Assembly (NCBI GenBank): GCA_903856085.1
Contig: CAIOAT010000024.1
Coordinates: 3,180 to 67,179, forward strand
Reading direction: 5' to 3'
Length of the DNA: 64,000 nt
Source of the DNA: Candidatus Omnitrophota bacterium
Lineage (GTDB): Bacteria > Omnitrophota > Omnitrophia > Omnitrophales > Aquincolibacteriaceae
Positions 1 through 64,000 of this stretch are shown here, in pieces. A program made the translations under genes and the position numbers. Within the stretch, counting starts at the first letter, position 1, and each line of letters begins with the position of its first letter. The notes beneath the pieces were generated by a model. It was given only the letters and a program-made list of their open reading frames with translations, did not search any database and was not told where the DNA came from.

Positions 1-986
1 TCCGCAAGCTTGTACTCCCAAAAATTAACCGTTTCCAGGGCTGAACCACCGCTTGGAGACCGGTCGATTACCGTAATCGTACCTTTCGTATCGTTATAGC
101 TGATATCGAGGATCGTATCATTTCCGTCACGCTGGACCTTTTCATAGCTCAAAAGCCGATTCAAGCTTTCAGAAATCTTCTGATAGGTCTTCTTTATATA
201 GAAGGCATTCCCTCCGCTGCGATCGTAAGTCGTCACGAGATCTCCTTTAGAGATCGTCATGGGAATTTCCACATTTTCGCCCGATTCATTATTTACAAGA
301 TAACCATCCCCGAGGAAACCCCCTAATTGTCCGTCTTGCTCCACCGAAAATTTTTGATAGGCGCTTAACGCACCGGAATCCTTAGGATCCGATGTGGTAA
401 TGCGAACGTAGGAACCTCCGAGATCCGTACCGTAATCAAACCGGCGAATCTCAAGATCATAACGAGCCGTACCCGTTTGAGGATCCAGAACAGACTTCGT
501 GAAATCGCAGATCTCAATAATCTTGCTGGTCGCGTTGTTATACTTAAAATAAGTGTGATCCGCATACTCCACAGACACGATGCCTTTTTCATCTGGCTTC
601 GGATTTTCGCTCACCAGAACTTTGGTATCGCCGGAACGCAGCGGATTAATGCTACTTAAAAACGAAGTGGAGATCTGAGGTGTCTGGCCCTGCGGAACAT
701 CGCCAGCAAAAGGATTTTTCTGATTCTGATCCGGTGCGACAGCATTCAAAGGATTCTGATTTGTCTGGCCTTGAAGATCATGCTGTTGCTTATCCAGGTC
801 CTGCATAAAATGAATCTTGTCGGATTTATTAAGATCAGGCGAAGGAGCTACAACGGGAGCACTCGGCGCCATGGCGGCAAAACCAAGTTTAACATCGCTC
901 TGCGTCACCAGAAAAGTGAAGATCACAAAGAGGCTGACCGCCTTAACCCCCCACGGTTTTCTCTCGTTGTGATACGCTTCAAACAT
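1..986 (-). CDS. Hypothetical membrane-anchored or secreted protein; partial, 3' end beyond window start
   Basis: Minus-strand frame is open from an ATG at 984-986 (good RBS AGGGGAG 8 nt upstream) down to position 1 with no stop. N-terminal hydrophobic segment (AVSLFVIFTFLVTQ) followed by Q/N/P-rich linker and a Tyr/Asp-rich soluble region. Not in the ORF track because no stop lies within the window. Confidence 0.5.
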   Translation of the reverse strand, partial: MFEAYHNERKPWGVKAVSLFVIFTFLVTQSDVKLGFAAMAPSAPVVAPSPDLNKSDKIHFMQDLDKQQHDLQGQTNQNPLNAVAPDQNQKNPFAGDVPQGQTPQISTSFLSSINPLRSGDTKVLVSENPKPDEKGIVSVEYADHTYFKYNNATSKIIEICDFTKSVLDPQTGTARYDLEIRRFDYGTDLGGSYVRITTSDPKDSGALSAYQKFSVEQDGQLGGFLGDGYLVNNESGENVEIPMTISKGDLVTTYDRSGGNAFYIKKTYQKISESLNRLLSYEKVQRDGNDTILDISYNDTKGTITVIDRSPSGGSALETVNFWEYKLA

Positions 987-1356
987 ACGCGCTACTCCCC
1001 TCATCACTTCACTTTAAAAATTATAAAAACAAAATAAAAAGCAAAAAACTCGATCATGGTTTTATCCATGCTCTAGTTTTCGCATCTCATGTCCACATAT
1101 AGTGTTCACGCGTTAAATGCGCCTCTAAAAAAATTATATCCGCACTTAGGATTTTTGTCAAACTTTACGATGTTGTTTTTTGCTAGTTCCTGCTAGTTTT
1201 CCCAATAGAAAGGCTTGAAAATTATTAAGCTCTCGTAAAAACTTTCTCAAACTTGAGTATTTTTTTGGATTTATTTTATTTCGAAGGGATAAAGGTCCAT
1301 TGATGATTTCGAGATCCAGGCGGCGCTACAGGATCTCATCCAACCATCAATCCGTT

Positions 1357-1857
1357 TTACTTAGAAAAAGATCGCGGAAAAAGATCCGTCTTGAGGCAGG
1401 TAACGTGATCGATGAAAAGAATTCCGTTGAGATGGTCGACCTCGTGTTCCACGCAAATCGCTTCAATCCCCGTGCTGATTTTTTCGTTCAACTCCCCGCG
1501 CTCGTTCTGCCAGCGCAAGCGTACCCACCGATGACGTTTCAGAAACGCTGTGTAATCCGGAAAGCTCATACACCCTTCTTTTCGCGTTTCCGGCTCTTTT
1601 TTTTCGAGGATCACGGGATTAACAAGAATGAGACGCTTTGCTTTTGGATCGCGCTTTGAGACATCCACGATCGCAAGAGACTTAGCGACTCCGATTTGTG
1701 GTGCAGCGATACCGATCCCATGCGGTTGGCTTTTCATGACACGGACCAGAGAAGCTACCAGCTTCAGGAGTGAGCGATCGAATATTGTGACCGATTGCGT
1801 TTTTTTTCTGAGAATCGGATCGGGAAAAGTCCGGATGGAAGAAGGCTTCATCTGCAA
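1357..1857 (-). CDS. def: Peptide deformylase
   Basis: 166 aa with the three PDF motifs GIGIAAPQIG, EGCMSFP and HEVDHLNG (HExxH). Confidence 0.9.
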   Translation of the reverse strand: MQMKPSSIRTFPDPILRKKTQSVTIFDRSLLKLVASLVRVMKSQPHGIGIAAPQIGVAKSLAIVDVSKRDPKAKRLILVNPVILEKKEPETRKEGCMSFPDYTAFLKRHRWVRLRWQNERGELNEKISTGIEAICVEHEVDHLNGILFIDHVTCLKTDLFPRSFSK

Positions 1858-2409
1858 TTACAGGGAAACGCGTTCCAAAGGCTTGATCTGGATCTCGATT
1901 TTCAACTTCTTGGAGACCCTTGCCAAAAGAGTTTTGAGTTTTGCCAAAACTGCTTTACCGGGAACATCCACCTCCAGAAGCATGGCGTAAGTGATCTTGG
2001 TACCCCTACCCAAGATCCGGCTATCGAGATCCGTAATATTGACACGCACCCCCGCCAAAGCACGGCTCACCTCATAAACAATTCCAGCTCGATCCTTGCC
2101 AAAGGCTGTGACCATATGAGGGAGCGAGCCCTGCGCGTGTTTTTTTCCATTCTGAATTGTCCCTTCCAACGCGGTTACATAACAATCCAAGGACCAAGGA
2201 TTGCCTTTGAGAAGTTCCAAACCTTGCAACACACGGACTAGGGACCCTGACGACGACAAGCAGGCTGTCATCATCATAGCGAATTGCCCTTCCAAAAGGG
2301 TCATACTGATGTCCTCAAGATTGCATCCCCGAGCAAACAAAAGGCCGCTCACCTTGGCGATGATCCCGGGCTTATCTTTACCGCTGACCGTAATCAGTAT
2401 TTTTTTCAT
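1858..2409 (-). CDS. Tandem ACT-domain protein (GcvR / UPF0237-like)
   Basis: 183 aa; two ~80-aa ACT-like repeats (KPGIIAKVSGLL... and KDRAGIVYEVSRAL...). Start abuts the def gene (1857/1858). Confidence 0.55.
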   Translation of the reverse strand: MKKILITVSGKDKPGIIAKVSGLLFARGCNLEDISMTLLEGQFAMMMTACLSSSGSLVRVLQGLELLKGNPWSLDCYVTALEGTIQNGKKHAQGSLPHMVTAFGKDRAGIVYEVSRALAGVRVNITDLDSRILGRGTKITYAMLLEVDVPGKAVLAKLKTLLARVSKKLKIEIQIKPLERVSL

Positions 2410-3932
2410 TTTTTCTTCTTTCGCTCCAGATATTTGGATAGTTGTTCAAACCCTCGATTGAGAAGCTGATCCGTCCCGCCCTGCAGCAGTCTCGAACCGA
2501 TGTAGCTAAGGTCCGGCTGGACCGCGGCGTCGGGGAAAACACCGCTATAACGGAACGGAATCATGACTTGGCCGTTCCGGTCTGCGATCAATTCCATTTC
2601 TCGGATCTTTTTCACCAAGTATGCGGAGATAGACTGGGATAACAATAACTGGAGAGAACCCTCGACACGCTTATCTAGAATCCCATAGGTCCCTTGGCCG
2701 GACAATTGATAGTTGGGATGCATTAACCGGAACTCAGTGACACTCCCAATCCCCTCCTGCACCCCAAACGTCACTTGCAATGACTGAAAAGGCGTATCAC
2801 GGCCCGCCATCATCTCACCCAACTGTGGCGGGAGCTCCCCACCTAAAGAGTTCGTTATCGCCAACACCGGAGAAAGACGGTCAAAAACCTCCTTGATAAG
2901 ATTCCGGTTCCTAAGGGCCCCCTCTAGGATCTCGATTGTTCCCTGCCCCTTCAGAGATCGCTCGATCATGACAGGATTTGCGCCATCGAACGAAAGCTGT
3001 GCCTTGGCACTCAGACGGCCCGCCACATAATCGCCCTTCTTATAAGTTTCCGGGATCACCGATTCCATATCCAGATCATGAACCTCAAGCGTCCCCTCAA
3101 AATGCGGCAGCGTGGTAATCACCTCGAGACGGCCTTTGAACACCACCTTTTCAGGACCGTAGCGAAGCACAAGATCCAGCGACCGCGACGCCAAGTCAAG
3201 ATCCCCCTCCACCTCCAGGTTCCTTGTCATGGCATTAAATAAAGTCGCACTTGCCGAAAAATGGAAGAGAGCATTGGTTTCTTTTTGGCGAACGTCAACG
3301 CTCAGATTTTTAATCTCAAGTGTATAGGCCGGCTGAACTGTCCCATCCTCGAAGTGGACTGTCGCATCCCGCACGAGAATCTTACCCACCCCAAATTCCC
3401 AACCTTGGGCGACACCACCCAGGTTCTTCAGCGAAATACTTTCGGCTCCTTCTGAAGCCTCGGCCGTCGGGATGAAACTGCCTTGAGAGAGCATGGGCGC
3501 AGCGACCGGCGGAGGGGTCAGCAATCCTTTGTCAGCCTGCCAGTTCCAGACCCCATCCCGATTACGCCTAAGAAAGATCTCGGGGCTCTGGATCAGGACT
3601 TGAGCCATGTTGAAATGCTTTTGCCAGATTGAAGACAGATCCGCGTCAATCCGGACTTGGTCGCTTTGCAGGATTTTTTCAAGACTTTTAGGATGGTAGA
3701 ACTTAAGCCCGGAAACCTGGAGCTGCGGCTGGGGCATCCATTGCAGTTTGATATAGCCGAGTTCCACACGAAAACCGGTCTGCTGGGTGAGCTGTTTTTC
3801 TAATTCCGCCCGGAACATATTGGGGTCGAAGTTCCGTATCGCAAAAAAACCAACGACTCCCACGCCGATCCCAAGGATTAAAAACGCAATGAACAGCCCG
3901 CCGAGCAATTTCAGGAAACCTCGTACGACCAT
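2406..3932 (-). CDS. AsmA-family / DUF748-like membrane-anchored periplasmic protein
   Basis: 508 aa; single N-terminal TM (LFIAFLILGIGVGVVGFFAI) followed by a large soluble domain with repetitive beta-rich character typical of AsmA-like proteins. 4-nt overlap with the downstream ACT-domain gene. Confidence 0.4.
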   Translation of the reverse strand: MVVRGFLKLLGGLFIAFLILGIGVGVVGFFAIRNFDPNMFRAELEKQLTQQTGFRVELGYIKLQWMPQPQLQVSGLKFYHPKSLEKILQSDQVRIDADLSSIWQKHFNMAQVLIQSPEIFLRRNRDGVWNWQADKGLLTPPPVAAPMLSQGSFIPTAEASEGAESISLKNLGGVAQGWEFGVGKILVRDATVHFEDGTVQPAYTLEIKNLSVDVRQKETNALFHFSASATLFNAMTRNLEVEGDLDLASRSLDLVLRYGPEKVVFKGRLEVITTLPHFEGTLEVHDLDMESVIPETYKKGDYVAGRLSAKAQLSFDGANPVMIERSLKGQGTIEILEGALRNRNLIKEVFDRLSPVLAITNSLGGELPPQLGEMMAGRDTPFQSLQVTFGVQEGIGSVTEFRLMHPNYQLSGQGTYGILDKRVEGSLQLLLSQSISAYLVKKIREMELIADRNGQVMIPFRYSGVFPDAAVQPDLSYIGSRLLQGGTDQLLNRGFEQLSKYLERKKKK

Positions 3933-4375
3933 ACGCCCTCACCTTTTTTCCTGGCTTCTTCCTGGACTTTCAGGAACTTGGCCTTGTGGCTGAAGTCCTG
4001 AGCCGAAGCCACTTTCGCGGCGCCGATCCTCACCAGGAATTCATTAATAAGAACTTCGTGTTCATCGGGGACCTCATTTAACTTTGCGGGGAATCTCAAG
4101 TATTTCGCCTGGAGATACACATAAGCAGATTCTTGAGCACTCAAAGCAGAATTGGCAAGTAATTGAACCTTCACGTCCTGCTTCTGAACAAGCACCCGGA
4201 GAACTGAAATTCCTTCCCGGTCCATTTCAACCCCGGCCAGAGTCACTTGTTTGCCGCTCTCAAGAATCAACGTCCCGTTGGGCCCGACCTCTTTAACGAT
4301 CTCGGCAAAAAGCGGCGAAGAAAAAATGCACGCGCCGATCAATAGAAAAATCGGCAAACAATTTCGTGAATTCAC
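3911..4375 (-). CDS. Hypothetical secreted protein
   Basis: 154 aa with N-terminal signal peptide (LPIFLLIGACIFSSPLFAEI). No recognisable catalytic motif. Confidence 0.4.
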   Translation of the reverse strand: MNSRNCLPIFLLIGACIFSSPLFAEIVKEVGPNGTLILESGKQVTLAGVEMDREGISVLRVLVQKQDVKVQLLANSALSAQESAYVYLQAKYLRFPAKLNEVPDEHEVLINEFLVRIGAAKVASAQDFSHKAKFLKVQEEARKKGEGVWSYEVS

Positions 4376-4827
4376 GAGGCCCTTACTCGCCCGTCGCTAT
4401 AATCAATCTCGCTTAATCCCAGCTCCACGGTCCGGTATTTTTTCCGAAGCTCCTGCAGTCGTTTTTGCCCCACAGGCTCATATTGGTAGAAACGAACCAG
4501 TTCTTTTTTATTCAAAACCCCTGCGTCACTGTAAGCACCCGGAATGCCCCAAAACCATGACAGCGGATAGGTGAAGAGATTAAAGAAAGCCATTCCCCAT
4601 AACTGTTTCTCTTCAGACCCTGACGCGAGGTAGAAATGCCCCACACCGGGCAGCAAGTTCAGCCATGCAGCAACCGCTGGGTCCTTGATCTTCACACCGC
4701 AAGGATGGACCCCGTAAGCTTTAAGCTCATACACCGCATTCTTCTCGGATTGCGTGAGAGACATGCATCCCGAAAACATCAGCACCAGCATCAACAACGC
4801 ATTTAATTTCATTAAATGATTCATCAC
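4372..4827 (-). CDS. Hypothetical lipoprotein
   Basis: 151 aa; lipoprotein-type signal with lipobox-like LMFSGC then MSLTQ. Aromatic-rich C-terminal region. Confidence 0.4.
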   Translation of the reverse strand: MMNHLMKLNALLMLVLMFSGCMSLTQSEKNAVYELKAYGVHPCGVKIKDPAVAAWLNLLPGVGHFYLASGSEEKQLWGMAFFNLFTYPLSWFWGIPGAYSDAGVLNKKELVRFYQYEPVGQKRLQELRKKYRTVELGLSEIDYSDGRVRAS

Positions 4828-4845
4828 TCAATCCTCCTCATTGTG

Positions 4846-6186
4846 TTATGACTTAGAAATTGCATTCTTGAGCCATTCTAGAGCATCTTCCCTGTTTTTG
4901 AAACGACCTTCTAGCTGTAAAACAAACGCCTCCTCTAAAACAGGTTTCATCATCCGACCGGGTTTCATACCAAGCGCCATGAGGTCGTGACCATTCACAA
5001 GCGGCTTGGGTTTTAATTCCTCGTGCTCGTATTCCTTAAGCTTGTCCCGGAGAAACGTGAGATTGTCCAGCATCCCATGGCTTGCGGTGCAATCCACACG
5101 ATGGAGCTCCATTTCCTCCTCAAAATGCGGACGGCTGATAAATTGCTTGAGCTTCCCCGACCGCATCTTCTGAACATCCATAAATTTCATATGATTGGCC
5201 ACACATTCCGAAACCCCCTCAATCTCCTCGTTGGAGAAACGCAACCGTCGCATGATCTCGCCAGCAATCTTCACCCCCGCTTCGGAATGTTCATAAAAGG
5301 TCAGCCGGCCTTTGCGAATCGCGGACGTTTTAGGTTTTCCGATGTCGTGAAAAAGCGCCGAAAAAGCAAGGACGGTTGAGACCGGAGGATGGAGGAATTG
5401 CAAAAGAAGTCGGGTATGCTCATAGACGTCGCCTTCGGGGTGAAATTTCTCAGGCTGTTCCACTCCTCGCATCGCTTCCACTTCCGGCAGGATCTCTTTC
5501 ATAAGCCCGGATTCTGAAAGCAGCACAAACCCGCGCGCCGCACCGGAGCGCGTAAAGATCTTCACCAGCTCTTCACGAATCCGTTCGGGACTTACTTCGT
5601 GGATCTTGGAAGCGTTCTTGCGAAGTGCCTCCCAAGTTTTTGACTCAATCTCAAAACCAAGCGTCGAAGCAAAACGGATCGCGCGAAGAAGCCTCAATTT
5701 ATCCTCCTCGAAACGTTCCTTAGGATCACCAATCGCGCGTATGATTTTTTTGGGAAGATCCTCGATGCCTCCGACAAAATCGATCACCTTCTCCGCGAAC
5801 GGATCATAGAACATGCCGTTCACCGTAAAGTCACGGCGCTTGGCGTCTTCTTCAGGCTGGGTAAATGAAACGTGGGTGGGATGCCGGCCGTCCTGGTACC
5901 CCCCTTCACAGCGGAAGGTCGCAACCTCAAAAGGGGTCTCTTCTTCGACCACGATCATCACGCCAAATTGCTTACCAACAGGGATCGTCCGGCGAAAGAT
6001 CTTTTCGACTTCGTTAGGGGTCGCGGTCGTGGCAATATCAAAATCCTGGGGCTTTTGACCTCTTAAGTGGTCCCGGACGCAGCCGCCCGCGAAATACGCG
6101 GTATATCCTTTGTCTTTCAGGATTTTAACAATTACGCGCGCCAGCCGGCCCTTCGGCTCGCTCAGATCCATCGGTCCCGAATTCAT
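4846..6186 (-). CDS. cca: CCA-adding tRNA nucleotidyltransferase with C-terminal HD domain
   Basis: 446 aa. Class II nucleotidyltransferase head motifs GGCVRD, DFDIAT, RRDFTVN, plus an HD phosphohydrolase domain (FHDIGKP ... H..D). Confidence 0.85.
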   Translation of the reverse strand: MNSGPMDLSEPKGRLARVIVKILKDKGYTAYFAGGCVRDHLRGQKPQDFDIATTATPNEVEKIFRRTIPVGKQFGVMIVVEEETPFEVATFRCEGGYQDGRHPTHVSFTQPEEDAKRRDFTVNGMFYDPFAEKVIDFVGGIEDLPKKIIRAIGDPKERFEEDKLRLLRAIRFASTLGFEIESKTWEALRKNASKIHEVSPERIREELVKIFTRSGAARGFVLLSESGLMKEILPEVEAMRGVEQPEKFHPEGDVYEHTRLLLQFLHPPVSTVLAFSALFHDIGKPKTSAIRKGRLTFYEHSEAGVKIAGEIMRRLRFSNEEIEGVSECVANHMKFMDVQKMRSGKLKQFISRPHFEEEMELHRVDCTASHGMLDNLTFLRDKLKEYEHEELKPKPLVNGHDLMALGMKPGRMMKPVLEEAFVLQLEGRFKNREDALEWLKNAISKS

Positions 6187-6200
6187 ATCACTCCACTCAT

Positions 6201-6527
6201 TCAGAGGCTAAAAAAATCGCGAGCGGCTTTATCGCCTGCGGCTTTTTGATAATCCAAATAATCGATCAACAAAAGGTCCGGCCGTTTTTCGGCAAGACGT
6301 CTGGCAAGCTGGAATCGCTCCGACGGATGCGTTTCAAGCCGTCGGCTCGCGATATACTTGAACACCGTCCCGCATTGGGGGCAGGCCTTGGCATCATAAG
6401 CGTTGATCCCAAGCTCGTTGCAGGCAGCGCAATTCCCGGTGAGGTCCCCAATAATCAGAAGATTTTTTTTAACCTCTTCGAGGACAAACGCTTTGTAAGT
6501 ACGCAAGTAATGTTGACCCATCGGCAC
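6201..6527 (-). CDS. Hypothetical zinc-ribbon protein
   Basis: 108 aa; CxxC...CxxC arrangement (CAACNELG ... CPQCG). Tightly packed between cca and the Lys-rich gene. Confidence 0.35.
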   Translation of the reverse strand: MPMGQHYLRTYKAFVLEEVKKNLLIIGDLTGNCAACNELGINAYDAKACPQCGTVFKYIASRRLETHPSERFQLARRLAEKRPDLLLIDYLDYQKAAGDKAARDFFSL

Positions 6528-6541
6528 AAACTCCTTATTCG

Positions 6542-7024
6542 TTACTTCTTAAAGACTAGATCGCCGGCGCGAACTCGGGACTTTACTTCAACGCCAAAAT
6601 CATCGCCTTTCTTGGCAATCATGACCGGTTGGTGGTCGATTTGCATAGAAATAACCTTTTGCTTAAAATCCGTGGTATGGCCTTTAAACAGAAGTTCATC
6701 CCCGATCCGGATCTCTCCAGTCTTGATCTTGAGCACCGCGGCATTCACATGCGGAAAATAATGCGTGACCTCCGCATTCGGCATAGCCGCCAACGCAGCT
6801 CGCACCATCCTCGGCTGTTTTTTTGCTAGAACTTTTTTCTTCTTCGTTTTGCTTTTAGTTTTAACCGGACTTTTTCTGGAAACTTTCTTCTTCGAAGGCT
6901 TGGGTGCTTTTTTCTTAGCGGGCGCTGCCGTTTTCTTCTTAGAACTTTTCCCTTTGGGTTTTGCGACCTTCTTGGATTTGGACGCACCAAAAAGCGCTCT
7001 ACCAATCTTCTTGAAAAGTTTCAT
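6542..7024 (-). CDS. Lys/Ala/Pro-rich histone H1-like protein with C-terminal EF-Tu-domain-2-like beta-barrel
   Basis: Start taken at the ATG at 7024 (MKLFKKIGRALFG...) with GGAGGAG RBS 7 nt upstream. The ORF-track start at 7129 would overlap rmuC. The ~80-aa KKxxKP low-complexity tail then a ~85-aa domain (IGDELLFKGHTTDFKQKVISMQIDHQPVMIAKKGDDFGVEV) resembles EF-Tu domain 2. Confidence 0.5.
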   Translation of the reverse strand: MKLFKKIGRALFGASKSKKVAKPKGKSSKKKTAAPAKKKAPKPSKKKVSRKSPVKTKSKTKKKKVLAKKQPRMVRAALAAMPNAEVTHYFPHVNAAVLKIKTGEIRIGDELLFKGHTTDFKQKVISMQIDHQPVMIAKKGDDFGVEVKSRVRAGDLVFKK

Positions 7025-7055
7025 GGTTTTCTCCTCCGAGGAATGACGATACGGT

Positions 7056-8138
7056 TTAAGAATCTTTTTCCAAAGCGATCTCTTGAGGCACCGACCCTGC
7101 CCCTTGCCCCTGATGTTGTTCCAAAACATTCAGCCGGTTCCGCAATTTCTGGAACCTCTGCTCGGTCTTTTCATATGCCGTGCGCGCATGAGCCAGGTGT
7201 CCTCCGATCTTCTCAAAATCCGTAAGGCACTGTTCCAGGTCGACTTCCAACTGGCCCAAATTTTCAAGAATGATCTGCGCTGAGCGCTCGATCCTCATGC
7301 CCTTGAGCCCACGCACGATCGACTGGAGATACACATAAAAACTGTTGGGCGAGACCGGGATGACCTTGCGTTTCATGGCATAAGCAGAAAGACTTTCGTT
7401 CTGCGCATCGTCCTTAATGATCGTTTCATAATAAATACTTTCGGATGGAATGTACATCAGCGCAAATTCGAAAGTGCCTTCCTCAGGCAGAATGTATTTT
7501 GAGCCAATGTCATCGATGTGTTTTTTGACGTCCTTCCAGAAACCCTTCCGTGCTTCGGCCTGTTTTTCATCACTGCCAGCCTCCAGGATACGCTTAAAAT
7601 TCTCGAGGGGGAATTTCGCATCCACGGGGATCAGTCCTTCGCCAAGCCGGATAATAGCATCCACCTGAGAACCATTCGCGAAACGGTACTGGAGCGCGAA
7701 ATGATCTTCCGGAAGGATTTGTCGTAAAAGTTCGGCGAGGAGTAACTCCGCCATCCCTCCGCGAAGTTTCGGAGCACGGAGAATGTCCTGGAGGGATGAG
7801 ATGTCCTTCCCGATATCCATCATGGACTGCGTGGCGTGCTGCAAGACACCAAGCCGGTGTTGCACATCTCCCATGACTTGCCGGTAACTCTGCTGGTTCT
7901 CCTGAAGGAACTGGGAATTCTGTTTCATCTGGTCGTTCATCTGACGGGAGAGCGTTTGGATCTGGTCCTGCAGAGCTGTATTGAGATTATGGAGTTCCTG
8001 CTGAAGCTGGAGAAATGGCTGAAAAGTTTTCTCGTCAGCAGCAGTTCGTTTAGACAAACGTTGCAAAACCCAGAAAACCGCGGTAAAACCGAAGAAAGAC
8101 ACCGCCACTGTGATGAGAACTAACAAAGAGGCATTCAT
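7056..8138 (-). CDS. rmuC: DNA recombination protein RmuC
   Basis: 360 aa; N-terminal TM, long Q-rich coiled coil, C-terminal RmuC nuclease-like region (IPVDAKFPLE..., YALMYIPSESIYYE). Confidence 0.8.
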   Translation of the reverse strand: MNASLLVLITVAVSFFGFTAVFWVLQRLSKRTAADEKTFQPFLQLQQELHNLNTALQDQIQTLSRQMNDQMKQNSQFLQENQQSYRQVMGDVQHRLGVLQHATQSMMDIGKDISSLQDILRAPKLRGGMAELLLAELLRQILPEDHFALQYRFANGSQVDAIIRLGEGLIPVDAKFPLENFKRILEAGSDEKQAEARKGFWKDVKKHIDDIGSKYILPEEGTFEFALMYIPSESIYYETIIKDDAQNESLSAYAMKRKVIPVSPNSFYVYLQSIVRGLKGMRIERSAQIILENLGQLEVDLEQCLTDFEKIGGHLAHARTAYEKTEQRFQKLRNRLNVLEQHQGQGAGSVPQEIALEKDS

Positions 8139-8168
8139 AGGGAGATTATAACTGAAAGCCAGATCAAA

Positions 8169-8219
8169 GACTACAGACTAAAGACTAAAATCAAACCCTT
8201 TCGTCTCTAGCCTGTAGTC
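8169..8219 (-). terminator. Stable 17-bp stem-loop in the rng-rmuC spacer (terminator or processing hairpin)
   Basis: Arms GACTACAGACTAAAGAC / GTCTCTAGCCTGTAGTC with a 17-nt loop. The two imperfect positions are G-U wobbles only on the minus-strand RNA and A-C mismatches on the plus strand, so the structure is specific to the rng transcript. It lies 15 nt after the rng stop. Confidence 0.35.
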
Positions 8220-8233
8220 TCGGATCTCTCGTC

Positions 8234-9970
8234 CTACTTAATGAATGTGATATTAATATCTTCGCGATGCGCGGTCGGCTCGGAATAGATCGAGATGCGG
8301 CTCCCCGTACTTTTCTCGAGATATCGGAGCGCCTTCTTTTCTTGCTGGAGAAGTCTTTCCGCGACATCCGGATGCACGTACGCATTGACGATGCGATCCC
8401 TGGAATCCTTCAGGGACTTGCGCAATTCCCGAATCACCTGGATCGACATCGTTGCCGTCGACTTGATATTGCCCTTCCCCTCGCAATAGGGGCAGGTGTC
8501 ATAGACCGCACTCTCAAGAGAGGGACGCATTCTCTGACGCGTCATCTGAATCAGCCCAAGCTCGGAAACCTGCACCAAATGGGTCTTGGCGCGATCCTTG
8601 CTCACCGCCTCTTTGAAGATATTAAAGAGGTTGCGACGGTGTTGACCTTGCTCCATATCGATAAAATCGATGACGATGATCCCGCCGACATCACGCAGTC
8701 GCAACTGGCGCGCGATCTCCTGGGCAGCCTCGACGTTATTCTTATACACCGTCTCCTCGAGCCCCCGGTTATTGCCTGTGAATTTCCCGGTATTCACGTC
8801 GATCGCCACAAGACTTTCAGTCTGTTCGATGACGATCGAACCACCTGACTTAAGATGAACATTCTTTTGAAACGTGCGTTCGATCTCTTTTTCGAGTCCG
8901 TGACGTTCAAAAAGACTTCCCTTTTCTTTCGCGAACTCGATATTCAGATCCTGCCCCGGCATATAGACTGAAGTGAACCGCTTGAGCTTCTTGAAAATCT
9001 CAGGATGGTCCACCACAACCTTGGTCGTTTCTTCGTTCACGTAATCGCGGACCACGCGTTCCACGAGCCCGAGCTCTTGATGAATCATGACCGGTGCTTT
9101 CTTAGCCGAGATCATCCCGTGGATCTTCTTCCAAAGCCTGATCAAATAACGGATATCCCGCGTGAAATCCGCATCACTTTTGCCTTCAGCGTTCGTTCGC
9201 ACGATGAACCCGACGCCTTTAGGGATCTCAAGACTTCTAAAAATACCCCGGATACGTTCACGCTCCGAGCGGCTCTCCACACGCCGCGAAATCCCAATTT
9301 TTGATTCGCCTGGCATCATCACGAGATAACGCGCTGGGATCGAAAATTGCGTCGTAAGACGCGGACCTTTGTTTCCGAGAGGCTCCTTCACAACCTGCAC
9401 AATGACCTTCTGCCCCACTTTGAGGACATCTTCGATCCTAGGTCGCGGCTGATGATGTTGCTGATGCGGGGGCTGATTTCGACCACCCTGCCGTCCGCCT
9501 TGCTGATGCCTTCCGCGTCCACGATCCCGCCCCCCATGCCGTCCCTGGCCTCGTCCTTGCCCCTGAGGCTGTCCCTGTCCTTGCACGGGAGCTGGGACTT
9601 GAACCTGCGGCTGTCCTTGGGCTTGCCCCTGTCCCTGGACATTCCCTTCAATCACGACACCTTCGGATGGCTTAACCTCAGTAGCTGTCCCCTCAGTTTT
9701 TTTCTCTTCGCCATCATCAAATTCGGCGTCGAGATCCAGAGGCGAACGAAGCGCGTCGCCGACATAAAGAAAACCATCTTTCCCGGTTCCGATATCCACA
9801 AAAGCGGCATCGATCCCCGGGATCACAGTCTTCACGATCCCTTCATAGATATTCCCGAAAAGCTTCTTCGAGTCCCCGCGCTCGATATAGAATTCCTCAA
9901 GCCGGCCATCTTCGAGAATGGCGACCTGTTTTTCATTAGCATCCTGCGAAATCAAAATTTGCCGTTCCAT
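8234..9970 (-). CDS. rng: Ribonuclease G/E family endoribonuclease with a low-complexity Q/G/R-rich insertion
   Basis: Canonical N-terminus (MERQILISQDANEKQVAILEDGRLEEFYIE), S1 and catalytic domains. ATG at 9970 (AGGAAA RBS) preferred over the GTG at 10006 used by the ORF track. Confidence 0.85.
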   Translation of the reverse strand: MERQILISQDANEKQVAILEDGRLEEFYIERGDSKKLFGNIYEGIVKTVIPGIDAAFVDIGTGKDGFLYVGDALRSPLDLDAEFDDGEEKKTEGTATEVKPSEGVVIEGNVQGQGQAQGQPQVQVPAPVQGQGQPQGQGRGQGRHGGRDRGRGRHQQGGRQGGRNQPPHQQHHQPRPRIEDVLKVGQKVIVQVVKEPLGNKGPRLTTQFSIPARYLVMMPGESKIGISRRVESRSERERIRGIFRSLEIPKGVGFIVRTNAEGKSDADFTRDIRYLIRLWKKIHGMISAKKAPVMIHQELGLVERVVRDYVNEETTKVVVDHPEIFKKLKRFTSVYMPGQDLNIEFAKEKGSLFERHGLEKEIERTFQKNVHLKSGGSIVIEQTESLVAIDVNTGKFTGNNRGLEETVYKNNVEAAQEIARQLRLRDVGGIIVIDFIDMEQGQHRRNLFNIFKEAVSKDRAKTHLVQVSELGLIQMTRQRMRPSLESAVYDTCPYCEGKGNIKSTATMSIQVIRELRKSLKDSRDRIVNAYVHPDVAERLLQQEKKALRYLEKSTGSRISIYSEPTAHREDINITFIK

Positions 9971-10177
9971 AAACTGAATTTCCTTTCTTAAAACCATTTC
10001 CACCACGTAGGTGTATTAGGTGTTCATTGTTGAAGGCGGAATCTTGGAGAATCCAGGCGGGTGTAAAGCTTGGGAGAAAGAAAAAACGTCAATTTATTCC
10101 GAGGCGGAACCTTAACGAACCCTAAGGCCTGCAAGAGCCTTCCCAAAAGGACCCAAAGACCGGACCTAACATTAACC

Positions 10178-11839
10178 CTAGGCGGGCTTGTCCTTGTTCG
10201 TGTTTTCCGATGACACTACCTTCTCAGAACCCTTCAACCCCGGAGCGGCATCCGTTGCAGCCGTTTTTTTCTGGGACTGATCGTCTTTTGACTGGTTATT
10301 CTTCCCGTCAACTTTGGCACCCGCAGGCTGTCCCTGCGAATCCACCGTAGTAACTGTTACAAAAAAGAGCGTTTCAACTTTTTGAGTACTTGGATTCGCC
10401 GATGAGGATGGATTTTTCGATCTAAACAATTTACCCACCAACGGAATATCCCCGAAAAATGGAACCTTATCTTCTTTAATACCCGTTTGATCCGTCAACA
10501 AACCGCCGATAGCGATCGTTTGTCCGCTTTGAATCAATACCTGTGTTTTTGCTTTAGTCGTATCAAATCGAGGCGCTTGTATCTGACCGGCACCAAAATC
10601 CTGGTTAAGCCCCACAGAACTCACTTCTGGGCTCAGATCGACTAAAATTTCTTCCGCGGAATTGATATGCGGCGTTACATTCAACACCACTCCCGTATTC
10701 CGATAATTAAAACCTGTGATCACCATGCTCCCCGTCTGCTCATTTCTCTCAAAGCTGGGGATGGGAATCTCCTGGCCGACCTGGATCGTCGCTGTCTGAT
10801 TATTCAAAACAACGACTCGGGGGTTGGAAACCACCTTCGTATTGACCCTTGTTTCCAAGAGACTCAATATCGCAGAAAAACTTGAGAAGTCCAATGTTCC
10901 AAAAGCGAATGACCCGCCGGTTGCCTCTGCTGGCGGCATCGGAAAAGTCCTGTTTTCTCCAGGGTACGGACTTGTCGTGCTAGTAGTTGTAGTCGTGCCT
11001 GAAGTTGTTGCAGATGTCGAAGTGCTCCCAGACAACGCAGGGAAAAAGCTCCGATAATCGCTCGTAGGACCCTGCATAAACGGAAATGTCGTTGGCCTCG
11101 TAGCCCCCTTAGTAAGCCCCCCTACAACATTCCAATCAATACCAAGTTTTTCCGTATTGGAAAGATCCGTCTTCACGATTTTCGAATCAATAAAAGCTTG
11201 GGAGGTAACTTTATCGAGTTTTTTGATCACTTCTCCGATGCGGTAAAGGTTGGTCGGAATATCGGTCACGACGACCATATTGGTGCGTTCCGAGGGCTTC
11301 ACCTTCCCGCGTTCACTCAACATGTCCATGATCGAGGCTTGGATCTCGGTGGCTTTCGAATAATTCAGGATGAAGGTCTTTGTCTCGACAGGTTCAAGCT
11401 TCATTTTGTCACGGGTCGTCACACGGATGATATTGCCGTCCCTCTCATAGACGTAATCGTAGGTCCTCAAGATCACCTCGAGCGCCTTTTCCCAGGGCAC
11501 ATTGTCGAGTCGCACAGTGACAAGACCGGTGACTTCCGGGCCGGTCACAATATTGACATTGCTTTTCAGACTCAGCACGCGCAACACACTCCCGATATCA
11601 GCGTCCTTAAAATCAAGACTGATCGTATCATTCCCGACTACTGGGGCAGAAGGTGCAATCACGACCGGGGCAAGGACGGCCTTAGCGGCAGGTGCGGATG
11701 GCGCGGGCGGCACAGAAGCCTTCTGTGTCACAGCGTTCGGAGTCGGGTCTGCGGCAGAGACAACGCTCGTCACGCCCAAAAGACACAGCACACCCATCAA
11801 AAGAATAAGATTATAGATTGGTCGTTTCATGAAGTTCAC
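10178..11839 (-). CDS. pilQ: Type IV pilus secretin PilQ
   Basis: 553 aa; signal peptide, N-domains, Thr/Ser-rich linker, C-terminal secretin domain (VLIQSGQTIAIGGLLTD ... VPFFGDIPLVGKLF). Confidence 0.8.
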   Translation of the reverse strand: MNFMKRPIYNLILLMGVLCLLGVTSVVSAADPTPNAVTQKASVPPAPSAPAAKAVLAPVVIAPSAPVVGNDTISLDFKDADIGSVLRVLSLKSNVNIVTGPEVTGLVTVRLDNVPWEKALEVILRTYDYVYERDGNIIRVTTRDKMKLEPVETKTFILNYSKATEIQASIMDMLSERGKVKPSERTNMVVVTDIPTNLYRIGEVIKKLDKVTSQAFIDSKIVKTDLSNTEKLGIDWNVVGGLTKGATRPTTFPFMQGPTSDYRSFFPALSGSTSTSATTSGTTTTTSTTSPYPGENRTFPMPPAEATGGSFAFGTLDFSSFSAILSLLETRVNTKVVSNPRVVVLNNQTATIQVGQEIPIPSFERNEQTGSMVITGFNYRNTGVVLNVTPHINSAEEILVDLSPEVSSVGLNQDFGAGQIQAPRFDTTKAKTQVLIQSGQTIAIGGLLTDQTGIKEDKVPFFGDIPLVGKLFRSKNPSSSANPSTQKVETLFFVTVTTVDSQGQPAGAKVDGKNNQSKDDQSQKKTAATDAAPGLKGSEKVVSSENTNKDKPA

Positions 11840-11863
11840 TCGGCCTCCATCATATCATAAAAC

Positions 11864-12229
11864 CTATGTTTTTTCCTCTTTCCTTATCCAAAGCGTCTTT
11901 TCTTCTCCATTCGCCGAGATCACGACATGGTCCCTTAGGATTTTGACGACTTTCGCGTCTCCGACGGCCTCACCCGTCTGATAGGTCTTTCCGTTCAGGA
12001 TGGCCATCGATTGCGCTCCCGGATCATAAATGATGCCCTCGAGGTTGACTCCCAAAGAGGATGCCGTCACCGAAACATCCTCTGCCGTAAGCGGCACGAA
12101 AGGGTCTCGACGTTTACCGGAATCATAAGCGATTTCTTCCGCCCGAAGCGAGCCACACAGCGTCAAAAACAAAAAAAACAAGGCTAGGAACTTTAGAGCT
12201 CCACAATATTTGCCGTCACTTTTTGGCAT
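11864..12229 (-). CDS. pilP: Pilus assembly protein PilP-like
   Basis: 121 aa; signal/lipoprotein N-terminus, DPFVPL motif, beta-rich C-terminus. Position between pilO and pilQ. Confidence 0.5.
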   Translation of the reverse strand: MPKSDGKYCGALKFLALFFLFLTLCGSLRAEEIAYDSGKRRDPFVPLTAEDVSVTASSLGVNLEGIIYDPGAQSMAILNGKTYQTGEAVGDAKVVKILRDHVVISANGEEKTLWIRKEEKT

Positions 12230-12875
12230 GTCCCGCTCCCGTCGCCGACGCGACCTGTGGCGGTGCTTTGAGGATCGCCCAAAGCTTCAGCTCCGCGACA
12301 TGCCGATCCGGCGTTTTTTCCGCCGGCATGATTTCAATGCTCCGAATCCTCAAAAGTTTCCCGTAGGACTCGATACGGCTCGCCAGACTTCCAAGATCAT
12401 GATAACCGCCTTGCACCGTAAATTCATAACCGCTCGGCTGATATTTCAAGTGATACGGTGCTGCAAAAACCGCTTTCTCAGTCAAAGGTTTGGAGGCCAG
12501 CACATCCACGCGCGACTCACTTGCCATTTTCGAAACCCGTCCTAAAAGAAGGCCCATATCCTGGGCTGTAAAAACACGCGCGCGGGTCTTTTCAATGAGC
12601 GAGCCGAATACATTCTGGTCCTCTTCCCAACCCAACCGCTTCTGGTTCAGGGCATTGATCTGGCGGATCTGAGCTTCCATACTTTGGATATCGCGCCGTA
12701 GCAAAGGACGTTCAATCCACGCCGGAATAATCAAAAAAACAACCATCAGAAAAAAAACCACCGCACACGAAAGGACGATCAACCATGTTCTTTTATCGAC
12801 ACTTTTCACGAAGGCTATAACATCGGCAGAGGTCCATTGGTTGAACGGTTTCATGGTTTTTGGGTCACTCCCCAT
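12216..12875 (-). CDS. pilO: Type IV pilus assembly protein PilO
   Basis: 219 aa; single TM, coiled coil, C-terminal ferredoxin-like region. Operon position after pilN. Confidence 0.6.
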   Translation of the reverse strand: MGSDPKTMKPFNQWTSADVIAFVKSVDKRTWLIVLSCAVVFFLMVVFLIIPAWIERPLLRRDIQSMEAQIRQINALNQKRLGWEEDQNVFGSLIEKTRARVFTAQDMGLLLGRVSKMASESRVDVLASKPLTEKAVFAAPYHLKYQPSGYEFTVQGGYHDLGSLASRIESYGKLLRIRSIEIMPAEKTPDRHVAELKLWAILKAPPQVASATGAGHAKK

Positions 12876-13429
12876 TCAAGATTTGCGGCAAAAGCGGTTC
12901 CTGCAATCTTTTCTGAGGATTCCTTGGAAGTCGTCAACGCAACCGAGGTCTGAGGCGGCAATTTTGTTCTCAGTTTCTGGAAATACTCCTCGATCTGTTC
13001 AATGCCCGTCTGTGTTCGGGATGCCAACACCACGCCCTTCAAGGTCAACCGGCATCCCTCACCTTCCCGTTCCGCTTTGAGTTCCGTGAGCCATCCCTTC
13101 GGCGGCAAGAACTCGCTCACCCAGAAAAGCATCTGCGTCATAGATTCCGTATTGAGCACGTTCTTCTCCAGAAAATCTTTTTCACCCTTCATTTCAATTT
13201 CGATCTTGGTCTCCATGGCCTTCAGCTGTGACATGGAGGGATTCAGCTTCACCCATTCCTTTTGCACATTTTTATAAGCTGAGCGAGCCCTGAGATAGTC
13301 CCCATAGAAAAAAAACGTCATAAGAAGAAAAAGCACTCCTGCCAAAAGGGCGAACGGAATATACGGAATACGCGTCGCGGTCGCTTTCCCTTTCCGGAGC
13401 TCCTGGGGCAAAAGGTTGATCTTGATCAT
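12851..13429 (-). CDS. pilN: Type IV pilus assembly protein PilN
   Basis: 192 aa; N-terminal INLLP motif (MIKINLLPQELRK) then TM segment. Confidence 0.7.
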   Translation of the reverse strand: MIKINLLPQELRKGKATATRIPYIPFALLAGVLFLLMTFFFYGDYLRARSAYKNVQKEWVKLNPSMSQLKAMETKIEIEMKGEKDFLEKNVLNTESMTQMLFWVSEFLPPKGWLTELKAEREGEGCRLTLKGVVLASRTQTGIEQIEEYFQKLRTKLPPQTSVALTTSKESSEKIAGTAFAANLEWGVTQKP

Positions 13430-14523
13430 TCGTCGCGAAGCCCCAGACCCAGAGGCACGGGCAAGAGCGACTCATGGGTTTTAAGAAGTTCAGGATCCAC
13501 GTCCGGAGCCCATTTTATCTTTGAAAGAATGTCCATACTCACCACCGGGATCTGCAGCCCTTCGCTCAGCGCCTTCAAAACCACGGGGTGAGACACCCCG
13601 CCGCTAAGAAAAAGCTTTGTGACAGGCCTCGCTTGCCCGGACTGATCATGGTAGTAGTCGAAGGAAACGCGCAGATCCCCGATCAACCCTTCAAGACTTT
13701 CCTTGATCGCTTGCGTCTGATCAAGCGTCAGAGTTTCATTTTTCTCGAAAAGCTTTTCGATCTTTTCGTCTAAAAGATCGGAACGGGTCTTGAGCCGTTT
13801 GTGAAGATCGAAAGTCCCGTAAGAAATATCACGGACAAAACGGGGTTTTCCATCACGGACGATCCCAAGGGTCGAGGTCTCAGTGCCAAGATCTAAAAGG
13901 CCGACATGTCCCGCGAAATCTTCAGGATGGAAATATTCCAATGCGGCCATCACCGAAAGAATGCTGACATCCACCAACGACAAGCGGCATTCCAGATTTC
14001 GAAAAATCTCAAGCGTCGGCTCAAGTTCCTGCCGCTTCACGACAACAAGCATTACTTCCATCTTCTCGCCATCATCGGTTTTGATGCCTTCCTCCACCAC
14101 TCCAAAATCGAGCACTACATCGTTAAGCTCAAAAGGAATATATTGTTCCGCTTCGTATTTCATGGCGCTCCGGAGATCTTCAACCTTCATCTTGGGAAAA
14201 CGGATGAATCGGATCACGACTCCATGCCCCTTGAGAGCCACACGAACTCCATCTTTTCGGAATTTTTTTCCGTCCAAAAACGGCTTGAGAACCAATGAAG
14301 GTTTCTGATCCTTGGGAGCATTCTTAATAATATCGATGCGATGGACAAAAAGGTGGTCAGGTCCTTTTTCAAGTTCCAAAAGGACCGTCTGCATCCGGCC
14401 AAGATCACACACGGTAACCTTGGTAGGGATCGTTTTTTTCTGCAGGAGCTTCGATGAAAATCCTCTAAAAAGGCCGGAAAGCTGTTGACTCAATGGAAGC
14501 CGCTTGCTGGGATCGTTACTCAT
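13426..14523 (-). CDS. pilM: Type IV pilus assembly protein PilM (actin-like ATPase fold)
   Basis: 365 aa; actin/FtsA-like motifs (VCDLG..., LLDLGTETSTLGIV..., LFLSGGVSHP). Precedes pilN. Confidence 0.8.
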   Translation of the reverse strand: MSNDPSKRLPLSQQLSGLFRGFSSKLLQKKTIPTKVTVCDLGRMQTVLLELEKGPDHLFVHRIDIIKNAPKDQKPSLVLKPFLDGKKFRKDGVRVALKGHGVVIRFIRFPKMKVEDLRSAMKYEAEQYIPFELNDVVLDFGVVEEGIKTDDGEKMEVMLVVVKRQELEPTLEIFRNLECRLSLVDVSILSVMAALEYFHPEDFAGHVGLLDLGTETSTLGIVRDGKPRFVRDISYGTFDLHKRLKTRSDLLDEKIEKLFEKNETLTLDQTQAIKESLEGLIGDLRVSFDYYHDQSGQARPVTKLFLSGGVSHPVVLKALSEGLQIPVVSMDILSKIKWAPDVDPELLKTHESLLPVPLGLGLRDE

Positions 14524-14626
14524 AGGTGAGAGATTAGCAGAAAATCTTCAAAAAAAAAGGCAAAAAAATCTACGTTGATCGTGGAAACAAATCGGGTTCG
14601 AAAACACCTTTTTCTATTTCTCATCG

Positions 14627-15100
14627 TCATCCTGTAATCGGAGTTCCAGCCGAACAGCCATCGGCAGCAGCCACAGGAATGGTCGCTGTCCCATCAACTG
14701 TAGAGCCCGTGACAACACCGGTCTGGTCGATACAATACGTATTGTTTGCCGCATTCGCGACAGGTGTGGCTAACAAAGAAAACGTACCGTCACCCACAAG
14801 ATAGCTCAAGACGAACCCATGCTTGGTTCCGCCCTCGACCCAAGAAGGGTCCAGATACGGAGGAGACACCCCTGTCAAAGCTAGGATATTGGCCGGAAAG
14901 GCCGGAGGATTCTGCACCGCACGATAACTTTCGCAAGCATGGCTGAATGTTTTCAGTTCTGACTTGACGGCACCTTCATTAGCATTGACCCTCGCCCGCA
15001 GGAGATTGGGAATGGCGATAGCGGCCAAAATCCCAATGACCGCAACTGCGATCATGATCTCAACAAGAGTAAACCCCCGTCGGGTACGCTCAAGAAACAT
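14627..15100 (-). CDS. Type IV pilin (minor pilin or second PilA paralog)
   Basis: Prepilin leader MFLERTRRG | FTLVEIMIAVAVIGILAAIAIPNL (G-1, F+1, E+5). Start placed at the Met of the leader; the ORF-track extension to 15142 is not needed. Confidence 0.8.
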   Translation of the reverse strand: MFLERTRRGFTLVEIMIAVAVIGILAAIAIPNLLRARVNANEGAVKSELKTFSHACESYRAVQNPPAFPANILALTGVSPPYLDPSWVEGGTKHGFVLSYLVGDGTFSLLATPVANAANNTYCIDQTGVVTGSTVDGTATIPVAAADGCSAGTPITG

Positions 15101-15217
15101 GGCATCTCCCATTTTAAAAGCCTGCGCACATTCAATTCTCAAGACAATTTACGGCAAGAATTGCGATTCCCCGCAGCATTTTCAGCAAGGTAGAATGAAG
15201 CAGTCGCTGCGATCCCC

Positions 15218-15260
15218 TAAAATAAAAAACCCACCCTGCCGCTCCCGGCAGGGTGGGTCA
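15218..15260 (-). terminator. Rho-independent terminator after the major pilin gene
   Basis: Perfect 13-bp stem ACCCACCCTGCCG / CGGCAGGGTGGGT with a 4-nt loop. On the minus strand it is followed by a TTTTTTATTTT tract. Confidence 0.7.
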
Positions 15261-15287
15261 GAAAAAACTTAAAAAACACTGAATCAA

Positions 15288-15743
15288 CTAGCCAGCAATC
15301 GCAGTACCACCACCAGCACAGCCTGTCGCCGGACCCGTCAGAGCGGTTGCCTTCATCACAATGACGCCGGTCTGGTCAACACAATAATAATTGACCGCAG
15401 CGTTTGCAATCGGGGTTGCGAGCGCCGCGAACGTCTGCGCTGCACCGGTAAGCACTATGTTGTAACCATGCTTCGCTGCCTTAAACGTGGCATCCACATA
15501 CGGAGGAGTCGCATCAGCCAAAGCATCGATGTCCGCAGGATAGGTTGGCGTAACCTGCGCCGCACGATAGCTTTCGGCAGCAGAGCTAAGCGTTCTCAGA
15601 TCCGACTTAATCGCACCTTCGTTGGCGTTCATACGAGCACGCATAAGATTGGGAATGGCAATAGCAGCCAAAAGCCCAATGATAGCAACGACGATCATGA
15701 TCTCAACAAGCGTGAAACCCCTTTTATTCAATTGGATAAACAT
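15288..15743 (-). CDS. pilA: Type IVa major pilin PilA
   Basis: 151 aa; leader MFIQLNKRG | FTLVEIMIVVAIIGLLAAIAIPNL. Perfect RBS AGGAGG 6 nt upstream. Own upstream intergenic region (190 nt) and downstream terminator. Confidence 0.85.
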   Translation of the reverse strand: MFIQLNKRGFTLVEIMIVVAIIGLLAAIAIPNLMRARMNANEGAIKSDLRTLSSAAESYRAAQVTPTYPADIDALADATPPYVDATFKAAKHGYNIVLTGAAQTFAALATPIANAAVNYYCVDQTGVIVMKATALTGPATGCAGGGTAIAG

Positions 15744-15933
15744 GTTATTCCTCCTGTTTCTATGTTTGCTTCTGCCTACTATTAGCTTAAACTACCTTAA
15801 ATGATACGACAATCCCAACAAGAACTAAACTAGTTTTTTTGATATCCAAGTTACACATCCTATAACTTTAACAAGCATTCATGTGAACCCTTAGACAGTT
15901 TTCCACAGGATTGTCCAGCCAAGGACTGCTTCC

Positions 15934-17172
15934 TTATTTGATCGCCTGGGTAAGCGTAAGGATGGGAAGAAACATGGCTATCACAATGCCGCCGATCACA
16001 ACCCCAAGAAAAGCAACGATGAGCGGCTCAATTAAGGAAGTCAGCCCGGAAACCGCGGTATCCACCTGGGTATCATAAAAGTCCGCGATCTTTGTGAGCA
16101 TCTCTTCCAATTCTCCGGTCTCCTCCCCAATCGCGATCATACGAACGACCATCGAGGGAAAGATTTCGTTTTTTTCAAGCGGGCCGGCGATGCTTTCCCC
16201 GCGTTTGACAGAGCCCATAAGATCCGTGATGACTTTTTCGATGCGAGCATTCCCTGAAGTTCGAGAAACGATCTCCAAAGCCGCAAGGATCGCCACACCG
16301 CTACGCAACAACGTGGAAAGCGTGCGCGCAAATTTACTGATCGCTACCTTCAAAATAATCGGACCAAAAATGGGCATGCGAAGAGTAAAAGAATCCCAGG
16401 GCAAACGGCCCAACGGAGAGCTGATGAATTTCCGGAACAGAAAAACACCTCCGCCCAGGACAGCGAGAATCCACCACCAGTTGACCGCAAGATAATTGCT
16501 GATAGTAATCAGGATCTGCGTCGGCATGGGCAGCTTCGCCCCCAGGCCTTCAAAGATCGTCGCGAACTTCGGGATCACAAAGGCCAGCATGAAGAACGTG
16601 ATCATGAAAGCCATGATCGAAACGGCCGTCGGATACATCACCGCAGATTTAACCTTTTTTTGAAGCGCGCTGGATTTTTCAAAATATTGGGCCACGCGGT
16701 CCAGGATCTCTTGCAACTTCCCGCTCATCTCACCCGCGCGCACCATGTGAATAAAAAGCGCCGAAAAAACCTTTTGGTGCGCCTGCATGGCCTCAGAAAA
16801 ACTTTTACCAGTCTGCACGTCACTATGCATCCTCCAAAGAATCTTTCGAAATTTCTCCTTATCCACCTGCCCGGCGAGGATGTCTAGGGCCTGGATCAAA
16901 GGGATCCCCGCCGCGACAAGCGTAGCCATCTGCCTTGAAAAAATCACGAGGTCGTCCAGTTTGATGCCTCCGGATTTTCCCTGCCGAATCTTGGGGACTG
17001 TCCCCTTCTGAACACTCAGCATAGAAGATCCTTTTTTGACCTGCTCCACCCGAACAACCAGATAGTCCTGCGCCTTCAGCTGACGAACAAGATCTTGAGC
17101 ATCCTGGGCGTCCTGAACGCCCTTCAGATCTTTTCCCGACTTATCCTTGACCCAATATTCGAACGATGGCAT
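15934..17172 (-). CDS. pilC: Type IV pilus platform protein PilC (GspF family)
   Basis: 412 aa; two GspF-family repeats with three TM segments. Confidence 0.85.
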   Translation of the reverse strand: MPSFEYWVKDKSGKDLKGVQDAQDAQDLVRQLKAQDYLVVRVEQVKKGSSMLSVQKGTVPKIRQGKSGGIKLDDLVIFSRQMATLVAAGIPLIQALDILAGQVDKEKFRKILWRMHSDVQTGKSFSEAMQAHQKVFSALFIHMVRAGEMSGKLQEILDRVAQYFEKSSALQKKVKSAVMYPTAVSIMAFMITFFMLAFVIPKFATIFEGLGAKLPMPTQILITISNYLAVNWWWILAVLGGGVFLFRKFISSPLGRLPWDSFTLRMPIFGPIILKVAISKFARTLSTLLRSGVAILAALEIVSRTSGNARIEKVITDLMGSVKRGESIAGPLEKNEIFPSMVVRMIAIGEETGELEEMLTKIADFYDTQVDTAVSGLTSLIEPLIVAFLGVVIGGIVIAMFLPILTLTQAIK

Positions 17173-17177
17173 ATATT

Positions 17178-18872
17178 TTACTCCTGACTTGAAACGCGAA
17201 GCACTTCCTCAAGCGTGGTCACCCCAGACTTGAAGAGTCCTAGGGCGTTCTCGAAGAGGGTTTCCATACCCTTTTCAACGGCAACCTGGTGAATAACATT
17301 ACTCGATTTTTTTTGGATCACAAGCTCTCGGATATCCGGATCCACGAGCAGCACCTCACTCGCACCGGTCCTTCCGAAATATCCAGTCATGTTGCACTTG
17401 ATACAACCCTTCCCACGGAAGGGCGCGATCTTATCCAATTCCGATTTAGAAAGCTTACAACGAAGGAGCACATCCGCCGGAATGGTGGCCGGCGACCGAC
17501 AGCTCGGGCAGATTTTTCTGAGTAGACGCTGCGCCCCGACGCATACCACTGAGGACGCGATCAAAAAAGGCTCCACGCCCATATCCATAAGACGCGTCAT
17601 CGCGCCGGCGGCGCTGTTCGTATGAAGCGTGCTAAACACCAGATGCCCGGTAAGCGCGGCCTTCACCGCGATATCCGCAGTCTCCGAGTCGCGGATCTCC
17701 CCCACCAACACGATGTCCGGACTTTGTCGAAGCAAGGCACGAAGACCACTCGCGAACGTCAGCCCGATCTCTGGCTGCACCTGAGTCTGAGTAATCCCTT
17801 CGACTTGATATTCGATAGGATCCTCCACGGTCATTAAATTCTTTTGCGGCGTGTTCAGTGAATTCAGGATCGAATAAAGCGTCGTGGATTTTCCGCTACC
17901 TGTTGGCCCGGTCACCAGGATCATCCCATAAGGCTTCTTGACCGCTTCGGCAAGAGCGCGGGTCGGCTTCTCCGTAAAGCCGAGCTTATCAAGTCCCGCC
18001 CGGATCCCGCTTCGGTCCAAGACGCGCAGCACCAGCTTCTCGCCGAAATAGGTCGGCAACACAGAGACACGAAAATCAATCTGCCGGTCCTTGAGCAGCA
18101 ACCGGAACCGCCCATCCTGGGGCAGACGTTTTTCAGTAATATCCAAGAGAGAAATGATCTTGGTACGCGCCACGAGAGCCGGATAAAGCTCCAATGTATG
18201 GGAGAACGATTCTTTTAAAGCTCCATCGACACGGTACCGGATACGAAATTCTTTTTCATAAGGCTCAAAGTGAATATCGGAAGCGCGGGCTTTCAGCGCT
18301 TTTTCAAGAATAAAATTGACCATCTTGATGACCGGCGCGTCATCCACGCCGACCTGTACGACGGAGGACGCCTCCTTCTCATCTTCATTCACAAGTTCCA
18401 GGCTATCGGCATCCTTCTCAGAGATAAATTCAGAAAAATTTTTACTTTCTGCGTAATAGTCGTCCACGGCGGCAGCAATCCGGGCGGGAGTGGCCAACAC
18501 AAGGTTCACGTCACATCCTGTCAGATGCTTGATATCATCGAAGGTCCGTAATTTAAACGGATCGCTTGTAGCCACCGTCACAAGCTTTCCGATGCGCCCC
18601 ACCGGAAAAGCCTGATGCTGTTCGATGAATTTCCGGGGAAGCATCCGCAGGACTTCATTGTCGAACTGCATCCCGTGAAGGTTCAGCGTGGGGATCTCAA
18701 GCTGAGCGCTCAAAAAATCCATAACCTCTTCTTCCGGAAGGATCTTTTCTTCGAGAATAATTTTTATAGTGCTTTCATTGCGTTTCTGAGCGACCTGGCC
18801 CAAGCGATCACACTCCTCTTCAGAAAGCCCCAGTTTTTTCACCCACGTCCGAACGATCTTTTTGTCGATCAT
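17178..18872 (-). CDS. pilB: Type IV pilus assembly ATPase PilB/GspE family (paralog 2)
   Basis: 564 aa; Walker A GPTGSGKSTTLYS, Asp box, Walker B and His box, tetracysteine motif CPSC...CIKC, N-terminal GSPII domain. Length indicates PilB-type, not PilT. Confidence 0.85.
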   Translation of the reverse strand: MIDKKIVRTWVKKLGLSEEECDRLGQVAQKRNESTIKIILEEKILPEEEVMDFLSAQLEIPTLNLHGMQFDNEVLRMLPRKFIEQHQAFPVGRIGKLVTVATSDPFKLRTFDDIKHLTGCDVNLVLATPARIAAAVDDYYAESKNFSEFISEKDADSLELVNEDEKEASSVVQVGVDDAPVIKMVNFILEKALKARASDIHFEPYEKEFRIRYRVDGALKESFSHTLELYPALVARTKIISLLDITEKRLPQDGRFRLLLKDRQIDFRVSVLPTYFGEKLVLRVLDRSGIRAGLDKLGFTEKPTRALAEAVKKPYGMILVTGPTGSGKSTTLYSILNSLNTPQKNLMTVEDPIEYQVEGITQTQVQPEIGLTFASGLRALLRQSPDIVLVGEIRDSETADIAVKAALTGHLVFSTLHTNSAAGAMTRLMDMGVEPFLIASSVVCVGAQRLLRKICPSCRSPATIPADVLLRCKLSKSELDKIAPFRGKGCIKCNMTGYFGRTGASEVLLVDPDIRELVIQKKSSNVIHQVAVEKGMETLFENALGLFKSGVTTLEEVLRVSSQE

Positions 18873-20638
18873 GGGGCACCGCCTCCGGGCTTCGCGCCGA
18901 CATCCGCGATCGTGACGCGAAAAACCTCATCGAGCGATGTTTCACCCGCCAGCGCCTTTTGGATCGCTGATTCTCGCAAGGTGTTCATCCCGTGCTCCCG
19001 GGCCCTCTCTTTAATGAGATCCGCGGACGCTCCTTGCATGATCATATCCAGAATATCCGGTTTCATTTCGAGGATCTCAGTGATCACGCTCCTGCCCTGA
19101 TAGCCCAGCTGGCGACACTGCGAACAGCCCTTGGCTTTCCAAAGCTGTATCTTTTTTTTCGGGTCTAAATTCAGGAATTTATACATATCAGGTTCGAGAT
19201 CGTATGCGACGCGACAACGCGGGCAGAGACGACGCACCAGCCGCTGGGCCGAGATCATTAGAACGGTCGACGCGATCAGGAACGGCTCAAGTCCAAGATT
19301 CGCCATGCGGGTCACGGAACTCACCGCGTCGTTGGTGTGGAGCGTGCTCAGAACAAGGTGGCCCGTCAGCGCGGCCTTCACGGCGATATCGAGCGTTTCC
19401 GCATCACGGATCTCTCCGATCAAAATAATGTCGGGATCCTGGCGCAAGATCGAACGTAGAGCCGCGGGAAATGTCAGCCCTATGGATTCGCGGACATTGA
19501 CCTGATTGATCCCGGACATCTGATACTCCACAGGATCCTCAACCGTTGTAATATTTACCTGCGGGGAATCCAAGTATTTGAGGACCGAATAAAGCGTAGT
19601 TGTTTTTCCGCTTCCGGTCGGTCCGGTCACAAGGATCATCCCATGCGGCTTCTTGGCCGAAGCCCGTATCACGCTCTGCTCCGTCTCTGTAAAACCGAGC
19701 TTTTGGATATCATGCGACTGAGCCCCAGTATCCAAAATGCGCAAGCAGACTTTCTCGCCGAAGCTGGACGGCAAGATAGAAACGCGCATGTCCACTTCCC
19801 GACCCTGCGTCCTGACTTTGAAACGGCCATCCTGGGGAACGCGGTGTTCCGCGATATTGAGCTGGCTCATGATCTTAACGCGGGAAACGATGGCGGCGCC
19901 AAAACTCTTTTGCGGTTTTACGATCTCCTCAAGGATTCCGTCAATGCGCATACGGATCCGGACAAAACCTTCCCAGGGTTCAATAAAAATATCACTCGCC
20001 CGGCGACGCACCCCCTCCACGAGCACCATATTGACAAGTTTCACGACCGGCGCCTGATTGGCCTGTTCCATGAGATCCGCGACCTTCTGCTGCTTATCCA
20101 GGGTCGCCTCACTTTCAACCATATTGGCAAGACTTACGAGATCTTCGGCACCCTCATCCAAAACAGGCTCTTCCGAGACACTGACCTCTCCCTGATAGGA
20201 TTTCTGTATGTATTCCTTGAGCTGAGAGTATTCCGCCACCGAAGTCCTGATGCGTTTTCCGGTAATCGCCTGAAGTTCATCCAAAACTTTTATGTTGGTG
20301 GGATTCGCCACCGCAACCGTCAAAGTCTTTTCAAGTAAGGATATCGGGAGGCACCCATAAGCCTCTGCGGTTTTCTTGGAAACGAGCTTTAGAACTTCTT
20401 TGTCAATGATCAGCATTTTGAGACTGACGAGACGATAACCGTATTCCTCACAAAGAACGCTCACGAGTTTTTTTTCGTCGCATTTCCCGGCCTGTTGAAG
20501 TATGTCTAGAAAATGCAGTTTGTTGGAGCTCTTGACCTGTTCCTGGAGTGCTTGTTGGAGATCGGCAGAGCTGACGACTCCCGCCCGCAGAAGAGCTTCT
20601 TTAAGATCCGGCAATGACGTTCGCATGGGTTCTGTCAT
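18869..20638 (-). CDS. pilB: Type IV pilus assembly ATPase PilB/GspE family (paralog 1)
   Basis: 589 aa; Walker A GPTGSGKTTTLYS, tetracysteine CPRC...CSQC, N-terminal GSPII-like domain. 4-nt overlap with paralog 2. Confidence 0.85.
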   Translation of the reverse strand: MTEPMRTSLPDLKEALLRAGVVSSADLQQALQEQVKSSNKLHFLDILQQAGKCDEKKLVSVLCEEYGYRLVSLKMLIIDKEVLKLVSKKTAEAYGCLPISLLEKTLTVAVANPTNIKVLDELQAITGKRIRTSVAEYSQLKEYIQKSYQGEVSVSEEPVLDEGAEDLVSLANMVESEATLDKQQKVADLMEQANQAPVVKLVNMVLVEGVRRRASDIFIEPWEGFVRIRMRIDGILEEIVKPQKSFGAAIVSRVKIMSQLNIAEHRVPQDGRFKVRTQGREVDMRVSILPSSFGEKVCLRILDTGAQSHDIQKLGFTETEQSVIRASAKKPHGMILVTGPTGSGKTTTLYSVLKYLDSPQVNITTVEDPVEYQMSGINQVNVRESIGLTFPAALRSILRQDPDIILIGEIRDAETLDIAVKAALTGHLVLSTLHTNDAVSSVTRMANLGLEPFLIASTVLMISAQRLVRRLCPRCRVAYDLEPDMYKFLNLDPKKKIQLWKAKGCSQCRQLGYQGRSVITEILEMKPDILDMIMQGASADLIKERAREHGMNTLRESAIQKALAGETSLDEVFRVTIADVGAKPGGGAP

Positions 20639-20688
20639 GATCGCCTGCTCGTCAGAGCTGCCTGACGGCTTATTTTAAAAATGAACTT

Positions 20689-20793
20689 TTCCATCAGGGC
20701 GCCTGATTTTTCTATTAAAAAAAATGCCGGGAAATCAGCGCAGTCCTGATGGCCCCTTGGAGAAATAAACAAATCCATCAGGGCGCCTCGTGA
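20689..20793. promoter_or_regulatory. Repeated palindromic motif upstream of the pilB start
   Basis: TCCATCAGGGCGCCT occurs twice (20689-20706 and 20773-20793). The first copy contains the palindrome ATCAGG-GCG-CCTGAT. A third related palindrome ATCAG-N7-CTGAT lies at 20733-20751. Confidence 0.3.
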
Positions 20794-21221
20794 TAGATAA
20801 AATAGATTGCATTCAGGATCTCAGAGATCCGGGAAAGAAACACCTGGGGAATGCGGCCCGTCAGCGTCCGGATCTTTTCAACAACTGCGTCCCCCAAGGG
20901 ATCCGCCACCGCGACATAAACCTTCTTCGCATCACAATCGAACGCCACCACCATATTCTCGTGGCAGAAATCCGCATTCAGCATACTAGCCATGTCGGGA
21001 TTGATCGCATAGTTCTTGAGCGGAAGATACGGGATTTTGAACTGTTTGCCGAGAGCACCAATCAAATGCTCCTCGTCCACGAACTTCTTCTCAATGAGGA
21101 TCCTTCCGATCAAGCCGCCTTTTTCCTTCTGATAGGCAAGGGCTTCCTCCAGATGAGCTTTGGATAAAAGCCCATCTTCGATCAAGATCTCTCCGATTTT
21201 TCTCTTTATTTTTGGAATCAT
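20778..21221 (-). CDS. Standalone MshEN-like (T2SS-E N-terminal) domain protein, predicted c-di-GMP receptor
   Basis: 147 aa; tandem 24-residue motifs RKIGEILIEDGLLSKAHLEEALAYQ and LIGRILIEKKFVDEEHLIGALGKQ separated by 5 residues. They fit the c-di-GMP-binding signature RLGxxLLxxG(I/F)(L/V)xxxxLxxxLxxQ. Confidence 0.55.
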   Translation of the reverse strand: MIPKIKRKIGEILIEDGLLSKAHLEEALAYQKEKGGLIGRILIEKKFVDEEHLIGALGKQFKIPYLPLKNYAINPDMASMLNADFCHENMVVAFDCDAKKVYVAVADPLGDAVVEKIRTLTGRIPQVFLSRISEILNAIYFIYHEAP

Positions 21222-21319
21222 TTCGTTCCTTGTTTAATTTCCTTATCTATAAGTAACGGCACATGTTGCAAAGAATTTTGCGTTTTTTGTCCTCCGTGGC
21301 CAAACCATAAATCAGAAGG

Positions 21320-22003
21320 TCAGAAAAATCTCTGGAGAGGACACCCTTCACACCGAGGAACCTTCCGACAATGTTCCTTCCCCGTCCGAACGATCTGAGC
21401 ATGAAAATCATTATAAAGGTCCAGGCTTTTCGGCAACGCCCATGTAAAGATCTCACGCCATCGATGGTAAGTTTCATGCCCCTTGACCAATCCGTGCCTT
21501 GAGAAGATTCTTTGGGTGTAAGCGTCGATCACAAACGATGTCTTGCCGAGAGCATAGACAAGGATGGAATCCGCGGTCTCCGGCCCTACTCCTTTCACGG
21601 CAAGAAGTTTGTCGCGAAGCACCGGCATCGTGCTCCGTTTCAGTTCCGAAAGATCGCCTCCACATTCGCGATCCAGGAAAGCCATAAAACATTTAAGCCG
21701 GTCCGCTTTGATATTGAAATATCCAGCCGGTCGTATCAGCTGCGCAAGTTTTTCTTTAGAAATGCGGCGCAGCGCAGCGAATGAAAGCTTCTTGGCTTTT
21801 TTGAGATTCAAAATAGCCTTTTCGACGTTCGTCCAGGCCGTGTTCTGCGTAAGGATCGCCCCGACCATAACCTCAAAAGGGGTATCCCCCGGCCACCACT
21901 TCTGATGACCGTATGCCTTCCTCAATGCCGCATAGACTCGAAGAAGCTGTGAAGCTTTAAGCCGATTCTTTTTTTGACAGAGGATAGGTTCTGAGGATCT
22001 CAT
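21320..22003 (-). CDS. Endonuclease III-like HhH-GPD base-excision DNA glycosylase family protein
   Basis: HhH-GPD core (LLAVKGVGPETADSILVYALG ... VIDAYTQRI). Start placed at the internal ATG at 22003 (MRSSEP...). The ORF-track start 22081 would overlap thpR by 125 nt. Confidence 0.65.
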   Translation of the reverse strand: MRSSEPILCQKKNRLKASQLLRVYAALRKAYGHQKWWPGDTPFEVMVGAILTQNTAWTNVEKAILNLKKAKKLSFAALRRISKEKLAQLIRPAGYFNIKADRLKCFMAFLDRECGGDLSELKRSTMPVLRDKLLAVKGVGPETADSILVYALGKTSFVIDAYTQRIFSRHGLVKGHETYHRWREIFTWALPKSLDLYNDFHAQIVRTGKEHCRKVPRCEGCPLQRFF

Positions 22004-22562
22004 AGCGAACGCCTTCCGGAAGGTTGTGACTTTGAAAAAGAACAAAATGGTCTGCGATTTTCTCCGGAGTCGGCCATGCAAACGGGACTTTCGCCAAGAG
22101 AGGCTTCAAATCCTGACTCTTTCGTTTAACACGCCCGATCGTCACATGCGGTTGGAACGGCCTTGCCTCGGTTTTAAATCCAAGCGTCCGAACCTCCCCT
22201 TGAAGAGCCTTCTGTAAAGACAGAAGCCGGCCGGTAGGTTCCTCAACACCCAACCAGACAAGATCCGGTCTTTCAAGACTTGGAAATCCGCCGATCCGGT
22301 CCAAGCGCAATTTGAGCGGCGAAAAAAGCGACGCTACTTTTCTTGAAGAAAGATGGATCAGCTCGATCTCAGCAGCAGAAACGGGACCGAAAAAATGAAG
22401 GGTCAGATGAACTTGCCGGGGCTCGACCCATCGAACACCGGGGATCTCGCGACGAAGTGGGCGGAGAATATTCTCCATCTCTTGACGGTAGATCCCGTGG
22501 AGTGGGATCGCAAGAAACACCCGCGCCGGAGCTTTTTTTAACGGATCTTCCGCCATAGACAT
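21957..22562 (-). CDS. thpR: RNA 2',3'-cyclic phosphodiesterase (2'-5' RNA ligase, LigT/ThpR family)
   Basis: 201 aa; two HxT/Sx motifs of the 2H phosphoesterase fold (HLTLHFFG and HVTIGRV). Confidence 0.75.
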   Translation of the reverse strand: MSMAEDPLKKAPARVFLAIPLHGIYRQEMENILRPLRREIPGVRWVEPRQVHLTLHFFGPVSAAEIELIHLSSRKVASLFSPLKLRLDRIGGFPSLERPDLVWLGVEEPTGRLLSLQKALQGEVRTLGFKTEARPFQPHVTIGRVKRKSQDLKPLLAKVPFAWPTPEKIADHFVLFQSHNLPEGVRYEILRTYPLSKKESA

Positions 22563-23758
22563 TCAAGCGCTTTCGTTGCAGCCTTGTCCTGGACCTGATG
22601 GCGCTCTCCCCAAAAAGTATGCTTCCAAGTCCGGACCGTTCCGTCGGGAGATGCAAGACCTATATAAACAAGACCGATCGGCTTTTTGGAACTGCCGCCG
22701 CCGGGCCCGGCGATTCCTGTAATGCCAAGGCCGAAACTTGAATCCATCCGAGTACGAACCGATCTCGCGAGCTGGAGAGCGACTTGAGCGGAAACCTCTC
22801 CGTGTTTCTTAATGAGCTTTTCCGGAACGCCAAGATTCGTTTTCACGGTTGCATGATACGCGACCACTCCCCCGCGAAAAAAGAAACTAGCGCCTGGACA
22901 GGCGGTAATCCGCGAAGCCAAAAGCCCGCCCGTGCAGCTTTCCGCGACAGCAAGCGTTTGCTTTTTTTTCGTCAGGATCTTTCCGATTACCACAGACAGA
23001 GGCGTTTCATCCCAGCCGTAGATCCGGTCCTTGAGCCGTGTCGCGATCTTCTTTTTGAGCCGACTGAGAACATCCGCTTGATCCACAAGAATTCGGATCG
23101 CGATTTCTCCGGCCGAGGGATAGATCCCAAAATCGAACCGATCCTCAAAAAAATCTTTCCCGAGTTTTTTCATCACATCCGGCTCCGAAATACCGGCCAT
23201 CCGCACGATCAGCCTCCGGCACTTAAAAAGATCCCCATATTTCTTCTTTAGAAACGGAAGCACCACATCAAAATACATATTCTGAAGCTCTGAGGGAACA
23301 CCGGGAAGCGCGATCGCGATCTTTGCCCCGATCTCGATCGAGAATCCAAGAGCGATCCCAAAACGATTAATGAGGGGCTTCGCATTCTCGGGATAAAACG
23401 CTTCGCGCTTCACAAGCGGAGGCACGCACTTGCCGTAACGCTTGTAGACCTTTTGGAGGCGTCTGTACTGTTGGGCTGAAAAAACAAGAGGGACTTTAAA
23501 ATGCGCGGCAATACCTTCACGGGTCACATCATCGGGCGTCGGCCCGAGCCCACCCATCATGATAACGAGATCCACGCGACGGAGAACTTCGCCAAGCCGG
23601 AAACGGATCGCTTCCTGCGAATCCGCGCAAACGCCGTGAGAGATGACCTCGAACCCAAGACTTGAGAGCTCACGTCCGAGAAACGCGGCATTGGTGTTAA
23701 CTACACTCCCGCGCAAAACTTCATTCCCGATCGAAAGGATCGCTGCGGTAGGCTTCAT
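22538..23758 (-). CDS. cinA: CinA family protein (competence/damage-inducible; NMN amidohydrolase-type)
   Basis: 406 aa; N-terminal MoCF-biosynthesis-like domain (AAILSIGNEVLRGSVVNTNAAFLGRELSSLGFEV) plus C-terminal CinA domain (AVAESCTGGLLASRIT). Confidence 0.85.
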   Translation of the reverse strand: MKPTAAILSIGNEVLRGSVVNTNAAFLGRELSSLGFEVISHGVCADSQEAIRFRLGEVLRRVDLVIMMGGLGPTPDDVTREGIAAHFKVPLVFSAQQYRRLQKVYKRYGKCVPPLVKREAFYPENAKPLINRFGIALGFSIEIGAKIAIALPGVPSELQNMYFDVVLPFLKKKYGDLFKCRRLIVRMAGISEPDVMKKLGKDFFEDRFDFGIYPSAGEIAIRILVDQADVLSRLKKKIATRLKDRIYGWDETPLSVVIGKILTKKKQTLAVAESCTGGLLASRITACPGASFFFRGGVVAYHATVKTNLGVPEKLIKKHGEVSAQVALQLARSVRTRMDSSFGLGITGIAGPGGGSSKKPIGLVYIGLASPDGTVRTWKHTFWGERHQVQDKAATKALECLWRKIR

Positions 23759-24768
23759 TTAAAGATCGCGAACAAAATGATCCAGGCGTAGAGCCCGGCG
23801 CCCAGATCGTCGGCCATAATACCCCAGTAACGCGGGATACGTTCAAGTGACCGCACGGGGAAAGGTTTAAACACATCAAAAGCGCGAAACAACACGAAAC
23901 CCAGAATCGCGGAATACCAAGTCAGCGGGATCAGCATGAACGTTATAAAAATACCGCAGACCTCGTCGACCACGATGTATTGCGGGTCCGGATCCGGATC
24001 CGTGATCCGCTCATACGCCAAAGCGCCCCACACGACCAAAAACACAAAAACCGCCCCGTAAAGTCCGCCACTCCACCTCGTCAGGAAAACCAGAAACACG
24101 CCAAGCAAACTTCCCCATGTCCCGGGAGCAATCGGGAACAACCCAACGCCCACCGCGAGAACGAACTTATTGAAGGCTTCGGATCCAAAATGAGCCCGTT
24201 GGTTCCAGAGGAACATGCCTCCGGAGATAAGCGTCAACGCGACGGTCGTGATCAAGAGGATTGGAAGAAGAAAATGGAGAATACCCGTCACCGCATCCAA
24301 CGAGGGATAAGGGTTCATTAGTAAATACACAAACGCGATCCAAACCGTGACCGTCTGAAAACCGAATTTCAGCTTCCCCATCATCTCCGCACCCAAGGAC
24401 TTCCCTTCGAGAAGCCATCCCGTCCGGCAAAACGTCACCAGGATCTCACGAATAAAGATCGGGACCACCCACCAAATGGAATAAAAATGAAGCGTGGCAA
24501 AGGTGGCCATCGGCGCCAAGATCAGGATCTTGTCATTAAAAGGGTCGATCCATCGCCCAAAGGCCGATTCAAGTTTGTACTGGCGGGCGATCCAGCCGTC
24601 GAAATAATCGGTGATCGCGCCAACCATGAACAAAATAAAGGCCCAGAGATGCGCCGACGGACTCGGCCGCAGGATCAAAAACGGCAGGGAAAGTCCGATG
24701 AAGCCCCGAGCAATGCTAAGCACGTTCGGGTTCAGAACGGAGTATTTATATTTGTCCCACAAGGTCAT
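23755..24768 (-). CDS. Fusion: CDP-alcohol phosphatidyltransferase (PgsA-like) + phosphatidylglycerophosphatase A (PgpA)
   Basis: N-terminal CDP-OH transferase motif DYFDGWIARQ...GRWIDPFNDK with multiple TMs. C-terminal PgpA signature PGTWGSLLGV ... DEVCG ... RAFDVFKPFP. Confidence 0.65.
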   Translation of the reverse strand: MTLWDKYKYSVLNPNVLSIARGFIGLSLPFLILRPSPSAHLWAFILFMVGAITDYFDGWIARQYKLESAFGRWIDPFNDKILILAPMATFATLHFYSIWWVVPIFIREILVTFCRTGWLLEGKSLGAEMMGKLKFGFQTVTVWIAFVYLLMNPYPSLDAVTGILHFLLPILLITTVALTLISGGMFLWNQRAHFGSEAFNKFVLAVGVGLFPIAPGTWGSLLGVFLVFLTRWSGGLYGAVFVFLVVWGALAYERITDPDPDPQYIVVDEVCGIFITFMLIPLTWYSAILGFVLFRAFDVFKPFPVRSLERIPRYWGIMADDLGAGLYAWIILFAIFK

Positions 24769-26083
24769 AGTCTTGAGTATCCGTGATCTTGACCGTATAA
24801 AATTTCCCGGCCGTTATTTCTCTTTGCGTTCGAATAAGAACACTCCCATCCACTTCCGGCGCGTCCATGGAGGAACGCCCAATCCATAAATTCGGATCTT
24901 TCTCATCCTGCGTTTCGACCAACACCCGCAGCTCCCTGCCCAGATACCGGCGATTGACTTCCCGCGCAATCTCCTGCTGCAACTGCATGGCCCGGTGATA
25001 ACGCTCCTCTTTGACCTTTTCAGGAACTTGGTCCGGGAATTCCGCCGCTGCAGAACCCTCTTCCTGGGAATACTGAAAAATCCCGAGACGCTCGAACTTC
25101 ATTTCGCGCATGAATGTCAGAAGCTCTTCGAAATCCTCGCCAGTCTCACCCGGAAAACCCACAATAAAGCTCGTCCGGATCACCACCTCAGGAATCATAA
25201 GCCGCAATTTTTGGACGAGCTCCACGGCCTGTTCCTTCGTATGGCCCCGCCTCATCGATTTGAGTATTTTATCACTAATATGCTGAAGCGGTAAGTCAAT
25301 GTAACGGCAGATCTTTCGGGACGCGCCAAAGGCCCTGATCATTTCATCCGTCAAGGTCGAAGGATAAGTATAAAGAAGCCTGATCCATTTGATCTCCCGA
25401 ACGGTCCCCAGCGCCTCCAGGAGTTGCGGCAAAAGAGATTTGCCGGCATAGTCCCATCCAAATCTTGTAATATCCTGACCGATCACGACGAGTTCCTTGG
25501 CACCCTCCTCGGCCAACCGCTTCGCCTCACGGACAAGATCCGCAATGTGACGGGAACGGTAGCGTCCGCGAAGTTTTGGAATCACACAAAACGAACAGGC
25601 ATGATCGCAACCTTCCGAGATCTTAAGATAACGAAAATGTTTGGGCGTCAGGGCGATTCGCGTTTCATCAGCCTCAGCAAGATAACCGGCCTTGTGGACC
25701 GTGACGAATTTCTGTCCGTCGGTCACCTTCTTCAGGACTTCTGCAATCCGCATATAATCCCCGGAACCGATGAAGGCATCAACTTCTGGAAATTCTTTCT
25801 GGAGTTCTTCCGCATAGCGCTGCACCAAACATCCCACCACGACCACCCCGAGCAGTTTCTTTTCCTTCTTCAACTCGAGTAGTTTCAGAAGCGCGTCGAT
25901 CGACTCCTCTTTGGCGGTTTGGATGAACCCGCAGGTATTAAGCAACACCACATCGCTTTGTTCGATATCCTGAGTAACCACGTACCGGGCGCCCTGGACT
26001 TTCCCGAGAATAACCTCGCTATCCACAAGTGTCTTGGGACATCCAAGCGACACGATGCTCACTCTGATCTTTTTTTCATTCAT
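24746..26083 (-). CDS. rimO: Ribosomal protein S12 methylthiotransferase RimO (MiaB-family radical SAM with TRAM domain)
   Basis: 445 aa; N-terminal MTTase domain with GCPKT motif, radical SAM CDHACSFC, C-terminal TRAM. Confidence 0.7.
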   Translation of the reverse strand: MNEKKIRVSIVSLGCPKTLVDSEVILGKVQGARYVVTQDIEQSDVVLLNTCGFIQTAKEESIDALLKLLELKKEKKLLGVVVVGCLVQRYAEELQKEFPEVDAFIGSGDYMRIAEVLKKVTDGQKFVTVHKAGYLAEADETRIALTPKHFRYLKISEGCDHACSFCVIPKLRGRYRSRHIADLVREAKRLAEEGAKELVVIGQDITRFGWDYAGKSLLPQLLEALGTVREIKWIRLLYTYPSTLTDEMIRAFGASRKICRYIDLPLQHISDKILKSMRRGHTKEQAVELVQKLRLMIPEVVIRTSFIVGFPGETGEDFEELLTFMREMKFERLGIFQYSQEEGSAAAEFPDQVPEKVKEERYHRAMQLQQEIAREVNRRYLGRELRVLVETQDEKDPNLWIGRSSMDAPEVDGSVLIRTQREITAGKFYTVKITDTQDYDLVGQI

Positions 26084-26093
26084 CCTGACGAAC

Positions 26094-26129
26094 CCTCAAA
26101 AAAAAGGGCGGGGAAAAAATCCCCGCCCT
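26094..26129 (-). terminator. Rho-independent terminator after the periplasmic protein gene
   Basis: Stem AAGGGCGGGG / CCCCGCCCTT with an AAAAAA loop. On the minus strand it is followed by a run of >=10 T. It separates the 26154-26735 gene from rimO. Confidence 0.65.
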
Positions 26130-26153
26130 TCAAATCTGTTTCTAAAAAAGGTC

Positions 26154-26735
26154 CTACGATGCCGCGGTCTTTGCTGCAGGAGGAACCTCGGAGCGGATCT
26201 TCTCGCCTTCGGTCTTGTTCGCGGTTGTCTGCTGTTGCTTGAAAGCCTGACTGGAGGGCTTCTGGGATTGGAAATGCGCCCGGATCGCCTCACGTTTCTG
26301 TTCCTCAGTCATGCTGGGATCATTGGCGAGCTTCTGAAAAAAAGCGTTATTCTCACTACGCCGTTTATCCACAAAAGCCGCGATCTGCTCATACTGCTTC
26401 TCTCGGGCAGCAATAATCTCGTTCTTCTGAGCATCTGTCATCTTCGTGTTCAGCGCCAATTTGGCCTTCAACTCGGCCATTTGCTTATCACGAATGCCTT
26501 GTTGAAAGGCTTTGCTCTTCGCAATTTGGTTCTCGCGATACTGCTTGATCGCTGCCTGTTTTTCTTCAGGGGTTTTTTCTTTTACCGCTTGAAGAGGTGC
26601 CGTTTTTACTTGCTTGGGCTCCGCTTGCTGCACTTTTTTCTCTTCTTTCGGCTTATTGCCCCATCCCCATCCCGCTTGAAGTACCGCCGGCGCCATACAC
26701 AATAGCACCATCACCCACAAAATTACTTTTTTCAT
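26154..26735 (-). CDS. Periplasmic K/E/Q-rich helical protein, possibly Spy/CpxP (LTxxQ)-like
   Basis: 193 aa; signal peptide (VMVLLCMAPAVLQA), highly charged helical repeats with LTxxQ-like elements (MTDAQKNEI, MTEEQKREAI). Confidence 0.35.
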   Translation of the reverse strand: MKKVILWVMVLLCMAPAVLQAGWGWGNKPKEEKKVQQAEPKQVKTAPLQAVKEKTPEEKQAAIKQYRENQIAKSKAFQQGIRDKQMAELKAKLALNTKMTDAQKNEIIAAREKQYEQIAAFVDKRRSENNAFFQKLANDPSMTEEQKREAIRAHFQSQKPSSQAFKQQQTTANKTEGEKIRSEVPPAAKTAAS

Positions 26736-26919
26736 CCTCGTTCTCCTTTTTTTAAAAAACTGAACCGTTACACCTGCTACATATTACACCGCCGGGAAAA
26801 CTTTTCAAAAAAAATTCTCCCCGACATGATTCCCCGCCGCAAAACACCGACAGGTCCATCCAAGCCTTGGCAGCAATCCTTCGCGCTGCCAGAAGGCCCC
26901 CACTCTCAAAAGTCGGTCA

Positions 26920-27642
26920 TCATTTCATTTCAAGTTCACGAATGGCGGTCACAACCACTGAAGGATTTTGTGGCTTCCCAAGATAAACGGAAGCCCCCGC
27001 GGCAAGACTCTTTTCCCGAAAATCCATCCCGGAATAGGTATAAACGATCAGCGGAACCGTCGTGCAACTCCGTATATCCTTGATCAGTACCTCCGCCTCG
27101 ACAGCATGCTGCTGATATTCCATGGCAATATAATCAGCAGGCTGTTTCGCCCAATATTCCTTAAAACCGCTCATGCCCTTGATAAAAAAAACCTGAAAGC
27201 GCTCATCACGCAATTCTTTGGCGACCGCCTGCGCCAGCGGGCTTCCCTCGGAATCCGCGAGATAGACAGTCTTTCTCTTTTTCAAAAGCGCCTTCCTGAC
27301 TTCGCCAAGAACAAGAGACATTTCGAACGGTTTATTAACAAACCCGTCCACAGCAATCCCTTCCATCAGACTCTCAAGCTCGCCGCGACCCGTCATGACG
27401 ATCACCGGCATCCGGGGTTTTCCATGTTTTGTAGAAACGGCGCGCAGAAAATCGAAGCCGTCTTTTCCCGGCATCCGAATATCCAGCATCACCAGATTGA
27501 CAGACCCCTGCTCTAACGCCTTGAGAGCTTTATCCACACTCGGCGCCGTCAGGACCACGTAACCTTCTTCCTCCAAATGGAGCTTCAGAAGATCTGCGAT
27601 CGCTCGTTCATCATCGACAATCAGTATTTTTTCTCCGCTCAT
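26920..27642 (-). CDS. Response regulator with N-terminal receiver and a second degenerate receiver-like domain, no DNA-binding output
   Basis: 240 aa; REC motifs (ILIVDDE ..., LVMLDIRMPGKDG, K near residue 104). The second half is receiver-like but lacks the canonical acidic pocket. Confidence 0.7.
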   Translation of the reverse strand: MSGEKILIVDDERAIADLLKLHLEEEGYVVLTAPSVDKALKALEQGSVNLVMLDIRMPGKDGFDFLRAVSTKHGKPRMPVIVMTGRGELESLMEGIAVDGFVNKPFEMSLVLGEVRKALLKKRKTVYLADSEGSPLAQAVAKELRDERFQVFFIKGMSGFKEYWAKQPADYIAMEYQQHAVEAEVLIKDIRSCTTVPLIVYTYSGMDFREKSLAAGASVYLGKPQNPSVVVTAIRELEMK

Positions 27643-27657
27643 AATACCTCCCTGGGA

Positions 27658-30408
27658 TTAACGACCCAACACGGACCAAACTTTCACGGAAAGTTGCCCG
27701 TGACTGAAGGGTTTTTGAAGGAAATCCGCGCCTTCCACGTCCGCAATCATTTGTTCTGAATACCCGGACATAAAGATCACTTTCAATTCAGGGAACATTT
27801 CCCGGACTCGGAGCACAAGATCTTTGCCATTCATTTTCGGCATGGTCAAATCGGTGAGCAAAAGATCAAACTTCCTCCCCGGATCTTCCGCAAGCATTCC
27901 AAGCGCCTCATCCCCTCCGCGCGCCGCGCGGACATCGTAGCCTCTTTCGCGAAGAACCTGCAGAGCGAACTCTCGAACCTGGTTTTCATCTTCGACGAGA
28001 AGGATCTTACCCCGCCCCTGCGGCAGTACTTCCAAAACCGATCTTTCCTCAAGGCCGGGCTCCGCCTTAGCTTTGGGAAGATAAATCCTAAAAGTAGTCC
28101 CTTTCTCAAGCTGACTTTCAAAGGAAATCGCACCACCTGCCTGCTCCACGATTCCATAAACGATTGAAAGCCCCAACCCTGTGTTCATCCCTTTTTTCTT
28201 AGTGGTAAAGAAAGGTTCAAAAATACGCTTCCTTAAAGCGGGATCGATCCCAACGCCAGAATCTTTGACCGTTATCCTGATAAACTCACCTTCTCTTTTT
28301 CGAGAAGGTCTGAGTTCTTCCTGGATATCTTCCATACGCACAAGATCCGTCGTAACCGTCAACACCCCGCCTTTCGGCATCGACTCCCGCGCATTCACAA
28401 AAAGATTCAAAAACACCTGCTCCATCTGCCCAGGGTCCATTTTCACGTAGCCAACATCCGCCGCGTGGTCCACCTTCAACTCGACATCGTCCCCCAGCAA
28501 TCGGGCGATCATACTCTTCATTTTCACGGTCGCTTCTGAGACCTTGATCAGCTGCGGCTTTGGAGCCTCTTTCCGGCTAAGATTGAGCAATTGCCTGACG
28601 ATCGTCGCCGCACAATCGCCCGCATCCCGTATCTGGTGTACTTTGTCAAAATAAGGATCATCCGGCTTCATCTTTGTCATGAGATAACCGCTATAGCCAT
28701 TGATCACAGTCAACATATTGTTAAAATCATGTGCAATCCCGCCCGCCAACCGACCCACCGCCTCCATTCTGAGTGAATGCCGGAGTTGCTCTTCGAGCTG
28801 GAGCCGGTAGGTGATGTCCTCTTTGACCGCGACGAAGTACGCGATCTTACCCTCATCATCACGGATCGGGGCAATGTGAGCCAATTCCGTGTATATCTCA
28901 CCGTTCTTCTTTTTATTGGAAAACTGTCCTTGCCAATCTTTCCCCTGGAGAAGCGTGTCCCAAAGATCTCTATAAAACTCCACCGGCTGTTCCCCGCTCT
29001 TTAAGATCCTTGGATTCTGGCCCAAAGCCTCCGCGGAAGAATAACCCGTGACCTCAGAAAATTTCTGGTTCACGTATTCGATCTTGCCGTCCTTATCGGT
29101 GATCACGATACAGCTCGGACTTTGCTCCACAGCCTCAGACAGTTGCCGGATCTTACTTTCTATTTTCTTAAGCTCGGTCAAATCTCTCCAGAGACAATGG
29201 AGAATATTCTTGCCATGAACAACCACGGGTGTGAGGGAAACTTCCACCGGAAAATCCTCCCCATCGGCTTTTCTGTGAACCCACTCAAATCGGTGAAACC
29301 CCTGCTCAAAAGCAAGCTTCATCATCTCATTGGCCTTAACAAAAGAACTCTGCCCGTCGGGTTGGACAGGAGGCGACAGCTCCGCGGGATGCTTCATCAA
29401 AAATTCTGCCCGGGTGGAATATCCGAGCATGTGAGCTGTGGCCTCGTTGCAATCCACAAAATTCTCACCGTCAATAAGAAGGATGGCATCTCGGGAAACA
29501 TAAAGAACGTCCATGAATCGCTTTTCACTCTCCTGCAATGCTGCCTCCGCGCGCTTACGCTCGGTGATATCTTGGGAGATCCCTGTGAGCCGCACAGCCT
29601 TGTTGTTTACGTCTCGCTGGATATGCCCCCGGGATAAAATAACGCGCGATTCTCCATCCTGCCGGGTGATTCGCAACTCCAACTCATAATCTTCTCCCGT
29701 CTGCTCGGATTTCTTGATCGCAGCCGTCATTGTTTTCCAGTCCTCCGGATGCGTCCTCTTTTCGCATTCCTGAAAAGTTGGCACTGCCCCCTCAGGATCC
29801 ATGCCATAGATACGAAACATTTCATCGGAAAAGGAGACCTGTTCGGTTTGAAGATCAAGCACCCAACTCCCCACATGAGAAACGCGCTGCGCGTCCTTAA
29901 GCTGAATCTCGCTTGCCGTGATTGCTTCCTCGGCACGCTTTCGAAGGGTCATGTCCATAATAACCCCAACAATCCCTTGCACTTCCCCGGACGCCCCGGT
30001 AAAAGTTGCCTTATGAAACATGATGCTTCTGGACTCACCCGCCGCATTCGTGATCGCTGCCTCATAGACTTGAATGCCCGGAAGAGCAAAAAGATTCGCA
30101 TCTTTCTCAATATAAATTTTGGCGATCTCGGGCGAAAAAAGCTCCTCAACTTTTTTCCCAATAAGCTCTTTTTGCGATATTCCAAAAAACGCTTCGAAGG
30201 CCCTGTTGCAGCCGATATAAACCCCCGAGACGTCCTTATAGAAAACCGGAACGGGGATAGAATCCATGAGTTTCTGTAAGAACAGGGATTTCTCCAAGCT
30301 CACCGCCTCGATCAATTTGCGCTCTTGAATTTCCCTGTCCAGATTTTCGATGGAAGTAGTTTTATTCTTAATATTTTGAGCCATCGCTTCAAAATCTCTG
30401 GCAAGCAA
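27658..30408 (-). CDS. Hybrid sensor histidine kinase: HAMP remnant, multiple PAS, HisKA, HATPase_c, C-terminal receiver
   Basis: 916 aa; at least four PAS-like modules, H-box AHDFNNMLTVINGY, G-boxes GVGIDPALRKRIFEPFFTTKKKGMNTGLGLSIV, C-terminal REC (ILLVEDE ... LLTDLTMPKMNGKDL). The ORF-track start 30408 is a TTG; the first in-frame ATG is at 30384. Confidence 0.85.
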   Translation of the reverse strand: MLARDFEAMAQNIKNKTTSIENLDREIQERKLIEAVSLEKSLFLQKLMDSIPVPVFYKDVSGVYIGCNRAFEAFFGISQKELIGKKVEELFSPEIAKIYIEKDANLFALPGIQVYEAAITNAAGESRSIMFHKATFTGASGEVQGIVGVIMDMTLRKRAEEAITASEIQLKDAQRVSHVGSWVLDLQTEQVSFSDEMFRIYGMDPEGAVPTFQECEKRTHPEDWKTMTAAIKKSEQTGEDYELELRITRQDGESRVILSRGHIQRDVNNKAVRLTGISQDITERKRAEAALQESEKRFMDVLYVSRDAILLIDGENFVDCNEATAHMLGYSTRAEFLMKHPAELSPPVQPDGQSSFVKANEMMKLAFEQGFHRFEWVHRKADGEDFPVEVSLTPVVVHGKNILHCLWRDLTELKKIESKIRQLSEAVEQSPSCIVITDKDGKIEYVNQKFSEVTGYSSAEALGQNPRILKSGEQPVEFYRDLWDTLLQGKDWQGQFSNKKKNGEIYTELAHIAPIRDDEGKIAYFVAVKEDITYRLQLEEQLRHSLRMEAVGRLAGGIAHDFNNMLTVINGYSGYLMTKMKPDDPYFDKVHQIRDAGDCAATIVRQLLNLSRKEAPKPQLIKVSEATVKMKSMIARLLGDDVELKVDHAADVGYVKMDPGQMEQVFLNLFVNARESMPKGGVLTVTTDLVRMEDIQEELRPSRKREGEFIRITVKDSGVGIDPALRKRIFEPFFTTKKKGMNTGLGLSIVYGIVEQAGGAISFESQLEKGTTFRIYLPKAKAEPGLEERSVLEVLPQGRGKILLVEDENQVREFALQVLRERGYDVRAARGGDEALGMLAEDPGRKFDLLLTDLTMPKMNGKDLVLRVREMFPELKVIFMSGYSEQMIADVEGADFLQKPFSHGQLSVKVWSVLGR

Positions 30409-30607
30409 CCCGAACTCATCCTGGGAAACGATCTCGACTTTCGAATCGAAGTCACCTTCTGAAAAACGATCTGCAACGCGACGAAGCTTCTCCAGAGGAC
30501 GGGAGAACGATCTTGTTCAAAATCAAGCTCCTTCATTTTATCTATGCAAATGGCGCCACGCCCGATATGATAGCAACGTTTTTTGGAACCCGACACAATA
30601 AAACTGC

Positions 30608-33600
30608 TTGGGATTTATGAAACAAACTCCTGCAAGTCAGAAAATGCAGCACGCCGCATCCTCCCCAAGGGAATTTCCCAGGAGCTCCTGGCTTACGCCG
30701 AAGCAAATTCCCGCGAAGTCGATGCAGAGACTTATCCTCACCTGCTTTTTTATCTCCGGAGCGTGCGGGCTCGTCTACGAGGTCGCCTGGCTCCGTGTCA
30801 TGGGACTCATTTTCGGCAATACCACGTTCGCCACGAGCACGGTACTGGCCGGCTACATGGCCGGTCTCGGCCTCGGAGCACTTTGGTGGGGTAAACGGAT
30901 TGACAAGGGCGGCAACCCGGTCAGAATCTATGCAAATCTAGAGGTTGGCATCGGTGTCTTCGCGTTGCTCACGCCGCTTATTTGGATACTTATTGACCTT
31001 TTAACGATCGGTTTTTACCGGTTCGTTTCTCCCGCATTTTTTTCCGCTCTTTTATTCAAATTCCTGCTCGCGTTCACAGCCCTCCTCATCCCGACGTTTC
31101 TCATGGGTGCGACACTCCCGGTCCTCTCAAAATACTTCGTCACCAAAGACGATGAGATTGCAAAACAAGTGGGACTTCTCTACGGGCTTAATACCTTGGG
31201 AGCCGTCCTGGGCGTACTCTTCAGCGGATTCATTGCACTTCAAACCTTCGGCGTCTGGCAAACGGTTTACCTGACCGGTTTTTTCAATCTGGTTATTTTT
31301 TGTCTCTGCCGGCGTTTCTTCGCTTCTCCCGAGGCGAACCCCCCGGTTATAAACAAGAAAATAGCACCTTTAAAAAATCCGGTGAGTCCCTCCCCTTCCG
31401 CCGCAGAGCAATCCTCTTTCTCACCGGCTGTCACATGGATCTTGCTTGCCGCGTTCGCGATCTCAGGCGCCGTCTCCATGATGTACGAGATCGCCTGGAC
31501 GCGCGTACTCGCCATGTCGCTGGGTAGTTCCGTCTATGCCTTCTCGCTCATGCTCGCGACTTTTCTTCTAGGCATTTCCATCGGCAGTTATTTATTCAGT
31601 CGCTTTTCGCATTTCTTCCGGACGAACCTGCAAACCTTCGCGATCCTACAACTGCTAACCGCGCTCTTTGGTCTTGGGGGCATCAACGTCTTTAATGATA
31701 TGCCTTATTATTTCGTCAGGATCTTCGCCGCCTCCCACAACTCCGACTTTTTACTGCAAGTCGGAAGGTTCTTCCTCTGCTCGATTGTCATGCTCCCGCC
31801 AACCCTCATGATCGGCGCCATGTTCTCGTGCTTCATCCACATCCTCCGCCGCTCACGACCTCTCGGAAGCGAGATCGGAGAAGCCTATTTTGCCAACACG
31901 ATCGGCACCATCCTCGGTTCCGTGCTAACAGGATTTTGTATCATTCCGCTCGTGGGAATCCAGCATACGCTTCTAATCGCCGCAGGGCTCAATGCCACAA
32001 TCGGTGCCTTGGCCTTCTTTCTTCAAAAAGAGCGGCTTAATTGGAAGCGTTACAGTATTCTCGCACTGACCGTCCTACTTCTTGCTTTCGGAATTCTCAC
32101 GATTCGCCCATGGAACCAAGGTTTCATCTCAAGCGAGCTGGCCGTCAAACCCGCCCCTGCCATCGGCATGACAAAGAACCAACTGCTCAATTCCATGAAA
32201 GAACAAGAGTTGGTCTTTTACAAGGAAGGACTGAGTGCAACGGTCGCAGTGAAACGGCTCCGCGATGATCTTTCGATGTCGGTCAACGGCAAGATCGACG
32301 CCTCGAATAAAGACACCTTCACACAATTTCTGCTGGGGCATCTTCCGATGGCACTTCACCCGAATCCGAAAAATGTATGCGTGATTGGTCTCGGGAGTGG
32401 TTCGACGGCCGCGGCCGTAGCTTCGTATCCAGTCGAGCACATCGACGTCGTCGAGCTTGAAAAAGAGGTCGTGAAGGCCGCAAGTTATTTCAAGGAATTG
32501 AACCGCAATGTCCTCGCCGACCCGCGCCTGAAAATCCATATCAATGACGGCCGGAATTTCCTCCTCCTCGATCCCACCCGATACGACGTCATTATTTCCG
32601 AGCCTTCGAACCCGTGGATGGCCGGTGTCGCAAACCTCTTTTCAATCGAACATTACAGGACCATGAAAAAGCGACTTGCCCCCGGCGGCATCGTCTGTCA
32701 ATGGCTACACGCTTACAGCATGTCTCCCGAGGATCTTCGCATGATCATCCGGACGTTCTCGGAAGTGTACCCGAACATCAGTCTTTGGACCTCGTATTAT
32801 CCGGATCTGATGCTCATCGGATCGAATGAGCCTCTCACACTTGACATGAAAAATTTCGAGAGGGCCTTCAAGATCCCAACGGTACGCGAAGACCTCGAAC
32901 CCAACGGCATCCGAAGCCCGATGGGATTTCTTTCAAACGCCTGGCTTTTTGATCCGGCCCTGCGGCTTCTAGCCCAAGACGCCAAGATCAACTCGGACAA
33001 TCATCCTTATCTTGAATTCTCTGCACCGCGAAACCTTTATAAAAACACCCTTCTCGAAAACTTTACGCTCCTGAACACACTCCGCAAATTTGAAGAGTTC
33101 CCCAAGGTTAAGGATCTCGAACCTCCGCAGGAAAAAAATGTCCTTTTTTATAATGCCCTGACTCGCGGATATCTTGCCAAACGTTTTAACGCCAATGCCG
33201 AATGGTCCCTGAGCAAAGCTGACAAGATCGATCCGGCAAACCTTGAAACCGCACTTTTAAGCGGCATTTTTTATTATCAGATCGGCGCCAAAGACAAAGC
33301 CAAGGAGATCCTCACGCAGGCGGTCGCAATCAACCCCTCTTCGGCTGAAACACAAGAGTATTTTGGATCAGCACTCCAGGATCTTGGGCAAATCCCCGGG
33401 GCGATCGAGGCTTTTCAAAAGGCTTCGGATCTTGCCCCCGAGAATATCCCCTACCTGGTCACACTCGCAAACGCACTCCTCAAGGCCGATCAAAATTTGC
33501 GGGCGCTTCAATGTTTCAATAAAGCTCTGGCGGCCCGGCCCGATGATTTTGACAGCTGGGTCAAGAAAGCCATGCTCGTCATGAATATGGGAACTTTGGA

Positions 33601-33892
33601 AGAAAAAACAAGGGTGACAAACAACATTCTCTTGCGATATCCCCGCTTCATGGGCGGCTACGAATGGTTGGGTGATCTTTTAGAAAAAAGCGGCCGGTCG
33701 GAAGAGGCCCTCGCGGTCTACCAGAAAATGGCCGGCATTTTCCCCAACGAATCCACGCCCTTCATCAATCTCGCACGCGCCAGCGACAATCTGGGACGTC
33801 CTCAGGACATGAAAAAATACCTGGCAAAAGCCGCCCGTCTCAATCCCGCCCTGGCCGATAATCCGGCCATCCAAAAGATTCTGCGCTCTTAA
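30608..33892 (+). CDS. Fused polytopic membrane domain / spermidine-synthase-like aminopropyltransferase fold / C-terminal TPR repeats
   Basis: 1094 aa; ~14 TM helices in the N-terminal half, SpeE-like Rossmann signature VCVIGLGSGSTAAAV...DVVELE...ISEPSNPW, C-terminal TPR repeats. ORF-track start 30608 is TTG; a likelier ATG is at 30722 (MQRLILTCFFISGACGLVYEVAWLRV). Confidence 0.7.
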   Translation: MGFMKQTPASQKMQHAASSPREFPRSSWLTPKQIPAKSMQRLILTCFFISGACGLVYEVAWLRVMGLIFGNTTFATSTVLAGYMAGLGLGALWWGKRIDKGGNPVRIYANLEVGIGVFALLTPLIWILIDLLTIGFYRFVSPAFFSALLFKFLLAFTALLIPTFLMGATLPVLSKYFVTKDDEIAKQVGLLYGLNTLGAVLGVLFSGFIALQTFGVWQTVYLTGFFNLVIFCLCRRFFASPEANPPVINKKIAPLKNPVSPSPSAAEQSSFSPAVTWILLAAFAISGAVSMMYEIAWTRVLAMSLGSSVYAFSLMLATFLLGISIGSYLFSRFSHFFRTNLQTFAILQLLTALFGLGGINVFNDMPYYFVRIFAASHNSDFLLQVGRFFLCSIVMLPPTLMIGAMFSCFIHILRRSRPLGSEIGEAYFANTIGTILGSVLTGFCIIPLVGIQHTLLIAAGLNATIGALAFFLQKERLNWKRYSILALTVLLLAFGILTIRPWNQGFISSELAVKPAPAIGMTKNQLLNSMKEQELVFYKEGLSATVAVKRLRDDLSMSVNGKIDASNKDTFTQFLLGHLPMALHPNPKNVCVIGLGSGSTAAAVASYPVEHIDVVELEKEVVKAASYFKELNRNVLADPRLKIHINDGRNFLLLDPTRYDVIISEPSNPWMAGVANLFSIEHYRTMKKRLAPGGIVCQWLHAYSMSPEDLRMIIRTFSEVYPNISLWTSYYPDLMLIGSNEPLTLDMKNFERAFKIPTVREDLEPNGIRSPMGFLSNAWLFDPALRLLAQDAKINSDNHPYLEFSAPRNLYKNTLLENFTLLNTLRKFEEFPKVKDLEPPQEKNVLFYNALTRGYLAKRFNANAEWSLSKADKIDPANLETALLSGIFYYQIGAKDKAKEILTQAVAINPSSAETQEYFGSALQDLGQIPGAIEAFQKASDLAPENIPYLVTLANALLKADQNLRALQCFNKALAARPDDFDSWVKKAMLVMNMGTLEEKTRVTNNILLRYPRFMGGYEWLGDLLEKSGRSEEALAVYQKMAGIFPNESTPFINLARASDNLGRPQDMKKYLAKAARLNPALADNPAIQKILRS

Positions 33893-34170
33893 ACATCCTC
33901 TAAGTTCTCGAGATATTTAAAAGGGGTTCTGAAAGAGACTTGTACGTAACACCCATTAAATTCTTTATACGAAACGATGATTCTGATATAAAATCGCCAA
34001 TCGTGACCTGGAAGTTTTCACTCATTAAGATAAGCCATCCGTAGTCTGGGACAGAGTTTCAGAGGTCATTGTAAAAGCGGCTTCGTCTTAAAGAACGACA
34101 AGACAATAAGAATTTCGGAATTCCATAGCTAAGGTCGAAGTATTTGGGCTGGCGTCATATCCACATACAA

Positions 34171-34244
<74 letters not shown>

Positions 34245-34304
34245 CTTTTTTATTTTCGGGATTATCGAAATCGCCGCAAAAGTCATCTGCTCCATTAAAC
34301 CGCT

Positions 34305-34348
34305 ATAAATAAAAAAGACCCGGCGACGATCACCTCGTCACCGGGTCT
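34305..34348 (-). terminator. Rho-independent terminator of the GH94 giant gene
   Basis: Stem GACCCGGCGACG / CGTCACCGGGTC with a 7-nt loop; the single imperfect pair is a G-U wobble only in the minus-strand RNA. Followed on the minus strand by TTTTTTATTTAT. Lies 45 nt after the stop at 34393. Confidence 0.65.
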
Positions 34349-34392
34349 TATGAGCTCTACCTTATTCGCCTTAGGTTCCCACTGCCTGGAAA

Positions 34393-37300
34393 TTAAAGAG
34401 GCTTGGGCCTGATCGGACTCTTGGACACGTCCCGAGTCACGCTGATCACTTTAAGCGCGCCGCGAGGTTTATCCAGATCATTCGGAAGCACGAGTTTGTT
34501 TTTTACGACGAGTGCTCCGACCACACCTTCCATCGCCTGCCGTAACATCCAGCCGGCAGCTCCGGTGTATCCGTGCCAGATCATACGACCCGGTTCAAAC
34601 GTGGTCAAAATATCGGCCGACTGCTTATTGGGTTGACCGCCATAGATCTCAATTTCATGCATATGCGCGATCGGCGAGACCTTAAGCCACAACCGGTACG
34701 CGGTCTCGCGATATTTCTCTGCGTTCGCCTGATCCCCACGCTTTTCGTATTCTTCCGCCAAGAGACGCGCCGCTCTTACGAGCCACTGCACGCCGTGACA
34801 ATACATACCGTTCTCCCGAACGCCTTCCGGATATTTGCTGCTGCGTCCCAGATACGGTTTTGTGTCTTCGCGCAAGGCCGGCCACCCGAGCAGGATTGCG
34901 TTGTCCTTCTCAAGAACCTGCAAGGCCGTGTTGAAGATCGTCACGCCACGCTCGAAATTGATACCCGACATGACCGACCAGGCCGCGGTCAGGGCATCGA
35001 TCTCCCACACCCCGCTGCCCTTCACACCGATCTCGGTCCCGTCATCGTGAAAAGCACGCAGATACCGGTCGCCGCGCCACGTTTTTTCAAGGGCCACTTT
35101 CAGGGCTTCCATTTTTTTTACGTAATACGCTTTTTTCGCATCGCCTTCTTTTTGGCCGATGATATCAACCATCTCTTTCAAGATGTAGTAGAGGAAGAAG
35201 CCGAGCCAAACGCTCTCGCCATGGCCTTCGCTCCCGATCTCATCCAATCCATCATTCCAGTCGCCGACCCCCATGAGCGGCAGGCCATTCTTGCCTGAAC
35301 GCTGTTTGATCACAAGATCGATCGACTTCATGCAATGCTTATAGAGTGTATCCGCACGCGTCGTCCGGTGATACAAATGTCCCCAGCCTTGTTTGTTCTT
35401 CGGCAAAGGCGCAAATGGAAACTCCGAGATCAGATAGGCCGCCATTTCATCCAGGATCGTCTGGTCCCCCGTCGCCCGGACATATTCGGCGGCGCCCCAC
35501 GCCAGCCAAAGCGGGTTGTCGGAAGCATGAGACCGGCATGAGAACGACGTGCGTCCATCGGTCAGCGTGAAGAACCAGTGGTTCACATCGCCTTCCACGA
35601 ATTGCTGGGACGCATGCAAAAGGATCTGTTTGCGCGCCAGAGCCGGATCCACCCAGATCAGGTTCACAGTATCCTGGAGCTGGTCGCGGAAACCGAAAGC
35701 ACCGCTCGTCTGATAGAACCCGCGCCGTGCCCAAATACGCTCGGCCAACGCCTGATACTTTAGCCAGTTCTGATACCGGTCGAACTCCGGCTGATTGGTT
35801 TCGACCTTGACCGTTCCCATCAACCCGAGCCACCACTGGCGGGTTCCCTCAAGCTCCTTGCGAACGGTCTCGAGGTTTTTATACTTCTGAACCAAGGTGA
35901 CCGCTTTTTTGTGATCTTCGGCCTGGCCCAGCACGATGGCGACTGTACATTCGCCATGAGCCGGGATCTCAACGGTCCCCACAAAACCCGCGATCTGTCC
36001 GTCATCGGTCAACTGTGTCGCATCCGGTCCGGCATTTTCCACCATGAAAGGACGTTTGACGCCACGACCCGATCCGAAGAAACGGCCGCGCTTTGTCTCC
36101 ACACAGTCTGCGGGAATCGACATGGAAGCGAACGCCCATCCGGAACGGAAGATATTGCGACAATTCGCGAAATACAAGGCATCCGAAGCCTTATCGTGAC
36201 GCATTTCAAGCGGTCCCGATCGCTCCGGCTGGAAGGAAAGCACCATCTGAAAATATGGCGCGATCCTCATGCGGCGAGGCTTATCCTCGTCATTTTTCAG
36301 CGTCAGCAAATACACACCGAGCGGATCCTCGGGCGGCACATAAACGGTCAACTGCGAAGAAAGATTCCCATCCTTCATGCGGAAGATCGCCGTCCCGTCC
36401 ACACTGAACTCCGACTCGTGCTTGGCATTATTGTCATTCAAAGGCTGGTAGGTCGGCGAATACCATTCGTCACGATCCGGATCATAAAGATAGATCGCTT
36501 CCGTCGGTGTTTCCTTCGTCACCGTATCCGGCCAATCCGGCGTCAAACGGTTCTGTTGGGAATTCCCGTTGCACGAGGTGTGAAGCCCACGGTTCGTCAC
36601 CATCGTCGAATGGACCGCATTCGACATCGCATGGTCAAAAGGACGCGGCGTATAAGGCGTCAACACCTTCAATTTGTTGCCGTTATCCAGATATTCGTAA
36701 TAAGGTTGCGGCGTTCCCGGCGGAATCTCTCCGTGACCGATCAAAAGCGATCGGTGCTTCTTTTCCGAAAGCACTGCGCCCTGCGCCGGGTTCGGTTTGA
36801 GATATTTCGCGATCATCTCAAGCGCCACCTTCTTGTTCTTGGAATAACCGATCATCAGGCGCACCGTCGCGGTCGCCTTGGGCGCGACAAGAGCGTTCAC
36901 CATCAAACTGCCGATCGGATCGAACGTCGGATAGGCCGCCGTATCTTTGGCCGGCAAAAAATCCAGCGTTTCAAGACTGCGCGGCGCCCAAAGACTCTGA
37001 CCGCGGCCGATGAAATCCACACGTCCGGAGTGAAAACCTTCCGGTGCTACATCCGAGGCCAAAAGCCCCATAGATTTCGTGCTCTTCTGCCACGACAAGA
37101 TCGCATTCGATCCGGCCACGTATTCCATTTCCGGGTACAAACGCGCATACTGCGTGTGGAAACGATCATGCAGGCCGCCGTTTAAAACCCACTCGAGGTA
37201 CGGAACGACCTTGAGTTGCCGCGACCTTTCGGTCAGGTTCTCGATCGTGATCTTCCAAAGTTCTGCCGTGCTGTCCATATCCGGAAGACTGATCTCGATC

Positions 37301-40300
37301 GTGGTCTTCACGCCATGGTTCGTGTTTGTAACTTTCAGGACATCGTCACAACGCTCCACCCGGGACGCCTCAAACTGCTCGGTTGGAAAATTTCCTGCGA
37401 CCGGCCAAGCCTGGGATTTTCCGTCCGGACCCGCCGCCGTGTCCAAGAGAAAGAGGACTCGACCGCAAGGATCAATCTGATCATATGAACGGCGGCTGAT
37501 ATCACATTCCTTGCCGAGGAGTTCGCTGTAAATTTCACCGTTTTCCTTGGCCACTACTTTGTATTCGCGGTTCGCCAATTCACTACTTTGGATGCGGCGT
37601 GCGCGAGACCTGCGCCGCAGCAAGCGGATCACGAATGAAAATCCCGTACAAACCAGGATACACAAACCAATGAGAACCAGCATTTGCGGCAACGATAGAG
37701 AATGTAAGTATGGGATCAACCCTTTTCCTCTTGCGGCATTTTGGAGCTTCTCGGCCGAACTCCACACTTCATCCCACTGCTCGCCGCGCGGGATGTAAAA
37801 AGGGATCAAGAGCGGGGCCCATGTCGCGAACCGCTTCACGCCTTCAGGGATGTACCGTTGTGCTGCCGCCTTGCCAATGAATTTCGAGACTTTCTCATCC
37901 AGCTTATCCATGCCGAGAAAACTCAAATTCACCAGCGTTGCGACGCGCAGTCCCATGTGATCCATCCAGATCAGGATCCGGAACGCATCGAACGCCAGGA
38001 TCCAGATGAACATCTTGAGACTCCAGGCCACGAACGCAGGCGCTGACATCGTGATATTGTTGTAAATGGCAAAAAGCGTCCGGATCGCACCGTCCTGGTT
38101 GTACCAAGTCGGGTTCGGCATCATGCGAAGGAACGTATAAATGATCGGAGACATCCAGAGACCCCACCGCAGCACATGGATCATCAGCTCGCTTAACTGG
38201 GCCAGGCCCGCTTTCGAAAAGAAAAATTTGATCGGCGTTTTATCTTTATCAAAGAACGCCTGCATGAACACCTTGTTCACGGCAAAGAGCCACGTAGCCA
38301 CCGACCATTTGATGACGCCATCCAACGACTCGGTAAAAAGCAATTTGACGCCGCCCGGACAATACCCCAAGTCCATTTGACCCCATTTACTGATCAAGAC
38401 CGGCTGGACGTAATGTCCCAGGGAATTCAAATAGGGATAGGTTGTTGTGGACATTTCTCCCAGCGAATTGAAAGCGGGATACGACGCATATTGCGCCGCG
38501 GAAAAATGAGCGGTGACATAAAGCTTGAATTTATAGAGAATGACCGCGACCTGCGGAACATCCATATAAAAAGCAACGGCACTCCCGAGAAAAACGCCGA
38601 GAAGTGAATCGACAAAATAAAGCCGCCAGGACTGAACCTTCCCGCAGCCCCGTGAGGCATAGTACACATCCCTCAGAAAACTTATGCCGCCCGAGGCCAT
38701 CAGACCGATCAAAAGGCCAACGAGAACCCGCTCCGGCATCGCTTTTCCGATGTAACCTTGTGCGAGCAGATAGGCAAAACCGAATCCGGCGACGGCTCCT
38801 CGAGCATAAAGCGTTTTGCTGCGATAGCTGTAGCGCGTCCGTTCAAAGAACGGGAGACTGCCATCAAAGGTCTCGATAATGGTCTTCACGAACGGAAACA
38901 CCAGAGCCCCAGCGAGGGTCCCGATCACATAAGGAAAGGAAGCCATGAATTTGAGCCCCGCAGGAGCTGCAAAGATCATGGAAAGCGCGTAGAGGATTGC
39001 CATCAGGATGCCGCTGTAGGCCATGCCTTTTTTCATGCCGGTCGTAACATTCTTAAAAATGTTGTCCTCGGAAGGCGCGATACGCTTGCCGCCATCCAGA
39101 AGGATCCCGGTAATAAGATAAATTTCTCCCCACAATCCGCCGAAAGAAAGCGCCGTCGCCAGAACAGAAATAAGAGCCCTCAATACCTCCGGCAATCCGG
39201 CCACCCCGGAGAGCGATCCCAAATTAGCAATGGAGGGAGCTAACACTACCCCTAAAGAAATCAGCAGCAGGAACAAATGAGCCTTGACCGTCTGAAGTAA
39301 CTTCCCTTTTGTCACGTACCCGATCCCGGCGGCAAGAAGTTCGTTGAAGACGAACACGACCAAAAGCCTGCCAATGCCCTCGAGAAGCGCGGGCCACGCG
39401 GCCAAAAGTCCAAACGTAGCGCTGTAGGTCATGCTCTGCAAGAGAGTCACGTTTTCCAAAAGAAGCAGCCAACCTACGAGGTACGGCGTCCCCACGATTA
39501 AAGCTCCGGGGACCGTCTTCAAATTTTTTCCGGACGAAGCGAACTCATGGGCATTGAAGATCTGATAGATCAAGAACGCGACCGTGGCCGTGAGCTTATT
39601 GATCATGAGCAGGTGGCTCCACATCGTGGGAGCCTGCAAGAGTTCCAAGCGGCTTGAGGATGCCGCGAGAATTCCAGTCACTAGGACATTCTGGAAAACC
39701 TCAACCGGCGTCAGATGTTTTCCAGTGAATTGATGCTTCAAACATTCCGCGATCAAGGCCCCCACCACTCCCGCGATAAGAATGCCCGTCATAGAACCCA
39801 GGCTTAAAATCTCTGCGGCCCCTAGCGCATAAATCCCTACCGCCGTCCCCAGGATCAATACGGTGATAGCGCCGTAGAGAAAATCCTTTTTAAGCCTCGC
39901 TAGGATCGAGGTTTCTTTCGGGGAAACAATATCAGGACCTTTGTCGCTTGCCGACCGAGACTGAACCCCCACCCGATTTTGGCCAGAGAGTTTGCTCGCG
40001 AACGCGGCCAAAAGCGCCAAAAGGAATGCGAGAATAAGGATCGATCCGAATTTTATAGCGATAAGGTATTTCTTGAAAAACGTGGTCTTACAGAAATCAA
40101 ACCCAAGATACAAGGTTCCCTTGATGGAATTCGCGTGACCTTTGGGGCTGATAATGAAGTTCACTTCTTTGAGTTCACCGATCTCCTTCCAGTGAATTGA
40201 TTTCTGGATCGCATTCCAGCCCGGCTTCAGACAGAGCGGAATCATCTGGGTATTCGCCGACCCGATCACCTCTGCATTGATCGAGAGCTGGTTAAGCTGA

Positions 40301-41355
40301 GATGCCTCAAGCGCCCGGAGACCGAATTCCAGAGTATTCACTTGTGCGCCGGTTAGATCTGCGGGAAATTTTTTTGTCCAGACGGTGATCGAAGACCCTG
40401 ACGACAATGTATATCCCAGATCATAAACATCTTTTTTCGATTCTTCATCAAAGGAAAAAGTAATAACGCCCTTGGCCTCTCCGTCATTGGACACTCCCTT
40501 TTCTCCCGCATCTAAGAGACCGAACGAGGACCGGGCGGGCGATACTGAAACTTGAGCGGGGCTGGCCGGCAATGCCTTCACGGCCGCAGGAACCTGGACC
40601 GAACGCGCGGTGGGTGCTAGCTTGGCAATCACGGGAGCTTGGACTTCAGGAACTGCCGCAGGCACTGCGGTTGTCCGGGGAGCAAACGTCGCACCGGTCT
40701 TTGCGACACCGGTCGCCATTTTTTTTGTCACAGTATTCGAAGCGGTTTTCGCCGCTGCGGGCAGGACGGCGGAAGGCGTCACGGGCTTGACCACCGCCAC
40801 TTGCTGAATGAACTCCAAAGAAAATGCCAAAGTTCCCTTAACGGTCGCGGTGGCACCCTGGGGGCTGACCACAAAAGCGACTTCTTTCAAAACGCCGACT
40901 TTGGTCCAATCGAGCTTCTCCTGCAGAGGATTCCATCCATTCTTGAGGCGAAGAGGGATTATTTGAACCCCCTGAGCTCCGCGCACCTCCATTGTCACGG
41001 AAACTTCGGTCATTTGCGTTGCAAGAAAAGCCTTGATGCCGATCTTGACCAGATTAGCCGAAGAAGCTGTGAGTTCTGCTGGAAAGCTCTTGACCCACGC
41101 CGTGGCGACGGCACCCTGAGGAATTGAATAATCAAATTCCAGGATATCCTTTTTGATCGCTTCGTCGAAAGTCGGAGTCAACGTGCCTTTGGCTTCTGCC
41201 GTGACCGTCGTTCCGCGCTCGCGTGCGTCAAGCAGCTTGAACGTGGAAGCCGCCCAAGCGCCGGTTGTGACCGTGAGGCTCAGGAGAAGGACCGCCAAGA
41301 CTCCGCAAGCAGGGATTGAAGCAAAAGATCGTAGGTTTTTGAAAATAGAGGGCAT
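34393..41355 (-). CDS. Giant (2320 aa) membrane protein: signal peptide, two tandem extracytoplasmic repeat domains, ~20-TM region, cytoplasmic GH94-like glycoside phosphorylase domain
   Basis: Signal peptide ending AWA. Internal duplication (residues ~38-190 vs ~285-430) separated by a P/A-rich linker. Hydrophobic helices across ~37630-40068. C-terminal ~1070 aa with GH94-like elements including GVGDWNDGLD at 35253-35270 and the (alpha/alpha)6-type motif GFRDQLQDTV. Confidence 0.75.
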   Translation of the reverse strand: MPSIFKNLRSFASIPACGVLAVLLLSLTVTTGAWAASTFKLLDARERGTTVTAEAKGTLTPTFDEAIKKDILEFDYSIPQGAVATAWVKSFPAELTASSANLVKIGIKAFLATQMTEVSVTMEVRGAQGVQIIPLRLKNGWNPLQEKLDWTKVGVLKEVAFVVSPQGATATVKGTLAFSLEFIQQVAVVKPVTPSAVLPAAAKTASNTVTKKMATGVAKTGATFAPRTTAVPAAVPEVQAPVIAKLAPTARSVQVPAAVKALPASPAQVSVSPARSSFGLLDAGEKGVSNDGEAKGVITFSFDEESKKDVYDLGYTLSSGSSITVWTKKFPADLTGAQVNTLEFGLRALEASQLNQLSINAEVIGSANTQMIPLCLKPGWNAIQKSIHWKEIGELKEVNFIISPKGHANSIKGTLYLGFDFCKTTFFKKYLIAIKFGSILILAFLLALLAAFASKLSGQNRVGVQSRSASDKGPDIVSPKETSILARLKKDFLYGAITVLILGTAVGIYALGAAEILSLGSMTGILIAGVVGALIAECLKHQFTGKHLTPVEVFQNVLVTGILAASSSRLELLQAPTMWSHLLMINKLTATVAFLIYQIFNAHEFASSGKNLKTVPGALIVGTPYLVGWLLLLENVTLLQSMTYSATFGLLAAWPALLEGIGRLLVVFVFNELLAAGIGYVTKGKLLQTVKAHLFLLLISLGVVLAPSIANLGSLSGVAGLPEVLRALISVLATALSFGGLWGEIYLITGILLDGGKRIAPSEDNIFKNVTTGMKKGMAYSGILMAILYALSMIFAAPAGLKFMASFPYVIGTLAGALVFPFVKTIIETFDGSLPFFERTRYSYRSKTLYARGAVAGFGFAYLLAQGYIGKAMPERVLVGLLIGLMASGGISFLRDVYYASRGCGKVQSWRLYFVDSLLGVFLGSAVAFYMDVPQVAVILYKFKLYVTAHFSAAQYASYPAFNSLGEMSTTTYPYLNSLGHYVQPVLISKWGQMDLGYCPGGVKLLFTESLDGVIKWSVATWLFAVNKVFMQAFFDKDKTPIKFFFSKAGLAQLSELMIHVLRWGLWMSPIIYTFLRMMPNPTWYNQDGAIRTLFAIYNNITMSAPAFVAWSLKMFIWILAFDAFRILIWMDHMGLRVATLVNLSFLGMDKLDEKVSKFIGKAAAQRYIPEGVKRFATWAPLLIPFYIPRGEQWDEVWSSAEKLQNAARGKGLIPYLHSLSLPQMLVLIGLCILVCTGFSFVIRLLRRRSRARRIQSSELANREYKVVAKENGEIYSELLGKECDISRRSYDQIDPCGRVLFLLDTAAGPDGKSQAWPVAGNFPTEQFEASRVERCDDVLKVTNTNHGVKTTIEISLPDMDSTAELWKITIENLTERSRQLKVVPYLEWVLNGGLHDRFHTQYARLYPEMEYVAGSNAILSWQKSTKSMGLLASDVAPEGFHSGRVDFIGRGQSLWAPRSLETLDFLPAKDTAAYPTFDPIGSLMVNALVAPKATATVRLMIGYSKNKKVALEMIAKYLKPNPAQGAVLSEKKHRSLLIGHGEIPPGTPQPYYEYLDNGNKLKVLTPYTPRPFDHAMSNAVHSTMVTNRGLHTSCNGNSQQNRLTPDWPDTVTKETPTEAIYLYDPDRDEWYSPTYQPLNDNNAKHESEFSVDGTAIFRMKDGNLSSQLTVYVPPEDPLGVYLLTLKNDEDKPRRMRIAPYFQMVLSFQPERSGPLEMRHDKASDALYFANCRNIFRSGWAFASMSIPADCVETKRGRFFGSGRGVKRPFMVENAGPDATQLTDDGQIAGFVGTVEIPAHGECTVAIVLGQAEDHKKAVTLVQKYKNLETVRKELEGTRQWWLGLMGTVKVETNQPEFDRYQNWLKYQALAERIWARRGFYQTSGAFGFRDQLQDTVNLIWVDPALARKQILLHASQQFVEGDVNHWFFTLTDGRTSFSCRSHASDNPLWLAWGAAEYVRATGDQTILDEMAAYLISEFPFAPLPKNKQGWGHLYHRTTRADTLYKHCMKSIDLVIKQRSGKNGLPLMGVGDWNDGLDEIGSEGHGESVWLGFFLYYILKEMVDIIGQKEGDAKKAYYVKKMEALKVALEKTWRGDRYLRAFHDDGTEIGVKGSGVWEIDALTAAWSVMSGINFERGVTIFNTALQVLEKDNAILLGWPALREDTKPYLGRSSKYPEGVRENGMYCHGVQWLVRAARLLAEEYEKRGDQANAEKYRETAYRLWLKVSPIAHMHEIEIYGGQPNKQSADILTTFEPGRMIWHGYTGAAGWMLRQAMEGVVGALVVKNKLVLPNDLDKPRGALKVISVTRDVSKSPIRPKPL

Positions 41356-41612
41356 TTCGTCCGTCCTATTTTTAAAGGGTTTAAAAACTTTTCAAAATTT
41401 TTTTGCGTTCTTGAAAACGGGTGATTAAAAAAAGACAAAACCGCTTTAATTTCTGGTCCAAAACCACTTTTAAAGAAGAGGCGTATTATACCAAATTACC
41501 GTTTTTTCCCAAGTTTTTGTTTGAAGGAACGGGAAAGACCCGGGAAGGGGTCACGGAGAACCCATCCTCTCGAAATCAGGAGCGGAAATGATGAAATTCC
41601 ACTTTCGGATTT

Positions 41613-42092
41613 TTGTGTTCGCCGTTCCCCACGCCCTGTCCCCTGCGGCCTGTTCAATCCTTGCATTCTCAGGCCTCATTGATTAATATTCTCGGCATGG
41701 AACACGATAAGATCCGCCTTCTTCAATTTATGGTCTGCAAAGACTTTGAAATCGGCGAGCAGGACTGCTACACGGCCAATCGCGTGAGAAGCAATCTCCA
41801 CGTTCCATCCTTTCCTTATCATTTCGAAAAACTTTACGCCGTAACCTGCTGGCGCAAGGACAAAATGTTCCACAAAGAAGTGATCGAGTACTCCACCGAG
41901 GACGGACGCATCGTAAAGACGCCCCCCATGGACATCGAACCCATCACCTCAAGCGTTCTTTTCCGCTGGCATAAACACGCATTCCCCACGGACCTCGAGA
42001 TCAAAGAAAACAGCCTCCTTAACATCCGCGTCATCCTCGACTGGAAAGTCAATTTTGAATCCTATCTCATGATTGAAAAACGACCGGACTGA
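41613..42092 (+). CDS. Hypothetical protein (start uncertain)
   Basis: 159-aa ORF; no recognisable domain. The true start may be the internal Met at 41697 (MEHDKIRLL...). It overlaps in another frame a 32-codon ORF (41588-41686) that has a strong AGGAG RBS. Confidence 0.3.
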   Translation: MCSPFPTPCPLRPVQSLHSQASLINILGMEHDKIRLLQFMVCKDFEIGEQDCYTANRVRSNLHVPSFPYHFEKLYAVTCWRKDKMFHKEVIEYSTEDGRIVKTPPMDIEPITSSVLFRWHKHAFPTDLEIKENSLLNIRVILDWKVNFESYLMIEKRPD

Positions 42093-43347
42093 AGCGCTCA
42101 TGCCCCCTTTTGAGCCTCCGCACTGGACCCCGGAATTGTGGATGGCATTTCCCTTCATCGGATTGCTGTTCTCGATCGCCGTTCTACCCCTTGTCGCTCA
42201 CCGTTTTTGGAACCGCCTCAAAAATCAGACCGGAGTCTCGCTAGTCTTTGCGGTACCGATCGTCATGATCTACGCCCAACACTCCCCGCACCTTCTCGGA
42301 GAACAACTTCGTGATTATCTTTCGTTCGTCCTTCTCTTATCGTCACTTTACATCGCATCCGGCGGCATCCACATCGCCGGCGGACTGAATAGTTCGCCCC
42401 TCGCGAACGCCGCCCTGTTGGGCCTCGGCGCTGTGATCAGCAATTTCATCGGGACCACCGGCGCGAGCATGGTCCTGATCCGTCCGCTGCTGCGCGCCAA
42501 CGCCCACCGCAAACACCACGCCCACCTGCCAATTTTTTTCATTTTCCTTGTAAGTAATATCGGCGGCGCGCTGACGCCGCTGGGCGATCCCCCGCTTTTC
42601 CTCGGATTTTTGAGCGGCGTCCCTTTCTTTTGGACGCTCAGGCTTTTCCCCCTTTGGCTCGTGTCTGTATCGGTCCTGCTGCTCGTCTTTTATTTCACCG
42701 ACCGAACCATTCTCGCACTGGACAAAACATCTCCCAAAGCCCTCGTGTCCGGTGATCCCGTAAAAGTACGTGGAAAAAGGAATCTCTTCTGTTTTGCGTT
42801 GATCATCGTCGCAACCTTTTTGCCAATCCCCTACCGCGAAGCACTCATGATCGTCGCAGCCATCGTCTCCGTCTGGATCACTCCTAAAAGTTACCACACT
42901 GCGAATGGATTCAGCCATGTCCCTATTTTGGAAGTCGCAGTCATCTTTCTGGGCATCTTTATCACCATGCTTCCGGCGCTGGAACTGCTGAGAAACTATG
43001 GAGGAGAGCTGGGCGTGACACAACCATGGCAATTTTTTTGGTCGGCCGGAGGCTTTTCTTCCTTTCTGGATAATGCGCCGACTTATATGACATTCGCGGC
43101 ACTGGCGCAAGGCTTGCACCTGGGTGGACCGTACATGGGAATGCCTGAAACTCTTCTTTTGGCTATCAGCGCGGGTGCGGTATTCTTCGGGGCCATTACT
43201 TATATCGGGAACGCACCGAACTTCATGGTCCGCTCCATTGCCGAACACTCCGGATGGAAAATGCCGAGTTTCTTTGGTTATATGCTTTGGTCGATAGGTA
43301 TCCTGATACCGCTGTTTCTCCTTATTACCCTGATATTCCTCCGCTGA
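42073..43347 (+). CDS. ArsB/NhaD-superfamily ion/anion permease
   Basis: 424 aa; ~11-12 TM helices, duplicated-hairpin motifs (GALTPLGDPP ... YIGNAPNFMV) typical of the ArsB/NhaD/CitMHS permease fold. Track start is TTG; an in-frame ATG is at 42100. Confidence 0.5.
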   Translation: MKNDRTEALMPPFEPPHWTPELWMAFPFIGLLFSIAVLPLVAHRFWNRLKNQTGVSLVFAVPIVMIYAQHSPHLLGEQLRDYLSFVLLLSSLYIASGGIHIAGGLNSSPLANAALLGLGAVISNFIGTTGASMVLIRPLLRANAHRKHHAHLPIFFIFLVSNIGGALTPLGDPPLFLGFLSGVPFFWTLRLFPLWLVSVSVLLLVFYFTDRTILALDKTSPKALVSGDPVKVRGKRNLFCFALIIVATFLPIPYREALMIVAAIVSVWITPKSYHTANGFSHVPILEVAVIFLGIFITMLPALELLRNYGGELGVTQPWQFFWSAGGFSSFLDNAPTYMTFAALAQGLHLGGPYMGMPETLLLAISAGAVFFGAITYIGNAPNFMVRSIAEHSGWKMPSFFGYMLWSIGILIPLFLLITLIFLR

Positions 43348-43413
43348 CGTTCTACGGCGCAAGGTGGCTGCGGACGGCGCACTCTATAAGTCTTTCGCCG
43401 TACTTCGATCGGA

Positions 43414-46400
43414 TTACGCCGATTTCTCGATATCTTGCTGAGCTGCAAATTCAAGAGCGAGGGCTTCCATATTCATTACGAAAACGCCATTTTTTGATGA
43501 AAGGCCTAACAGATCAATGCCCTTTTCCTTTAATTTTGTGATCAGCATCCCGGGATTCACTTTCATAAGCCCTTGATCCATCGGTGACGCCGAGGCAAAG
43601 ATCTTATTGATCAGAACAACCGCAGCACAAACAAGATTCTTAAGTTCGGGGTTGTCTTCGCTATTAAAATCCGCCAAGATCGAAAGTATTCCGTTCTGCT
43701 TGACCCCAAGCTCGGTCGTTAAAAACGCCATAAGCGCTTCGTCCTTACTCGCATTGATCACGCCGGCCACAATCGCATCCGCTGATTTCCTTTCGCTGTA
43801 TCTGTATTTCATGACAACATCAGCCACTTCATTCCAGCCTCTCCCCACCGGGTGTTTTTCATCATAAAGCACAACCAGGCTCGGGATTTTTATCTTCCCC
43901 CGCAAGGCCTTAATCACGAGTTCCGAGTCGGGTCCATTATCAACGATCATCGGAACTCCAGAGCCGGGCATTTCATTAATCCTGTCAATGATAGCACTCG
44001 TAAATCTCTGAATTTTCCCAACGTCCTCGCCTCCGACACGCGCTCCCCTTACAGCCACAAAACTACCCAGCATGACCCCCGCAACGATGTTCCCCGCCAA
44101 AATATCCGGATCCCCATAACCTGCGAATCCTGCAAGGCGCAGCCGTAATTCTGGCCTCGAAGAAGTTAATCCTGTAAGTGCTTCGACATCCAATCCCAGC
44201 AAGCTTGCCATGAACTGATCGGCAATCTGCCCGTATAATGATTTTTCTTTTTCAAATCCCGCCAAGCCCCCTTCCATCATCCTCGCCCGAACCTTATCAG
44301 GATTCGCCCCATCACGCATAAGCACCAAGATCGCCGCAGCATCTATCTTCGGCAACTCCATCAGCGGCATATTAGCTAATCGCACTTCCGATCGGATTTT
44401 GGGACCAGCCTTGGACTTGCCCTCCGGGATTTCGGGGGTTTTAGGCTGCGCGGTAACTGGCTTTGCCGGTGAAACAACAGATTCGGCCTTTCCACTTTTC
44501 CTCGTCAGATCTTTTCTGGAGGACTTGCCCGATCGAGGGGTAACACCTGCTGCCAATTCTTGTTCGATCGATGGAAGGACGTACGCCATGTATTCTGAAA
44601 TAATCTGAAAAGCCAGACTGGGCTTCGAAACGTCTTCGAGACTTTTCAAACCTTCAAAAAACGCCTTCAGCTTACTGCCCGCACTTTTCTCGCCCGTCTT
44701 GAATCTGACACCGACATTGGCCGCAGCTTCTGCGAGCGCTCTCAGTTCTTTTTGATCCCTCTCCACTTGAACCTTGATTATATGAAGCTTGTCTTGATCT
44801 GCTTCTGAAAGCACCCCGTGATCCGAAAGGAGCAAGGCCTCTATTTTCAAATCTTTGGAAAGACGGGCTATTACCTTCTGAAGCGCTTCGATTAAAATAT
44901 CCTCTGTTCCATTGCGCCCAAACCCGCTCAGAACATGAATAGCTTCCAACCGCACGCTGAGCTCACCATCTGACAATCTCGGCTTGAGTACTCGATGCAA
45001 ATATGTGCTCGCCAGTCCGCCCCCTATTTTCAGACTATTTTCATATTTTCTGATCATTTCTATCCTCTCCCATGGATCGGGGACGAAACCCAAAAGAGCG
45101 ATCAAATCTTCGAAATCATCCGGCGTCTCGAGTTTAAGACCGATTCGTGATTCTGCCCGATTAGGCGAAAGCGCCGAGGCAGAAACGAGGCGGTCCCAGC
45201 GAAGGATTGTCTCACGGAGCAGAACGCGGTAACGACCCAGGCGCTCATAGTATTCTTTTTCCGCGGCCTGCTCGGCCATCCCCGGCTGTTTCTTTTTGAT
45301 CGATAAAGCCAAACCGTATTTGATCACGGGCAATTCTTTTGCACCGCTAAAATAATGACTAGAATTTCCCGGAATCGCGAGGAAAGAAGTAAATCCCCTC
45401 AGAAATTCCTGGCCGTTCTTCGACGCGAGCAGTCTCTCCCCGTTATTCAATGGAACAATCGCAAGGGGATCGGCAAAGAACTTCATCCATTCCTTCCCGA
45501 ATTGTTCGTCTGTCATCGCCGTCACTTTTGCCGCATATTGCTGACCGCCCCAACCTTTCAAAATATTCCACTTCCGGAGATCCGGGACATTCCAACTCGC
45601 CTCCGCACGAAGTTCCTCGAAGGATTTCATCCCCGAGTTCTGAGCCGGAAGCTTCCCAATCTGCTGAGCACCCGTGGTTGCAAGAAATTTGTCTGCATTA
45701 TCCTTCAGCTCTTGGGATGCATAAAACGTCTGCGTCTTTTTGTCGAAAATTACCGGTGGCAGAGCACCGTATTTTTCAGTTTCATAGAACATCGGCTGCA
45801 GCCTGAGACGCGCTACATTGATCAACTTCTTCTCTTTCAGTTCTTTGGCTTCCCGCTCAACTTCCTTTAGGGTCATCGTACCCCAAAGTAGCGGCTGCCG
45901 CTTGAGGCTACTCACCGTCTTAAGACTAAGATCCTGAAGATCCGCAACCGTCATCTTGTTCTTGATAGGCCATTCGATCACGAAACTCTTATGACCCGTC
46001 TCAGTCGTTACGATTCTCCATTGGTTTGCCAGAACGATCTGCTGATTTTCAAGCGATAACGTGTCATAGTCGCCGGAGAGATACGCGGGACGACCCCACG
46101 CCACATCATCCATATTTGCGGAGGACTGGAATGTTCGGATATTCCTTTCGAACAAGAATTTTGCCGCCTCCAAAAGCGGCCCCTCGACCAGATGATCGAG
46201 ATCGGACATGCGCGTTACGATCGTCGCAGCTTCCAGAATGGGATTCTCTTTGCTGATCTTCTTCGCTCCCGCACGCGATTCCACGGACCGAACCTCGGAG
46301 CGGGCTGGCAATACCAGCAACACGCCTTTTCCCTCTTTTGAATTCCAGATCTGGATCGCCGGACGGCCGTCAAGCATTCCATAGGTTGCCTCGAGCTCTT

Positions 46401-49400
46401 CACCGTGATAAAGCGTCGCTTTAGTATCAAATCCCGGTTGGCGAGTGGTTTCCGTGAAAGGAATCCGCTCGACGCCGGCTTTCGTATAAAAAAGCCGCTT
46501 TGCATCATCATTCGAATTGGCAGTCTGGATCAAACTATCAGGATCAAACTGATCCCACTGATACATGAAAGACTTTTCCCGGATTCTTCCCAGGATCATC
46601 CCCGGGAAAAGATCGTCCGGAAAATTCTCAGAGTCAATGCCCGTCAAAGCCAGTGCCGCAAGAGCATAAGGATCGCGAATAACTTCCGCCGCCATATTGA
46701 GCAGAATTCGTTTTGCCAGAACCCGGCGGCCATTTTGCCCGATCGATCGCAGGGCAAAGCGGTAGGCCCTCTCAAGAACCGGACTGTACGCATTCAGTGT
46801 GCTGAAGAAAACCTTCAGATCCCGGGCCACGACATCAACGTCCCGGAACGGCACGGCGCCCGAATACACAACTTCGCCGGCATCATCCCGATAATAAACG
46901 TCCGCTCGATCTGCATCGTGCGTATCATAAAGAAGCATGCCTTGGTCCCTAACGAGCCGCTGGGAATTCTGCAGGATGTTCGCAAGCGCTGACGGATCCC
47001 GGAAATACTGCACCGCCAAGCGAGCATTGATCACGACATCGTATTGATGGCTCGCGTCAAAGACTTGCGGAGACGCGGTGATGTTTGCCTTTGGATCCTG
47101 GATATTGATCCGCTGATACCAGACTCCCGTTTCCGGATCCTGCCACATCCCATTCGCATCAAACTGGAACATTTCCTTACGCTGGAATTGATCCTTCGCT
47201 CCATCATATGCGAAATAAACAGGCTGGAATTGGATATCGTTCGCCACCAGCTCGATCTCGGTCCCTGAAGGCAATGCCTGGCGCAGCATATCGCGAAAAA
47301 GAACCGCCTTGCTGTTACGACCAGGCTTCTCAGCAGCGCCGATCAGAAGCACCTTGATCTTTTTCCGTGGCTGATAAGGAAGATTCAGCAAAGCATCACT
47401 CTCGGGATGGGCCTCCGGTCCGAACCAAGGATGATCATTCAGCACCCTGTTACCGTTGCGAAGATCCATCTGCTCAATAACTTGAGTGTCATTGAGCCAC
47501 TTCCCTGCCAGGAAATTCGTCGCGGCAACAAAGAGCGGCGAGTTACGGTTCCTATCGGTGATCTGGACCGTGTAATGAGATAGAAAATCCAGAAACTCCT
47601 TCTGCACTTCAGGATGACGCTTGAGCGCCTCGAAATAGTTCGCCGCGGTCTGGACCCTTGAGGCAAACTCGGCTCTCGTAATTTCGCTCGCGATCCCGTA
47701 ACCGACAAAATCAAGGATTGCGTCCACCAAAAAGAATTTTTGATAATTCGCGTACCAATGTCCTTGCGAGCGTAAAGTTTCGATCCGCTGGTCCCGTGAC
47801 TGCCGGATACGGCTTCCAAATTCGCTCGCATCCTTATCAATCAAGGAGTCAAGCCCTTCACCCAAATCGTCCTGGATCGTCAGCCCATCGTAGGGTTTGT
47901 CGCTCCATTTGGCATTCAAGCCGTCCAGATAATTCACAAGACTATCAAGCAGGTTATTGCTTGCAGCAGCCTCCGCGGTAAATGACTTACGATCCATGAT
48001 CCACTGCCCGCTCGGATCCACAAAGATGCGGGTATAGCCTGAGTATTTTCCGTTCACAAAAATGTCATAGATACCGTTCATCTCGTCAACCAACTTCAGG
48101 GATATGCCAAAATCAGCCAACGGAGCCGCTTTATGGTAGTACGGTGCACCATCCGTTCGTCCCAACGATCCAAGCAGGGGCAAATCCCCGACCGCAAGCT
48201 CTGAAGCAAGGATCAAGAGCATTCCGTTCGCCGCCGCAAGTTCTTTGAGCTTGGGGCCTATCGTCTTTTCAAGGGCTTCATAATCGATACCAGAATTCTC
48301 AATTCTTTGAAGCTCGATCACTTGTACATCCAGACGCGGAACGAGATGAAAAACAAGGTTGGGGGTACCAGCAAAATCCAGATAAATAAAAGGTGAAGGC
48401 GTTGGATCGTCGGGATCCTGCATAACGACTCTTCCTTCGACATTTCCGCGTCCTCCCCGACCGGCGTCTGCGGCCGAGACCGCGACGTGATTTTCGTCAA
48501 AATAAACCCTCATCGCCTGCAAAGCTTTCGCATACGGAGTGACGAGATCAGCATTCTGAAAATGCTGCCGACTCAGAAAGCTCGCCGCTTCTGCGGCAAG
48601 ACGGACATCGGCCGTGGGGTATTTGGCTTTTTCGCCCGGCGTCATAGAGGGATAATTCTTCTTTGTGTCGGGCTGAACAAGGATGCTGTGCAGTGCGGAT
48701 TCCTCCGCCGGAACCTTGGCGAGTTCAGAGGGAACTTTATAGTGACCTTCACCGGTCAACACATTGGCTCTGCCATCCGGATCGAGGATGACCATAGCTC
48801 CGCGGGTCTTGATATCCCGGCTCACACCGTGACGCTTGTCGAGTTCATCCTTGATCTTTTGTGCGGTCGCTGCCAGAGGGTCACGGTTATAAAGTTCCCG
48901 GTACGCGGCATCCCTTTCAGCATAACGATTCGTATAAATGCCGGGAGCCCCCGCTAAAGCCGCAACCTCAACACCCGAATCTTCAGCCATCACATAGAAC
49001 GGTCCCGCGATCTTTCCCGCGGCCTGTTTCCTGTAAAATTCCGCTTTGCGCCGCGCAGTGTCCTCATAGGAGGGTGAAACTTCTTCAGGAGCTTTTGCAT
49101 CGATACCGGCTTCAGCGGGCGTAATCACCCGGATATAGGGAAAAGAACTGAAATATTTTTTCCAAGTTTCAACCTTCCTCGGATTTTGCGTCGCAACAAG
49201 GACCTGGAGGATCTCTGCTGAGGCCGCAACTTGTTTCCGCACCTCCGCCCGATTTGTTTCAACTCCGGGTTGATTGGGGATGGTGCCATAAGCGGTTCCG
49301 AGCTCTGCAATTCTTCTTGCAATATCAAAGTCTCGCGGCTTACCAAATTTAACCCCCGCTATCAATTTTTCAAAACGTTCATCGGGTGCACGCCCTCTTC

Positions 49401-52400
49401 CGAGCGAGATCATCTTAGGTTGATATTCACTCAGCCCCATGAGCGAACTAAAAACATCCCCTCCCTCGCTTTCGAAAGCAACCACATCATAACTCCCATA
49501 GGGTTTGAGGATCTCCCTCAAAAATGCTCGCTGCGCAAGAAATCCATAGTTTGCCATCCCGGACATCCCTTGGGGAAAATGAGTGAAGAAATACGTGATC
49601 ACCACCACGCCAGAGCGATCCTCACCTTCTTCTTTCGGAAAAACCAAGAGACGGAAATTGTAAGTCGCCATATTGGAAAACAGTTGCTTCCCTTTTTCGT
49701 CATACACATTTCCTGTTATCTCAAGGGGCGCATCAGAGCCGTCCTTCTTTTCATTCAGTTTGTAGCTGTAGCCAGTTTTTTTGAATTCATCCCATTGCAA
49801 TTCCTGGCGGCTCACAGTTGCCGGGATTTCCGAGAGTGCAATAAATTTGAACTCGGCTTCCCGCCACGGATTCCGGACTCCAAAACGCGTATCTTTGACC
49901 CATTTATCCCGATACGGATTCACCACTCGCGTCACGGACCGGTTAATAAGACGGGTCACCACAAAATAGATCGCTCCTGCAACACCGGCTAATCCCGCGA
50001 ACGTGGATGCGAGCCGGCTCCACAAAACATCTAAGATCCCGACCACCAGGGAAGATACAAAAGTCGCGATCACCAAGTAACTTAAAAATCGGGCAGCGCG
50101 ATAAGAGAACTCTCGCCCCTTCGGGATTTTGATCAGCTTGCTCGCAACCATACCATTTTCAAACGCCGCGATCACTTGTTGAGCCGCAGACCCTGCCCGT
50201 CCCACCGTCTGATCTCCGGCAGTTCCATCCGTTAGATCCTTCACAAACGTTCTGAACGCTTCGGTGTTAAAAACCCCGGCCTCGAACAAAGTACCTTCTA
50301 ATCTTTGATCCGGACGTATTAAAATATTTTTCAGGGCACTTTCCTGCCCGGGCTGGTGCAGGTGGCCCCCCATCCAACCCAGCAATGCATCAAAATAGAA
50401 CGAAACAGTTTCTTTGTGATTCAGAAAGGTCGATAAATCTTCAGCCGGAGATGTCAAATAGCGTTTGAGCGTCTCCCTCGGAGTTTCGCTGGCCGCACTC
50501 CCCTGAATTCCAGGCTTGGATAAACTCAATTTGATCACGCGATTCGCAAGATCCACCGTCGCAAAATACGTTGTATTACCAAACGTCACCTTATCGTTGT
50601 TGATGGGATGATTCTGCCACCTTACATCCCAAGAGCTTCGTGTAGCGATAGAGGGCTTTCCGTCAGCAAATTCCGCCATCAAAAAGTGGCGGCCCCCCTG
50701 CCATTGAAACGCATAATTGCCCCTGCCATCCGCGCCCATGACAAGATCGACCGGCTCCCCGAGATTAAAGAAAATATCCTGCCCCCGAATCTCGGAGCGA
50801 GGCGAAGCGCCCATCTCTTTTCGAATCATGCGTACGACAGATCCCGCAGCCTTGGCCCAGGATTGGGATGGATCTTTTCTTTTTTCTTTCACCACTTGGT
50901 AAGCCAAAGCGACCGACGCTACGATCCCTAAACCCCCAAAGGCATAGCCTACGATTTCTTGTTCGATCGGCACTCGTTGAATCGGTTCGAAGAATTTGAT
51001 GCCATTTTTAGAATCCGCGATAATGCGATCAATATAGTAGTCACCGTACTCATCAAAAACCTGCATATCCCAGACATTCTGCCCCGTCTGAGTATTGCGC
51101 TTAAGCTCTCCCTGGATGCTGAAACCTCTCTGAAATGTTGACGTGCTGACATCCATATAATTTTTTGTTTTGAGATCGGTGAATTCTCGATTGAGAAGCT
51201 CTCGAAGATCCGCCGCAAAAGATTCATCCGGCATCCCCGTACGGAACAGATACGCCTTTCCGGCAGGCTTTACGCCCTGCAGTTTCAAAGCCGTTACAAA
51301 ATTGGCCACATCGCTGCGAAGATCGCCGAGAGTCTTTCGATCTCCCTGATCATCGTACGGTCTGAAATGTGCTGCCACAAGCCGGTTATCAGTTGTCGGG
51401 AGCATAAAAATATTGCATTGATTCCCCTGCGCTGGCTCGACGGTGAATTTCCCGCGACTGATTACTCCCGCCTCATCTTCAGCAAAACTAAAACCACCTT
51501 CGCCTTGCTTGAATGCCTTTCCATCGCTGATATGGAACATAAGGCCTTGAGCTTTTGCGGGTGCCAGGGGTTGCAATCCCGGGGCATTTGTTTGCACTAA
51601 GGTGGCGGCTATCGTTTGCCCAGCGGTTTGAAACGGCGCTGCGACCAAGCCTGCACCTGCGCCTAAAAATATCCCCAGGAAACCGCGACGCCCCATCTGC
51701 CCCCGCAATTCAGGACGAGGTGGGAGAGCCATGAGACTGTTATGTTTTTCGGTTGCCGCATCAATAACATCAATCGCAGGCTCACCAAATTTCTCAGCAA
51801 GAACTCTTAAAGATTCGAACGCCGTCGGAGCATTTGTTCGATCCCCGGCAGCCACCATCGCCGCAAATTTCAGCATGGCAAAAGCCAGTTCGCCACGCGA
51901 CGTTTTCCGTCCTTCGATGCGATTTGTTTCTTCAACAGATTTTTCCAATAAGCCACGGATAGAAATATCCGCCCCCGGCTTAAGCGCATCACTTTCCATT
52001 AGCCGCAAACTGATATCACAAATAAAATCAGGGTCTTGTCCCTTCGACATGGCCGTGAAACGGTTCATTTTGTTCAAGACATCTTGAGAGCGAGCTTCAT
52101 CCAAGGCATTTTGGCCATGGGCCTCAAACTCGTTTTCCGCCTCTCTCGCAAGCTTGAAATCAACTACAGGTGCCGTAATCGCTGATAAAAAGTTTAAAAT
52201 TGAATGGGCAGCATATCCACGGCTTGTATTCCCCCTCTGAAGCAGGTTTTCGGCCGCTCGGACACGCGCCAGAGTATCAACAATCACATTATGATCAGGC
52301 ATTTTTCCGTTATACAGACCCTCCATCAGGCCAACACTCTCAATAGCCGACTGGGTCAAAGCTTCCTCGGCTTCTGCCGCAGTCCTGATCTGCATTTCCC

Positions 52401-55400
52401 AACGCGCATCGGCAAATGCTTTTTCAAAAGAAGACCTTGCATTAAATTCACGGTCGAACGGCTCCAAAAATCGGGACAAGCTTTTCACCGTCAAATCACT
52501 CAACGCTGAAGGCCTCTTGCCATTCAAGTCATCCAATAACTTTTTAGCTTCTATAAAATCACCGGTAGCCATTGCTTGTTGCATTTCATTCAATAATCTT
52601 AAATTTTCACTCCCCGCATCCCTCACCTCGGCGCGCTTTATGGATGAATCACTGATAGCAATCTCAGGATAGATGTATTCAAATAACAGAGCGCTCAGAT
52701 GCTTCTTGTCTTCATTCTGCCGTCCGAATCCTCTCTGGCTTGCCTTATAAATTTCACCTACTTGAGTAGCCGTCAAAGTCGAGTAGTTGTACGCTGAAAG
52801 AAATAGACCTAGCGCAAAAATAATGGCCGTCGGATCGTCTTTTTTGAATGTAACATTTCCGTCGGCAGTACGATCCGAAAGGATGAACGGCCAAATAAAA
52901 TCCTCACCGTAACCTGACGGCAAATTATGTTCCGACGCGACATCCGGCATTCCAGTTTGGCCTATCAAAAGCCCCAACATGACATCCACGCGGGTGGAAG
53001 GGAAAGACGCATGAAGCGCGGCACCTATGGCAAGCGCCGTTTTCCCTGACCCGAAATTGTCAAACACCAAGATCGGCTTATTGACGTCCAACTGTCCTTC
53101 GGCCTGTTTCCGGATCATTTCAATAAATTGCGCCACAGCCGTTCCTTTGTCCCTATCGCTCTGCAGTTTGAGGAACTCGCTAAAAAAATACTTCTGAATC
53201 TCATTCCCGCGTCTTTGCAAATCTCTTATATTCTTAAATTTTTTGTAGGCCTCTTGCAGTATCCGTTCGGATTCCGCGTAAATAACTTTGTGGGTCTCTT
53301 CGAATTCGGCGGGGCCTCGTTCCACCGTGATGGGCAATTGCCCTCGCCAAAAAGCCACCGCCGTCTTGTCCGTATATTGACTCACTGGGAGGATCGCTCC
53401 ATCCCTCCACACCGGCATGAGTTGATGATCAGGAAAACGCGATTTTATTTCCTTATGGATCGCGGGCAAATAGAGGAGGAACCATTTTTCTCCGCTATCC
53501 AGGCCGTAAGGAAGTCTCAATCTGCCGTTCCCCTCCAGGAAATCTTTTGTTTTTTCCTGGAAATTTTCCTGGATTTCACTTAACCCTAATTTGCCAATAA
53601 CTCCCTGAAGGACTGCAGCGATCTCTTGCCGGGTCAGGGGATACTGTCGGCCGTCTTGGTCATGGGGCAACAGTGACTTGGGCGGGAGAAATTCCATCTT
53701 CCCCAGTTCTCCGATCGTCCATGTTTCCTTGCGGGAATAATAGTCGACGAGATGATCCACGAGAGGCTGGGGATCATAGACACCAACGCCCGCCGGACGA
53801 ATGTTCATGGGCCCGGCTGCCTTTTTAGTCTGAAATGTTACAAGCTCGAAAGCCCTTTGAAGCCATTGCTGGATTCCGGGAGCTTCAGCTTGCGCTCCCG
53901 CAATCCCCCCTCGCACCTCGGAGCGAATACTGGAAAGCATCGCCTTAAAATTAACAGGCTGCTGGAAGCGTGCGAGATGGACCAACGTTCCTTTTTTAAT
54001 ATTTTGCGAGAGGGAGACTGGCTCCGGGACTCCCGGAAGCATGAGGTACCTTTCGAAAGGACTACTGATCTCCAAAAATCCTCTATTCTCCGAGCCCGAT
54101 GCATTATCCACGCCATAAAGTCCCAGACCGCGCCCCGGTTTTCCTGACGTAGAAACACCTTTTTCAAGCATAAGCGGTATATTCCGCATGCCAGGTCCGT
54201 TGTCATACACAAAAAGCTCCACCCCCTTATTACCTTGAATCTGAACTTCCCGGCCCACCAGGATTCCCTGGATCTCTCCGGCTCTCGGCGGAAGCGGCTG
54301 ATGCTCTTGCAAGGAAACCAAAAGATTCGCCAAATGTTCTTCGTCAAACGCCTGCGCCCCTTTCAGATGGTCAATATTGTCCATAAGTTCTTTAATCATA
54401 AATTCGATCAAAGTGCGTTGATCGTAAGTTTTATAATCAGCATGCGCCACGTAGAGGAAAGGAGCCGGATCATTAAGCCAGCCGATTTGGTTCAAAAGGC
54501 GCTTCACTTCTTCGAACCCTAAAGAAAAGCCCTGGCCACGAAGCAAATCTTTTGCCCGAGAATCTCCGGCGAGAGAATCCTGCAGCGCCTGCAGTACGTC
54601 ACCCTCCACATCCCAAGGCGTTCCACCGGCCCGCGCCTCGGCACGAATTCCAGGCTCTCGTTCCAGCATAACCCCAAGATAAACAGGCCGGAGCGCCCAC
54701 TCCTTCCGGAGAACCTTCTCATCTGTAGCCAGCTCTTTAGCCCACGCTTCAATATCGGGAACATATTTTGGATCGAAACCTTCGAGCACGTTTACCGCCC
54801 CCCTCTGTCGAGCCGAGCCTAAAACTTGGGTCGTTGTGTAAAATTCCCTTGGCAAACCCTCTTTATTGAGCCAGTAACCGTTTGGACGCTCTTCCTTGGA
54901 AGCCTGAAAATTAAAATCACGCAAAAGGACATCGACCAGAGCAGGATTCGAGGTGGTAAATGCATATTTCACGTCTTTAAACTTTCCAACGAAAATCCCG
55001 ACGAGTTGCTTGAGAAGACCCTGACCTCCCAGGCCTAATTCGAGATCTTGATTGATATAAGTACCGTAGATGGCCATGACACCATCCACCTCTTTGGCAT
55101 ACAGGAACATATCGCTTGCTGCAAAGGCGGGTTTCTCTTTCTCATTCGGATTTTTAAAGAAAAGATCGATTCGTTTTGTTGTAGCGTTGTCTTCTACCTG
55201 CATTTCAAATGTCAACTTCGCACCATTCCGCCCCTGCAACACAATCTCGCGGGGCTTCAAAACATCTTGCGCCAATTTCTTCCAGTCAAGCGAGCCCAAT
55301 ATTTTGAGATTCGCAAGCATCTCGTTCATTGTAGGGACCGTGCTTTCAGAACTTCGCTTTTTTTCTGTCAGGAGGAGAAGAATAACCTGCAGATAACCCA

Positions 55401-58400
55401 GACGAAAAACGTCGGGAAGGATTTCCATTTCCTTGGCAGTGATGGGCTCTCCTGTCGCCCCTTGGTATGCCACAAAGAACTGACGGACTTTGTCCAAAGC
55501 TATGGAAGTCCCGTCTTTTTGATAGCGAAGGAGTATGGCACTGGCAAAATCCGCAACTCGCGCATCGGGGTGGGCATATTCGAAGTCAAAAACGCCGTTT
55601 ATTTGATTCTGCCCATATCGAAGGTTCCCCTGATGGAAATCACCGTGGACAATCGTGCGCGGAAGTTGATCGAGAACTCGAGGGGTTAAATGAGTCCTGA
55701 TCTCTTTGACCTGCTGCTGGATCAGATCAAAATTTTCGACAAAAATCTTCTCGGTCGGCGTCAGAGGCGGCCCGCGTTGCTGAATCTCTTGGCGCATCGA
55801 TTCGAGTCTCTTTAAGCTCCCTTCAAAATCTGTCACGGGAATCAATGGCGGCCATTCATGCCCCTGATAGGATCTTCCGGGAAGATCCAAGTTCCGCGTC
55901 GCCATATGGATCTTGGCGAGCAATTGGGCAGCCAATTCCAAGTCCCCACCCTCCACTTGCCCCCAGTCATATTCTTTTCCGTCTATATAATCAGAGAGAA
56001 CGAAGGGTTTCCCATCGATCATGATAAAATTTTCATTTTGAAGTGTTGGGCGGATGACGCTTACGGGGATTCCGGCCGACTTGAGATTCTCCAATAAACC
56101 CGCCTCCCATTGGATCAAATCTTCGGTGTTTCGATAAAGGGGCGCTTTTAGGACATACCGCCCGGTTGCATCCTGGACCGTATAGACATTCGCCCTGGGT
56201 GTCGGCTGGATCGTCACATCACCCTTCAAACCATAATTCTTCGCGACTATTTCTTGCAGGCGCTGGATATCGACACGGACGGGTTCGGTTTGTACATCGG
56301 CGCGGGTTTCGGCGCGTGCGGCATTCGGTGTTGCCGATGCCGCCAAGGCCCGGCTGATCGTTAAGACACCTTTTTCCGGCTGCGTTTTAGAAATAGCAAG
56401 GGTCCAATGATATGTTCCACCTTGTTGTGACGCTCCCGTCTGACGTGAAAAAACAGCTGCTGTCCCGTAATTTTCGGCCAAATGCAAAAATTGATCCAAC
56501 CCTTCTCCAGCTACAGTATTACTCCCCCTTACTTTTCCTGATAGCGCCTCCTGAACATTCATGCCTTCCCCGCCATCAATCGTAATTCCAATAATTTCAT
56601 GCCCATGTTTTACAAAAATAGCAACCCCAAGACTATCGCTTTGCGGAAGTCCGTGTTGGAACACATTCTCAACCGCAAAGAACATCGAGTTATATAAGCT
56701 TGGCGCAGCTTGAGGATGCAGTTTGTCACTTCCAATCCGCTTCATAAGATTTTGAACAACTTCAGAGCTTCGCTTCCATCGATCCTGTCTCCCGTACGGA
56801 ACATCCGGAGTGCGAAGAATTTCCAAGGCAACCGCTCCATAATCGTTCAGCGCCTTAATGTGCGGCTCAAGAGTCTCCCTCTTAACCAAAGCAGACCACA
56901 AATTATAAATTTCATTTACAAAGGAAGGCTCCAGCCCTTGGAATACCCCATCATCACTTGCCCAAACAGCACGTGCTTCAAGGCGGGATTGATTCACGCG
57001 GCTCTCGGAGCGCACAGGAACAAAAACTGTGCCATACGAGCCTACACTGTTCAGAAGGATATTCCCGGCCTTGTCCATTTTCATCGTCATGTGCGTCCGG
57101 GATACTGACTTGAATTCCTCTCCCGCCGGCACGACAAGGTCAGCCTTAGGAGACCGCCCAATCACCAACTCCGCTTCTTTCAAGGAGAGTGGCTTCTCTG
57201 ATGCCCACGACCCATCCACAGCACGAGCCGTAACAAATACTCCATCGGTCGTACTCGTCACATCAACATAAACCTGGCCGGCAAGCTGCATACGCAGCGG
57301 CAATTCCGTAGGGACATCTCCGGTAATTCCTTGCGAGGTGATGGTTCTCTTAGGGGTCGCTGCCAAAGCGGTTAACTTTTCAATCATCGGGTCGAGGTTT
57401 CCCGTGAGCCCCGCGTCATCTTCGTTTCTCTCCTTCAACTTCACCAGGCGATCAATAACCCGACGGATCAATACGGGTTTCCGGCCTTTGAATTCGCTCA
57501 CAAATTGATCGCTCAAACCACCCTTGATCGCTTTTAAAGCGGCATCTTCGATCCTGCCTTCGGCAAGTCCGAACGCGATCGAAGCCACTTCGTCCTCTTT
57601 ATTTTCACCCAACCGTTCAGCGAAAAGTGTCGGCCCCACCCCTTCAAGGGAAGGATAGAGAGCATGGGCTTTCATCTTGTCATAGAACGCACGCGCATCC
57701 GCTTCGGAAAGAAAGTTGATAACGATCGGCGATATCTCATCGGGATCATAGGAGAACGTTTTGTCGCGAATGCTTTGTTTTAAATATTTAAAATTGATCC
57801 CCACGCCGCTGGATGCAACCGCCGTTTCCTTCACGATCCTGACCGCATCGTCAAAATGCGTCGGCACGACATTAAGATAAATTCTCCAGTTATTTCCAGG
57901 ATCTTTATCGTAAAACTGTAAATTCTCGTACGAATGCCACCAGAATTTCCATCCAACTCCCGTACCGAACTCCTCAGGATAAAAGCCTTTTAATACCTCC
58001 GTCTTCTTTCCCGAAACTGGCTCCTGGATAAGGTTCGCATTCTCGCTGCTCAGATTCTCGACCCTGAACTGGCTTGCACCGATCCGCGTAATCTTTATGG
58101 ATTTCCTGGGGTCTCCATCCTTAAGCCCGAATCCTTCCGGATTCGAAACACTTTCACCCCTTGCAATACCTCTTATTTTGTCCAAGACTTCATCGGCATC
58201 ACGATTGTCCAATATGTAGGGACTCATCGCTATTCTTTCAAAGATGCTCGGGTCAAGGAGGTAGAAGTCCGAAGGATTTTTTACATACTGACGCGCACGA
58301 CTAATGGCAGGATCAAGCCTTACAGCGAGGTTGATATTGCCTCTATAAATATCGGGATCGTAAGCCCGCAGCTCAAGAGCCTGATCTACGCCGAATTTGA

Positions 58401-61400
58401 TCTGAATCGGTACGCTGTAATTCATTTCAACGGAAGCGCCCGGCGCAAGAGTAATGCTCTGGGGCGTTTTGGATTGGACCGCTTTAATGACAGGAGAAGA
58501 GGCTTCCAAAGCATCAAGGACCGCGCTGCTACGCCTGGCGAAATCCGTATCATCAAACTGCATGGACTGAAGCGCGGCGATCTGCCTGTCGATTTTTGCA
58601 AGCAACTCTCCGGCTATCTTTCCGGCAGCGCTGATTTTGCGGACATCACCCGTTGCTTGGATTGTCTTAAGCGCCCGCTCCACTGTCCGACGGTCATAAT
58701 TCAAGCGCGCGCGAACCATGATATCCCGCTTCAGGAAATACGCCTGAACCTGAAGCGGTGTCAATTCGAGGACATTCAAAAAGCGCGCTTCTTTGGTGCC
58801 GGATTTTTCTCCCTCTAACAATCGTATGCCCTGCTCATCGTTGAAAGATCCTAAAGACGCAAAATCACCTTGGACCCAATCCTGCCAATTTTCACGGCAT
58901 GCGCGTACAGATAATTCCAAAATATCCTTCAGCTGACTCTTCTGCTCTTCAAAAAAGATCGAGATCCTTAGTGCCGACTCGGAATCAAGACCGGTCAGAT
59001 CAGGCTCGAGGGAGTTTACCCGCTCCATAACGCGCGAAATCTTTTCCCCATCGATCCCCTGCGGCCCTGTGAGAGCATCAAAAATGATGGAGGAAGAAAC
59101 TAGTCTTCCATAAACCTTGTTCAATCCTGCGGAAGCCAGGTCATAAAGAACGTAGCGTTTGACGCCATCGATGACGGGCGTTTCCATGTTATGGTCAATC
59201 CCAAAATCATGAGCCTTGGTCAACGCGAGGAAAACCATAAGATTTTCTATCCCGGATCCGGTAGTTTCGGCAGGTAATTCTGCGGCCGTCAGGGTTTTTG
59301 CATCGCGAACCAGTAGTGCCCTTACTTTGTCCGTTTTTGGATCGTTGACGCCGGCGCCTTTTAAAAATTCATCCCATTCCTGGCTGAACTTTCCGGGGAC
59401 ATTATCTTTTTGCAACGAAGAAATCTCAACCCAAGGAGGAACATTGACCCCTAAAGCATCCGCGAGCTTATAGGCCCGCAATTCGTCATTCGTATCGGCA
59501 GGAACATATTTCAAATACCAAACGAGACCTGTTGCCGGATCTCTTAATCTCCAAACCCCTGTTTTCATTTTCACTTCGATCACCAAGTCCTGTAGAGCCG
59601 GCGGCGTTCTTTGTCGTGCGCTCTGACTACCGGCAACCGCCACGACTTCCCGCTCAACAAACTCCGTACCGTAGGACCCCGTAGATGTAAGCTGAATATT
59701 GCCTTTTTTATCTACCATGACGATCATGTGATCACGAGAGATCCGGGTATCTAAAAGCACTTCGGCCTGATGGATGCGTCCAATCTTGATGGTTGTTTCA
59801 ACCCCCTCAGGAACCGAGTAGGTCCGAGCCTTTCCATTCGATGCAACAGTAACTTGCAAACTCCCCGATGGACTGCGATTAACATCCACATAAGCCTCGA
59901 CTCCGGCGAGCTTCATCCGGAACGGAAGCGCCTTGGGTGTCTCACCTTTAATATGGGTCGCTTGGACATTAACAAGCGACGCCTGACCCGCCACAAGCTC
60001 CGCAGATTCACCAAGCCCTGGTTTCCGGATTTCGGATCTCACTTCAGCGCGAGTGGCGGCCGTTTTGAGTTCTAGCACCATAAAATGCCGTCCTGTGTTA
60101 TCGTTCATTTTTTTGTCCGTCGGGATCTTGAACCCGAACCGGTCCGCGTTCTCTTTGATCATGGCGTAACTGCCATCCTGCCCCTCTCGCATCTCCCCAT
60201 AGACAGGAAGACCGGGAAACTTATCGCGGATCTCGCCCATGAGTTGCAACAAGAGCTTCCCTCCGATCCCCGATTTACGCTGTTCCGGGTCGACGGCAAG
60301 ATCCATGACATAAATAATGTCACGCTTGGTGTCCGGGTCATACCCCACATAAGCGATGACATACCCCATCAATTGACCGTCCCGGTAATAACCTCGGCTC
60401 AGATTCTTACGGCGATCACCTTGCGCCATTTCATTCAGCGCAGCGCGAGCCAAGGAGTTTTGAATGCCGGACAATCCCTGGAGAAGACTGGGAGCGAGAT
60501 TCCCGTAGACCTTCCCTTCCAACCTGCTCACATCCAAAATATCCTCGTTATCGAGAGAATAAATTCCCGTCGCAGGAGCTGGGGCTAGCGGCATTTTTAC
60601 ATCCAGCGGAATTTCCGTGACCTCGTCACTTTTTTTATCCGTGTAACTTAATTTCAATTCCGACATAGTTTCATTCTCGACAGTGTTTCCCGCCAGACGA
60701 TAATCGCTGTTATCCACCCCAATCCTCAACTTGGGTAAAAGCGGCAAGCCCTGGCTCTTTTGATCCCGCGCATAGCTCTTACTGGTCGGAAACTTCGCCA
60801 TATAACGCTCGAAAAACTGTCTGTAAGTTTCCGTCACGAAATCATTCCACGTTTTTCCTTTACCGATGTCTTTTCCTTCATTCATCTTCCGAATAAAGTT
60901 CGGATCCGCTTCAATATTATCAGCCGCCATGACCACACCCGTACGCCCCACGGCCTCAAACTGGGAGTCCTTGAGTGCCTCAAAAAGATTGAAGTGATCG
61001 GGTTGACGCTGGAACGCAGCATCCAACTTGGGGTATTTCTCTCCCAAGGGCCTGTCCAGGGTGAGCACCGACGTGATGATGCTCTTATCATAAAGATTTC
61101 CAAGCTGATCTTTGACTTGAACTGTCAGCGCAAAGATCGCCGTCGCAGGATGGGAATAAACCCCTTCCTTTCCATCTCCGAACCCCATACAACTAGGCGT
61201 CTCATCTCCTGCAGTTCTGGACCGGTAATCCGACTTGGGATAGATCTGAGCTGTGAAACGATCACCGAGCCCCTTGCCATCAAGAGCTTTCTTCATCGAA
61301 AGGAGGAATTTGTTGTCCTCCTCACCCCGCGCAGACTCCGGTCGTGCCATGATCGATTCATACCGTGCAACGAGGATATCCCGAAATTGGATCTCGACCG

Positions 61401-64000
61401 GCCTGTAGGGAGGGAATTTGTTCTCGGCAAGAAATTCGCGCATTCCGGAGTACTCTTTCTTAAGCGGGATCGCCAGATTCGTGACAAGGTATTTAAGATT
61501 GAATTTTCGAAACATCTTTTGGTTCCACAACATCTCACCCGCCAACGCCCCGGCATTTTCGGCATTCGCCACCACCTTTTGATGGGTCAACGGATCGACT
61601 AAATTCAGACTGTTGATATAGACCGCTAATTTCTCCCCATCCATAATCCCTGATTGAAGCAGCAGGCTCTGCCAAAGTCCCTGAAACTCATTACTGTTCT
61701 TCAGGTTCTCCATACCCCAAGTGTCAAGATTGCTGTAGAGGACAACCTTCATCGGCTGAAAGGACATGCGCGAATCCATTTTCCCGAGAATCATCGCATC
61801 CCGGTACTGAGAAGCCGTCAGATCGACATATCCATGCTCCTTGATAACTTGCGCCTGAACGGCCACAGCTTCCGGGGTTGGGCTGGGTCCCACGTCAGGA
61901 ACCACCCAATTATGAGCGCCCAGGGCCTGCTGAACTGAGTCTTTGGTATAGGAAGCCTTTGCCTGCATGAACTTATAAGGATCAAGAATAAAATCCATGA
62001 TGGCCCGAGTATTACTCACAGTCCCCTTAAAGATGATATCCGTCACATACTGATATTTTTTCAACGAATCCGGATCGCCCGACTTTTTCCACGGCTCGAT
62101 GGCCGCCAGCAATTCTTTGTTGCTCAAAATGGTCACGACTGACTCAATGCTTTCAAAATTCGTAAAAGAACGGAATTCATAAAAAGGATCTCTGTCAACG
62201 CTCACAAGGAGTTTTTCAAAATTCTCATTCCCTCTGAATAATTCCGCACTTTCGTTCAACTGAACGCGCCAGCCGGAATTGTATCGAGAAGCGATCCAAA
62301 CAAAACGCTGAAAGCCGTTTCTCCCGTGAATGACGGATTTATCGTTTCTCACCTGAGGCATCACGTTCTTAAAAAAATTCTCTTTCTGCTCTACAGACAG
62401 CCCCTTATTGTTATAAAGTTCGACAGCGGAATCCAATCCGATCAAGCTTTCATGCCGGGCATTGGGATTAACGTAAAAAAACATCGCGCGATACCCGAAG
62501 GTCTTTGCATATTGACGAACGGGCACCACCACATCGCTCCAGTTCCACAAACCGCCGTCCTGAAGCGACTGCACAAGACCGCTATAGAACGACTCTTCCT
62601 CCTCCGGTGTCATTTTCTGTTTCAGATCCTGCCCGGACAACTGTTCCCAGAGCGCAAAGATCTCGAGGGAATTCAAGTTCCGGCCGACTCGGGATCCCGT
62701 AACGACATGCGCAGGGTCCAGCTGATCAAGAACAGCAGCCATGGTCCGATAAGCCCTTTCGCCCGGCGTCTCATTCGTGGGAGCGTTCTCCTTCGTCTGA
62801 GCAATCGCCCTGGAAATAGCTTCCATCGTCATACGGGACAGGATCCCATCGGAGATCTTTCGAGCGACCGTTTTATCGAGAGCCAGTCCCTGGATCATAT
62901 CCGACTCGAGCGCACTTAAGCCCGAAAGCGCCTGAGCCGCGTCGGGGCCGAACCGGTCGGTGATTTTCTTGCGGACGCGTTCCAACGAAGCTTCGCGAGC
63001 TAATTTTTCGGCGCTGGGACTATAATTTTCAAGCGGCTCCAAACTGATTTCTGTCAGTGCCGCCCGGTAGGCGTTCATGAGGAGCCGGTCAAATTCAGCA
63101 CGAACTCCGGACGCTGCCGCCGGGCTTGCATGGTCCACGGCAAAATCAACCAGCGTTTCGATCTTGGAAAGACCAAAGTGCGATCCGGAATAATCCTTTT
63201 CATCAAGGATCCCGTTGACGGTGTCCGCCACCTGCGGGATCGCGGCAGAAAATATCCGGGCCACTTCCTGATTCCCGGGCTGGAGCCTTTCAAGCTCCTC
63301 ACGAACAACGCCCGCGGCAACCTTTAGGGAGCTCAGAGAATTGTCCAAGGTAGGCTGATCCGCAATACGGCGACAAAATAGCAAGGTGTTGTTCAGGCTC
63401 TCGCGGAGAGAAGAAACATACGCGTCCCACGCAAAGAACATCGCGTCTTCGCGCGTCATAAAACTATTTAAACGAAGTCTGATCTTCTCGACAGCCGCCG
63501 AGGCATTTGGGTAACTCGCCGTATCGAACTGGAGACGGATGAGGTGGCTGAGAGCCTTTGCGTAAACACTCTTTTTTTCCGTAGAACCGAGCTTGCTCTC
63601 CATCACATCCAGCAGGTCCCCGGCCGCCTGCACCAATTGAGCACGCAATTTCTCGTCCTTATCCCGGAGATCCTTATCTTCCAATCGCGATCTCTCGCTA
63701 ACCAACAGGATTGAAAAGACGTGATTCATCACCTCGGCGAGGATTTCCGGATTAGGCGACGGATCCTCTGCGATTACATGCAGGAGATCCTGCATTTTCT
63801 TTAAAACATTGGTCCTGATTGATCGAAATCCCCGCGCGGATGAATCGGTCCCCGTGCGTTCCTCATAAATAACGGTCCCTGCCATCTGCCGCCATAGAGG
63901 GGCCGCCAAGGTGTCACTGTAAAGCCGCCGTATCACAGCCTCAGGAGCATCAAGGTCGGACGCTCGTATCCCGTTTTTTGCGTCTTGCAGACGCCGTTTT
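43414..64000 (-). CDS. Giant multidomain protein (>6860 aa, 5' end beyond window): GNAT, 2x FHA, 2x GHKL-ATPase motifs, APH-type kinase, P-loop, hydrophobic segments, Ham1/ITPase-like domain
   Basis: Uninterrupted minus-strand frame from 64000 to the stop at 43414; the frame is still open upstream of the track's GTG at 63936. Approximate domain positions in nt: GNAT-like 60114-60384 (QRKSGIGGKLL); FHA 59649-59814 and 57009-57189; GHKL-like 56379-56619 (ITIDGGEGM) and 54039-54369 (VYDNGPGM ... GRGLGLYG); APH-type 55359-56259 (HGDFHQGN, DFE); P-loop ~53040 (FDNFGSGKT); hydrophobic segments 51636-51690 and 49947-50088; Ham1 48714-49215 (VATQNPRKVE, AEDSGVEVAALAGAPGIYTNRY). Confidence 0.85.
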   Translation of the reverse strand, partial: KRRLQDAKNGIRASDLDAPEAVIRRLYSDTLAAPLWRQMAGTVIYEERTGTDSSARGFRSIRTNVLKKMQDLLHVIAEDPSPNPEILAEVMNHVFSILLVSERSRLEDKDLRDKDEKLRAQLVQAAGDLLDVMESKLGSTEKKSVYAKALSHLIRLQFDTASYPNASAAVEKIRLRLNSFMTREDAMFFAWDAYVSSLRESLNNTLLFCRRIADQPTLDNSLSSLKVAAGVVREELERLQPGNQEVARIFSAAIPQVADTVNGILDEKDYSGSHFGLSKIETLVDFAVDHASPAAASGVRAEFDRLLMNAYRAALTEISLEPLENYSPSAEKLAREASLERVRKKITDRFGPDAAQALSGLSALESDMIQGLALDKTVARKISDGILSRMTMEAISRAIAQTKENAPTNETPGERAYRTMAAVLDQLDPAHVVTGSRVGRNLNSLEIFALWEQLSGQDLKQKMTPEEEESFYSGLVQSLQDGGLWNWSDVVVPVRQYAKTFGYRAMFFYVNPNARHESLIGLDSAVELYNNKGLSVEQKENFFKNVMPQVRNDKSVIHGRNGFQRFVWIASRYNSGWRVQLNESAELFRGNENFEKLLVSVDRDPFYEFRSFTNFESIESVVTILSNKELLAAIEPWKKSGDPDSLKKYQYVTDIIFKGTVSNTRAIMDFILDPYKFMQAKASYTKDSVQQALGAHNWVVPDVGPSPTPEAVAVQAQVIKEHGYVDLTASQYRDAMILGKMDSRMSFQPMKVVLYSNLDTWGMENLKNSNEFQGLWQSLLLQSGIMDGEKLAVYINSLNLVDPLTHQKVVANAENAGALAGEMLWNQKMFRKFNLKYLVTNLAIPLKKEYSGMREFLAENKFPPYRPVEIQFRDILVARYESIMARPESARGEEDNKFLLSMKKALDGKGLGDRFTAQIYPKSDYRSRTAGDETPSCMGFGDGKEGVYSHPATAIFALTVQVKDQLGNLYDKSIITSVLTLDRPLGEKYPKLDAAFQRQPDHFNLFEALKDSQFEAVGRTGVVMAADNIEADPNFIRKMNEGKDIGKGKTWNDFVTETYRQFFERYMAKFPTSKSYARDQKSQGLPLLPKLRIGVDNSDYRLAGNTVENETMSELKLSYTDKKSDEVTEIPLDVKMPLAPAPATGIYSLDNEDILDVSRLEGKVYGNLAPSLLQGLSGIQNSLARAALNEMAQGDRRKNLSRGYYRDGQLMGYVIAYVGYDPDTKRDIIYVMDLAVDPEQRKSGIGGKLLLQLMGEIRDKFPGLPVYGEMREGQDGSYAMIKENADRFGFKIPTDKKMNDNTGRHFMVLELKTAATRAEVRSEIRKPGLGESAELVAGQASLVNVQATHIKGETPKALPFRMKLAGVEAYVDVNRSPSGSLQVTVASNGKARTYSVPEGVETTIKIGRIHQAEVLLDTRISRDHMIVMVDKKGNIQLTSTGSYGTEFVEREVVAVAGSQSARQRTPPALQDLVIEVKMKTGVWRLRDPATGLVWYLKYVPADTNDELRAYKLADALGVNVPPWVEISSLQKDNVPGKFSQEWDEFLKGAGVNDPKTDKVRALLVRDAKTLTAAELPAETTGSGIENLMVFLALTKAHDFGIDHNMETPVIDGVKRYVLYDLASAGLNKVYGRLVSSSIIFDALTGPQGIDGEKISRVMERVNSLEPDLTGLDSESALRISIFFEEQKSQLKDILELSVRACRENWQDWVQGDFASLGSFNDEQGIRLLEGEKSGTKEARFLNVLELTPLQVQAYFLKRDIMVRARLNYDRRTVERALKTIQATGDVRKISAAGKIAGELLAKIDRQIAALQSMQFDDTDFARRSSAVLDALEASSPVIKAVQSKTPQSITLAPGASVEMNYSVPIQIKFGVDQALELRAYDPDIYRGNINLAVRLDPAISRARQYVKNPSDFYLLDPSIFERIAMSPYILDNRDADEVLDKIRGIARGESVSNPEGFGLKDGDPRKSIKITRIGASQFRVENLSSENANLIQEPVSGKKTEVLKGFYPEEFGTGVGWKFWWHSYENLQFYDKDPGNNWRIYLNVVPTHFDDAVRIVKETAVASSGVGINFKYLKQSIRDKTFSYDPDEISPIVINFLSEADARAFYDKMKAHALYPSLEGVGPTLFAERLGENKEDEVASIAFGLAEGRIEDAALKAIKGGLSDQFVSEFKGRKPVLIRRVIDRLVKLKERNEDDAGLTGNLDPMIEKLTALAATPKRTITSQGITGDVPTELPLRMQLAGQVYVDVTSTTDGVFVTARAVDGSWASEKPLSLKEAELVIGRSPKADLVVPAGEEFKSVSRTHMTMKMDKAGNILLNSVGSYGTVFVPVRSESRVNQSRLEARAVWASDDGVFQGLEPSFVNEIYNLWSALVKRETLEPHIKALNDYGAVALEILRTPDVPYGRQDRWKRSSEVVQNLMKRIGSDKLHPQAAPSLYNSMFFAVENVFQHGLPQSDSLGVAIFVKHGHEIIGITIDGGEGMNVQEALSGKVRGSNTVAGEGLDQFLHLAENYGTAAVFSRQTGASQQGGTYHWTLAISKTQPEKGVLTISRALAASATPNAARAETRADVQTEPVRVDIQRLQEIVAKNYGLKGDVTIQPTPRANVYTVQDATGRYVLKAPLYRNTEDLIQWEAGLLENLKSAGIPVSVIRPTLQNENFIMIDGKPFVLSDYIDGKEYDWGQVEGGDLELAAQLLAKIHMATRNLDLPGRSYQGHEWPPLIPVTDFEGSLKRLESMRQEIQQRGPPLTPTEKIFVENFDLIQQQVKEIRTHLTPRVLDQLPRTIVHGDFHQGNLRYGQNQINGVFDFEYAHPDARVADFASAILLRYQKDGTSIALDKVRQFFVAYQGATGEPITAKEMEILPDVFRLGYLQVILLLLTEKKRSSESTVPTMNEMLANLKILGSLDWKKLAQDVLKPREIVLQGRNGAKLTFEMQVEDNATTKRIDLFFKNPNEKEKPAFAASDMFLYAKEVDGVMAIYGTYINQDLELGLGGQGLLKQLVGIFVGKFKDVKYAFTTSNPALVDVLLRDFNFQASKEERPNGYWLNKEGLPREFYTTTQVLGSARQRGAVNVLEGFDPKYVPDIEAWAKELATDEKVLRKEWALRPVYLGVMLEREPGIRAEARAGGTPWDVEGDVLQALQDSLAGDSRAKDLLRGQGFSLGFEEVKRLLNQIGWLNDPAPFLYVAHADYKTYDQRTLIEFMIKELMDNIDHLKGAQAFDEEHLANLLVSLQEHQPLPPRAGEIQGILVGREVQIQGNKGVELFVYDNGPGMRNIPLMLEKGVSTSGKPGRGLGLYGVDNASGSENRGFLEISSPFERYLMLPGVPEPVSLSQNIKKGTLVHLARFQQPVNFKAMLSSIRSEVRGGIAGAQAEAPGIQQWLQRAFELVTFQTKKAAGPMNIRPAGVGVYDPQPLVDHLVDYYSRKETWTIGELGKMEFLPPKSLLPHDQDGRQYPLTRQEIAAVLQGVIGKLGLSEIQENFQEKTKDFLEGNGRLRLPYGLDSGEKWFLLYLPAIHKEIKSRFPDHQLMPVWRDGAILPVSQYTDKTAVAFWRGQLPITVERGPAEFEETHKVIYAESERILQEAYKKFKNIRDLQRRGNEIQKYFFSEFLKLQSDRDKGTAVAQFIEMIRKQAEGQLDVNKPILVFDNFGSGKTALAIGAALHASFPSTRVDVMLGLLIGQTGMPDVASEHNLPSGYGEDFIWPFILSDRTADGNVTFKKDDPTAIIFALGLFLSAYNYSTLTATQVGEIYKASQRGFGRQNEDKKHLSALLFEYIYPEIAISDSSIKRAEVRDAGSENLRLLNEMQQAMATGDFIEAKKLLDDLNGKRPSALSDLTVKSLSRFLEPFDREFNARSSFEKAFADARWEMQIRTAAEAEEALTQSAIESVGLMEGLYNGKMPDHNVIVDTLARVRAAENLLQRGNTSRGYAAHSILNFLSAITAPVVDFKLAREAENEFEAHGQNALDEARSQDVLNKMNRFTAMSKGQDPDFICDISLRLMESDALKPGADISIRGLLEKSVEETNRIEGRKTSRGELAFAMLKFAAMVAAGDRTNAPTAFESLRVLAEKFGEPAIDVIDAATEKHNSLMALPPRPELRGQMGRRGFLGIFLGAGAGLVAAPFQTAGQTIAATLVQTNAPGLQPLAPAKAQGLMFHISDGKAFKQGEGGFSFAEDEAGVISRGKFTVEPAQGNQCNIFMLPTTDNRLVAAHFRPYDDQGDRKTLGDLRSDVANFVTALKLQGVKPAGKAYLFRTGMPDESFAADLRELLNREFTDLKTKNYMDVSTSTFQRGFSIQGELKRNTQTGQNVWDMQVFDEYGDYYIDRIIADSKNGIKFFEPIQRVPIEQEIVGYAFGGLGIVASVALAYQVVKEKRKDPSQSWAKAAGSVVRMIRKEMGASPRSEIRGQDIFFNLGEPVDLVMGADGRGNYAFQWQGGRHFLMAEFADGKPSIATRSSWDVRWQNHPINNDKVTFGNTTYFATVDLANRVIKLSLSKPGIQGSAASETPRETLKRYLTSPAEDLSTFLNHKETVSFYFDALLGWMGGHLHQPGQESALKNILIRPDQRLEGTLFEAGVFNTEAFRTFVKDLTDGTAGDQTVGRAGSAAQQVIAAFENGMVASKLIKIPKGREFSYRAARFLSYLVIATFVSSLVVGILDVLWSRLASTFAGLAGVAGAIYFVVTRLINRSVTRVVNPYRDKWVKDTRFGVRNPWREAEFKFIALSEIPATVSRQELQWDEFKKTGYSYKLNEKKDGSDAPLEITGNVYDEKGKQLFSNMATYNFRLLVFPKEEGEDRSGVVVITYFFTHFPQGMSGMANYGFLAQRAFLREILKPYGSYDVVAFESEGGDVFSSLMGLSEYQPKMISLGRGRAPDERFEKLIAGVKFGKPRDFDIARRIAELGTAYGTIPNQPGVETNRAEVRKQVAASAEILQVLVATQNPRKVETWKKYFSSFPYIRVITPAEAGIDAKAPEEVSPSYEDTARRKAEFYRKQAAGKIAGPFYVMAEDSGVEVAALAGAPGIYTNRYAERDAAYRELYNRDPLAATAQKIKDELDKRHGVSRDIKTRGAMVILDPDGRANVLTGEGHYKVPSELAKVPAEESALHSILVQPDTKKNYPSMTPGEKAKYPTADVRLAAEAASFLSRQHFQNADLVTPYAKALQAMRVYFDENHVAVSAADAGRGGRGNVEGRVVMQDPDDPTPSPFIYLDFAGTPNLVFHLVPRLDVQVIELQRIENSGIDYEALEKTIGPKLKELAAANGMLLILASELAVGDLPLLGSLGRTDGAPYYHKAAPLADFGISLKLVDEMNGIYDIFVNGKYSGYTRIFVDPSGQWIMDRKSFTAEAAASNNLLDSLVNYLDGLNAKWSDKPYDGLTIQDDLGEGLDSLIDKDASEFGSRIRQSRDQRIETLRSQGHWYANYQKFFLVDAILDFVGYGIASEITRAEFASRVQTAANYFEALKRHPEVQKEFLDFLSHYTVQITDRNRNSPLFVAATNFLAGKWLNDTQVIEQMDLRNGNRVLNDHPWFGPEAHPESDALLNLPYQPRKKIKVLLIGAAEKPGRNSKAVLFRDMLRQALPSGTEIELVANDIQFQPVYFAYDGAKDQFQRKEMFQFDANGMWQDPETGVWYQRINIQDPKANITASPQVFDASHQYDVVINARLAVQYFRDPSALANILQNSQRLVRDQGMLLYDTHDADRADVYYRDDAGEVVYSGAVPFRDVDVVARDLKVFFSTLNAYSPVLERAYRFALRSIGQNGRRVLAKRILLNMAAEVIRDPYALAALALTGIDSENFPDDLFPGMILGRIREKSFMYQWDQFDPDSLIQTANSNDDAKRLFYTKAGVERIPFTETTRQPGFDTKATLYHGEELEATYGMLDGRPAIQIWNSKEGKGVLLVLPARSEVRSVESRAGAKKISKENPILEAATIVTRMSDLDHLVEGPLLEAAKFLFERNIRTFQSSANMDDVAWGRPAYLSGDYDTLSLENQQIVLANQWRIVTTETGHKSFVIEWPIKNKMTVADLQDLSLKTVSSLKRQPLLWGTMTLKEVEREAKELKEKKLINVARLRLQPMFYETEKYGALPPVIFDKKTQTFYASQELKDNADKFLATTGAQQIGKLPAQNSGMKSFEELRAEASWNVPDLRKWNILKGWGGQQYAAKVTAMTDEQFGKEWMKFFADPLAIVPLNNGERLLASKNGQEFLRGFTSFLAIPGNSSHYFSGAKELPVIKYGLALSIKKKQPGMAEQAAEKEYYERLGRYRVLLRETILRWDRLVSASALSPNRAESRIGLKLETPDDFEDLIALLGFVPDPWERIEMIRKYENSLKIGGGLASTYLHRVLKPRLSDGELSVRLEAIHVLSGFGRNGTEDILIEALQKVIARLSKDLKIEALLLSDHGVLSEADQDKLHIIKVQVERDQKELRALAEAAANVGVRFKTGEKSAGSKLKAFFEGLKSLEDVSKPSLAFQIISEYMAYVLPSIEQELAAGVTPRSGKSSRKDLTRKSGKAESVVSPAKPVTAQPKTPEIPEGKSKAGPKIRSEVRLANMPLMELPKIDAAAILVLMRDGANPDKVRARMMEGGLAGFEKEKSLYGQIADQFMASLLGLDVEALTGLTSSRPELRLRLAGFAGYGDPDILAGNIVAGVMLGSFVAVRGARVGGEDVGKIQRFTSAIIDRINEMPGSGVPMIVDNGPDSELVIKALRGKIKIPSLVVLYDEKHPVGRGWNEVADVVMKYRYSERKSADAIVAGVINASKDEALMAFLTTELGVKQNGILSILADFNSEDNPELKNLVCAAVVLINKIFASASPMDQGLMKVNPGMLITKLKEKGIDLLGLSSKNGVFVMNMEALALEFAAQQDIEKSA

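Follow-up and report, generated by a model that had tools for sequence, protein, structure and literature searches.

The window analysed here, a stretch of 64,000 nucleotides from a Candidatus Omnitrophota bacterium, ends inside a very long open reading frame on its minus strand. This raises the question of whether the frame belongs to one real gene and, if so, whether the product works as a single chain or as a series of separate proteins.

The open frame and its locus

The frame, at positions 43414-63999 with its stop codon at 43414-43416, was the longest stop-free stretch in any of the reading frames, comprising 6861 sense codons and remaining open at the right edge, just as the first-pass annotation had described it (a single minus-strand frame of more than 20.5 kb). 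The second-longest stop-free stretch in the window was 2332 codons. At the composition of the window, 6861 stop-free codons have a probability of about 1e-156, which bears out the earlier judgment that chance cannot account for the length. The entry in the list of open reading frames, 43414..63936, begins at the first in-window GTG, and the giant frame extends further upstream. That the gene would prove larger than the window was also correct: the full product was called as 8243 amino acids (aa) on contigs of three samples (ENA ERZ1426818, also present in NCBI; ENA ERZ27313068, contig k141_264038, about positions 2359-27090; and JGI 3300022555, Ga0212088_10000748). The N-terminal 1382 aa thus lie outside the window, which holds the 3' five-sixths of the 8243-codon gene, the remaining 5' 4.1 kb being beyond its edge. 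No match was found among genome or metagenome contigs for aa 1-600 of the window fragment, or in an exact-DNA scan with the window-edge sequence.

An artefact, whether from chimeric assembly, from the collapse of a repeat, or from sequencing errors that erased the stops in a row of separate genes, has a close to negligible probability. The metagenomic origin of the sequence leaves some room for it, and the two contigs that we fetched, although from different assemblers, were 100% identical to the window across 26,963 bp, so that they do not represent independent populations and provide no independent polymorphism test. However, the 8243-aa product was recovered on contigs of three samples, and its coding signature was uniform: GC1>GC3>GC2 held in every 600-codon tile, the codon usage correlated with that of 11 neighbouring genes (r=0.91), and the other two same-strand frames across the region contained 313 and 399 stops. 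Self-BLAST found no internal repeats in the 6861-aa fragment, which also led us to reject a repetitive adhesin. Moreover, at the corresponding locus of dozens of related genomes there are ORFs that match it in length and architecture. We therefore regard the 20.6-kb open frame as confirmed: it is real and forms part of an 8243-codon Omnitrophota gene.

An exhaustive search combined with a genome scan placed the family almost entirely in metagenome-assembled genomes (MAGs) of Candidatus Omnitrophota, at a syntenic locus. The earlier attribution to this phylum agrees with this, with the synteny of the window's CitMHS gene, and with the 90%-identity cluster of a GH94 neighbour, which includes NCBI proteins labelled Candidatus Omnitrophota bacterium. 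The giant gene is preceded by transaldolase-PGI, LysM-amidase, KTSC, and SNF symporter genes and followed by the CitMHS gene; as housekeeping genes, these conserved neighbours were rejected as functional partners. A type IV pilus/type II secretion (T2SS) cluster lies 23 kb away. A known defence system was likewise rejected, the PADLOC models having yielded zero matches.

TABLE 1 Features of the giant gene and its convergent neighbour in the window, with residues numbered along the 6861-aa fragment
Feature	Position	Strand	Residues	Remark
Convergent CitMHS_2 transporter gene	42073..43347	+		synteny marker, 61-77% aa identity with named Omnitrophota MAG loci
3' part of giant gene, 20.6 kb	43414..63999	-		6861 sense codons + stop
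GNAT acetyltransferase domain	60220..60390	-	1204-1260	PF00583, 28.2 bits, cut-off 20.7
Motif 1, RAEVR	60037..60051	-	1317	directly after GNAT cassette
FHA domain	57019..57165	-	2279-2327	PF00498, 29.1 bits, cut-off 20.7
Motif 2, RSESR	56998..57012	-	2330	directly after FHA domain
Motif 3, RAETR	56302..56316	-	2562	opens APH-kinase cassette
APH/CotS/homoserine-kinase-like phosphotransferase domain	55474..56190	-	2604-2842	PF01636, 92 bits
Motif 4, RAEAR	54631..54645	-	3119	
GHKL (HATPase_c)-like stretch	54094..54333	-	3223-3302	PF02518, 24.0 bits, cut-off 26.4 (sub-threshold)
Motif 5, RSEVR	53911..53925	-	3359	
Motif 6, RAEVR	52621..52635	-	3789	
Variant motif, RPELR	51703..51717	-	4095	Tat-like signal 5 residues downstream
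Internal twin-arginine-like signal peptide	51625..51702	-	4100-4125	GQMG-RRGFLGIFLGAGAGLVAAPF
Transmembrane-like helix	50896..50958	-	4348-4368	
Motif 7, RSEIR	50785..50799	-	4401	
Two adjacent transmembrane-like helices	49951..50097	-	4635-4683	
Motif 8, RAEVR	49237..49251	-	4917	directly before Ham1/ITPase cassette
Ham1/RdgB-type ITPase domain	48628..49200	-	4934-5124	PF01725, 57 bits
Motif 9, RSEVR	46288..46302	-	5900	
~200-aa domain	45682..46269	-	5911-6106	function unassigned
Motif 10, RAESR	45145..45159	-	6281	
Motif 11, RSEVR	44380..44394	-	6536	opens conserved C-terminal module
Conserved C-terminal module	43417..44379	-	6541-6861	helical part + Rossmann-like core, end ...IEKSA

A five-residue motif between the domains

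The first-pass annotation had read the product as a catalytic and signalling mix of a nonrepetitive kind, to be checked by a domain scan. In the 6861 aa, the only Pfam families that passed their cut-offs were APH, Ham1, FHA, and GNAT (Table 1), so these four assignments stand, as does the lack of repeats, whereas the GHKL assignment fell below threshold. A second FHA match was only faint, and matches among PDB sequences were limited to homoserine kinase and RdgB/Ham1 relatives. Along the fragment, the GNAT, FHA, APH-type kinase, and GHKL-like units, a P-loop segment, a Tat-signal domain, a membrane segment, the Ham1 ITPase, and others appear as successive cassettes, with about four transmembrane-like helices in total.

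Between these units we found a recurrent pentapeptide, R[AS]ExR, at 11 sites, whereas 0.29-0.35 were expected and none of 2000 shuffles gave more than 4. None of the 11 lay inside a Pfam domain envelope, all of them falling between domains, and the other ORFs of the window had none in 12.8 thousand residues (kaa). An unbiased k-mer search returned RSE.R / R.E.R as its top pattern. The motif was defined post hoc from the window sequence, which is offset by its replication in relatives not used for the definition: observed against expected counts were 9/0.31 in P0004, 14/0.26 in P0005, 12/0.11 in P0082, 11/0.27 in L003, 13/0.19 in L010, 13/0.28 in L027, and 14/0.27 in L044. Its density was 2.21/kaa in 32 family giants and 0.14/kaa in 130 flanking genes of the family loci. 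Overall the enrichment was 20 to 100 times, with x being mostly V, A, M, or L, and the window was divided into 12-13 inter-motif segments (family median, 336 aa).

Conservation of the motif is at the level of the protein and not of the DNA. Its arginines are encoded by CGC, CGT, CGG, CGA, AGA, and AGG, and its Ala/Ser position by five codons; this variation indicates selection at the protein level and led us to reject a repeat or recombination site in the DNA. Nevertheless, the motif might act on nucleic acid or translation, as a recombination site, a point of internal (re)initiation, or a site of ribosome skipping, so that no protease would be needed to obtain the cassettes as separate proteins. 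Val, Met, or Leu often occupies position 4, and codons for these residues can serve as starts (5 of the 11 window sites have GTG); in addition, cassettes are shuffled exactly at the motifs. However, the freely varying synonymous positions argue against a conserved element in the DNA or RNA, about one site in three has Ala, Ser, or Thr at position 4, Shine-Dalgarno spacing is absent, and a Met close to the start is lacking in most cassettes. The motif is also unlike the known 2A-type skipping peptides, and altogether we consider this explanation very improbable.

Conserved ends and exchangeable cassettes

Members of the family share two ends. At the N terminus, a signal peptide is followed by a domain of ~650 aa, which we found at 137 genome loci, mostly of Omnitrophota. 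It resembles the TIKI/TraB/PrgY/GumN/ChaN/erythromycin-esterase superfamily (PF01963, PF04187) in conserving His/Glu/Arg/GxxH catalytic-type residues: among 62 N-domains (L005 numbering), H116 and E144 were each conserved in 97%, and R500 and GGFH525-528 in 100%, within the pattern QDAH...EGA...ERD...GGFHT, as putative counterparts of the catalytic residues in solved structures. It differs from the superfamily in its size and in a helical insertion of ~300 aa. Both Pfam matches were below threshold (PF01963, best E 0.012, 15 bits versus 26.8; PF04187, E 0.053), a Foldseek search of the N-domain was negative, and its profile gave no meaningful match against PDB sequences. A TIKI/TraB-like domain heading giant proteins has never been described before.

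At the other end, a C-terminal module of ~330 aa combines a helical part with a Rossmann-like core and an Ala-Ala tail, and every complete ORF of the clade had the module with its tail. In the predicted structure, pLDDT was below 50 for the residues right after the motif that opens this module and for the tail following the N-domain, as expected of flexible stretches. From the C-module, the motif, the synteny, and the gene length, we infer that the window's own gene also begins with the N-domain. Such a giant-gene family, with two conserved end domains and motif-punctuated cassettes between them, is undescribed.

The number of unrelated cassettes between the end domains ranges from 0 to more than 14, and their size is that typical of single proteins. 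The lower limit is represented by L025, a bare chassis with zero cassettes and no motif between its N- and C-modules. The cassettes differ and move between relatives while the locus stays syntenic, and they do so at the motif: of the interprotein homology blocks, 52% began no more than 15 aa after a motif and 36% stopped no more than 15 aa before one (random, 7%), and 50 of 78 internal motifs were aligned to a motif in the partner protein. The APH cassette of the window, for example, is homologous to motif-bounded cassettes of ~360 aa at different positions in L021 and L006, and this homology runs from residue 1 after the motif. Stand-alone homologues are known for several cassette units. One of them, P0015, begins exactly at motif 11, and those of the ~200-aa domain, which occurs as many stand-alone proteins of about that length and also inside unrelated giants, align from about 10-25 residues past motif 9.

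Some of the units also appear to carry their own export signals. Signal-like hydrophobic segments within 45 aa after a motif numbered 14 of 57 with the strict motif (5.8 expected) and 19 of 57 with the loose motif (7.0 expected). Among them is the Tat-like RRGFLG signal of the window, within GQMG-RRGFLGIFLGAGAGLVAAPF, which resembles the Tat consensus S/T-R-R-x-F-L-K.

Proposed processing at the motif and its alternatives

Taken together, the punctuation, the conserved chassis, and the cassette shuffling point to a polyprotein of separable proteins, some of them with their own export signals. R[AS]ExR looks like a set of cutting sites, and a bacterial polyprotein processed at this motif is, in our estimate, the best explanation, with a probability of about 0.55. 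The motifs would then be endoproteolytic processing sites, which is what would make the gene a polyprotein. Cleavage of the one long translation product would yield about 15 individual proteins at a fixed stoichiometry, and any unit in which a Sec- or Tat-type signal immediately follows a motif would be exported or inserted independently.

The leading protease candidate is the N-domain, since it is always present and its putative superfamily includes the endopeptidases TIKI and RRSP; alternatively, an Arg-specific protease of the cell could act in trans. However, the N-domain also heads long ORFs without the motif, so that its role may be another one, e.g., anchoring, and, because of its signal peptide, it would be poorly placed to cut cassettes in the cytoplasm except prior to or in the course of export. 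In addition, L025, with no motif between its N- and C-modules, suggests that both ends may function jointly within one protein. The presence of the motif follows one clade of the N-domain tree, a co-segregation that could reflect shared ancestry instead of coevolution. HExxH cassettes are absent from the window protein and sporadic elsewhere in the family, which disqualifies them as the general processing enzyme. We hold more tentatively, at below even odds, the fuller proposal that these genes encode true polyproteins with R[AS]ExR as a cleavage code, cut by the TIKI/TraB-like N-domain or by a dedicated Arg-specific protease to free about 15 enzymes and exported proteins, the motif-bounded cassettes being units swapped between strains.

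A parallel is offered by viral polyproteins (picornavirus, flavivirus, and potyvirus), in which a single ORF likewise comprises units of mature-protein size with a short motif at every junction, and, in flaviviruses, internal signal peptides become functional after cutting. In the giant gene, we correspondingly found one ORF with several protein-sized units of unrelated function and a short specific motif at the junctions, coincident with the homology-block boundaries. Unlike the viral genes, it is a bacterial chromosomal gene at a syntenic housekeeping locus, its cleavage is predicted, and no chymotrypsin-like, papain-like, or NS3-type protease was recognisable in it.

An uncleaved multienzyme scaffold, in which one membrane-anchored chain of 0.9 MDa would carry its domains like beads on a string and use R[AS]ExR between them as a conserved hinge or as a docking or modification site (e.g., for a kinase/FHA circuit or a partner protein), is unlikely but deserves serious consideration. 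Both ends are conserved (the N-terminal signal with its domain and the C-module with its AA tail), suggesting that an intact chain matters, and L025 joins the N- and C-modules directly. A dedicated protease was not found in Pfam scans of the window part or in the family cassette search, and the published large Omnitrophota giants have been treated as anchored by a signal peptide and transmembrane segments. However, a flexible linker needs no sequence-specific five-residue motif with two invariant arginines and an invariant glutamate, retained while the surrounding cassettes are swapped. Sec- and Tat-type signals right after the motifs would be functionless in an uncleaved chain, and stand-alone homologues start at the motif. 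The single giant scaffold put forward by the first-pass annotation, which had not noted the punctuation, the two-ended chassis, or the cassette shuffling, is thus not supported in that form. The same annotation had also allowed for the possibility that separate genes were fused by chance; the gene does appear to be a fusion, of separate protein units, but a designed and family-wide one, neither chance nor artefact.

MARTX toxins have conserved ends that flank strain-specific effector cassettes with defined processing sites. The giant gene resembles those of Vibrio and its relatives in its conserved termini, variable cassettes, and defined junction sites, and the family N-domain gives a tentative match to the TIKI-type fold of RRSP, a MARTX effector. 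In contrast, the junction sites of the giant gene read R[AS]ExR instead of Leu-(Ala/Ser/Gly), and its relatives have an N-terminal Sec-type signal. Peptidase_C80 had no Pfam match in the window part, P0004, P0082, or P0009, the window part had no Pfam match to RTX-type glycine-rich repeats, and no T1SS genes adjoin the giant gene, which thus does not qualify as a MARTX toxin.

A secreted multieffector of a MARTX-like kind, akin to the translocated effector that the first-pass annotation had offered as its second possibility, delivered to prey or a host by ends conserved for export and translocation and releasing its effector cassettes at the motifs inside the target, nonetheless merits mention, although we consider it decidedly unlikely. 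Besides the parallel in architecture, the cassettes are enzymes that use ATP or acetyl-CoA and would need a cytoplasm, Omnitrophota have been reported as predatory or host dependent, the relatives have a signal peptide, the putative structural relatives of the N-domain include the effectors HopBA1 and RRSP, and the pilus/T2SS cluster is nearby. However, in addition to the absence of the RTX, C80, and T1SS components, the internal Tat/Sec signals and transmembrane segments suggest sorting within the producer, and the neighbours are housekeeping genes.

Giant proteins of the same phylum have been described in two surveys, as "Archaeovorins" with a size cut-off of >=30,000 aa (genes of >90 kb) (West-Roberts et al. 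2023, bioRxiv 10.1101/2023.11.21.568195) and as class 1 "multi-enzyme cluster" long proteins with a threshold of >=10,000 aa (Nielsen & Lui 2026, bioRxiv 10.64898/2026.06.07.730766). The present gene shares with them a single ORF tiling unrelated enzyme domains (GNAT, HATPase-like, methyltransferase-like, and kinase), sequence mostly without a Pfam match, a signal peptide in the relatives, and a nearby T2SS/T4P cluster, but at 8243 aa it is far under both cut-offs. As in class 1, its domains (APH, FHA, GNAT, Ham1, and the sub-threshold HATPase_c) occur once or twice each, with none dominating. Archaeovorins are characterised by a SecA DEAD-like helicase domain and by many transmembrane regions, whereas the 6861 aa in the window have only about four transmembrane-like helices. 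SecA_DEAD had no Pfam match in them, and neither had C39, S8, glycosyltransferase, glycosyl hydrolase, HEAT, NUDIX, or SAM methylase; a relative, P0004, gave a weak HEAT_2 match. Neither survey describes a punctuation motif, a TIKI/TraB-like N-domain, or a conserved C-module. The published catalogues of Omnitrophota proteins with >=10,000 aa comprise 916 and 5,761 entries, and V. archaeovorus has a protein of 39,678 aa.

Post-translational cleavage of Omnitrophota giants was already suspected, but it was left as an open question in both surveys, in one of which the unknown cleavage points blocked structural analysis. R[AS]ExR would offer a first concrete means of asking whether these giants are cut, and at which points, and it gives a rule for dividing them in silico into foldable units. 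The motif, the two-ended chassis, and the motif-bounded shuffling make the question of cleavage open to direct experiment. If confirmed, cleavage would represent a rare large polyprotein strategy of the viral style in a cellular genome, and either the TIKI/TraB fold or an Arg-specific protease would gain a new activity.

In the motif-free clade of N-domain giants, a search for an alternative punctuation motif returned nothing convincing. A separate punctuation, D-x-A-[MVIL]-[LMT], was observed in another family of giants, which hints that punctuated polyproteins may be a general, overlooked expression strategy in giant-gene bacteria.

Extent and domain content of the giant ORF

An all-frame ORF scan of the window found a minus-strand frame running without a stop from 63999 to the stop codon at 43414-43416 (6861 sense codons), far longer than the runner-up stop-free frame of 2332 codons. 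The first in-window start codon is a GTG at 63936, and, as the first-pass annotation had claimed, reading continues beyond it to the window edge; its claim that such a length exceeds chance also held (probability ~1e-156 at this composition). The coding signature GC1>GC3>GC2 was present in all 600-codon tiles, codon usage followed that of 11 neighbouring genes (r=0.91), and the remaining two minus-strand frames contained 313 and 399 stops over the ORF. By look-up via the neighbouring 2320-aa gene, the locus was found on at least 18 contigs. An 8243-residue product is called on contigs of three samples (ENA ERZ1426818, also at NCBI; ENA ERZ27313068; JGI 3300022555), and two contigs from different assemblers are 100% identical to the window across 26,963 bp. 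On the strength of the coding signature, these calls and the identical contigs, the ORF is real and the full gene is 24.7 kb long, larger than the window, as had been predicted, with its N-terminal 1382 codons outside it. The same product from three samples and the uniform coding signature make the chance of an artefact practically nil. By itself, such an ORF is expected in Omnitrophota.

Of the domain mix first proposed (FHA, kinase, GNAT, GHKL, and ITPase), Pfam/NCBIfam scans recovered one FHA, one GNAT, an APH-type kinase, and a Ham1 ITPase, whereas the GHKL domain (HATPase_c) stayed below threshold (24.0 versus 26.4 bits); tile-wise scans added a faint second FHA and nothing further. Searches of PDB sequences with the window protein returned relatives of the kinase and the ITPase and no others, and the PADLOC defence models gave no match. 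Internal repeats were sought in the window protein and none were found, so it is not of the adhesin or RTX type, in agreement with the earlier reading. Its middle has a few hydrophobic helices.

Features of the window (aa, positions in the 6861-aa window fragment of the giant protein)
Feature	Position	Strand	Remarks
Type IV pilus/type II secretion-like cluster	10178-20638	minus	secretin, PilM, PilC-like T2SSF protein, two PilB-like ATPases
1094-aa protein	30608-33892	plus	MFS-like, spermine-synthase and TPR matches
tRNA-Arg(TCT)	34171-34245	plus	sole RNA gene in window
2320-aa protein	34393-41355	minus	GH94 domains (cellobiose-phosphorylase/cyclic beta-1,2-glucan-synthase-like)
C-terminal residues ...IEKSA	43417-43431	minus	end of giant ORF
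Domain of unknown function	45682-46269; aa 5911-6106	minus	no Pfam model; follows motif 9
RPELR, then GQMG-RRGFLG...	motif 51703-51717	minus	Tat-type signal; post-motif example
Twin-arginine-like signal RRGFLGIFLGAGAGLVAAPF	aa ~4103	minus	the Tat-type signal of the preceding row, as read in the translation
APH/CotS/homoserine-kinase-type phosphotransferase	aa 2604-2842	minus	92 bits (Pfam/NCBIfam)
Ham1/RdgB ITPase	aa 4934-5124	minus	57 bits (Pfam/NCBIfam)
FHA domain		minus	29 bits (Pfam/NCBIfam)
GNAT domain		minus	28 bits (Pfam/NCBIfam)

A recurrent motif and shuffled cassettes on a conserved chassis

On reading the translation, we first saw recurrent strings such as RAEVR, RSEVR, and RSEIR. 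The motif R[AS]ExR (x, any residue) occurs 11 times in the window protein against 0.29 expected, with a maximum of 4 in 2000 shuffles; there is none in the 29 other window ORFs (12.8 kaa), the 2320-aa GH94 protein included. No motif lies within a Pfam domain. They follow the GNAT and FHA domains immediately and stand just ahead of the APH and Ham1 domains and of the C-terminal module. The codons vary from site to site (six Arg codons; GCT, GCC, GCG, GCA, TCC, and TCG at position 2), indicating that the constraint acts on protein, not DNA. Given this variation and the absence of a start context, a translational or DNA-level signal at the motif is very improbable.

K-mer-seeded protein searches with two ~1000-aa parts of the window protein gave no match. 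An exhaustive HMMER search with its C-terminal 1200 aa showed that the last ~340 aa recur, with 41-62% identity, at the very end of other long proteins (4080, 6099, 3383, 6629, 4003, 2316, and 1613 aa). These proteins also share their first ~700 aa, signal peptide included (alignment A1), and have unrelated middles. The motif is abundant in long relatives (observed/expected 9/0.31, 14/0.26, 8/0.13, 9/0.51, and 12/0.11) and missing from other giants having just one internal domain in common with the window protein. Scanning species-representative genomes with an alignment of the N-terminal domain (N-domain, ~650 aa) yielded 137 loci. Nearly all of them carry the label Candidatus Omnitrophota; a few are from Auribacterota, Planctomycetia, and Elusimicrobia. 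In almost every case the domain stands at the head of a very long ORF, which is often open beyond 10 kb. The motif is 20- to 100-fold enriched in every member with 38% identity or more, as well as in several at 26-30% (11/0.27, 13/0.19, 13/0.28, and 14/0.27 at loci L003, L010, L027, and L044). Many of the remotest members lack it. An unbiased k-mer enrichment likewise ranked RSE.R/R.E.R top in motif-bearing members, with nothing comparable in the distant ones that lack the motif, and the motif-bearing proteins formed one clade in a neighbour-joining tree of 62 N-domains. All complete ORFs of this clade end with the ~330-aa C-module and a nearly invariant tail, (S/A)(I/V)x(K/Q/S/T)AA-COOH, whose Ala-Ala we take to recall ssrA-type and tail-specific-protease recognition tags.

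The family-wide architecture is a chassis, N-domain plus C-module, carrying shuffled, motif-bounded cassettes; segments between motifs measure 336 aa in the median. The window's kinase cassette resembles motif-bounded ~360-aa cassettes that form the fifth segment of locus L021 and the fourth of L006, and the alignments begin at residue 1 after the motif. The edges of 98 homology blocks between the middle regions of different members tend to coincide with motifs: 52% of the blocks have their start no more than 15 aa downstream of a motif, and 36% have their end no more than 15 aa upstream of one, against 7% for random placement; in blocks spanning a motif, it was paired with a partner motif in 50 of 78 cases. 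A stand-alone protein of 333 aa, P0015, starts at the very position of the motif that opens the C-module of the giants. The residues just after this motif and the tail behind the N-domain are predicted to be disordered. At L025 (L025:9959-12865), a complete 969-aa protein joins the N-domain straight to the C-module: cassettes are absent, and the junction lacks a strict motif. This is a bare chassis, into which cassettes seem to have been inserted in other species.

Candidate processing at the motifs

From these sequence patterns, we infer that the motifs are probably processing sites and the gene encodes a polyprotein (probability about 0.55), which proteolytic cuts at R[AS]ExR would divide into cassettes. 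The strongest indirect argument for cutting comes from internal targeting signals. Of 57 strongly hydrophobic internal segments in 33 family proteins, 14 begin no more than 45 aa downstream of a strict motif (5.8 expected) and 19 downstream of the loose motif [RKH]xExR (7.0 expected). Those after a motif resemble a signal peptide or a signal anchor in having a basic n-region ahead of a hydrophobic h-region, and would need a free N-terminus to work. A rival reading, an uncleaved chain acting as a scaffold with hinges or docking sites at the motifs, would have no use for them and is unlikely. Leu occupied motif position 4 in 10 of the 19 motifs with a signal-like segment behind (RSELR, RPELR, RQELR), compared with ~6 of 69 motifs overall; this Leu could distinguish a sub-class of sites, or it could belong to the n-region of the signal.

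We place the N-domain in the TIKI/TraB-like superfamily with moderate confidence, because Foldseek with the whole, mostly helical, domain model and its profile against PDB sequences both gave no match. Endopeptidases (TIKI, RRSP) belong to this superfamily, alongside esterases and a haem binder. No cassette is present in every family member besides the conserved ends, and the N-domain is a candidate protease for the motif sites because it is the only constant one; this role is doubtful, since the domain has a signal peptide and is found at the head of giants without the motif as well. HExxH cassettes occur in P0004 (aa ~1270-1300) and P0009/L013 (aa ~930-950) ('AIAIHELSHW', 'AGHELSHG'), that of P0004 lying within a hydrophobic stretch and resembling a membrane metalloprotease. 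As a general protease this cassette was rejected, being sporadic in the family and absent from the window protein.

Multi-enzyme giants have been described in two surveys of giant genes from Omnitrophota. Both suspect that the products are cleaved, and in one of them missing cleavage-point information prevented splitting of the proteins (bioRxiv 10.1101/2023.11.21.568195; 10.64898/2026.06.07.730766). The junction motif, TIKI-like N-domain, and conserved C-module are absent from both, and a full-text literature search for Omnitrophota and polyprotein returned nothing relevant. By size and domain content, the giant gene falls outside their 'Archaeovorin' and ≥10-kAA sets. MARTX toxins and viral polyproteins are closest in design, but the window part shows neither the RTX repeats, C80 protease domain and adjacent type I secretion genes of the former nor a recognisable protease of the viral kinds. 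A MARTX-like exported multi-effector with cassettes processed in prey is distinctly improbable. The punctuation code and chassis make the standing open question on cleavage of Omnitrophota giants directly testable.

Genomic setting and a second giant family

The window is otherwise an ordinary diderm chromosome, encoding RNase G, CCA-adding enzyme, RmuC, AsmA, a type IV pilus/T2SS cluster, the GH94 protein, a spermine-synthase/TPR protein, a PAS kinase with a response regulator, and a MiaB-like enzyme. Close family loci have a transaldolase-PGI fusion, LysM-amidase, KTSC protein, and SNF symporter upstream and a convergent CitMHS_2 transporter downstream; the window CitMHS is 61-77% identical to theirs. 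NCBI entries named Candidatus Omnitrophota bacterium belong to the cluster that the GH94 protein forms at 90% identity, and JGI names cluster members 'cyclic beta-1,2-glucan synthetase'. The shared synteny, CitMHS identity, and cluster labels confirm the first-pass attribution to Omnitrophota and place the giant gene at a conserved locus of that lineage, with cassette content differing between species. Both long source contigs stop ~2.3 kb upstream of the giant gene start, room enough for the SNF-symporter gene of related loci, and this common break point may be a repeat or strain-variable region. The pilus/secretion cluster lies ~23 kb from the 3' end of the giant gene; T2SS-like genes near Omnitrophota giant genes were noted by West-Roberts et al. 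(bioRxiv 10.1101/2023.11.21.568195).

The domain at aa 5911-6106 is matched by more than 100 (about 200) stand-alone ~200-aa proteins and by segments within the unrelated giants P0026, P0044, P0052, P0098, and P0134. Solely through it, we found an unrelated giant family, P0044 (3231 aa), P0052 (4692 aa), P0016, and P0098, with a common N-terminal region, a C-terminal end 'GGIDLNP...PVIINITPV', and its own motif, D-x-A-[MVIL]-[LMT] (10 observed versus 0.76 expected; 12 versus 1.76). Punctuated multi-cassette giants may thus be a more general design.

Follow-up and report, generated by a model that had tools for sequence, protein, structure and literature searches.

Giant proteins of Omnitrophota, termed 'Archaeovorins' by West-Roberts et al. 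2023, have been reported with T2SS/T4P genes near the genes that encode them (10.1101/2023.11.21.568195). HATPase_c, GNAT and methyltransferase modules are already described in Omnitrophota long proteins (10.64898/2026.06.07.730766; 10.1101/2023.11.21.568195), where PF02518, GNAT and methyltransferase co-occur as a module, and where a 'multi-enzyme metabolic cluster' class and a Pfam Module 1 have been defined (10.64898/2026.06.07.730766). The ORF considered here lies in a 64,000-nucleotide stretch of DNA that was analysed whole (the window). It shares with these proteins the phylum, its length, transmembrane segments, few annotated domains, and a string of modules of HATPase_c, GNAT, methyltransferase and NTP-pyrophosphatase type, as well as T2SS/T4P genes near the locus, where a T2SS/T4P cluster is found. 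PilB and GH94 are among the neighbours, and both belong to 90%-identity clusters that bear the name Candidatus Omnitrophota. However, with a length of at least 6,840 aa and an upper limit of roughly 11-12 thousand set by its 74-79 kb contig, it falls well under the 30,000-aa class, and no HEAT or glycosyltransferase content is seen in it. Its frame has no upstream stop codon up to the window end at 64000, so the ORF runs past this point. APH and FHA modules are mentioned in neither paper (10.1101/2023.11.21.568195; 10.64898/2026.06.07.730766). No orthologue of this particular ORF was retrieved in homologue searches; the homologous long proteins carry the name Candidatus Omnitrophota.

MARTX toxins and phage or conjugative polyvalent proteins are modular effector arrays released by processing. 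By analogy, the giant ORF resembles them in having shuffled protein-sized modules in one ORF and short conserved inter-module sites. It differs in that scans detected neither an autoprocessing cysteine protease nor a zincin domain, its enzymes are housekeeping-like and not toxins, and the gene is bacterial and chromosomal; its only match to the LPD (polyvalent-protein) domains, LPD28 at E 0.1, is insignificant.

The six motifs on which the sequence-only reading was built are all present where it placed them, in the minus-strand frame of the giant ORF, among the following features:

43414..63936, frame open to 64000, minus: very long ORF, at least 6,840 aa
59647-59787, minus: FHA1, paralogue of FHA2
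57019..57165, minus: FHA domain 2 (FHA2), residues 2258-2306, ending just 5' of separator RSESR
56998..57012, minus: separator RSESR, residues 2309-2313
56317..56997, minus: cassette C, probable SpoIIAB/RsbW-like GHKL domain, residues 2314-2540
56650-56676, minus: N-box-like AVENVFQHG, cassette C
56560-56586, minus: ITIDGGEGM, residues 2451-2459, cassette C
56560-56577, minus: G1-like DGGEGM, cassette C
56488-56508, minus: G2-like GEGLDQF, cassette C
56302..56316, minus: separator RAETR, residues 2541-2545
55474..56190, minus: APH-type (eukaryotic-like) kinase domain, Pfam PF01636, residues 2583-2821
56140-56157, minus: VLK lysine motif, APH domain
55624-55647, minus: Brenner motif HGDFHQGN, residues 2764-2771
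55576-55593, minus: DFE, APH domain (DFEY at 55576-55587, residues 2784-2787)
54646..55269, minus: D2, about 210 aa of unknown fold, residues 2890-3097
54631..54645, minus: separator RAEAR, residues 3098-3102
53926..54630, minus: cassette E, N-terminal helical subdomain and predicted GHKL/Bergerat ATP-binding domain, residues 3103-3337
54367-54393, minus: N box KELMDNIDH, cassette E
54187-54207, minus: G1 YDNGPGM, cassette E (within VYDNGPGM, 54187-54210, residues 3243-3250)
54112-54135, minus: G2 GRGLGLYG, residues 3268-3275, cassette E
53911..53925, minus: separator RSEVR, residues 3338-3342
52636..53910, minus: cassette F, unannotated family, residues 3343-3767
53389-53412 region, minus: invariant RDG, cassette F
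53038-53067, minus: loop VFDNFGSGKT, cassette F
53038-53064, minus: FDNFGSGKT, residues 3625-3633, cassette F
52621..52635, minus: separator RAEVR, residues 3768-3772
Residue 4074 of the giant ORF, minus: separator RPELR

Separators and module mobility

Each module in the flagged stretch is bounded by the motif R-[S/A/P]-E-x-R, which occurs at 13 sites in the giant ORF against 0.15 expected (2,000 shuffles gave at most 2 sites) and only three times elsewhere across the six reading frames of the window. Across eight Omnitrophota long proteins the motif is found at 88 sites, which exceeds the expectation from composition 25-40-fold; the sites lie a median of 248 aa apart. Its five residues are strictly conserved, with a small residue at position 2, between polar, unconserved flanks. 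The codons of the copies vary within the giant ORF, and the copies fall between domains only, at protein-sized intervals. Because Ala or Pro takes the place of Ser in 20 of the 88 sites, the separators cannot be phospho-sites. The motif is absent from both earlier papers, neither of which describes a motif, linker or cleavage site (10.1101/2023.11.21.568195; 10.64898/2026.06.07.730766). We infer that the separators mark module boundaries, either as protease processing sites or as standardised linkers, and as a possible processing site the motif is a more interesting lead than the GHKL-APH-GHKL order.

Both cassette E and cassette F are mobile. Each turns up beside different neighbours in other long proteins of Omnitrophota, and each also exists as a stand-alone gene (proteins of 202 and 205 aa for cassette E, one of the two from a Riflemargulisbacteria contig; 342 and 382 aa for cassette F); other proteins match them one at a time only. 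Neighbouring modules in six relatives comprise formyltransferase, FabD-like acyltransferase, CheR and other methyltransferases, and patatin. The APH domain occurs in none of the six relatives scanned, and in no relative are cassettes E or F co-inherited with APH or FHA. Since E and F recur with other neighbours and APH is missing from these relatives, the GHKL-APH-GHKL order is not a conserved unit; local module order could be conserved within a narrow clade. It is true that this arrangement matches no described family, but the statement is uninformative, as the arrangement itself is not conserved.

The flagged region is probably a set of four autonomous modules placed between separators in a beads-on-a-string long protein of Candidatus Omnitrophota. 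The order would be cassette C, the APH kinase with its extension of about 210 aa, cassette E and cassette F, with the modules acting independently, or after release, and not as a fixed GHKL-APH-GHKL relay. The whole ORF probably belongs to the multi-enzyme long proteins that have already been reported from Omnitrophota.

A tentative but serious extension of this explanation is that a single translation product of the ORF is cut at R-[S/A/P]-E-x-R into at least about 13 protein-sized pieces, in which case the kinase and GHKL proteins would work separately, like any ordinary protein, and some would be exported. The strict conservation, exclusively inter-domain placement and protein-sized spacing of the motif point this way, as do units equal to stand-alone genes elsewhere and a twin-arginine-signal-like segment, RRGFLGIFLGAGAGLVAAPF, that starts 9 residues past RPELR; the similar SRRSFMK and SRREVLK come after separators in P0002 and P0003. 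Tat (twin-arginine) signals function only at an N-terminus, but these Tat-like segments could be plain membrane anchors. Furthermore, no protease domain was found in the visible 6,840 aa, and GARLA replaces RxExR as the recurring motif in P0003, which indicates that the RxExR sequence is not universal. Cleavage of giant proteins was suspected by West-Roberts et al., without sites (10.1101/2023.11.21.568195), whereas an uncleaved, membrane-anchored cytoplasmic scaffold is favoured for Omnitrophota long proteins (10.64898/2026.06.07.730766), which argues against processing.

The GHKL-type cassettes and cassette F

A profile built from 12 sequences (alignment A1), the AlphaFold model and Foldseek together confirm the prediction that cassette E is a GHKL domain. 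The family profile matches ZraS at 1.4e-3 and SpoIIAB at 0.05, the AF2 model reaches pLDDT 83.6 and pTM 0.81, and its top Foldseek matches in the PDB are GyrB, Topo VI-B, histidine kinases, MutL and SpoIIAB, nearly all GHKL. This second GHKL signature therefore holds as a domain but misses the Pfam threshold, as cassette E alone scores 24.0 bits (E 5.4e-5) against HATPase_c PF02518, under the cut-off of 26.4. Its copy in the homologue P0013 touches PF13581 (23.9 bits), and in the nearest relative that is not itself a cassette, P0014, a C-terminal region is fused to a GHKL. Cassette E most likely binds Mg-ATP, as it retains Glu/Asn of the N box together with boxes G1 and G2. It is ruled out as a two-component histidine kinase because it has no DHp/His acceptor.

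For cassette C, the motif of the first GHKL signature stands, but no Pfam, NCBIfam or PDB sequence match was obtained at E <= 10, core fragment included, and no homologues were found. Thus, of the domains expected by the sequence-only reading, scans recover APH above threshold, but HATPase_c in neither GHKL region. Cassette C is nevertheless probably a SpoIIAB/RsbW-like GHKL domain. Three independent weak tests converge on this subfamily and on the register: hhalign aligns it to the cassette E family at E 0.006 with motifs in register (score 24.4 vs 13.8 +/- 2.6 for shuffles, equalled by 1 of 200), Foldseek of a low-confidence AF2 model from the single sequence (pLDDT 40.8) returns SpoIIAB/RsbW as best matches at E 0.06-0.4, and the pairwise score against SpoIIAB has p ~0.04. 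In addition, the N box and G1 are 31 residues apart, identical to SpoIIAB, and the secondary structure runs helix, hairpin, G1, short helix, G2 helix, as in the cassette E model.

The SpoIIAB/RsbW Ser kinases (PF13581) are similar as small single-domain GHKL proteins with an E-x-x-x-N N box, DxGxG and a short lid, and their structures are picked by both the cassette E family profile and the cassette C model. An anti-sigma-factor resemblance is plausible for cassette C on the Foldseek matches, although scores here lie below the family cut-offs and neither a STAS antagonist nor a sigma factor or PP2C phosphatase is found in the giant ORF. Cassette E differs further by an extra N-terminal helical subdomain of about 65 aa and a 30-aa insert, and its best Foldseek matches are GyrB-type ATPases as much as kinases.

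Cassette F, as judged from its homologues P0001, P0004, P0005 and P0015 (alignment A2), is an uncharacterised module that carries a conserved, phosphate-loop-like motif, D-[TN]-x-G-S-G-K-[ST]. FDNFGSGKT had been called Walker-A-like; its location is correct, but it is not a canonical P-loop, with the first Gly missing in all four members that cover the loop and no P-loop family recovered. Cassette F has no Pfam or PDB match, and its only weak matches, IteA (E 0.027) and IetA (E 0.013), are centred on the loop only.

It is unlikely that just one GHKL domain is present, with cassette C an unrelated fold that carries its N, G1 and G2 motifs by coincidence, and with cassette F either a divergent P-loop NTPase or a PRTase-like fold. 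A presumed similarity of the cassette F loop to the PRPP loop of type I phosphoribosyltransferases counts for this alternative, as do the missing profile match, the low pLDDT, the modest pairwise p and the matching shuffle for cassette C. Against it stand the agreement of the three tests, the SpoIIAB-like spacing and the fit of secondary-structure order to cassette E.

The APH-type kinase, the FHA modules and the proposed internal relay

The APH-type phosphotransferase read from HGDFHQGN and DFE is borne out far above threshold (PF01636, 87.3 bits vs cut-off 23.2, E 1.8e-24). The match is full-length, and the domain resembles the APH/CotS/type II homoserine kinase branch in its Lys, HGDxxxxN and DFE, but it sits in a long ORF and is followed by an unknown 210-aa domain. 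NCBIfam matches include CotS (8.6e-22, 77.5 bits vs equivalog cut-off 172.7) and type II homoserine kinase (ThrB; 4.7e-19, 68.5 vs 271), with further YihE-like PRK11768 matches, and PDB 2ppq homoserine kinase aligns at HGD..N and DF (E 9.3e-6). With the catalytic set Lys/HxDxxxxN/DFE kept, the domain is most likely an active ATP-dependent phosphotransferase. Its scores fall far short of all the NCBIfam equivalog cut-offs, so no substrate can be assigned; this may be either a small-molecule hydroxyl or protein Ser/Thr. D2 shares one inter-separator unit with the APH domain; it has no match in Pfam, NCBIfam or PADLOC and no homologue in the representative library, and was rejected as a GNAT.

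The FHA modules are real. FHA2 matches PF00498 (E 1.2e-7, 32.5 bits, above the 20.7 cut-off), and FHA1 is 38% identical to it (E 3e-19). By inspection, the pThr-binding GR...SRxH residues are kept in both.

That the two GHKL modules, APH and FHA form one intramolecular phospho-signalling device, with RsbW-like or APH modules phosphorylating Ser/Thr that FHA domains read in the same polypeptide, is very improbable, despite contiguous modules, FHA2 immediately upstream of cassette C with a paralogue in FHA1, intact pThr-binding residues, the resemblance of cassettes C and E to SpoIIAB/RsbW-type protein kinases, and protein kinases among the APH relatives (CotS, YihE-like). Domain scans of the visible ORF found no HisKA/DHp, REC, STAS or PP2C partner, every module pair is split by a separator that is not itself a phospho-site, and E and F are inherited apart from APH and FHA. 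The internal phospho-relay proposed by the sequence-only reading is unsupported on these grounds, as well as by the absence of APH from the relatives and the non-canonical "Walker A". The phospho-signalling content of the giant ORF, two FHA and up to three kinase-like modules, exceeds that of the relatives scanned.

The modules of the kinase and ATPase core

The long open reading frame (ORF) runs along the minus strand of the window at 43414..63936, with 6,840 aa visible. Since there is no upstream stop within the window, the ORF extends beyond base 64000 and its N-terminus lies outside the window; contigs of 74-79 kb set a ceiling of about 11-12 thousand aa. The sequence-only reading had picked out six motifs marking a GHKL-APH-GHKL core followed by a Walker A-like loop, and all six were found in this frame where that reading had placed them.

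Modules and motifs of the long ORF, with residue numbers of its protein

60220-60390, minus, residues 1183-1239: GNAT acetyltransferase (E 8e-7), just ahead of the separator at residue 1296
59647-59787, minus: FHA1, an FHA domain and paralogue of FHA2, below the Pfam cut-off
57019-57165, minus: FHA2, an FHA domain above the Pfam cut-off
56317-56997, minus, residues 2314-2540: cassette C, the first putative GHKL region
Residues 2451-2459, minus: ITIDGGEGM, in cassette C
55474-56190, minus: APH kinase domain
Residues 2764-2771, minus: HGDFHQGN, in the APH domain
Residues 2784-2787, minus: DFEY, in the APH domain
54646-55269, minus, residues 2890-3097: D2, a unit of about 210 aa between APH and cassette E
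53926-54630, minus, residues 3103-3337: cassette E, the second GHKL region
Residues 3243-3250, minus: VYDNGPGM, in cassette E
Residues 3268-3275, minus: GRGLGLYG, in cassette E
52636-53910, minus, residues 3343-3767: cassette F, the "Walker A" module
Residues 3625-3633, minus: FDNFGSGKT, in cassette F
51631-51693, minus, residues 4082-4102: twin-arginine-signal-like segment RRGFLGIFLGAGAGLVAAPF / GRRGFLGIFLGAGAGLVAAPF, starting mid-ORF, 9 residues past the separator RPELR at residue 4074
48625-49200, minus, residues 4913-5104: Ham1/ITPase-type NTP pyrophosphatase (Pfam E 4.4e-16), directly after the separator RAEVR at residue 4896

The assignment of an APH-type phosphotransferase is unambiguous, as residues 2583-2821 match Pfam PF01636 with 87.3 bits against a gathering cut-off of 23.2 (E 1.8e-24) over model positions 11-230 of 239. 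The catalytic loop HGDFHQGN and the DFE that follows align to HADLFQDN and DFY of homoserine kinase 2ppq (E 9.3e-6), the only relative of solved structure to emerge from the sequence search, with HGD..N and DF aligned. The domain is thus probably an active APH-type kinase. The closest NCBIfam models are CotS (TIGR02906, E 8.6e-22) and type II homoserine kinase (NF003558, E 4.7e-19), but both scores fall far under the curated cut-offs (77.5 against 172.7 and 68.5 against 271), so no substrate is assignable to the kinase. The adjoining D2 had no match anywhere searched. Its identification as a GNAT domain, which would recall AAC-APH fusions, was rejected on an hhalign E of 0.11 with a nonsense alignment.

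An exhaustive HMMER search with residues 2890-3772 against 1.84 billion representatives returned 15 proteins (P0001-P0015), of which 11 match exactly cassette E at 23-36% identity. Cassette E carries an N box of the form E-x-x-x-N (ELMDN), a G1 box DxGxG (YDNGPGM), and a G2 box (GRGLGL); the family alignment conserves the E-x-x-x-N box, DNGxGI, and RGKGL, and N85 and G168 are near-invariant among its 12 sequences. Against the PDB, the family profile recovers ZraS, a histidine kinase (E 1.4e-3), as well as SpoIIAB (E 0.05). The AlphaFold model built with this alignment has a pLDDT of 83.6 and a pTM of 0.81, and 49 of its top 50 Foldseek matches in the PDB are GHKL proteins, including GyrB, Topo VI-B, histidine kinases, MutL, SpoIIAB, and MORC2 (best E 9.4e-4, with modest TM scores of 0.2-0.4). 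The predicted fold indicates that cassette E is truly an ATP-binding domain of the Bergerat fold, though a divergent one. The second GHKL region of the sequence-only reading therefore stands as to fold and to its N, G1, and G2 boxes, but not as to the Pfam threshold: HATPase_c (PF02518) scores 24.0 bits against a gathering value of 26.4 (E 5.4e-5), a match seen only when the cassette is scanned alone and never within longer pieces.

A conserved helical subdomain of about 65 aa precedes the GHKL domain of cassette E. Because this subdomain has no invariant His across the family and no HisKA match, cassette E is not a two-component histidine kinase, unlike the hybrid kinase at 27658-30408 in the same window, which has both HisKA and HATPase_c. 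The SpoIIAB/RsbW family PF13581 is matched by neither cassette C nor cassette E, and the homologue P0013 scores 23.9 against its threshold of 27.4. Whereas partner-switching kinases of the SpoIIAB/RsbW type would be expected with a STAS antagonist or a sigma partner, the long ORF has no STAS or PP2C domain. Stand-alone cassette E proteins of 202 and 205 aa also exist. The 202-aa protein, identical to P0008, is encoded at 2003-2611 on the plus strand of a Candidatus Riflemargulisbacteria contig (JBAXBT010000132.1; locus L001), where it adjoins mnmE and a jag-like gene; the family is thus not confined to Omnitrophota or to long proteins. This gene was the only match in scans of genome and metagenome collections with the core and with the family alignment, and word-indexed homology searches with the whole core and with the same alignment gave none.

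Cassette C has no Pfam, NCBIfam, or PDB sequence match up to E = 10, its core fragment included, and no homologue in a word-indexed search. Three weak tests nevertheless agree on a GHKL domain. Aligned by hhalign to the cassette E family, it places N, G1, and G2 in register (E 0.006, probability 6%), with a score of 24.4 compared to 13.8 +/- 2.6 for 200 shuffles (maximum 24.8), about 4 SD above. A single-sequence AlphaFold model is poor (pLDDT 40.8), and its best Foldseek matches are SpoIIAB, RsbW, the RsbW domain of Rv1364c, and SiaB (E 0.06-0.4). When cassette C is aligned to SpoIIAB by Smith-Waterman, the register is kept (p ~0.04), and by inspection Asn and Asp are spaced 31 residues apart in each of the two. 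A SpoIIAB/RsbW-like GHKL domain is accordingly the likely identity of cassette C, and the claim of a first GHKL ATPase persists in this form, short of any profile match above threshold. BLAST detects no internal duplication that would link the two GHKL regions.

FHA1 and FHA2 are paralogous (38% identity, E 3e-19) and stand at opposite ends of a 1,008-aa unit bounded by the separators at residues 1296 and 2309. After FHA1, at about 58777-59619 on the minus strand (residues 1440-1720), the kinase-like strings YLKYVPAD, HDFGIDHNME, and YDLASAG occur in a stretch with no Pfam match, possibly an atypical third module of kinase-like character.

The phosphate-loop-like cassette

Four homologues of cassette F were recovered (P0001, P0004, P0005, and P0015), and stand-alone proteins of 342 and 382 aa exist. 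In the family alignment RDG is invariant, and a hydrophobic strand leads into a conserved D-[TN]-x-G-S-G-K-[ST] in which Asp replaces the first Walker glycine in all four members covering the region; the alignment has no conserved Walker B. No Pfam family and no PDB chain was matched by any member; the sole signals for cassette F are IteA (E 0.027) and IetA (E 0.013), both centred on the loop. FDNFGSGKT, offered as a Walker A-like P-loop, does not hold up as one, having no [AG]xxxxGK[ST], no conserved Walker B, and no P-loop profile match. Judged from the alignment, the family, which has no annotation, keeps the loop as a constrained motif resembling a phosphate loop, and it is not a demonstrable P-loop NTPase. 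A role in anti-phage defence was rejected, as PADLOC gave only a weak IetA loop match. A PRTase-like fold for the cassette is a speculative idea.

A five-residue separator between modules

Every module edge in the core is a five-residue separator of the form R-[S/A/P]-E-x-R: RSESR precedes cassette C, RAETR stands between it and APH with D2, RAEAR between D2 and cassette E, RSEVR between cassettes E and F, and RAEVR follows cassette F.

Separators of the long ORF

43414-64000, minus: 13 separators, at residues 1296, 2309, 2541, 3098, 3338, 3768, 4074, 4380, 4896, 5879, 6260, 6515, and 6594

Shuffles predict 0.15 separators in the long ORF (maximum 2 in 2,000 shuffles), and the window's six reading frames contain only three more. 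Within the ORF they always fall between recognisable domains. Their codons vary, which points to selection on the peptide. Seven Omnitrophota relatives carry 3-18 separators each, and the 88 with sufficient flanks in the eight proteins represent 25-40 times the compositional expectation. The second position is S in 68, A in 18, and P in 2, while the flanks are polar and not conserved. The spacing has a median of 248 aa (interquartile range 184-379), and the units in between equal stand-alone genes elsewhere in the case of cassettes E and F. The motif is not mentioned in two preprints on Omnitrophota giant proteins (10.1101/2023.11.21.568195; 10.64898/2026.06.07.730766), nor was it found by literature text search.

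Two explanations of the separator were discarded. It is not a phosphorylation site, as Ser is replaced by Ala or Pro at 20 of the 88 positions, nor a DNA or RNA repeat or RNA element, given the varying codons and scans of the ORF that gave neither a tandem repeat nor an Rfam match, nor any tRNA. Instead, it may mark where the protein is processed, or serve as a standard linker. Cleavage of Omnitrophota long proteins is considered possible in published work, with no cleavage points known, and West-Roberts et al. state that those of the giant proteins are unknown (10.1101/2023.11.21.568195). Release of the modules by cleavage, rather than tethered action, is a tentative reading to which we give somewhat less than an even chance. 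Of similar probability is the fuller version, in which long ORFs would be bacterial polyproteins cut at the separator into free, individually targeted enzymes, APH and GHKL among them, some with a Tat-type signal exposed only after cleavage, and in which cassettes would be exchanged as separator-bounded units. Segments comparable to the twin-arginine-like one (SRRSFMK and SRREVLK) follow separators in the homologues P0002 and P0003.

Within the visible 6,840 aa, no protease domain for internal processing was detected. In P0007, P0011, and P0013 the N-terminus (first ~550-790 aa) has a signal-peptide-like start and then a conserved module common to all three before the first separator, with the motifs IQDAH..EAQ, GGAEYAH, and FGGFH. 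Neither P0007 nor P0013 carries a partial flag, and their copies have no Pfam match; to call this module a candidate processing enzyme is pure speculation. In P0003 (MGH7198758.1, Candidatus Omnitrophota), the cassette E GHKL is present with no RxExR, and the boundaries of the modules repeatedly show GARLA instead, a hint that separator sequences are lineage-specific.

Relatives, interpretation, and genomic setting

No orthologue of the long ORF was found in any collection searched, by genome and metagenome scans or word-indexed searches. The named homologues of cassettes E and F are all long, mostly partial proteins from Candidatus Omnitrophota MAGs. Compared across six relatives scanned with Pfam, the GHKL-APH-GHKL order does not appear to be a conserved architecture, since cassettes E and F match other proteins singly and never together, APH is in none of the six, and no HisKA, REC, STAS, or PP2C partner is in the visible long ORF. 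In these relatives the cassette E copy instead lies beside a formyltransferase, a FabD-like acyltransferase, CheR or other methyltransferases, patatin, or a canonical HATPase_c.

The long ORF is best read as a multi-enzyme long protein of Omnitrophota in which autonomous modules are strung together: an APH-type kinase that is probably active, one GHKL module or two that bind ATP and are of the small SpoIIAB/GyrB-like type, and a putative nucleotide- or phosphate-binding module. The integrated phospho-relay within one polypeptide that had been suggested earlier draws on the presence of two paralogous FHA domains and up to three kinase-like modules in one ORF, but is improbable given the missing partner domains, the order not kept in relatives, and modules that also occur singly.

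By itself the kinase/ATPase core changes little, as it adds a further set of modules to the Omnitrophota long modular proteins, an already described class. Of wider use are two unannotated families, now defined with alignments, which Pfam misses although both recur across Omnitrophota. One is a GHKL cassette that has an N-terminal subdomain of its own, the other an RDG / D-x-x-GSGK[ST] cassette. Likewise, the strict separator sets off units of protein size in the long proteins of Omnitrophota, at least eight of them, and offers a concrete cleavage hypothesis open to proteomics. It also provides practical cut points at which giant ORFs can be divided before structures are predicted or annotations made.

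Outside the long ORF, the window is ordinary bacterial chromosome. At 90% identity, its exact PilB and GH94 proteins cluster with named members from "Candidatus Omnitrophota bacterium".

Other features of the window

10178-20638, minus: type II secretion (T2SS)/type IV pilus cluster with a secretin, two GspE/PilB ATPases, and one GspF/PilC
27658-30408: hybrid histidine kinase
34171-34245, plus: tRNA-Arg(TCT), the sole RNA gene in the window
34393-41355, minus: GH94 protein of 2,320 aa, membrane, with supersandwich and catalytic domains (cyclic beta-1,2-glucan synthase-like)
Rest of the window: AsmA-like protein, CCA-adding enzyme, RNase G, and spermidine-synthase/TPR protein

Giant and long ORFs are common in Omnitrophota (PMC10066038). 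T2SS/pilus genes are conserved beside the giant genes, and HATPase_c is frequent among their domains (10.1101/2023.11.21.568195); methyltransferase, PF02518, GNAT, HAD, and HD form a Pfam co-occurrence module in the long proteins (10.64898/2026.06.07.730766). The cluster here lies 23-33 kb from the long ORF, matching the reported association. The long ORF thus shares its Omnitrophota origin and nearby T2SS/pilus genes with the giant "Archaeovorins". However, those proteins have at least 30,000 aa and HEAT, glycosyltransferase, and TPR content, whereas the long ORF has 6,840 or more and none of these domains was found in its visible part. The GH94 protein sits immediately downstream of the long ORF region.

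Follow-up and report, generated by a model that had tools for sequence, protein, structure and literature searches.

The giant open reading frame (ORF) on the minus strand of the stretch of Candidatus Omnitrophota DNA analysed here (64,000 nucleotides, referred to as the window) contains two paralogous modules that belong to the FHA superfamily (Table 1). Both are genuine but atypical forms of an established signalling module and do not amount to a novel type of system. In bacteria and eukaryotes, phosphothreonine (pThr) is read mainly by FHA domains, and we consider it probable that the pair should be read as a whole in the following manner: the modules are ancient paralogous FHA domains of minimal size (~100 residues), in which an N-terminal hairpin stands in for strands b10 and b11 and which serve in pThr docking.

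Table 1. Position of the two modules, the linkers and the neighbouring domains in the window
Feature	Nucleotides	Strand	Remarks
Giant ORF bearing all modules	43414..64000	-	6840 aa from first in-window start codon; open at window end
Double linker RAEVRSEIR, aa 1296-1304	60025..60051	-	Boundary between the GNAT segment and the segment starting with module 1
FHA-like module 1, aa 1329-1427	59656..59952	-	Paralogy with module 2; Pfam FHA 14.9 bits
Putative degenerate linker SARQR, aa 1439-1443	59608..59622	-	Between module 1 and the conserved 'WYLK' domain
Conserved 'WYLK' domain, aa 1444-1720	58777..59607	-	Directly follows module 1
FHA-like module 2, aa 2204-2306	57019..57327	-	Pfam FHA 27.5 bits, AlphaFold, Foldseek
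Linker RSESR, aa 2309-2313	56998..57012	-	Separated from the last strand of module 2 by two residues
APH / CotS-type phosphotransferase (protein-kinase-like fold), aa 2583-2821	55474..56190	-	PF01636 92.2 bits, E 5.6e-26

An Old Duplication

Residues of the giant ORF are numbered from a GTG codon at nt 63936 (minus-strand ORF 43414..63936). On complete contigs, the protein comprises 8243 aa; 1403 N-terminal residues fall outside the window, and the repeat search covered the 6840 in-window residues. A preliminary description of the DNA had placed the modules at aa 1336-1427 (nt 59656-59931) and aa 2211-2306 (nt 57019-57306) and had proposed that they are paralogs. The translations match the residues quoted there exactly, and the similarity begins ~7 residues upstream of those boundaries (IKGETPKALPF / ITGDVPTELPL). 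Paralogy is borne out by pairwise BLASTP (38% identity over 104 aa, E 7e-19) and by a Smith-Waterman score of 139, compared to 25.5 +/- 4.8 for shuffled sequences (n=2000, maximum 65, z = 23.6). A tiled self-comparison of the 6840 aa recovered the pair as the sole internal repeat at E < 1e-3 (1329-1424 vs 2204-2303, 37.6% identity, E 1e-14), and an HMM built from the pair detected no third copy in the giant ORF. At the nucleotide level, no similarity was found between the two modules, which indicates that the duplication is old. Each copy is composed of an N-terminal hairpin piece (~aa 1331-1353 in module 1, ~aa 2208-2230 in module 2) and an FHA core with strands b1-b7 (~aa 1356-1427 and ~aa 2231-2306, respectively).

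Membership in the FHA Superfamily

In comparisons with the Pfam FHA family, PF00498 (gathering cut-off 20.7 bits), module 2 scores 27.5 bits (E 4e-6, profile positions 2-46 of 67) and 29.2 bits in the whole-protein scan. Module 1 alone remains below the cut-off (14.9 bits, E 0.038, profile positions 2-49 of 67) and is therefore assigned to the family via its 38% paralogy to module 2. A profile built from five modules retrieved 93 proteins from a database of 5.8 billion sequences (best E 7e-15), all of which are annotated with PF00498 or PF16697. Canonical FHA domains are collinear with module 2 over ~78 residues, from b1 to the G-T strand (module residues 31-108), and in the alignment of 96 sequences the columns of G60, S79, H82 and S100 show no variation and those of R61 and R80 hardly any. 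AlphaFold predicts module 2 to be a single compact all-beta domain (pLDDT 87.8, pTM 0.80), for which the best Foldseek matches in the PDB are the FHA domains of Chfr, Rad53 (FHA1), KIF13A/B, RNF8 and CHK2 (probabilities 0.95-1.00); in terms of E-value this support is weak (best 1.3e-2), and the TM-scores are < 0.5. The first AlphaFold model of module 1 likewise consists of beta-strands only, in an order identical to that in the model of module 2.

It is hardly credible that the modules represent a lineage-specific beta-domain outside the FHA superfamily, which resembles it in G-R and S-R-x-H by chance. A profile of the window copies only found no relatives in 5.8 billion proteins, GTDB genomes and JGI metagenomes, matches of the modules to PDB sequences are marginal (E 0.02-0.2; the best match of the window-only profile is the EmbR FHA domain, E 0.022), and a first, low-confidence model matched no FHA domain. 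However, such a chance resemblance would have to account for a score of copy 2 above a curated cut-off, for 93 FHA proteins among 93 profile matches, for signature residues in register throughout the collinear alignment and for FHA domains as the top structural matches of the confident model. The assignment of both segments to the FHA superfamily in the preliminary description is thus upheld by profile and structure prediction.

A Truncated Fold with a Predicted N-Terminal Hairpin

Strands b1-b7 follow each other in canonical order in each copy, and the canonical C-terminal third appears to be missing: the modules lack an eleven-strand sandwich with b8-b11 after b7, the model has 8-9 strands, and only 68 columns are well aligned by Foldseek (rmsd 3.4, TMq 0.45). 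The modules had been described as a separate N-terminal unit of ~45 aa ahead of a full FHA domain of the usual type, an anatomy to which we assign little probability. It is true that Pfam matches the C-terminal half of either module and that the aligned canonical FHA proteins have nothing equivalent to the N-terminal piece; yet in copy 2 the match extends no further than profile position 46 of 67, nothing that matches b8-b11 follows G-T-x-F-V, where the linker comes immediately, and only ~22 residues are left over, because canonical b1-b2 already align to module residues 31-53. Moreover, AlphaFold places the whole module in one domain of ~100 aa, with a pLDDT of ~90 in the N-terminal piece.

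In the model of module 2, the strands 14-17, 22-29, 32-39 (b1) and 45-50 (b2) are joined by turns of only 4, 2 and 5 residues and hence form consecutive hairpins. Combined with the canonical FHA sheet order, b2-b1-b11-b10-b7-b8 (PMC4157861), this predicted arrangement puts the N-terminal hairpin (LP.RM.LAG..YVDV) most likely in the place of b10 and b11 beside b1. With the hairpin in this place, the domain would topologically be a circular permutant of the FHA fold without b8 and b9. When the N-terminal piece of two relatives, P0007 and P0008, was moved to the C-terminus in silico, the FHA scores rose by 4 and 10 bits, respectively, a gain reached by 1 of 200 shuffles; for P0007, the Pfam score became 50.4 instead of 45.5 bits and the coverage reached the profile end. 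The same operation on the window copies yielded no gain, neither with HMMER (26.6 vs 26.8 and 17.4 vs 17.9 bits, shuffles being equal) nor with hhalign (score equalled or exceeded by 32 of 40 column shuffles). Support for a permutation of the window copies therefore comes from the strand order in the AlphaFold model and from weak similarities chained via P0007, whose N-terminal piece resembles that of module 2 (p 0.013) and the canonical C-terminal strands (p 0.006). In the literature searched, no natural permuted FHA domain was found. Kinase-activity recorders have been built with an engineered, circularly permuted FHA1 that keeps its response when its target peptide is phosphorylated (bioRxiv 10.1101/2024.09.11.611894); an FHA fold with relocated termini can thus remain responsive, although this permutant is man-made and has its ends at positions 53/54 of FHA1 and not after b7.

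Phosphate-Binding Residues

Both copies carry Gly-Arg in the b3-b4 loop (G1386-R1387 and G2260-R2261), a column pair that is invariant for Gly and nearly invariant for Arg in the 96-sequence alignment, and Ser-Arg-x-His in the b4-b5 loop (S1400-R1401-D-H1403 and S2279-R2280-T-H2282), which completes an Arg-Ser-Arg phosphate triplet; in FHA domains, the phosphate-binding triplet is Arg-Ser-Arg/Lys (PMC4157861). In the b6-b7 loop, the canonical Asn (S/T-x-N-G-T) is absent from both, and G-S-Y-G-T is found instead (G1420-S-Y-G-T1424 and G2299-S-Y-G-T2303); the Asn column is opposite Gly in ungapped alignments and opposite Tyr when a gap is allowed. The signature GR...SR.H...NG/GT.V originally noted for both copies is therefore to be amended: G-R, S-R-x-H and G-T-x-F-V are present in each, whereas the Asn of NGT is not. 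With a significant FHA match and conserved Arg, Ser and His, this Asn is the only residue of the expected binding site that is absent. The identity of the G-S-Y-G-T loop in the two copies argues for a constrained binding surface. Docking of the modules in a pThr-dependent manner is plausible.

For the FHA-like domains of T3SS YscD/EscD type, a phospho-independent role has been proposed. It seems rather unlikely, yet deserves consideration, that the modules are similarly degenerate scaffolds of FHA fold, which do not read pThr and act in phospho-independent protein-protein interaction or as a structural cap. The loss of the b6-b7 loop Asn from both copies and the truncation of the fold would fit, as would the score of the YscD family PF16697 (Yop-YscD_cpl), which ranks second among Pfam families for both copies (18-20 bits, cut-off 33.2 bits), and no Hanks-type Ser/Thr kinase was detected in the window part of the giant protein. 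Evidence against degeneration is, however, the retention of G-R, S-R and H, residues that form the phosphate-binding triplet (PMC4157861), at only 38% identity between the copies, as well as a substitute loop that is invariant between them. Furthermore, the FHA domain of Kanadaptin, in which His replaces the Asn, has a phosphopeptide mimic and a sulfate ion in the binding site of its crystal (PMC4157861), and relative P0007 couples a module of this kind with a PP2C phosphatase. The cytoplasmic domain of YscD/EscD shares with the modules a divergent FHA fold within a large assembly protein, but the modules score far below the 33.2 cut-off of its family and keep the Arg/Ser/His signature.

Linkers and Neighbouring Domains

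Throughout the giant protein, domains are separated by a short linker of sequence R-S/A-E-x-R, in places degenerate, which also closes each module; the pattern R[SAP]E.R occurs 14 times in the giant ORF, compared to 0.37 expected. The distance from the G-T strand to the linker is 2 residues in copy 2 and 11 residues in copy 1, where SARQR presumably is a degenerate linker, judging from its position, at which relatives carry RSExR or GARLA immediately ahead of 'P..DL.V', the conserved start of the 'WYLK' domain. Upstream of module 1, a GNAT domain (PF00583) is located at aa 1183-1239. Copy 2 closes the same 1004-aa segment that contains copy 1. Directly after some linkers, internal twin-arginine-like signal sequences are seen.

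The 'WYLK' domain accounts for 18 of the 21 matches of the 1004-aa segment among 1.84 billion representative sequences, nearly all of them giant proteins. Its invariant residues are a Lys (in WYLK), an Asp (position 109 of the first sequence), a Gly (S-G-I-E), an Asn (H-N) and an Asp (Y-D-L); no match was found in Pfam, NCBIfam or the PDB, and no similarity to the APH domain or to any kinase. A kinase-type domain in the same polypeptide, as had been postulated, does exist in the form of the APH domain (PF01636), which lies in the second linker-delimited segment after module 2; its motif HGDFHQGN (aa 2764-2771) / DFE is intact, and sub-threshold NCBIfam matches point to CotS and homoserine-kinase. 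APH-family enzymes are mostly small-molecule kinases. A Hanks-type Ser/Thr kinase (PF00069) was not detected in the window part of the giant ORF, and PP2C was found neither in the window part of the giant protein nor in three other window ORFs (aa 4079-4895 level), nor in 18 neighbouring ORFs that cover most of the window. In relative P0007, the order is PP2C (PF13672, 38 bits), FHA, linker and then the 'WYLK' domain, as after copy 1.

Possible Function

The arrangement could support phospho-signalling in the following manner: Both modules would be docking sites for pThr peptides, each at the C-terminal end of a unit that R-S/A-E-x-R linkers delimit, copy 1 directly before a conserved, possibly kinase-like domain and copy 2 at the end of the same 1004-aa segment. 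After phosphorylation by kinase-type domains of the same protein, they may tether or regulate the adjacent enzymatic segments, in a putative phosphorylation-dependent assembly with a kinase in cis. An extended version, which we regard as unlikely, holds that the modules are natural FHA permutants capping the units of a polyprotein. The giant protein would be cleaved, or at least hinged, at the R-S/A-E-x-R linkers, which fits the twin-arginine-like sequences after some of them; the FHA caps would then read pThr marks written by kinase-type segments of the same precursor, and thereby re-assemble or regulate the released enzyme segments.

Architectures of the FHA-kinase(-FHA) type are known from Rad53 and Chk2, and bacterial sets of Ser/Thr kinase, PP2C and FHA proteins comprise mycobacterial FhaA/GarA/Rv1747 and Fha1-PpkA-PppA of the T6SS. 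Here, too, two FHA-type modules bracket a segment, the first domain of which may be kinase-like, and the combination of PP2C, FHA and 'WYLK' domain in P0007 resembles the bacterial sets. In contrast to these systems, the window part of the giant protein has no PF00069 or PP2C match, the 'WYLK' domain between the modules gives no match to a known kinase, and everything is fused in one polypeptide of > 8000 aa. With the FHA family at large (PF00498; Rad53 FHA1, M. tuberculosis EmbR, Chfr), the modules share the beta-sandwich with collinear b1-b7, the G-R (L3-4) and S-R-x-H (L4-5) signatures and the Arg-Ser-Arg phosphate triplet; they differ in their size of ~100 aa without b8-b11 in canonical position, in the extra N-terminal hairpin and in the L6-7 loop, G-S-Y-G-T without Asn.

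Implications for Giant Omnitrophota Proteins

Giant multi-enzyme proteins of Omnitrophota have been described ('Archaeovorins'; the 'multi-enzyme metabolic cluster' class; bioRxiv 10.1101/2023.11.21.568195 and 10.64898/2026.06.07.730766); neither source mentions FHA domains, linkers or cleavage-site motifs. The protein studied here has a similar domain repertoire (GNAT, HATPase-like, methyltransferase/NTPase-type enzymes, TM segments), its neighbour genes cluster with proteins of Candidatus Omnitrophota MAGs, and relative P0002 is located on an Omnitrophota MAG contig; with 8243 aa, it is at the small end of the class.

Should the modules be no more than divergent FHA domains of the ordinary kind, one more domain joins a long list, which would be of modest interest. 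If, however, pThr is bound by the minimal or permuted form, the smallest functional FHA core would be defined, and giant multi-enzyme proteins would make use of internal Ser/Thr phospho-signalling. The giant-gene literature raises the question whether and where such proteins are cleaved, and the location of the modules at an over-represented boundary linker bears on precisely this question.

Two paralogous modules in the giant protein

The observation of duplicated FHA-type modules of ~95 residues in the giant protein is confirmed: the residues quoted in the preliminary description translate exactly, and the two copies are paralogous. BLASTP aligns module 1 with module 2 over 104 residues at 38% identity (E 7e-19), and the Smith-Waterman score of the pair is 139, compared with 25.5 +/- 4.8 in 2000 shuffles (z = 23.6). 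In the self-comparison that had been called for, here of the tiled 6840 residues, the sole internal repeat at E < 1e-3 pairs residues 1329-1424 with residues 2204-2303 (E 1e-14); no third copy of the module was found in these 6840 residues. Since the two copies have no similarity at the DNA level, the duplication is old.

Features of the giant ORF and a neighbouring gene, in window coordinates; residues are numbered from the GTG at 63936
Feature	Nucleotides	Residues	Strand	Remarks
Giant ORF	43414-63936		minus	6840 aa from first in-window start codon; open at window end
GNAT		1183-1239	minus	Pfam
Module 1	59656-59931	1336-1427	minus	bounds of translated stretch
'WYLK' domain	58777-59607	1444-1720	minus	common to 18 other proteins, nearly all giant
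Module 2	57019-57306	2211-2306	minus	bounds of translated stretch
APH / CotS-like phosphotransferase	55474-56190	2583-2821	minus	Pfam E 5.6e-26
R-[S/A/P]-E-x-R	43414-60051	1296, 1300, 2309, 2541, 3098, 3338, 3768, 4074, 4380, 4896, 5879, 6260, 6515, 6594	minus	linker motif
Internal twin-arginine-signal-like stretch, GRRGFLGIFLGAGAGLVAAPF	51631-51693	4082-4102	minus	directly after linker RPELR, aa 4074
Ham1		~4913-5103	minus	Pfam
Second very long gene	34393-41355		minus	2320 aa, GH94 supersandwich + catalytic domains

Assignment to the FHA superfamily

With the Pfam FHA model (PF00498), copy 2 scores 27.5 bits, above the cut-off of 20.7, whereas copy 1 gives a weak match (14.9 bits, E 0.038) that stays under this cut-off. 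For a profile of the two window copies, the top PDB sequence match was the FHA domain of M. tuberculosis EmbR (E 0.022). A five-module profile, comprising the two window copies and three modules from two relatives, retrieved 93 proteins from 5.8 billion sequences, all with precomputed PF00498 or PF16697 assignments (best E 7e-15). It was suspected that P0022 came top of this search because a permuted module is imitated at the junction of its tandem FHA domains; this was rejected, as the protein just carries two FHA domains.

When aligned with 92 of the retrieved proteins, module 2 runs collinear with the canonical domains from b1 through the G-T strand. In module 2 numbering, the columns of G60, S79, H82 and S100 show no variation, and those of R61 and R80 almost none. 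AlphaFold, provided with that alignment, predicts module 2 to be a single compact all-beta domain (pLDDT 87.8, pTM 0.80); an earlier run from a two-sequence alignment reached pLDDT 61, and the fold search on that model was uninformative. When the better model was compared with the PDB using Foldseek, the structural check that had been proposed, the top matches were the FHA domains of Chfr, Rad53 (FHA1), KIF13A/B, RNF8 and CHK2 (probabilities 0.95-1.00). These matches are partial, the best comprising 68 columns at an rmsd of 3.4 and a TMq of 0.45, and none has an E-value of 1e-3 or lower. The modules are thus a divergent and shortened variant, probably also a permuted one, of an already known domain.

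Anatomy of the modules and possible permutation

In the preliminary description, an FHA domain came after a ~45-residue unit in each module; the FHA part holds, but its C-terminal strands are missing, and the additional sequence amounts to only ~22 residues. In both copies, the Pfam FHA alignment ends at profile position 46 of 67. Between G-T-x-F-V and the linker there are 2 residues in copy 2 and 11 in copy 1, and no likeness to the canonical 'L..GD.i.iG...f.f' strands is found downstream of G-T-x-F-V in either copy. The canonical strands b1-b2 fall on module residues 31-53, with ~22 N-terminal residues left over (LP.RM.LAG..YVDV). In the confident AlphaFold model, this N-terminal piece forms strands 14-17 and 22-29 (pLDDT ~90), and a two-residue turn connects it to strand 32-39, which corresponds to b1.

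The N-terminal hairpin could occupy the place of the canonical C-terminal strands b10-b11. As a sequence test of such a permutation, the N-terminal piece was relocated to the C-terminus in silico and the modules were rescored. For the FHA module of P0007, a related giant protein, this relocation lifts the Pfam score from 45.5 to 50.4 bits and widens the covered positions from 2-46 to 2-67 of 67. Against an HMM of 86 canonical FHA sequences, the permuted modules of P0007 and of a second relative, P0008, gain 4 and 10 bits, respectively, with the alignment extending to the profile end; each gain is matched by 1 of 200 controls with shuffled N-terminal pieces. The window copies gain no HMMER score upon permutation, nor do they gain in hhalign, where 32 of 40 column shuffles score as well. 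The N-terminal piece of module 2 resembles that of P0007 (p 0.013), which in turn resembles the canonical C-terminal consensus (p 0.006); this transitive connection is the only sequence link, and a weak one, between the N-terminal piece of module 2 and the canonical strands. On balance, we lean towards a permuted topology of the window copies.

Phosphate-binding residues

In the FHA signatures as originally quoted (GR...SR.H...NG/GT.V), the Arg, Ser, Arg and His are kept, but the Asn of the b6-b7 loop is missing. The Arg-Ser-Arg triplet is intact in copy 1 (R1387/S1400/R1401) and in copy 2 (R2261/S2279/R2280), and both retain the His (H1403 and H2282). In FHA domains, the Arg-Ser-Arg/Lys triplet makes the phosphate contacts (PMC4157861). 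The b6-b7 loop reads G-S-Y-G-T in both copies, invariant despite the overall identity of 38%.

The main rival to phosphopeptide binding is that the modules act as a phospho-independent scaffold. The missing Asn in the b6-b7 loop and the truncated fold speak for such a scaffold; against it, both copies have kept Arg, Ser, Arg and His. In the crystal structure of kanadaptin, where a His replaces the Asn, the binding site contains a sulfate ion and a phosphopeptide mimic (PMC4157861); the missing Asn alone is thus compatible with binding.

The giant protein and its gene neighbourhood

On complete metagenome contigs (JGI 3300022555, 3300009502 and ENA ERZ27313068), the full product comprises 8243 residues and has no Pfam match on record; our analyses of the giant ORF cover the 6840 residues within the window, with 1403 N-terminal residues lying outside. 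In the window part, Pfam detects four families only, GNAT, FHA, APH and Ham1, and this domain set agrees with what has been reported on giant multi-enzyme proteins of Omnitrophota. The APH domain has an intact catalytic loop, HGDFHQGN, and a DFE motif; in NCBIfam, the CotS spore-coat family and type II homoserine kinase rank top, both far under their cut-offs. Residues 3101-3345 score 24 bits with HATPase_c, which is under the cut-off, and a HATPase-like identity guessed for residues 2323-2540 was rejected, this stretch being devoid of any Pfam match.

The remaining window genes are ordinary cellular ones (peptide deformylase, RNase G, a CCA-adding-type enzyme, MiaB, PgsA/PgpA and CinA), together with a type IV pilus set, a PAS histidine kinase and a 2320-residue GH94 protein. 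'Candidatus Omnitrophota bacterium' MAG proteins are present in the 90%-identity clusters of the neighbour genes. The GH94 protein is called cyclic beta-1,2-glucan synthetase by one source, and only a CitMHS transporter gene lies between its gene and the giant ORF.

Relatives and the 'WYLK' domain

Neither the module profile from the window alone nor the 1004-residue segment between two linkers (residues 1305-2308) found homologues among 5.8 billion proteins; as these searches also miss the window's own 8243-residue protein, the absence of close relatives is not strong evidence. Scans of GTDB genomes and JGI metagenomes with the module profile likewise returned no relatives. In a phmmer search of 1.84 billion representatives, the 1004-residue segment yielded 21 relatives, of which 18 match the 'WYLK' domain directly following module 1 and three match around residues 1990-2140; relatives of the FHA module are not among them.

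The 'WYLK' domain has no match in Pfam, NCBIfam or the PDB. After a local re-search, its alignment contains six invariant columns: the Lys of WYLK, an Ala, the Asp at position 109 of the first sequence, the Gly of the S-G-I-E motif, the Asn of H-N and the Asp of Y-D-L, the motifs being ordered 'WYLK ... SGIEE ... D....HN ... YDL'. This residue layout is reminiscent of protein-kinase-like folds, and we refrain from calling the domain a kinase. As a recognisable kinase it was rejected, the sole PDB match of interest, HipA, being non-significant (E 0.45); hhalign revealed no similarity to the APH domain of the giant ORF either (probability 0.1). Pattern scans for the domain again returned only P0002, which sits on a Candidatus Omnitrophota MAG contig, P0008 and P0012.

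In P0007, residues ~2500-3090 comprise, in this order, a PP2C domain (PF13672, 38 bits), a cryptic FHA-like unit, the FHA module, an RSEAR linker and the 'WYLK' domain. The stretch has the appearance of a Ser/Thr phospho-signalling cassette fused into a further giant protein, and its order is the strongest contextual hint that the modules take part in signalling by Ser/Thr phosphorylation. FHA modules are confined to P0007 and P0008 among the 20 giant-protein relatives that were examined; the adjacency of FHA and 'WYLK' is therefore occasional and no rule.

The N-termini of several relatives (P0001, P0002, P0005, P0007-P0011, P0013 and P0016) have a signal-anchor followed by a common conserved domain of ~550 residues (consensus '..IHIQDAH.N..AQ..I..L...L......V..EG..G..D'), for which Pfam gave no match in the one relative searched. 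In the window's own giant protein, the equivalent part lies beyond the window end.

Possible role of the modules

Two paralogous FHA-superfamily cores with intact phosphate triplets share the giant protein with a kinase-fold (APH) domain, and the interpretation in the preliminary description is supported in part. Segments carrying phosphothreonine, either from the giant protein itself or from partners, may dock on the modules, which would link adjacent enzymatic units to one another. Copy 1 could exert control over the adjoining 'WYLK' domain, and copy 2 closes the linker-delimited segment to which copy 1 and 'WYLK' belong. Rad53 has an FHA-kinase-FHA layout, to which the segment of copy 1, 'WYLK' and copy 2 bears a loose analogy.

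Linkers between domains and possible processing

Within the window, the giant ORF contains 14 instances of the pattern R[SAP]E.R, where 0.37 would be expected and none of 300 shuffles has more than 3. It is always positioned between recognisable domains, and no conserved residues flank the sites. Both FHA-like modules end at a short linker; in P0007 and P0008, too, each FHA module runs right up to a linker. The giant relatives P0001, P0002, P0004 and P0007 contain 6-18 copies of R[SAP]E.R, and P0008 (3966 residues) has 'GA[RS]L[AGST]' ten times instead, which suggests that the linker motifs are lineage-specific among giant proteins. 'GASLG / AASLG'-like strings are located ahead of the 'WYLK' domain in P0006 and P0011, and these, P0003 and P0008 belong to lineages that appear to use different short delimiters in equivalent places.

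R-[S/A/P]-E-x-R appears to delimit domains or, possibly, to be a site of processing. An arrangement of linker and twin-arginine-signal-like stretch, as at residue 4074 of the giant ORF, is also seen in P0002 (RSEMRQEEVQIFSRRNLLLGALGLSLGIG) and P0007 (RSEARLGEPLDHRGFLRGLLGAAVAL); Pfam gave no match for the two segments that follow the Tat-like signal. Internal signal-like stretches would make sense if the segments were released as separate polypeptides. The two Omnitrophota giant-gene papers (bioRxiv 10.1101/2023.11.21.568195 and 10.64898/2026.06.07.730766) mention neither the linkers nor FHA, and one of them states that the cleavage points are unknown; our literature search found no R[SAP]E.R-type pentapeptides in any relevant sense. 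The recurrent linker motif is a more unusual feature of the giant gene than the modules and merits a study of its own.
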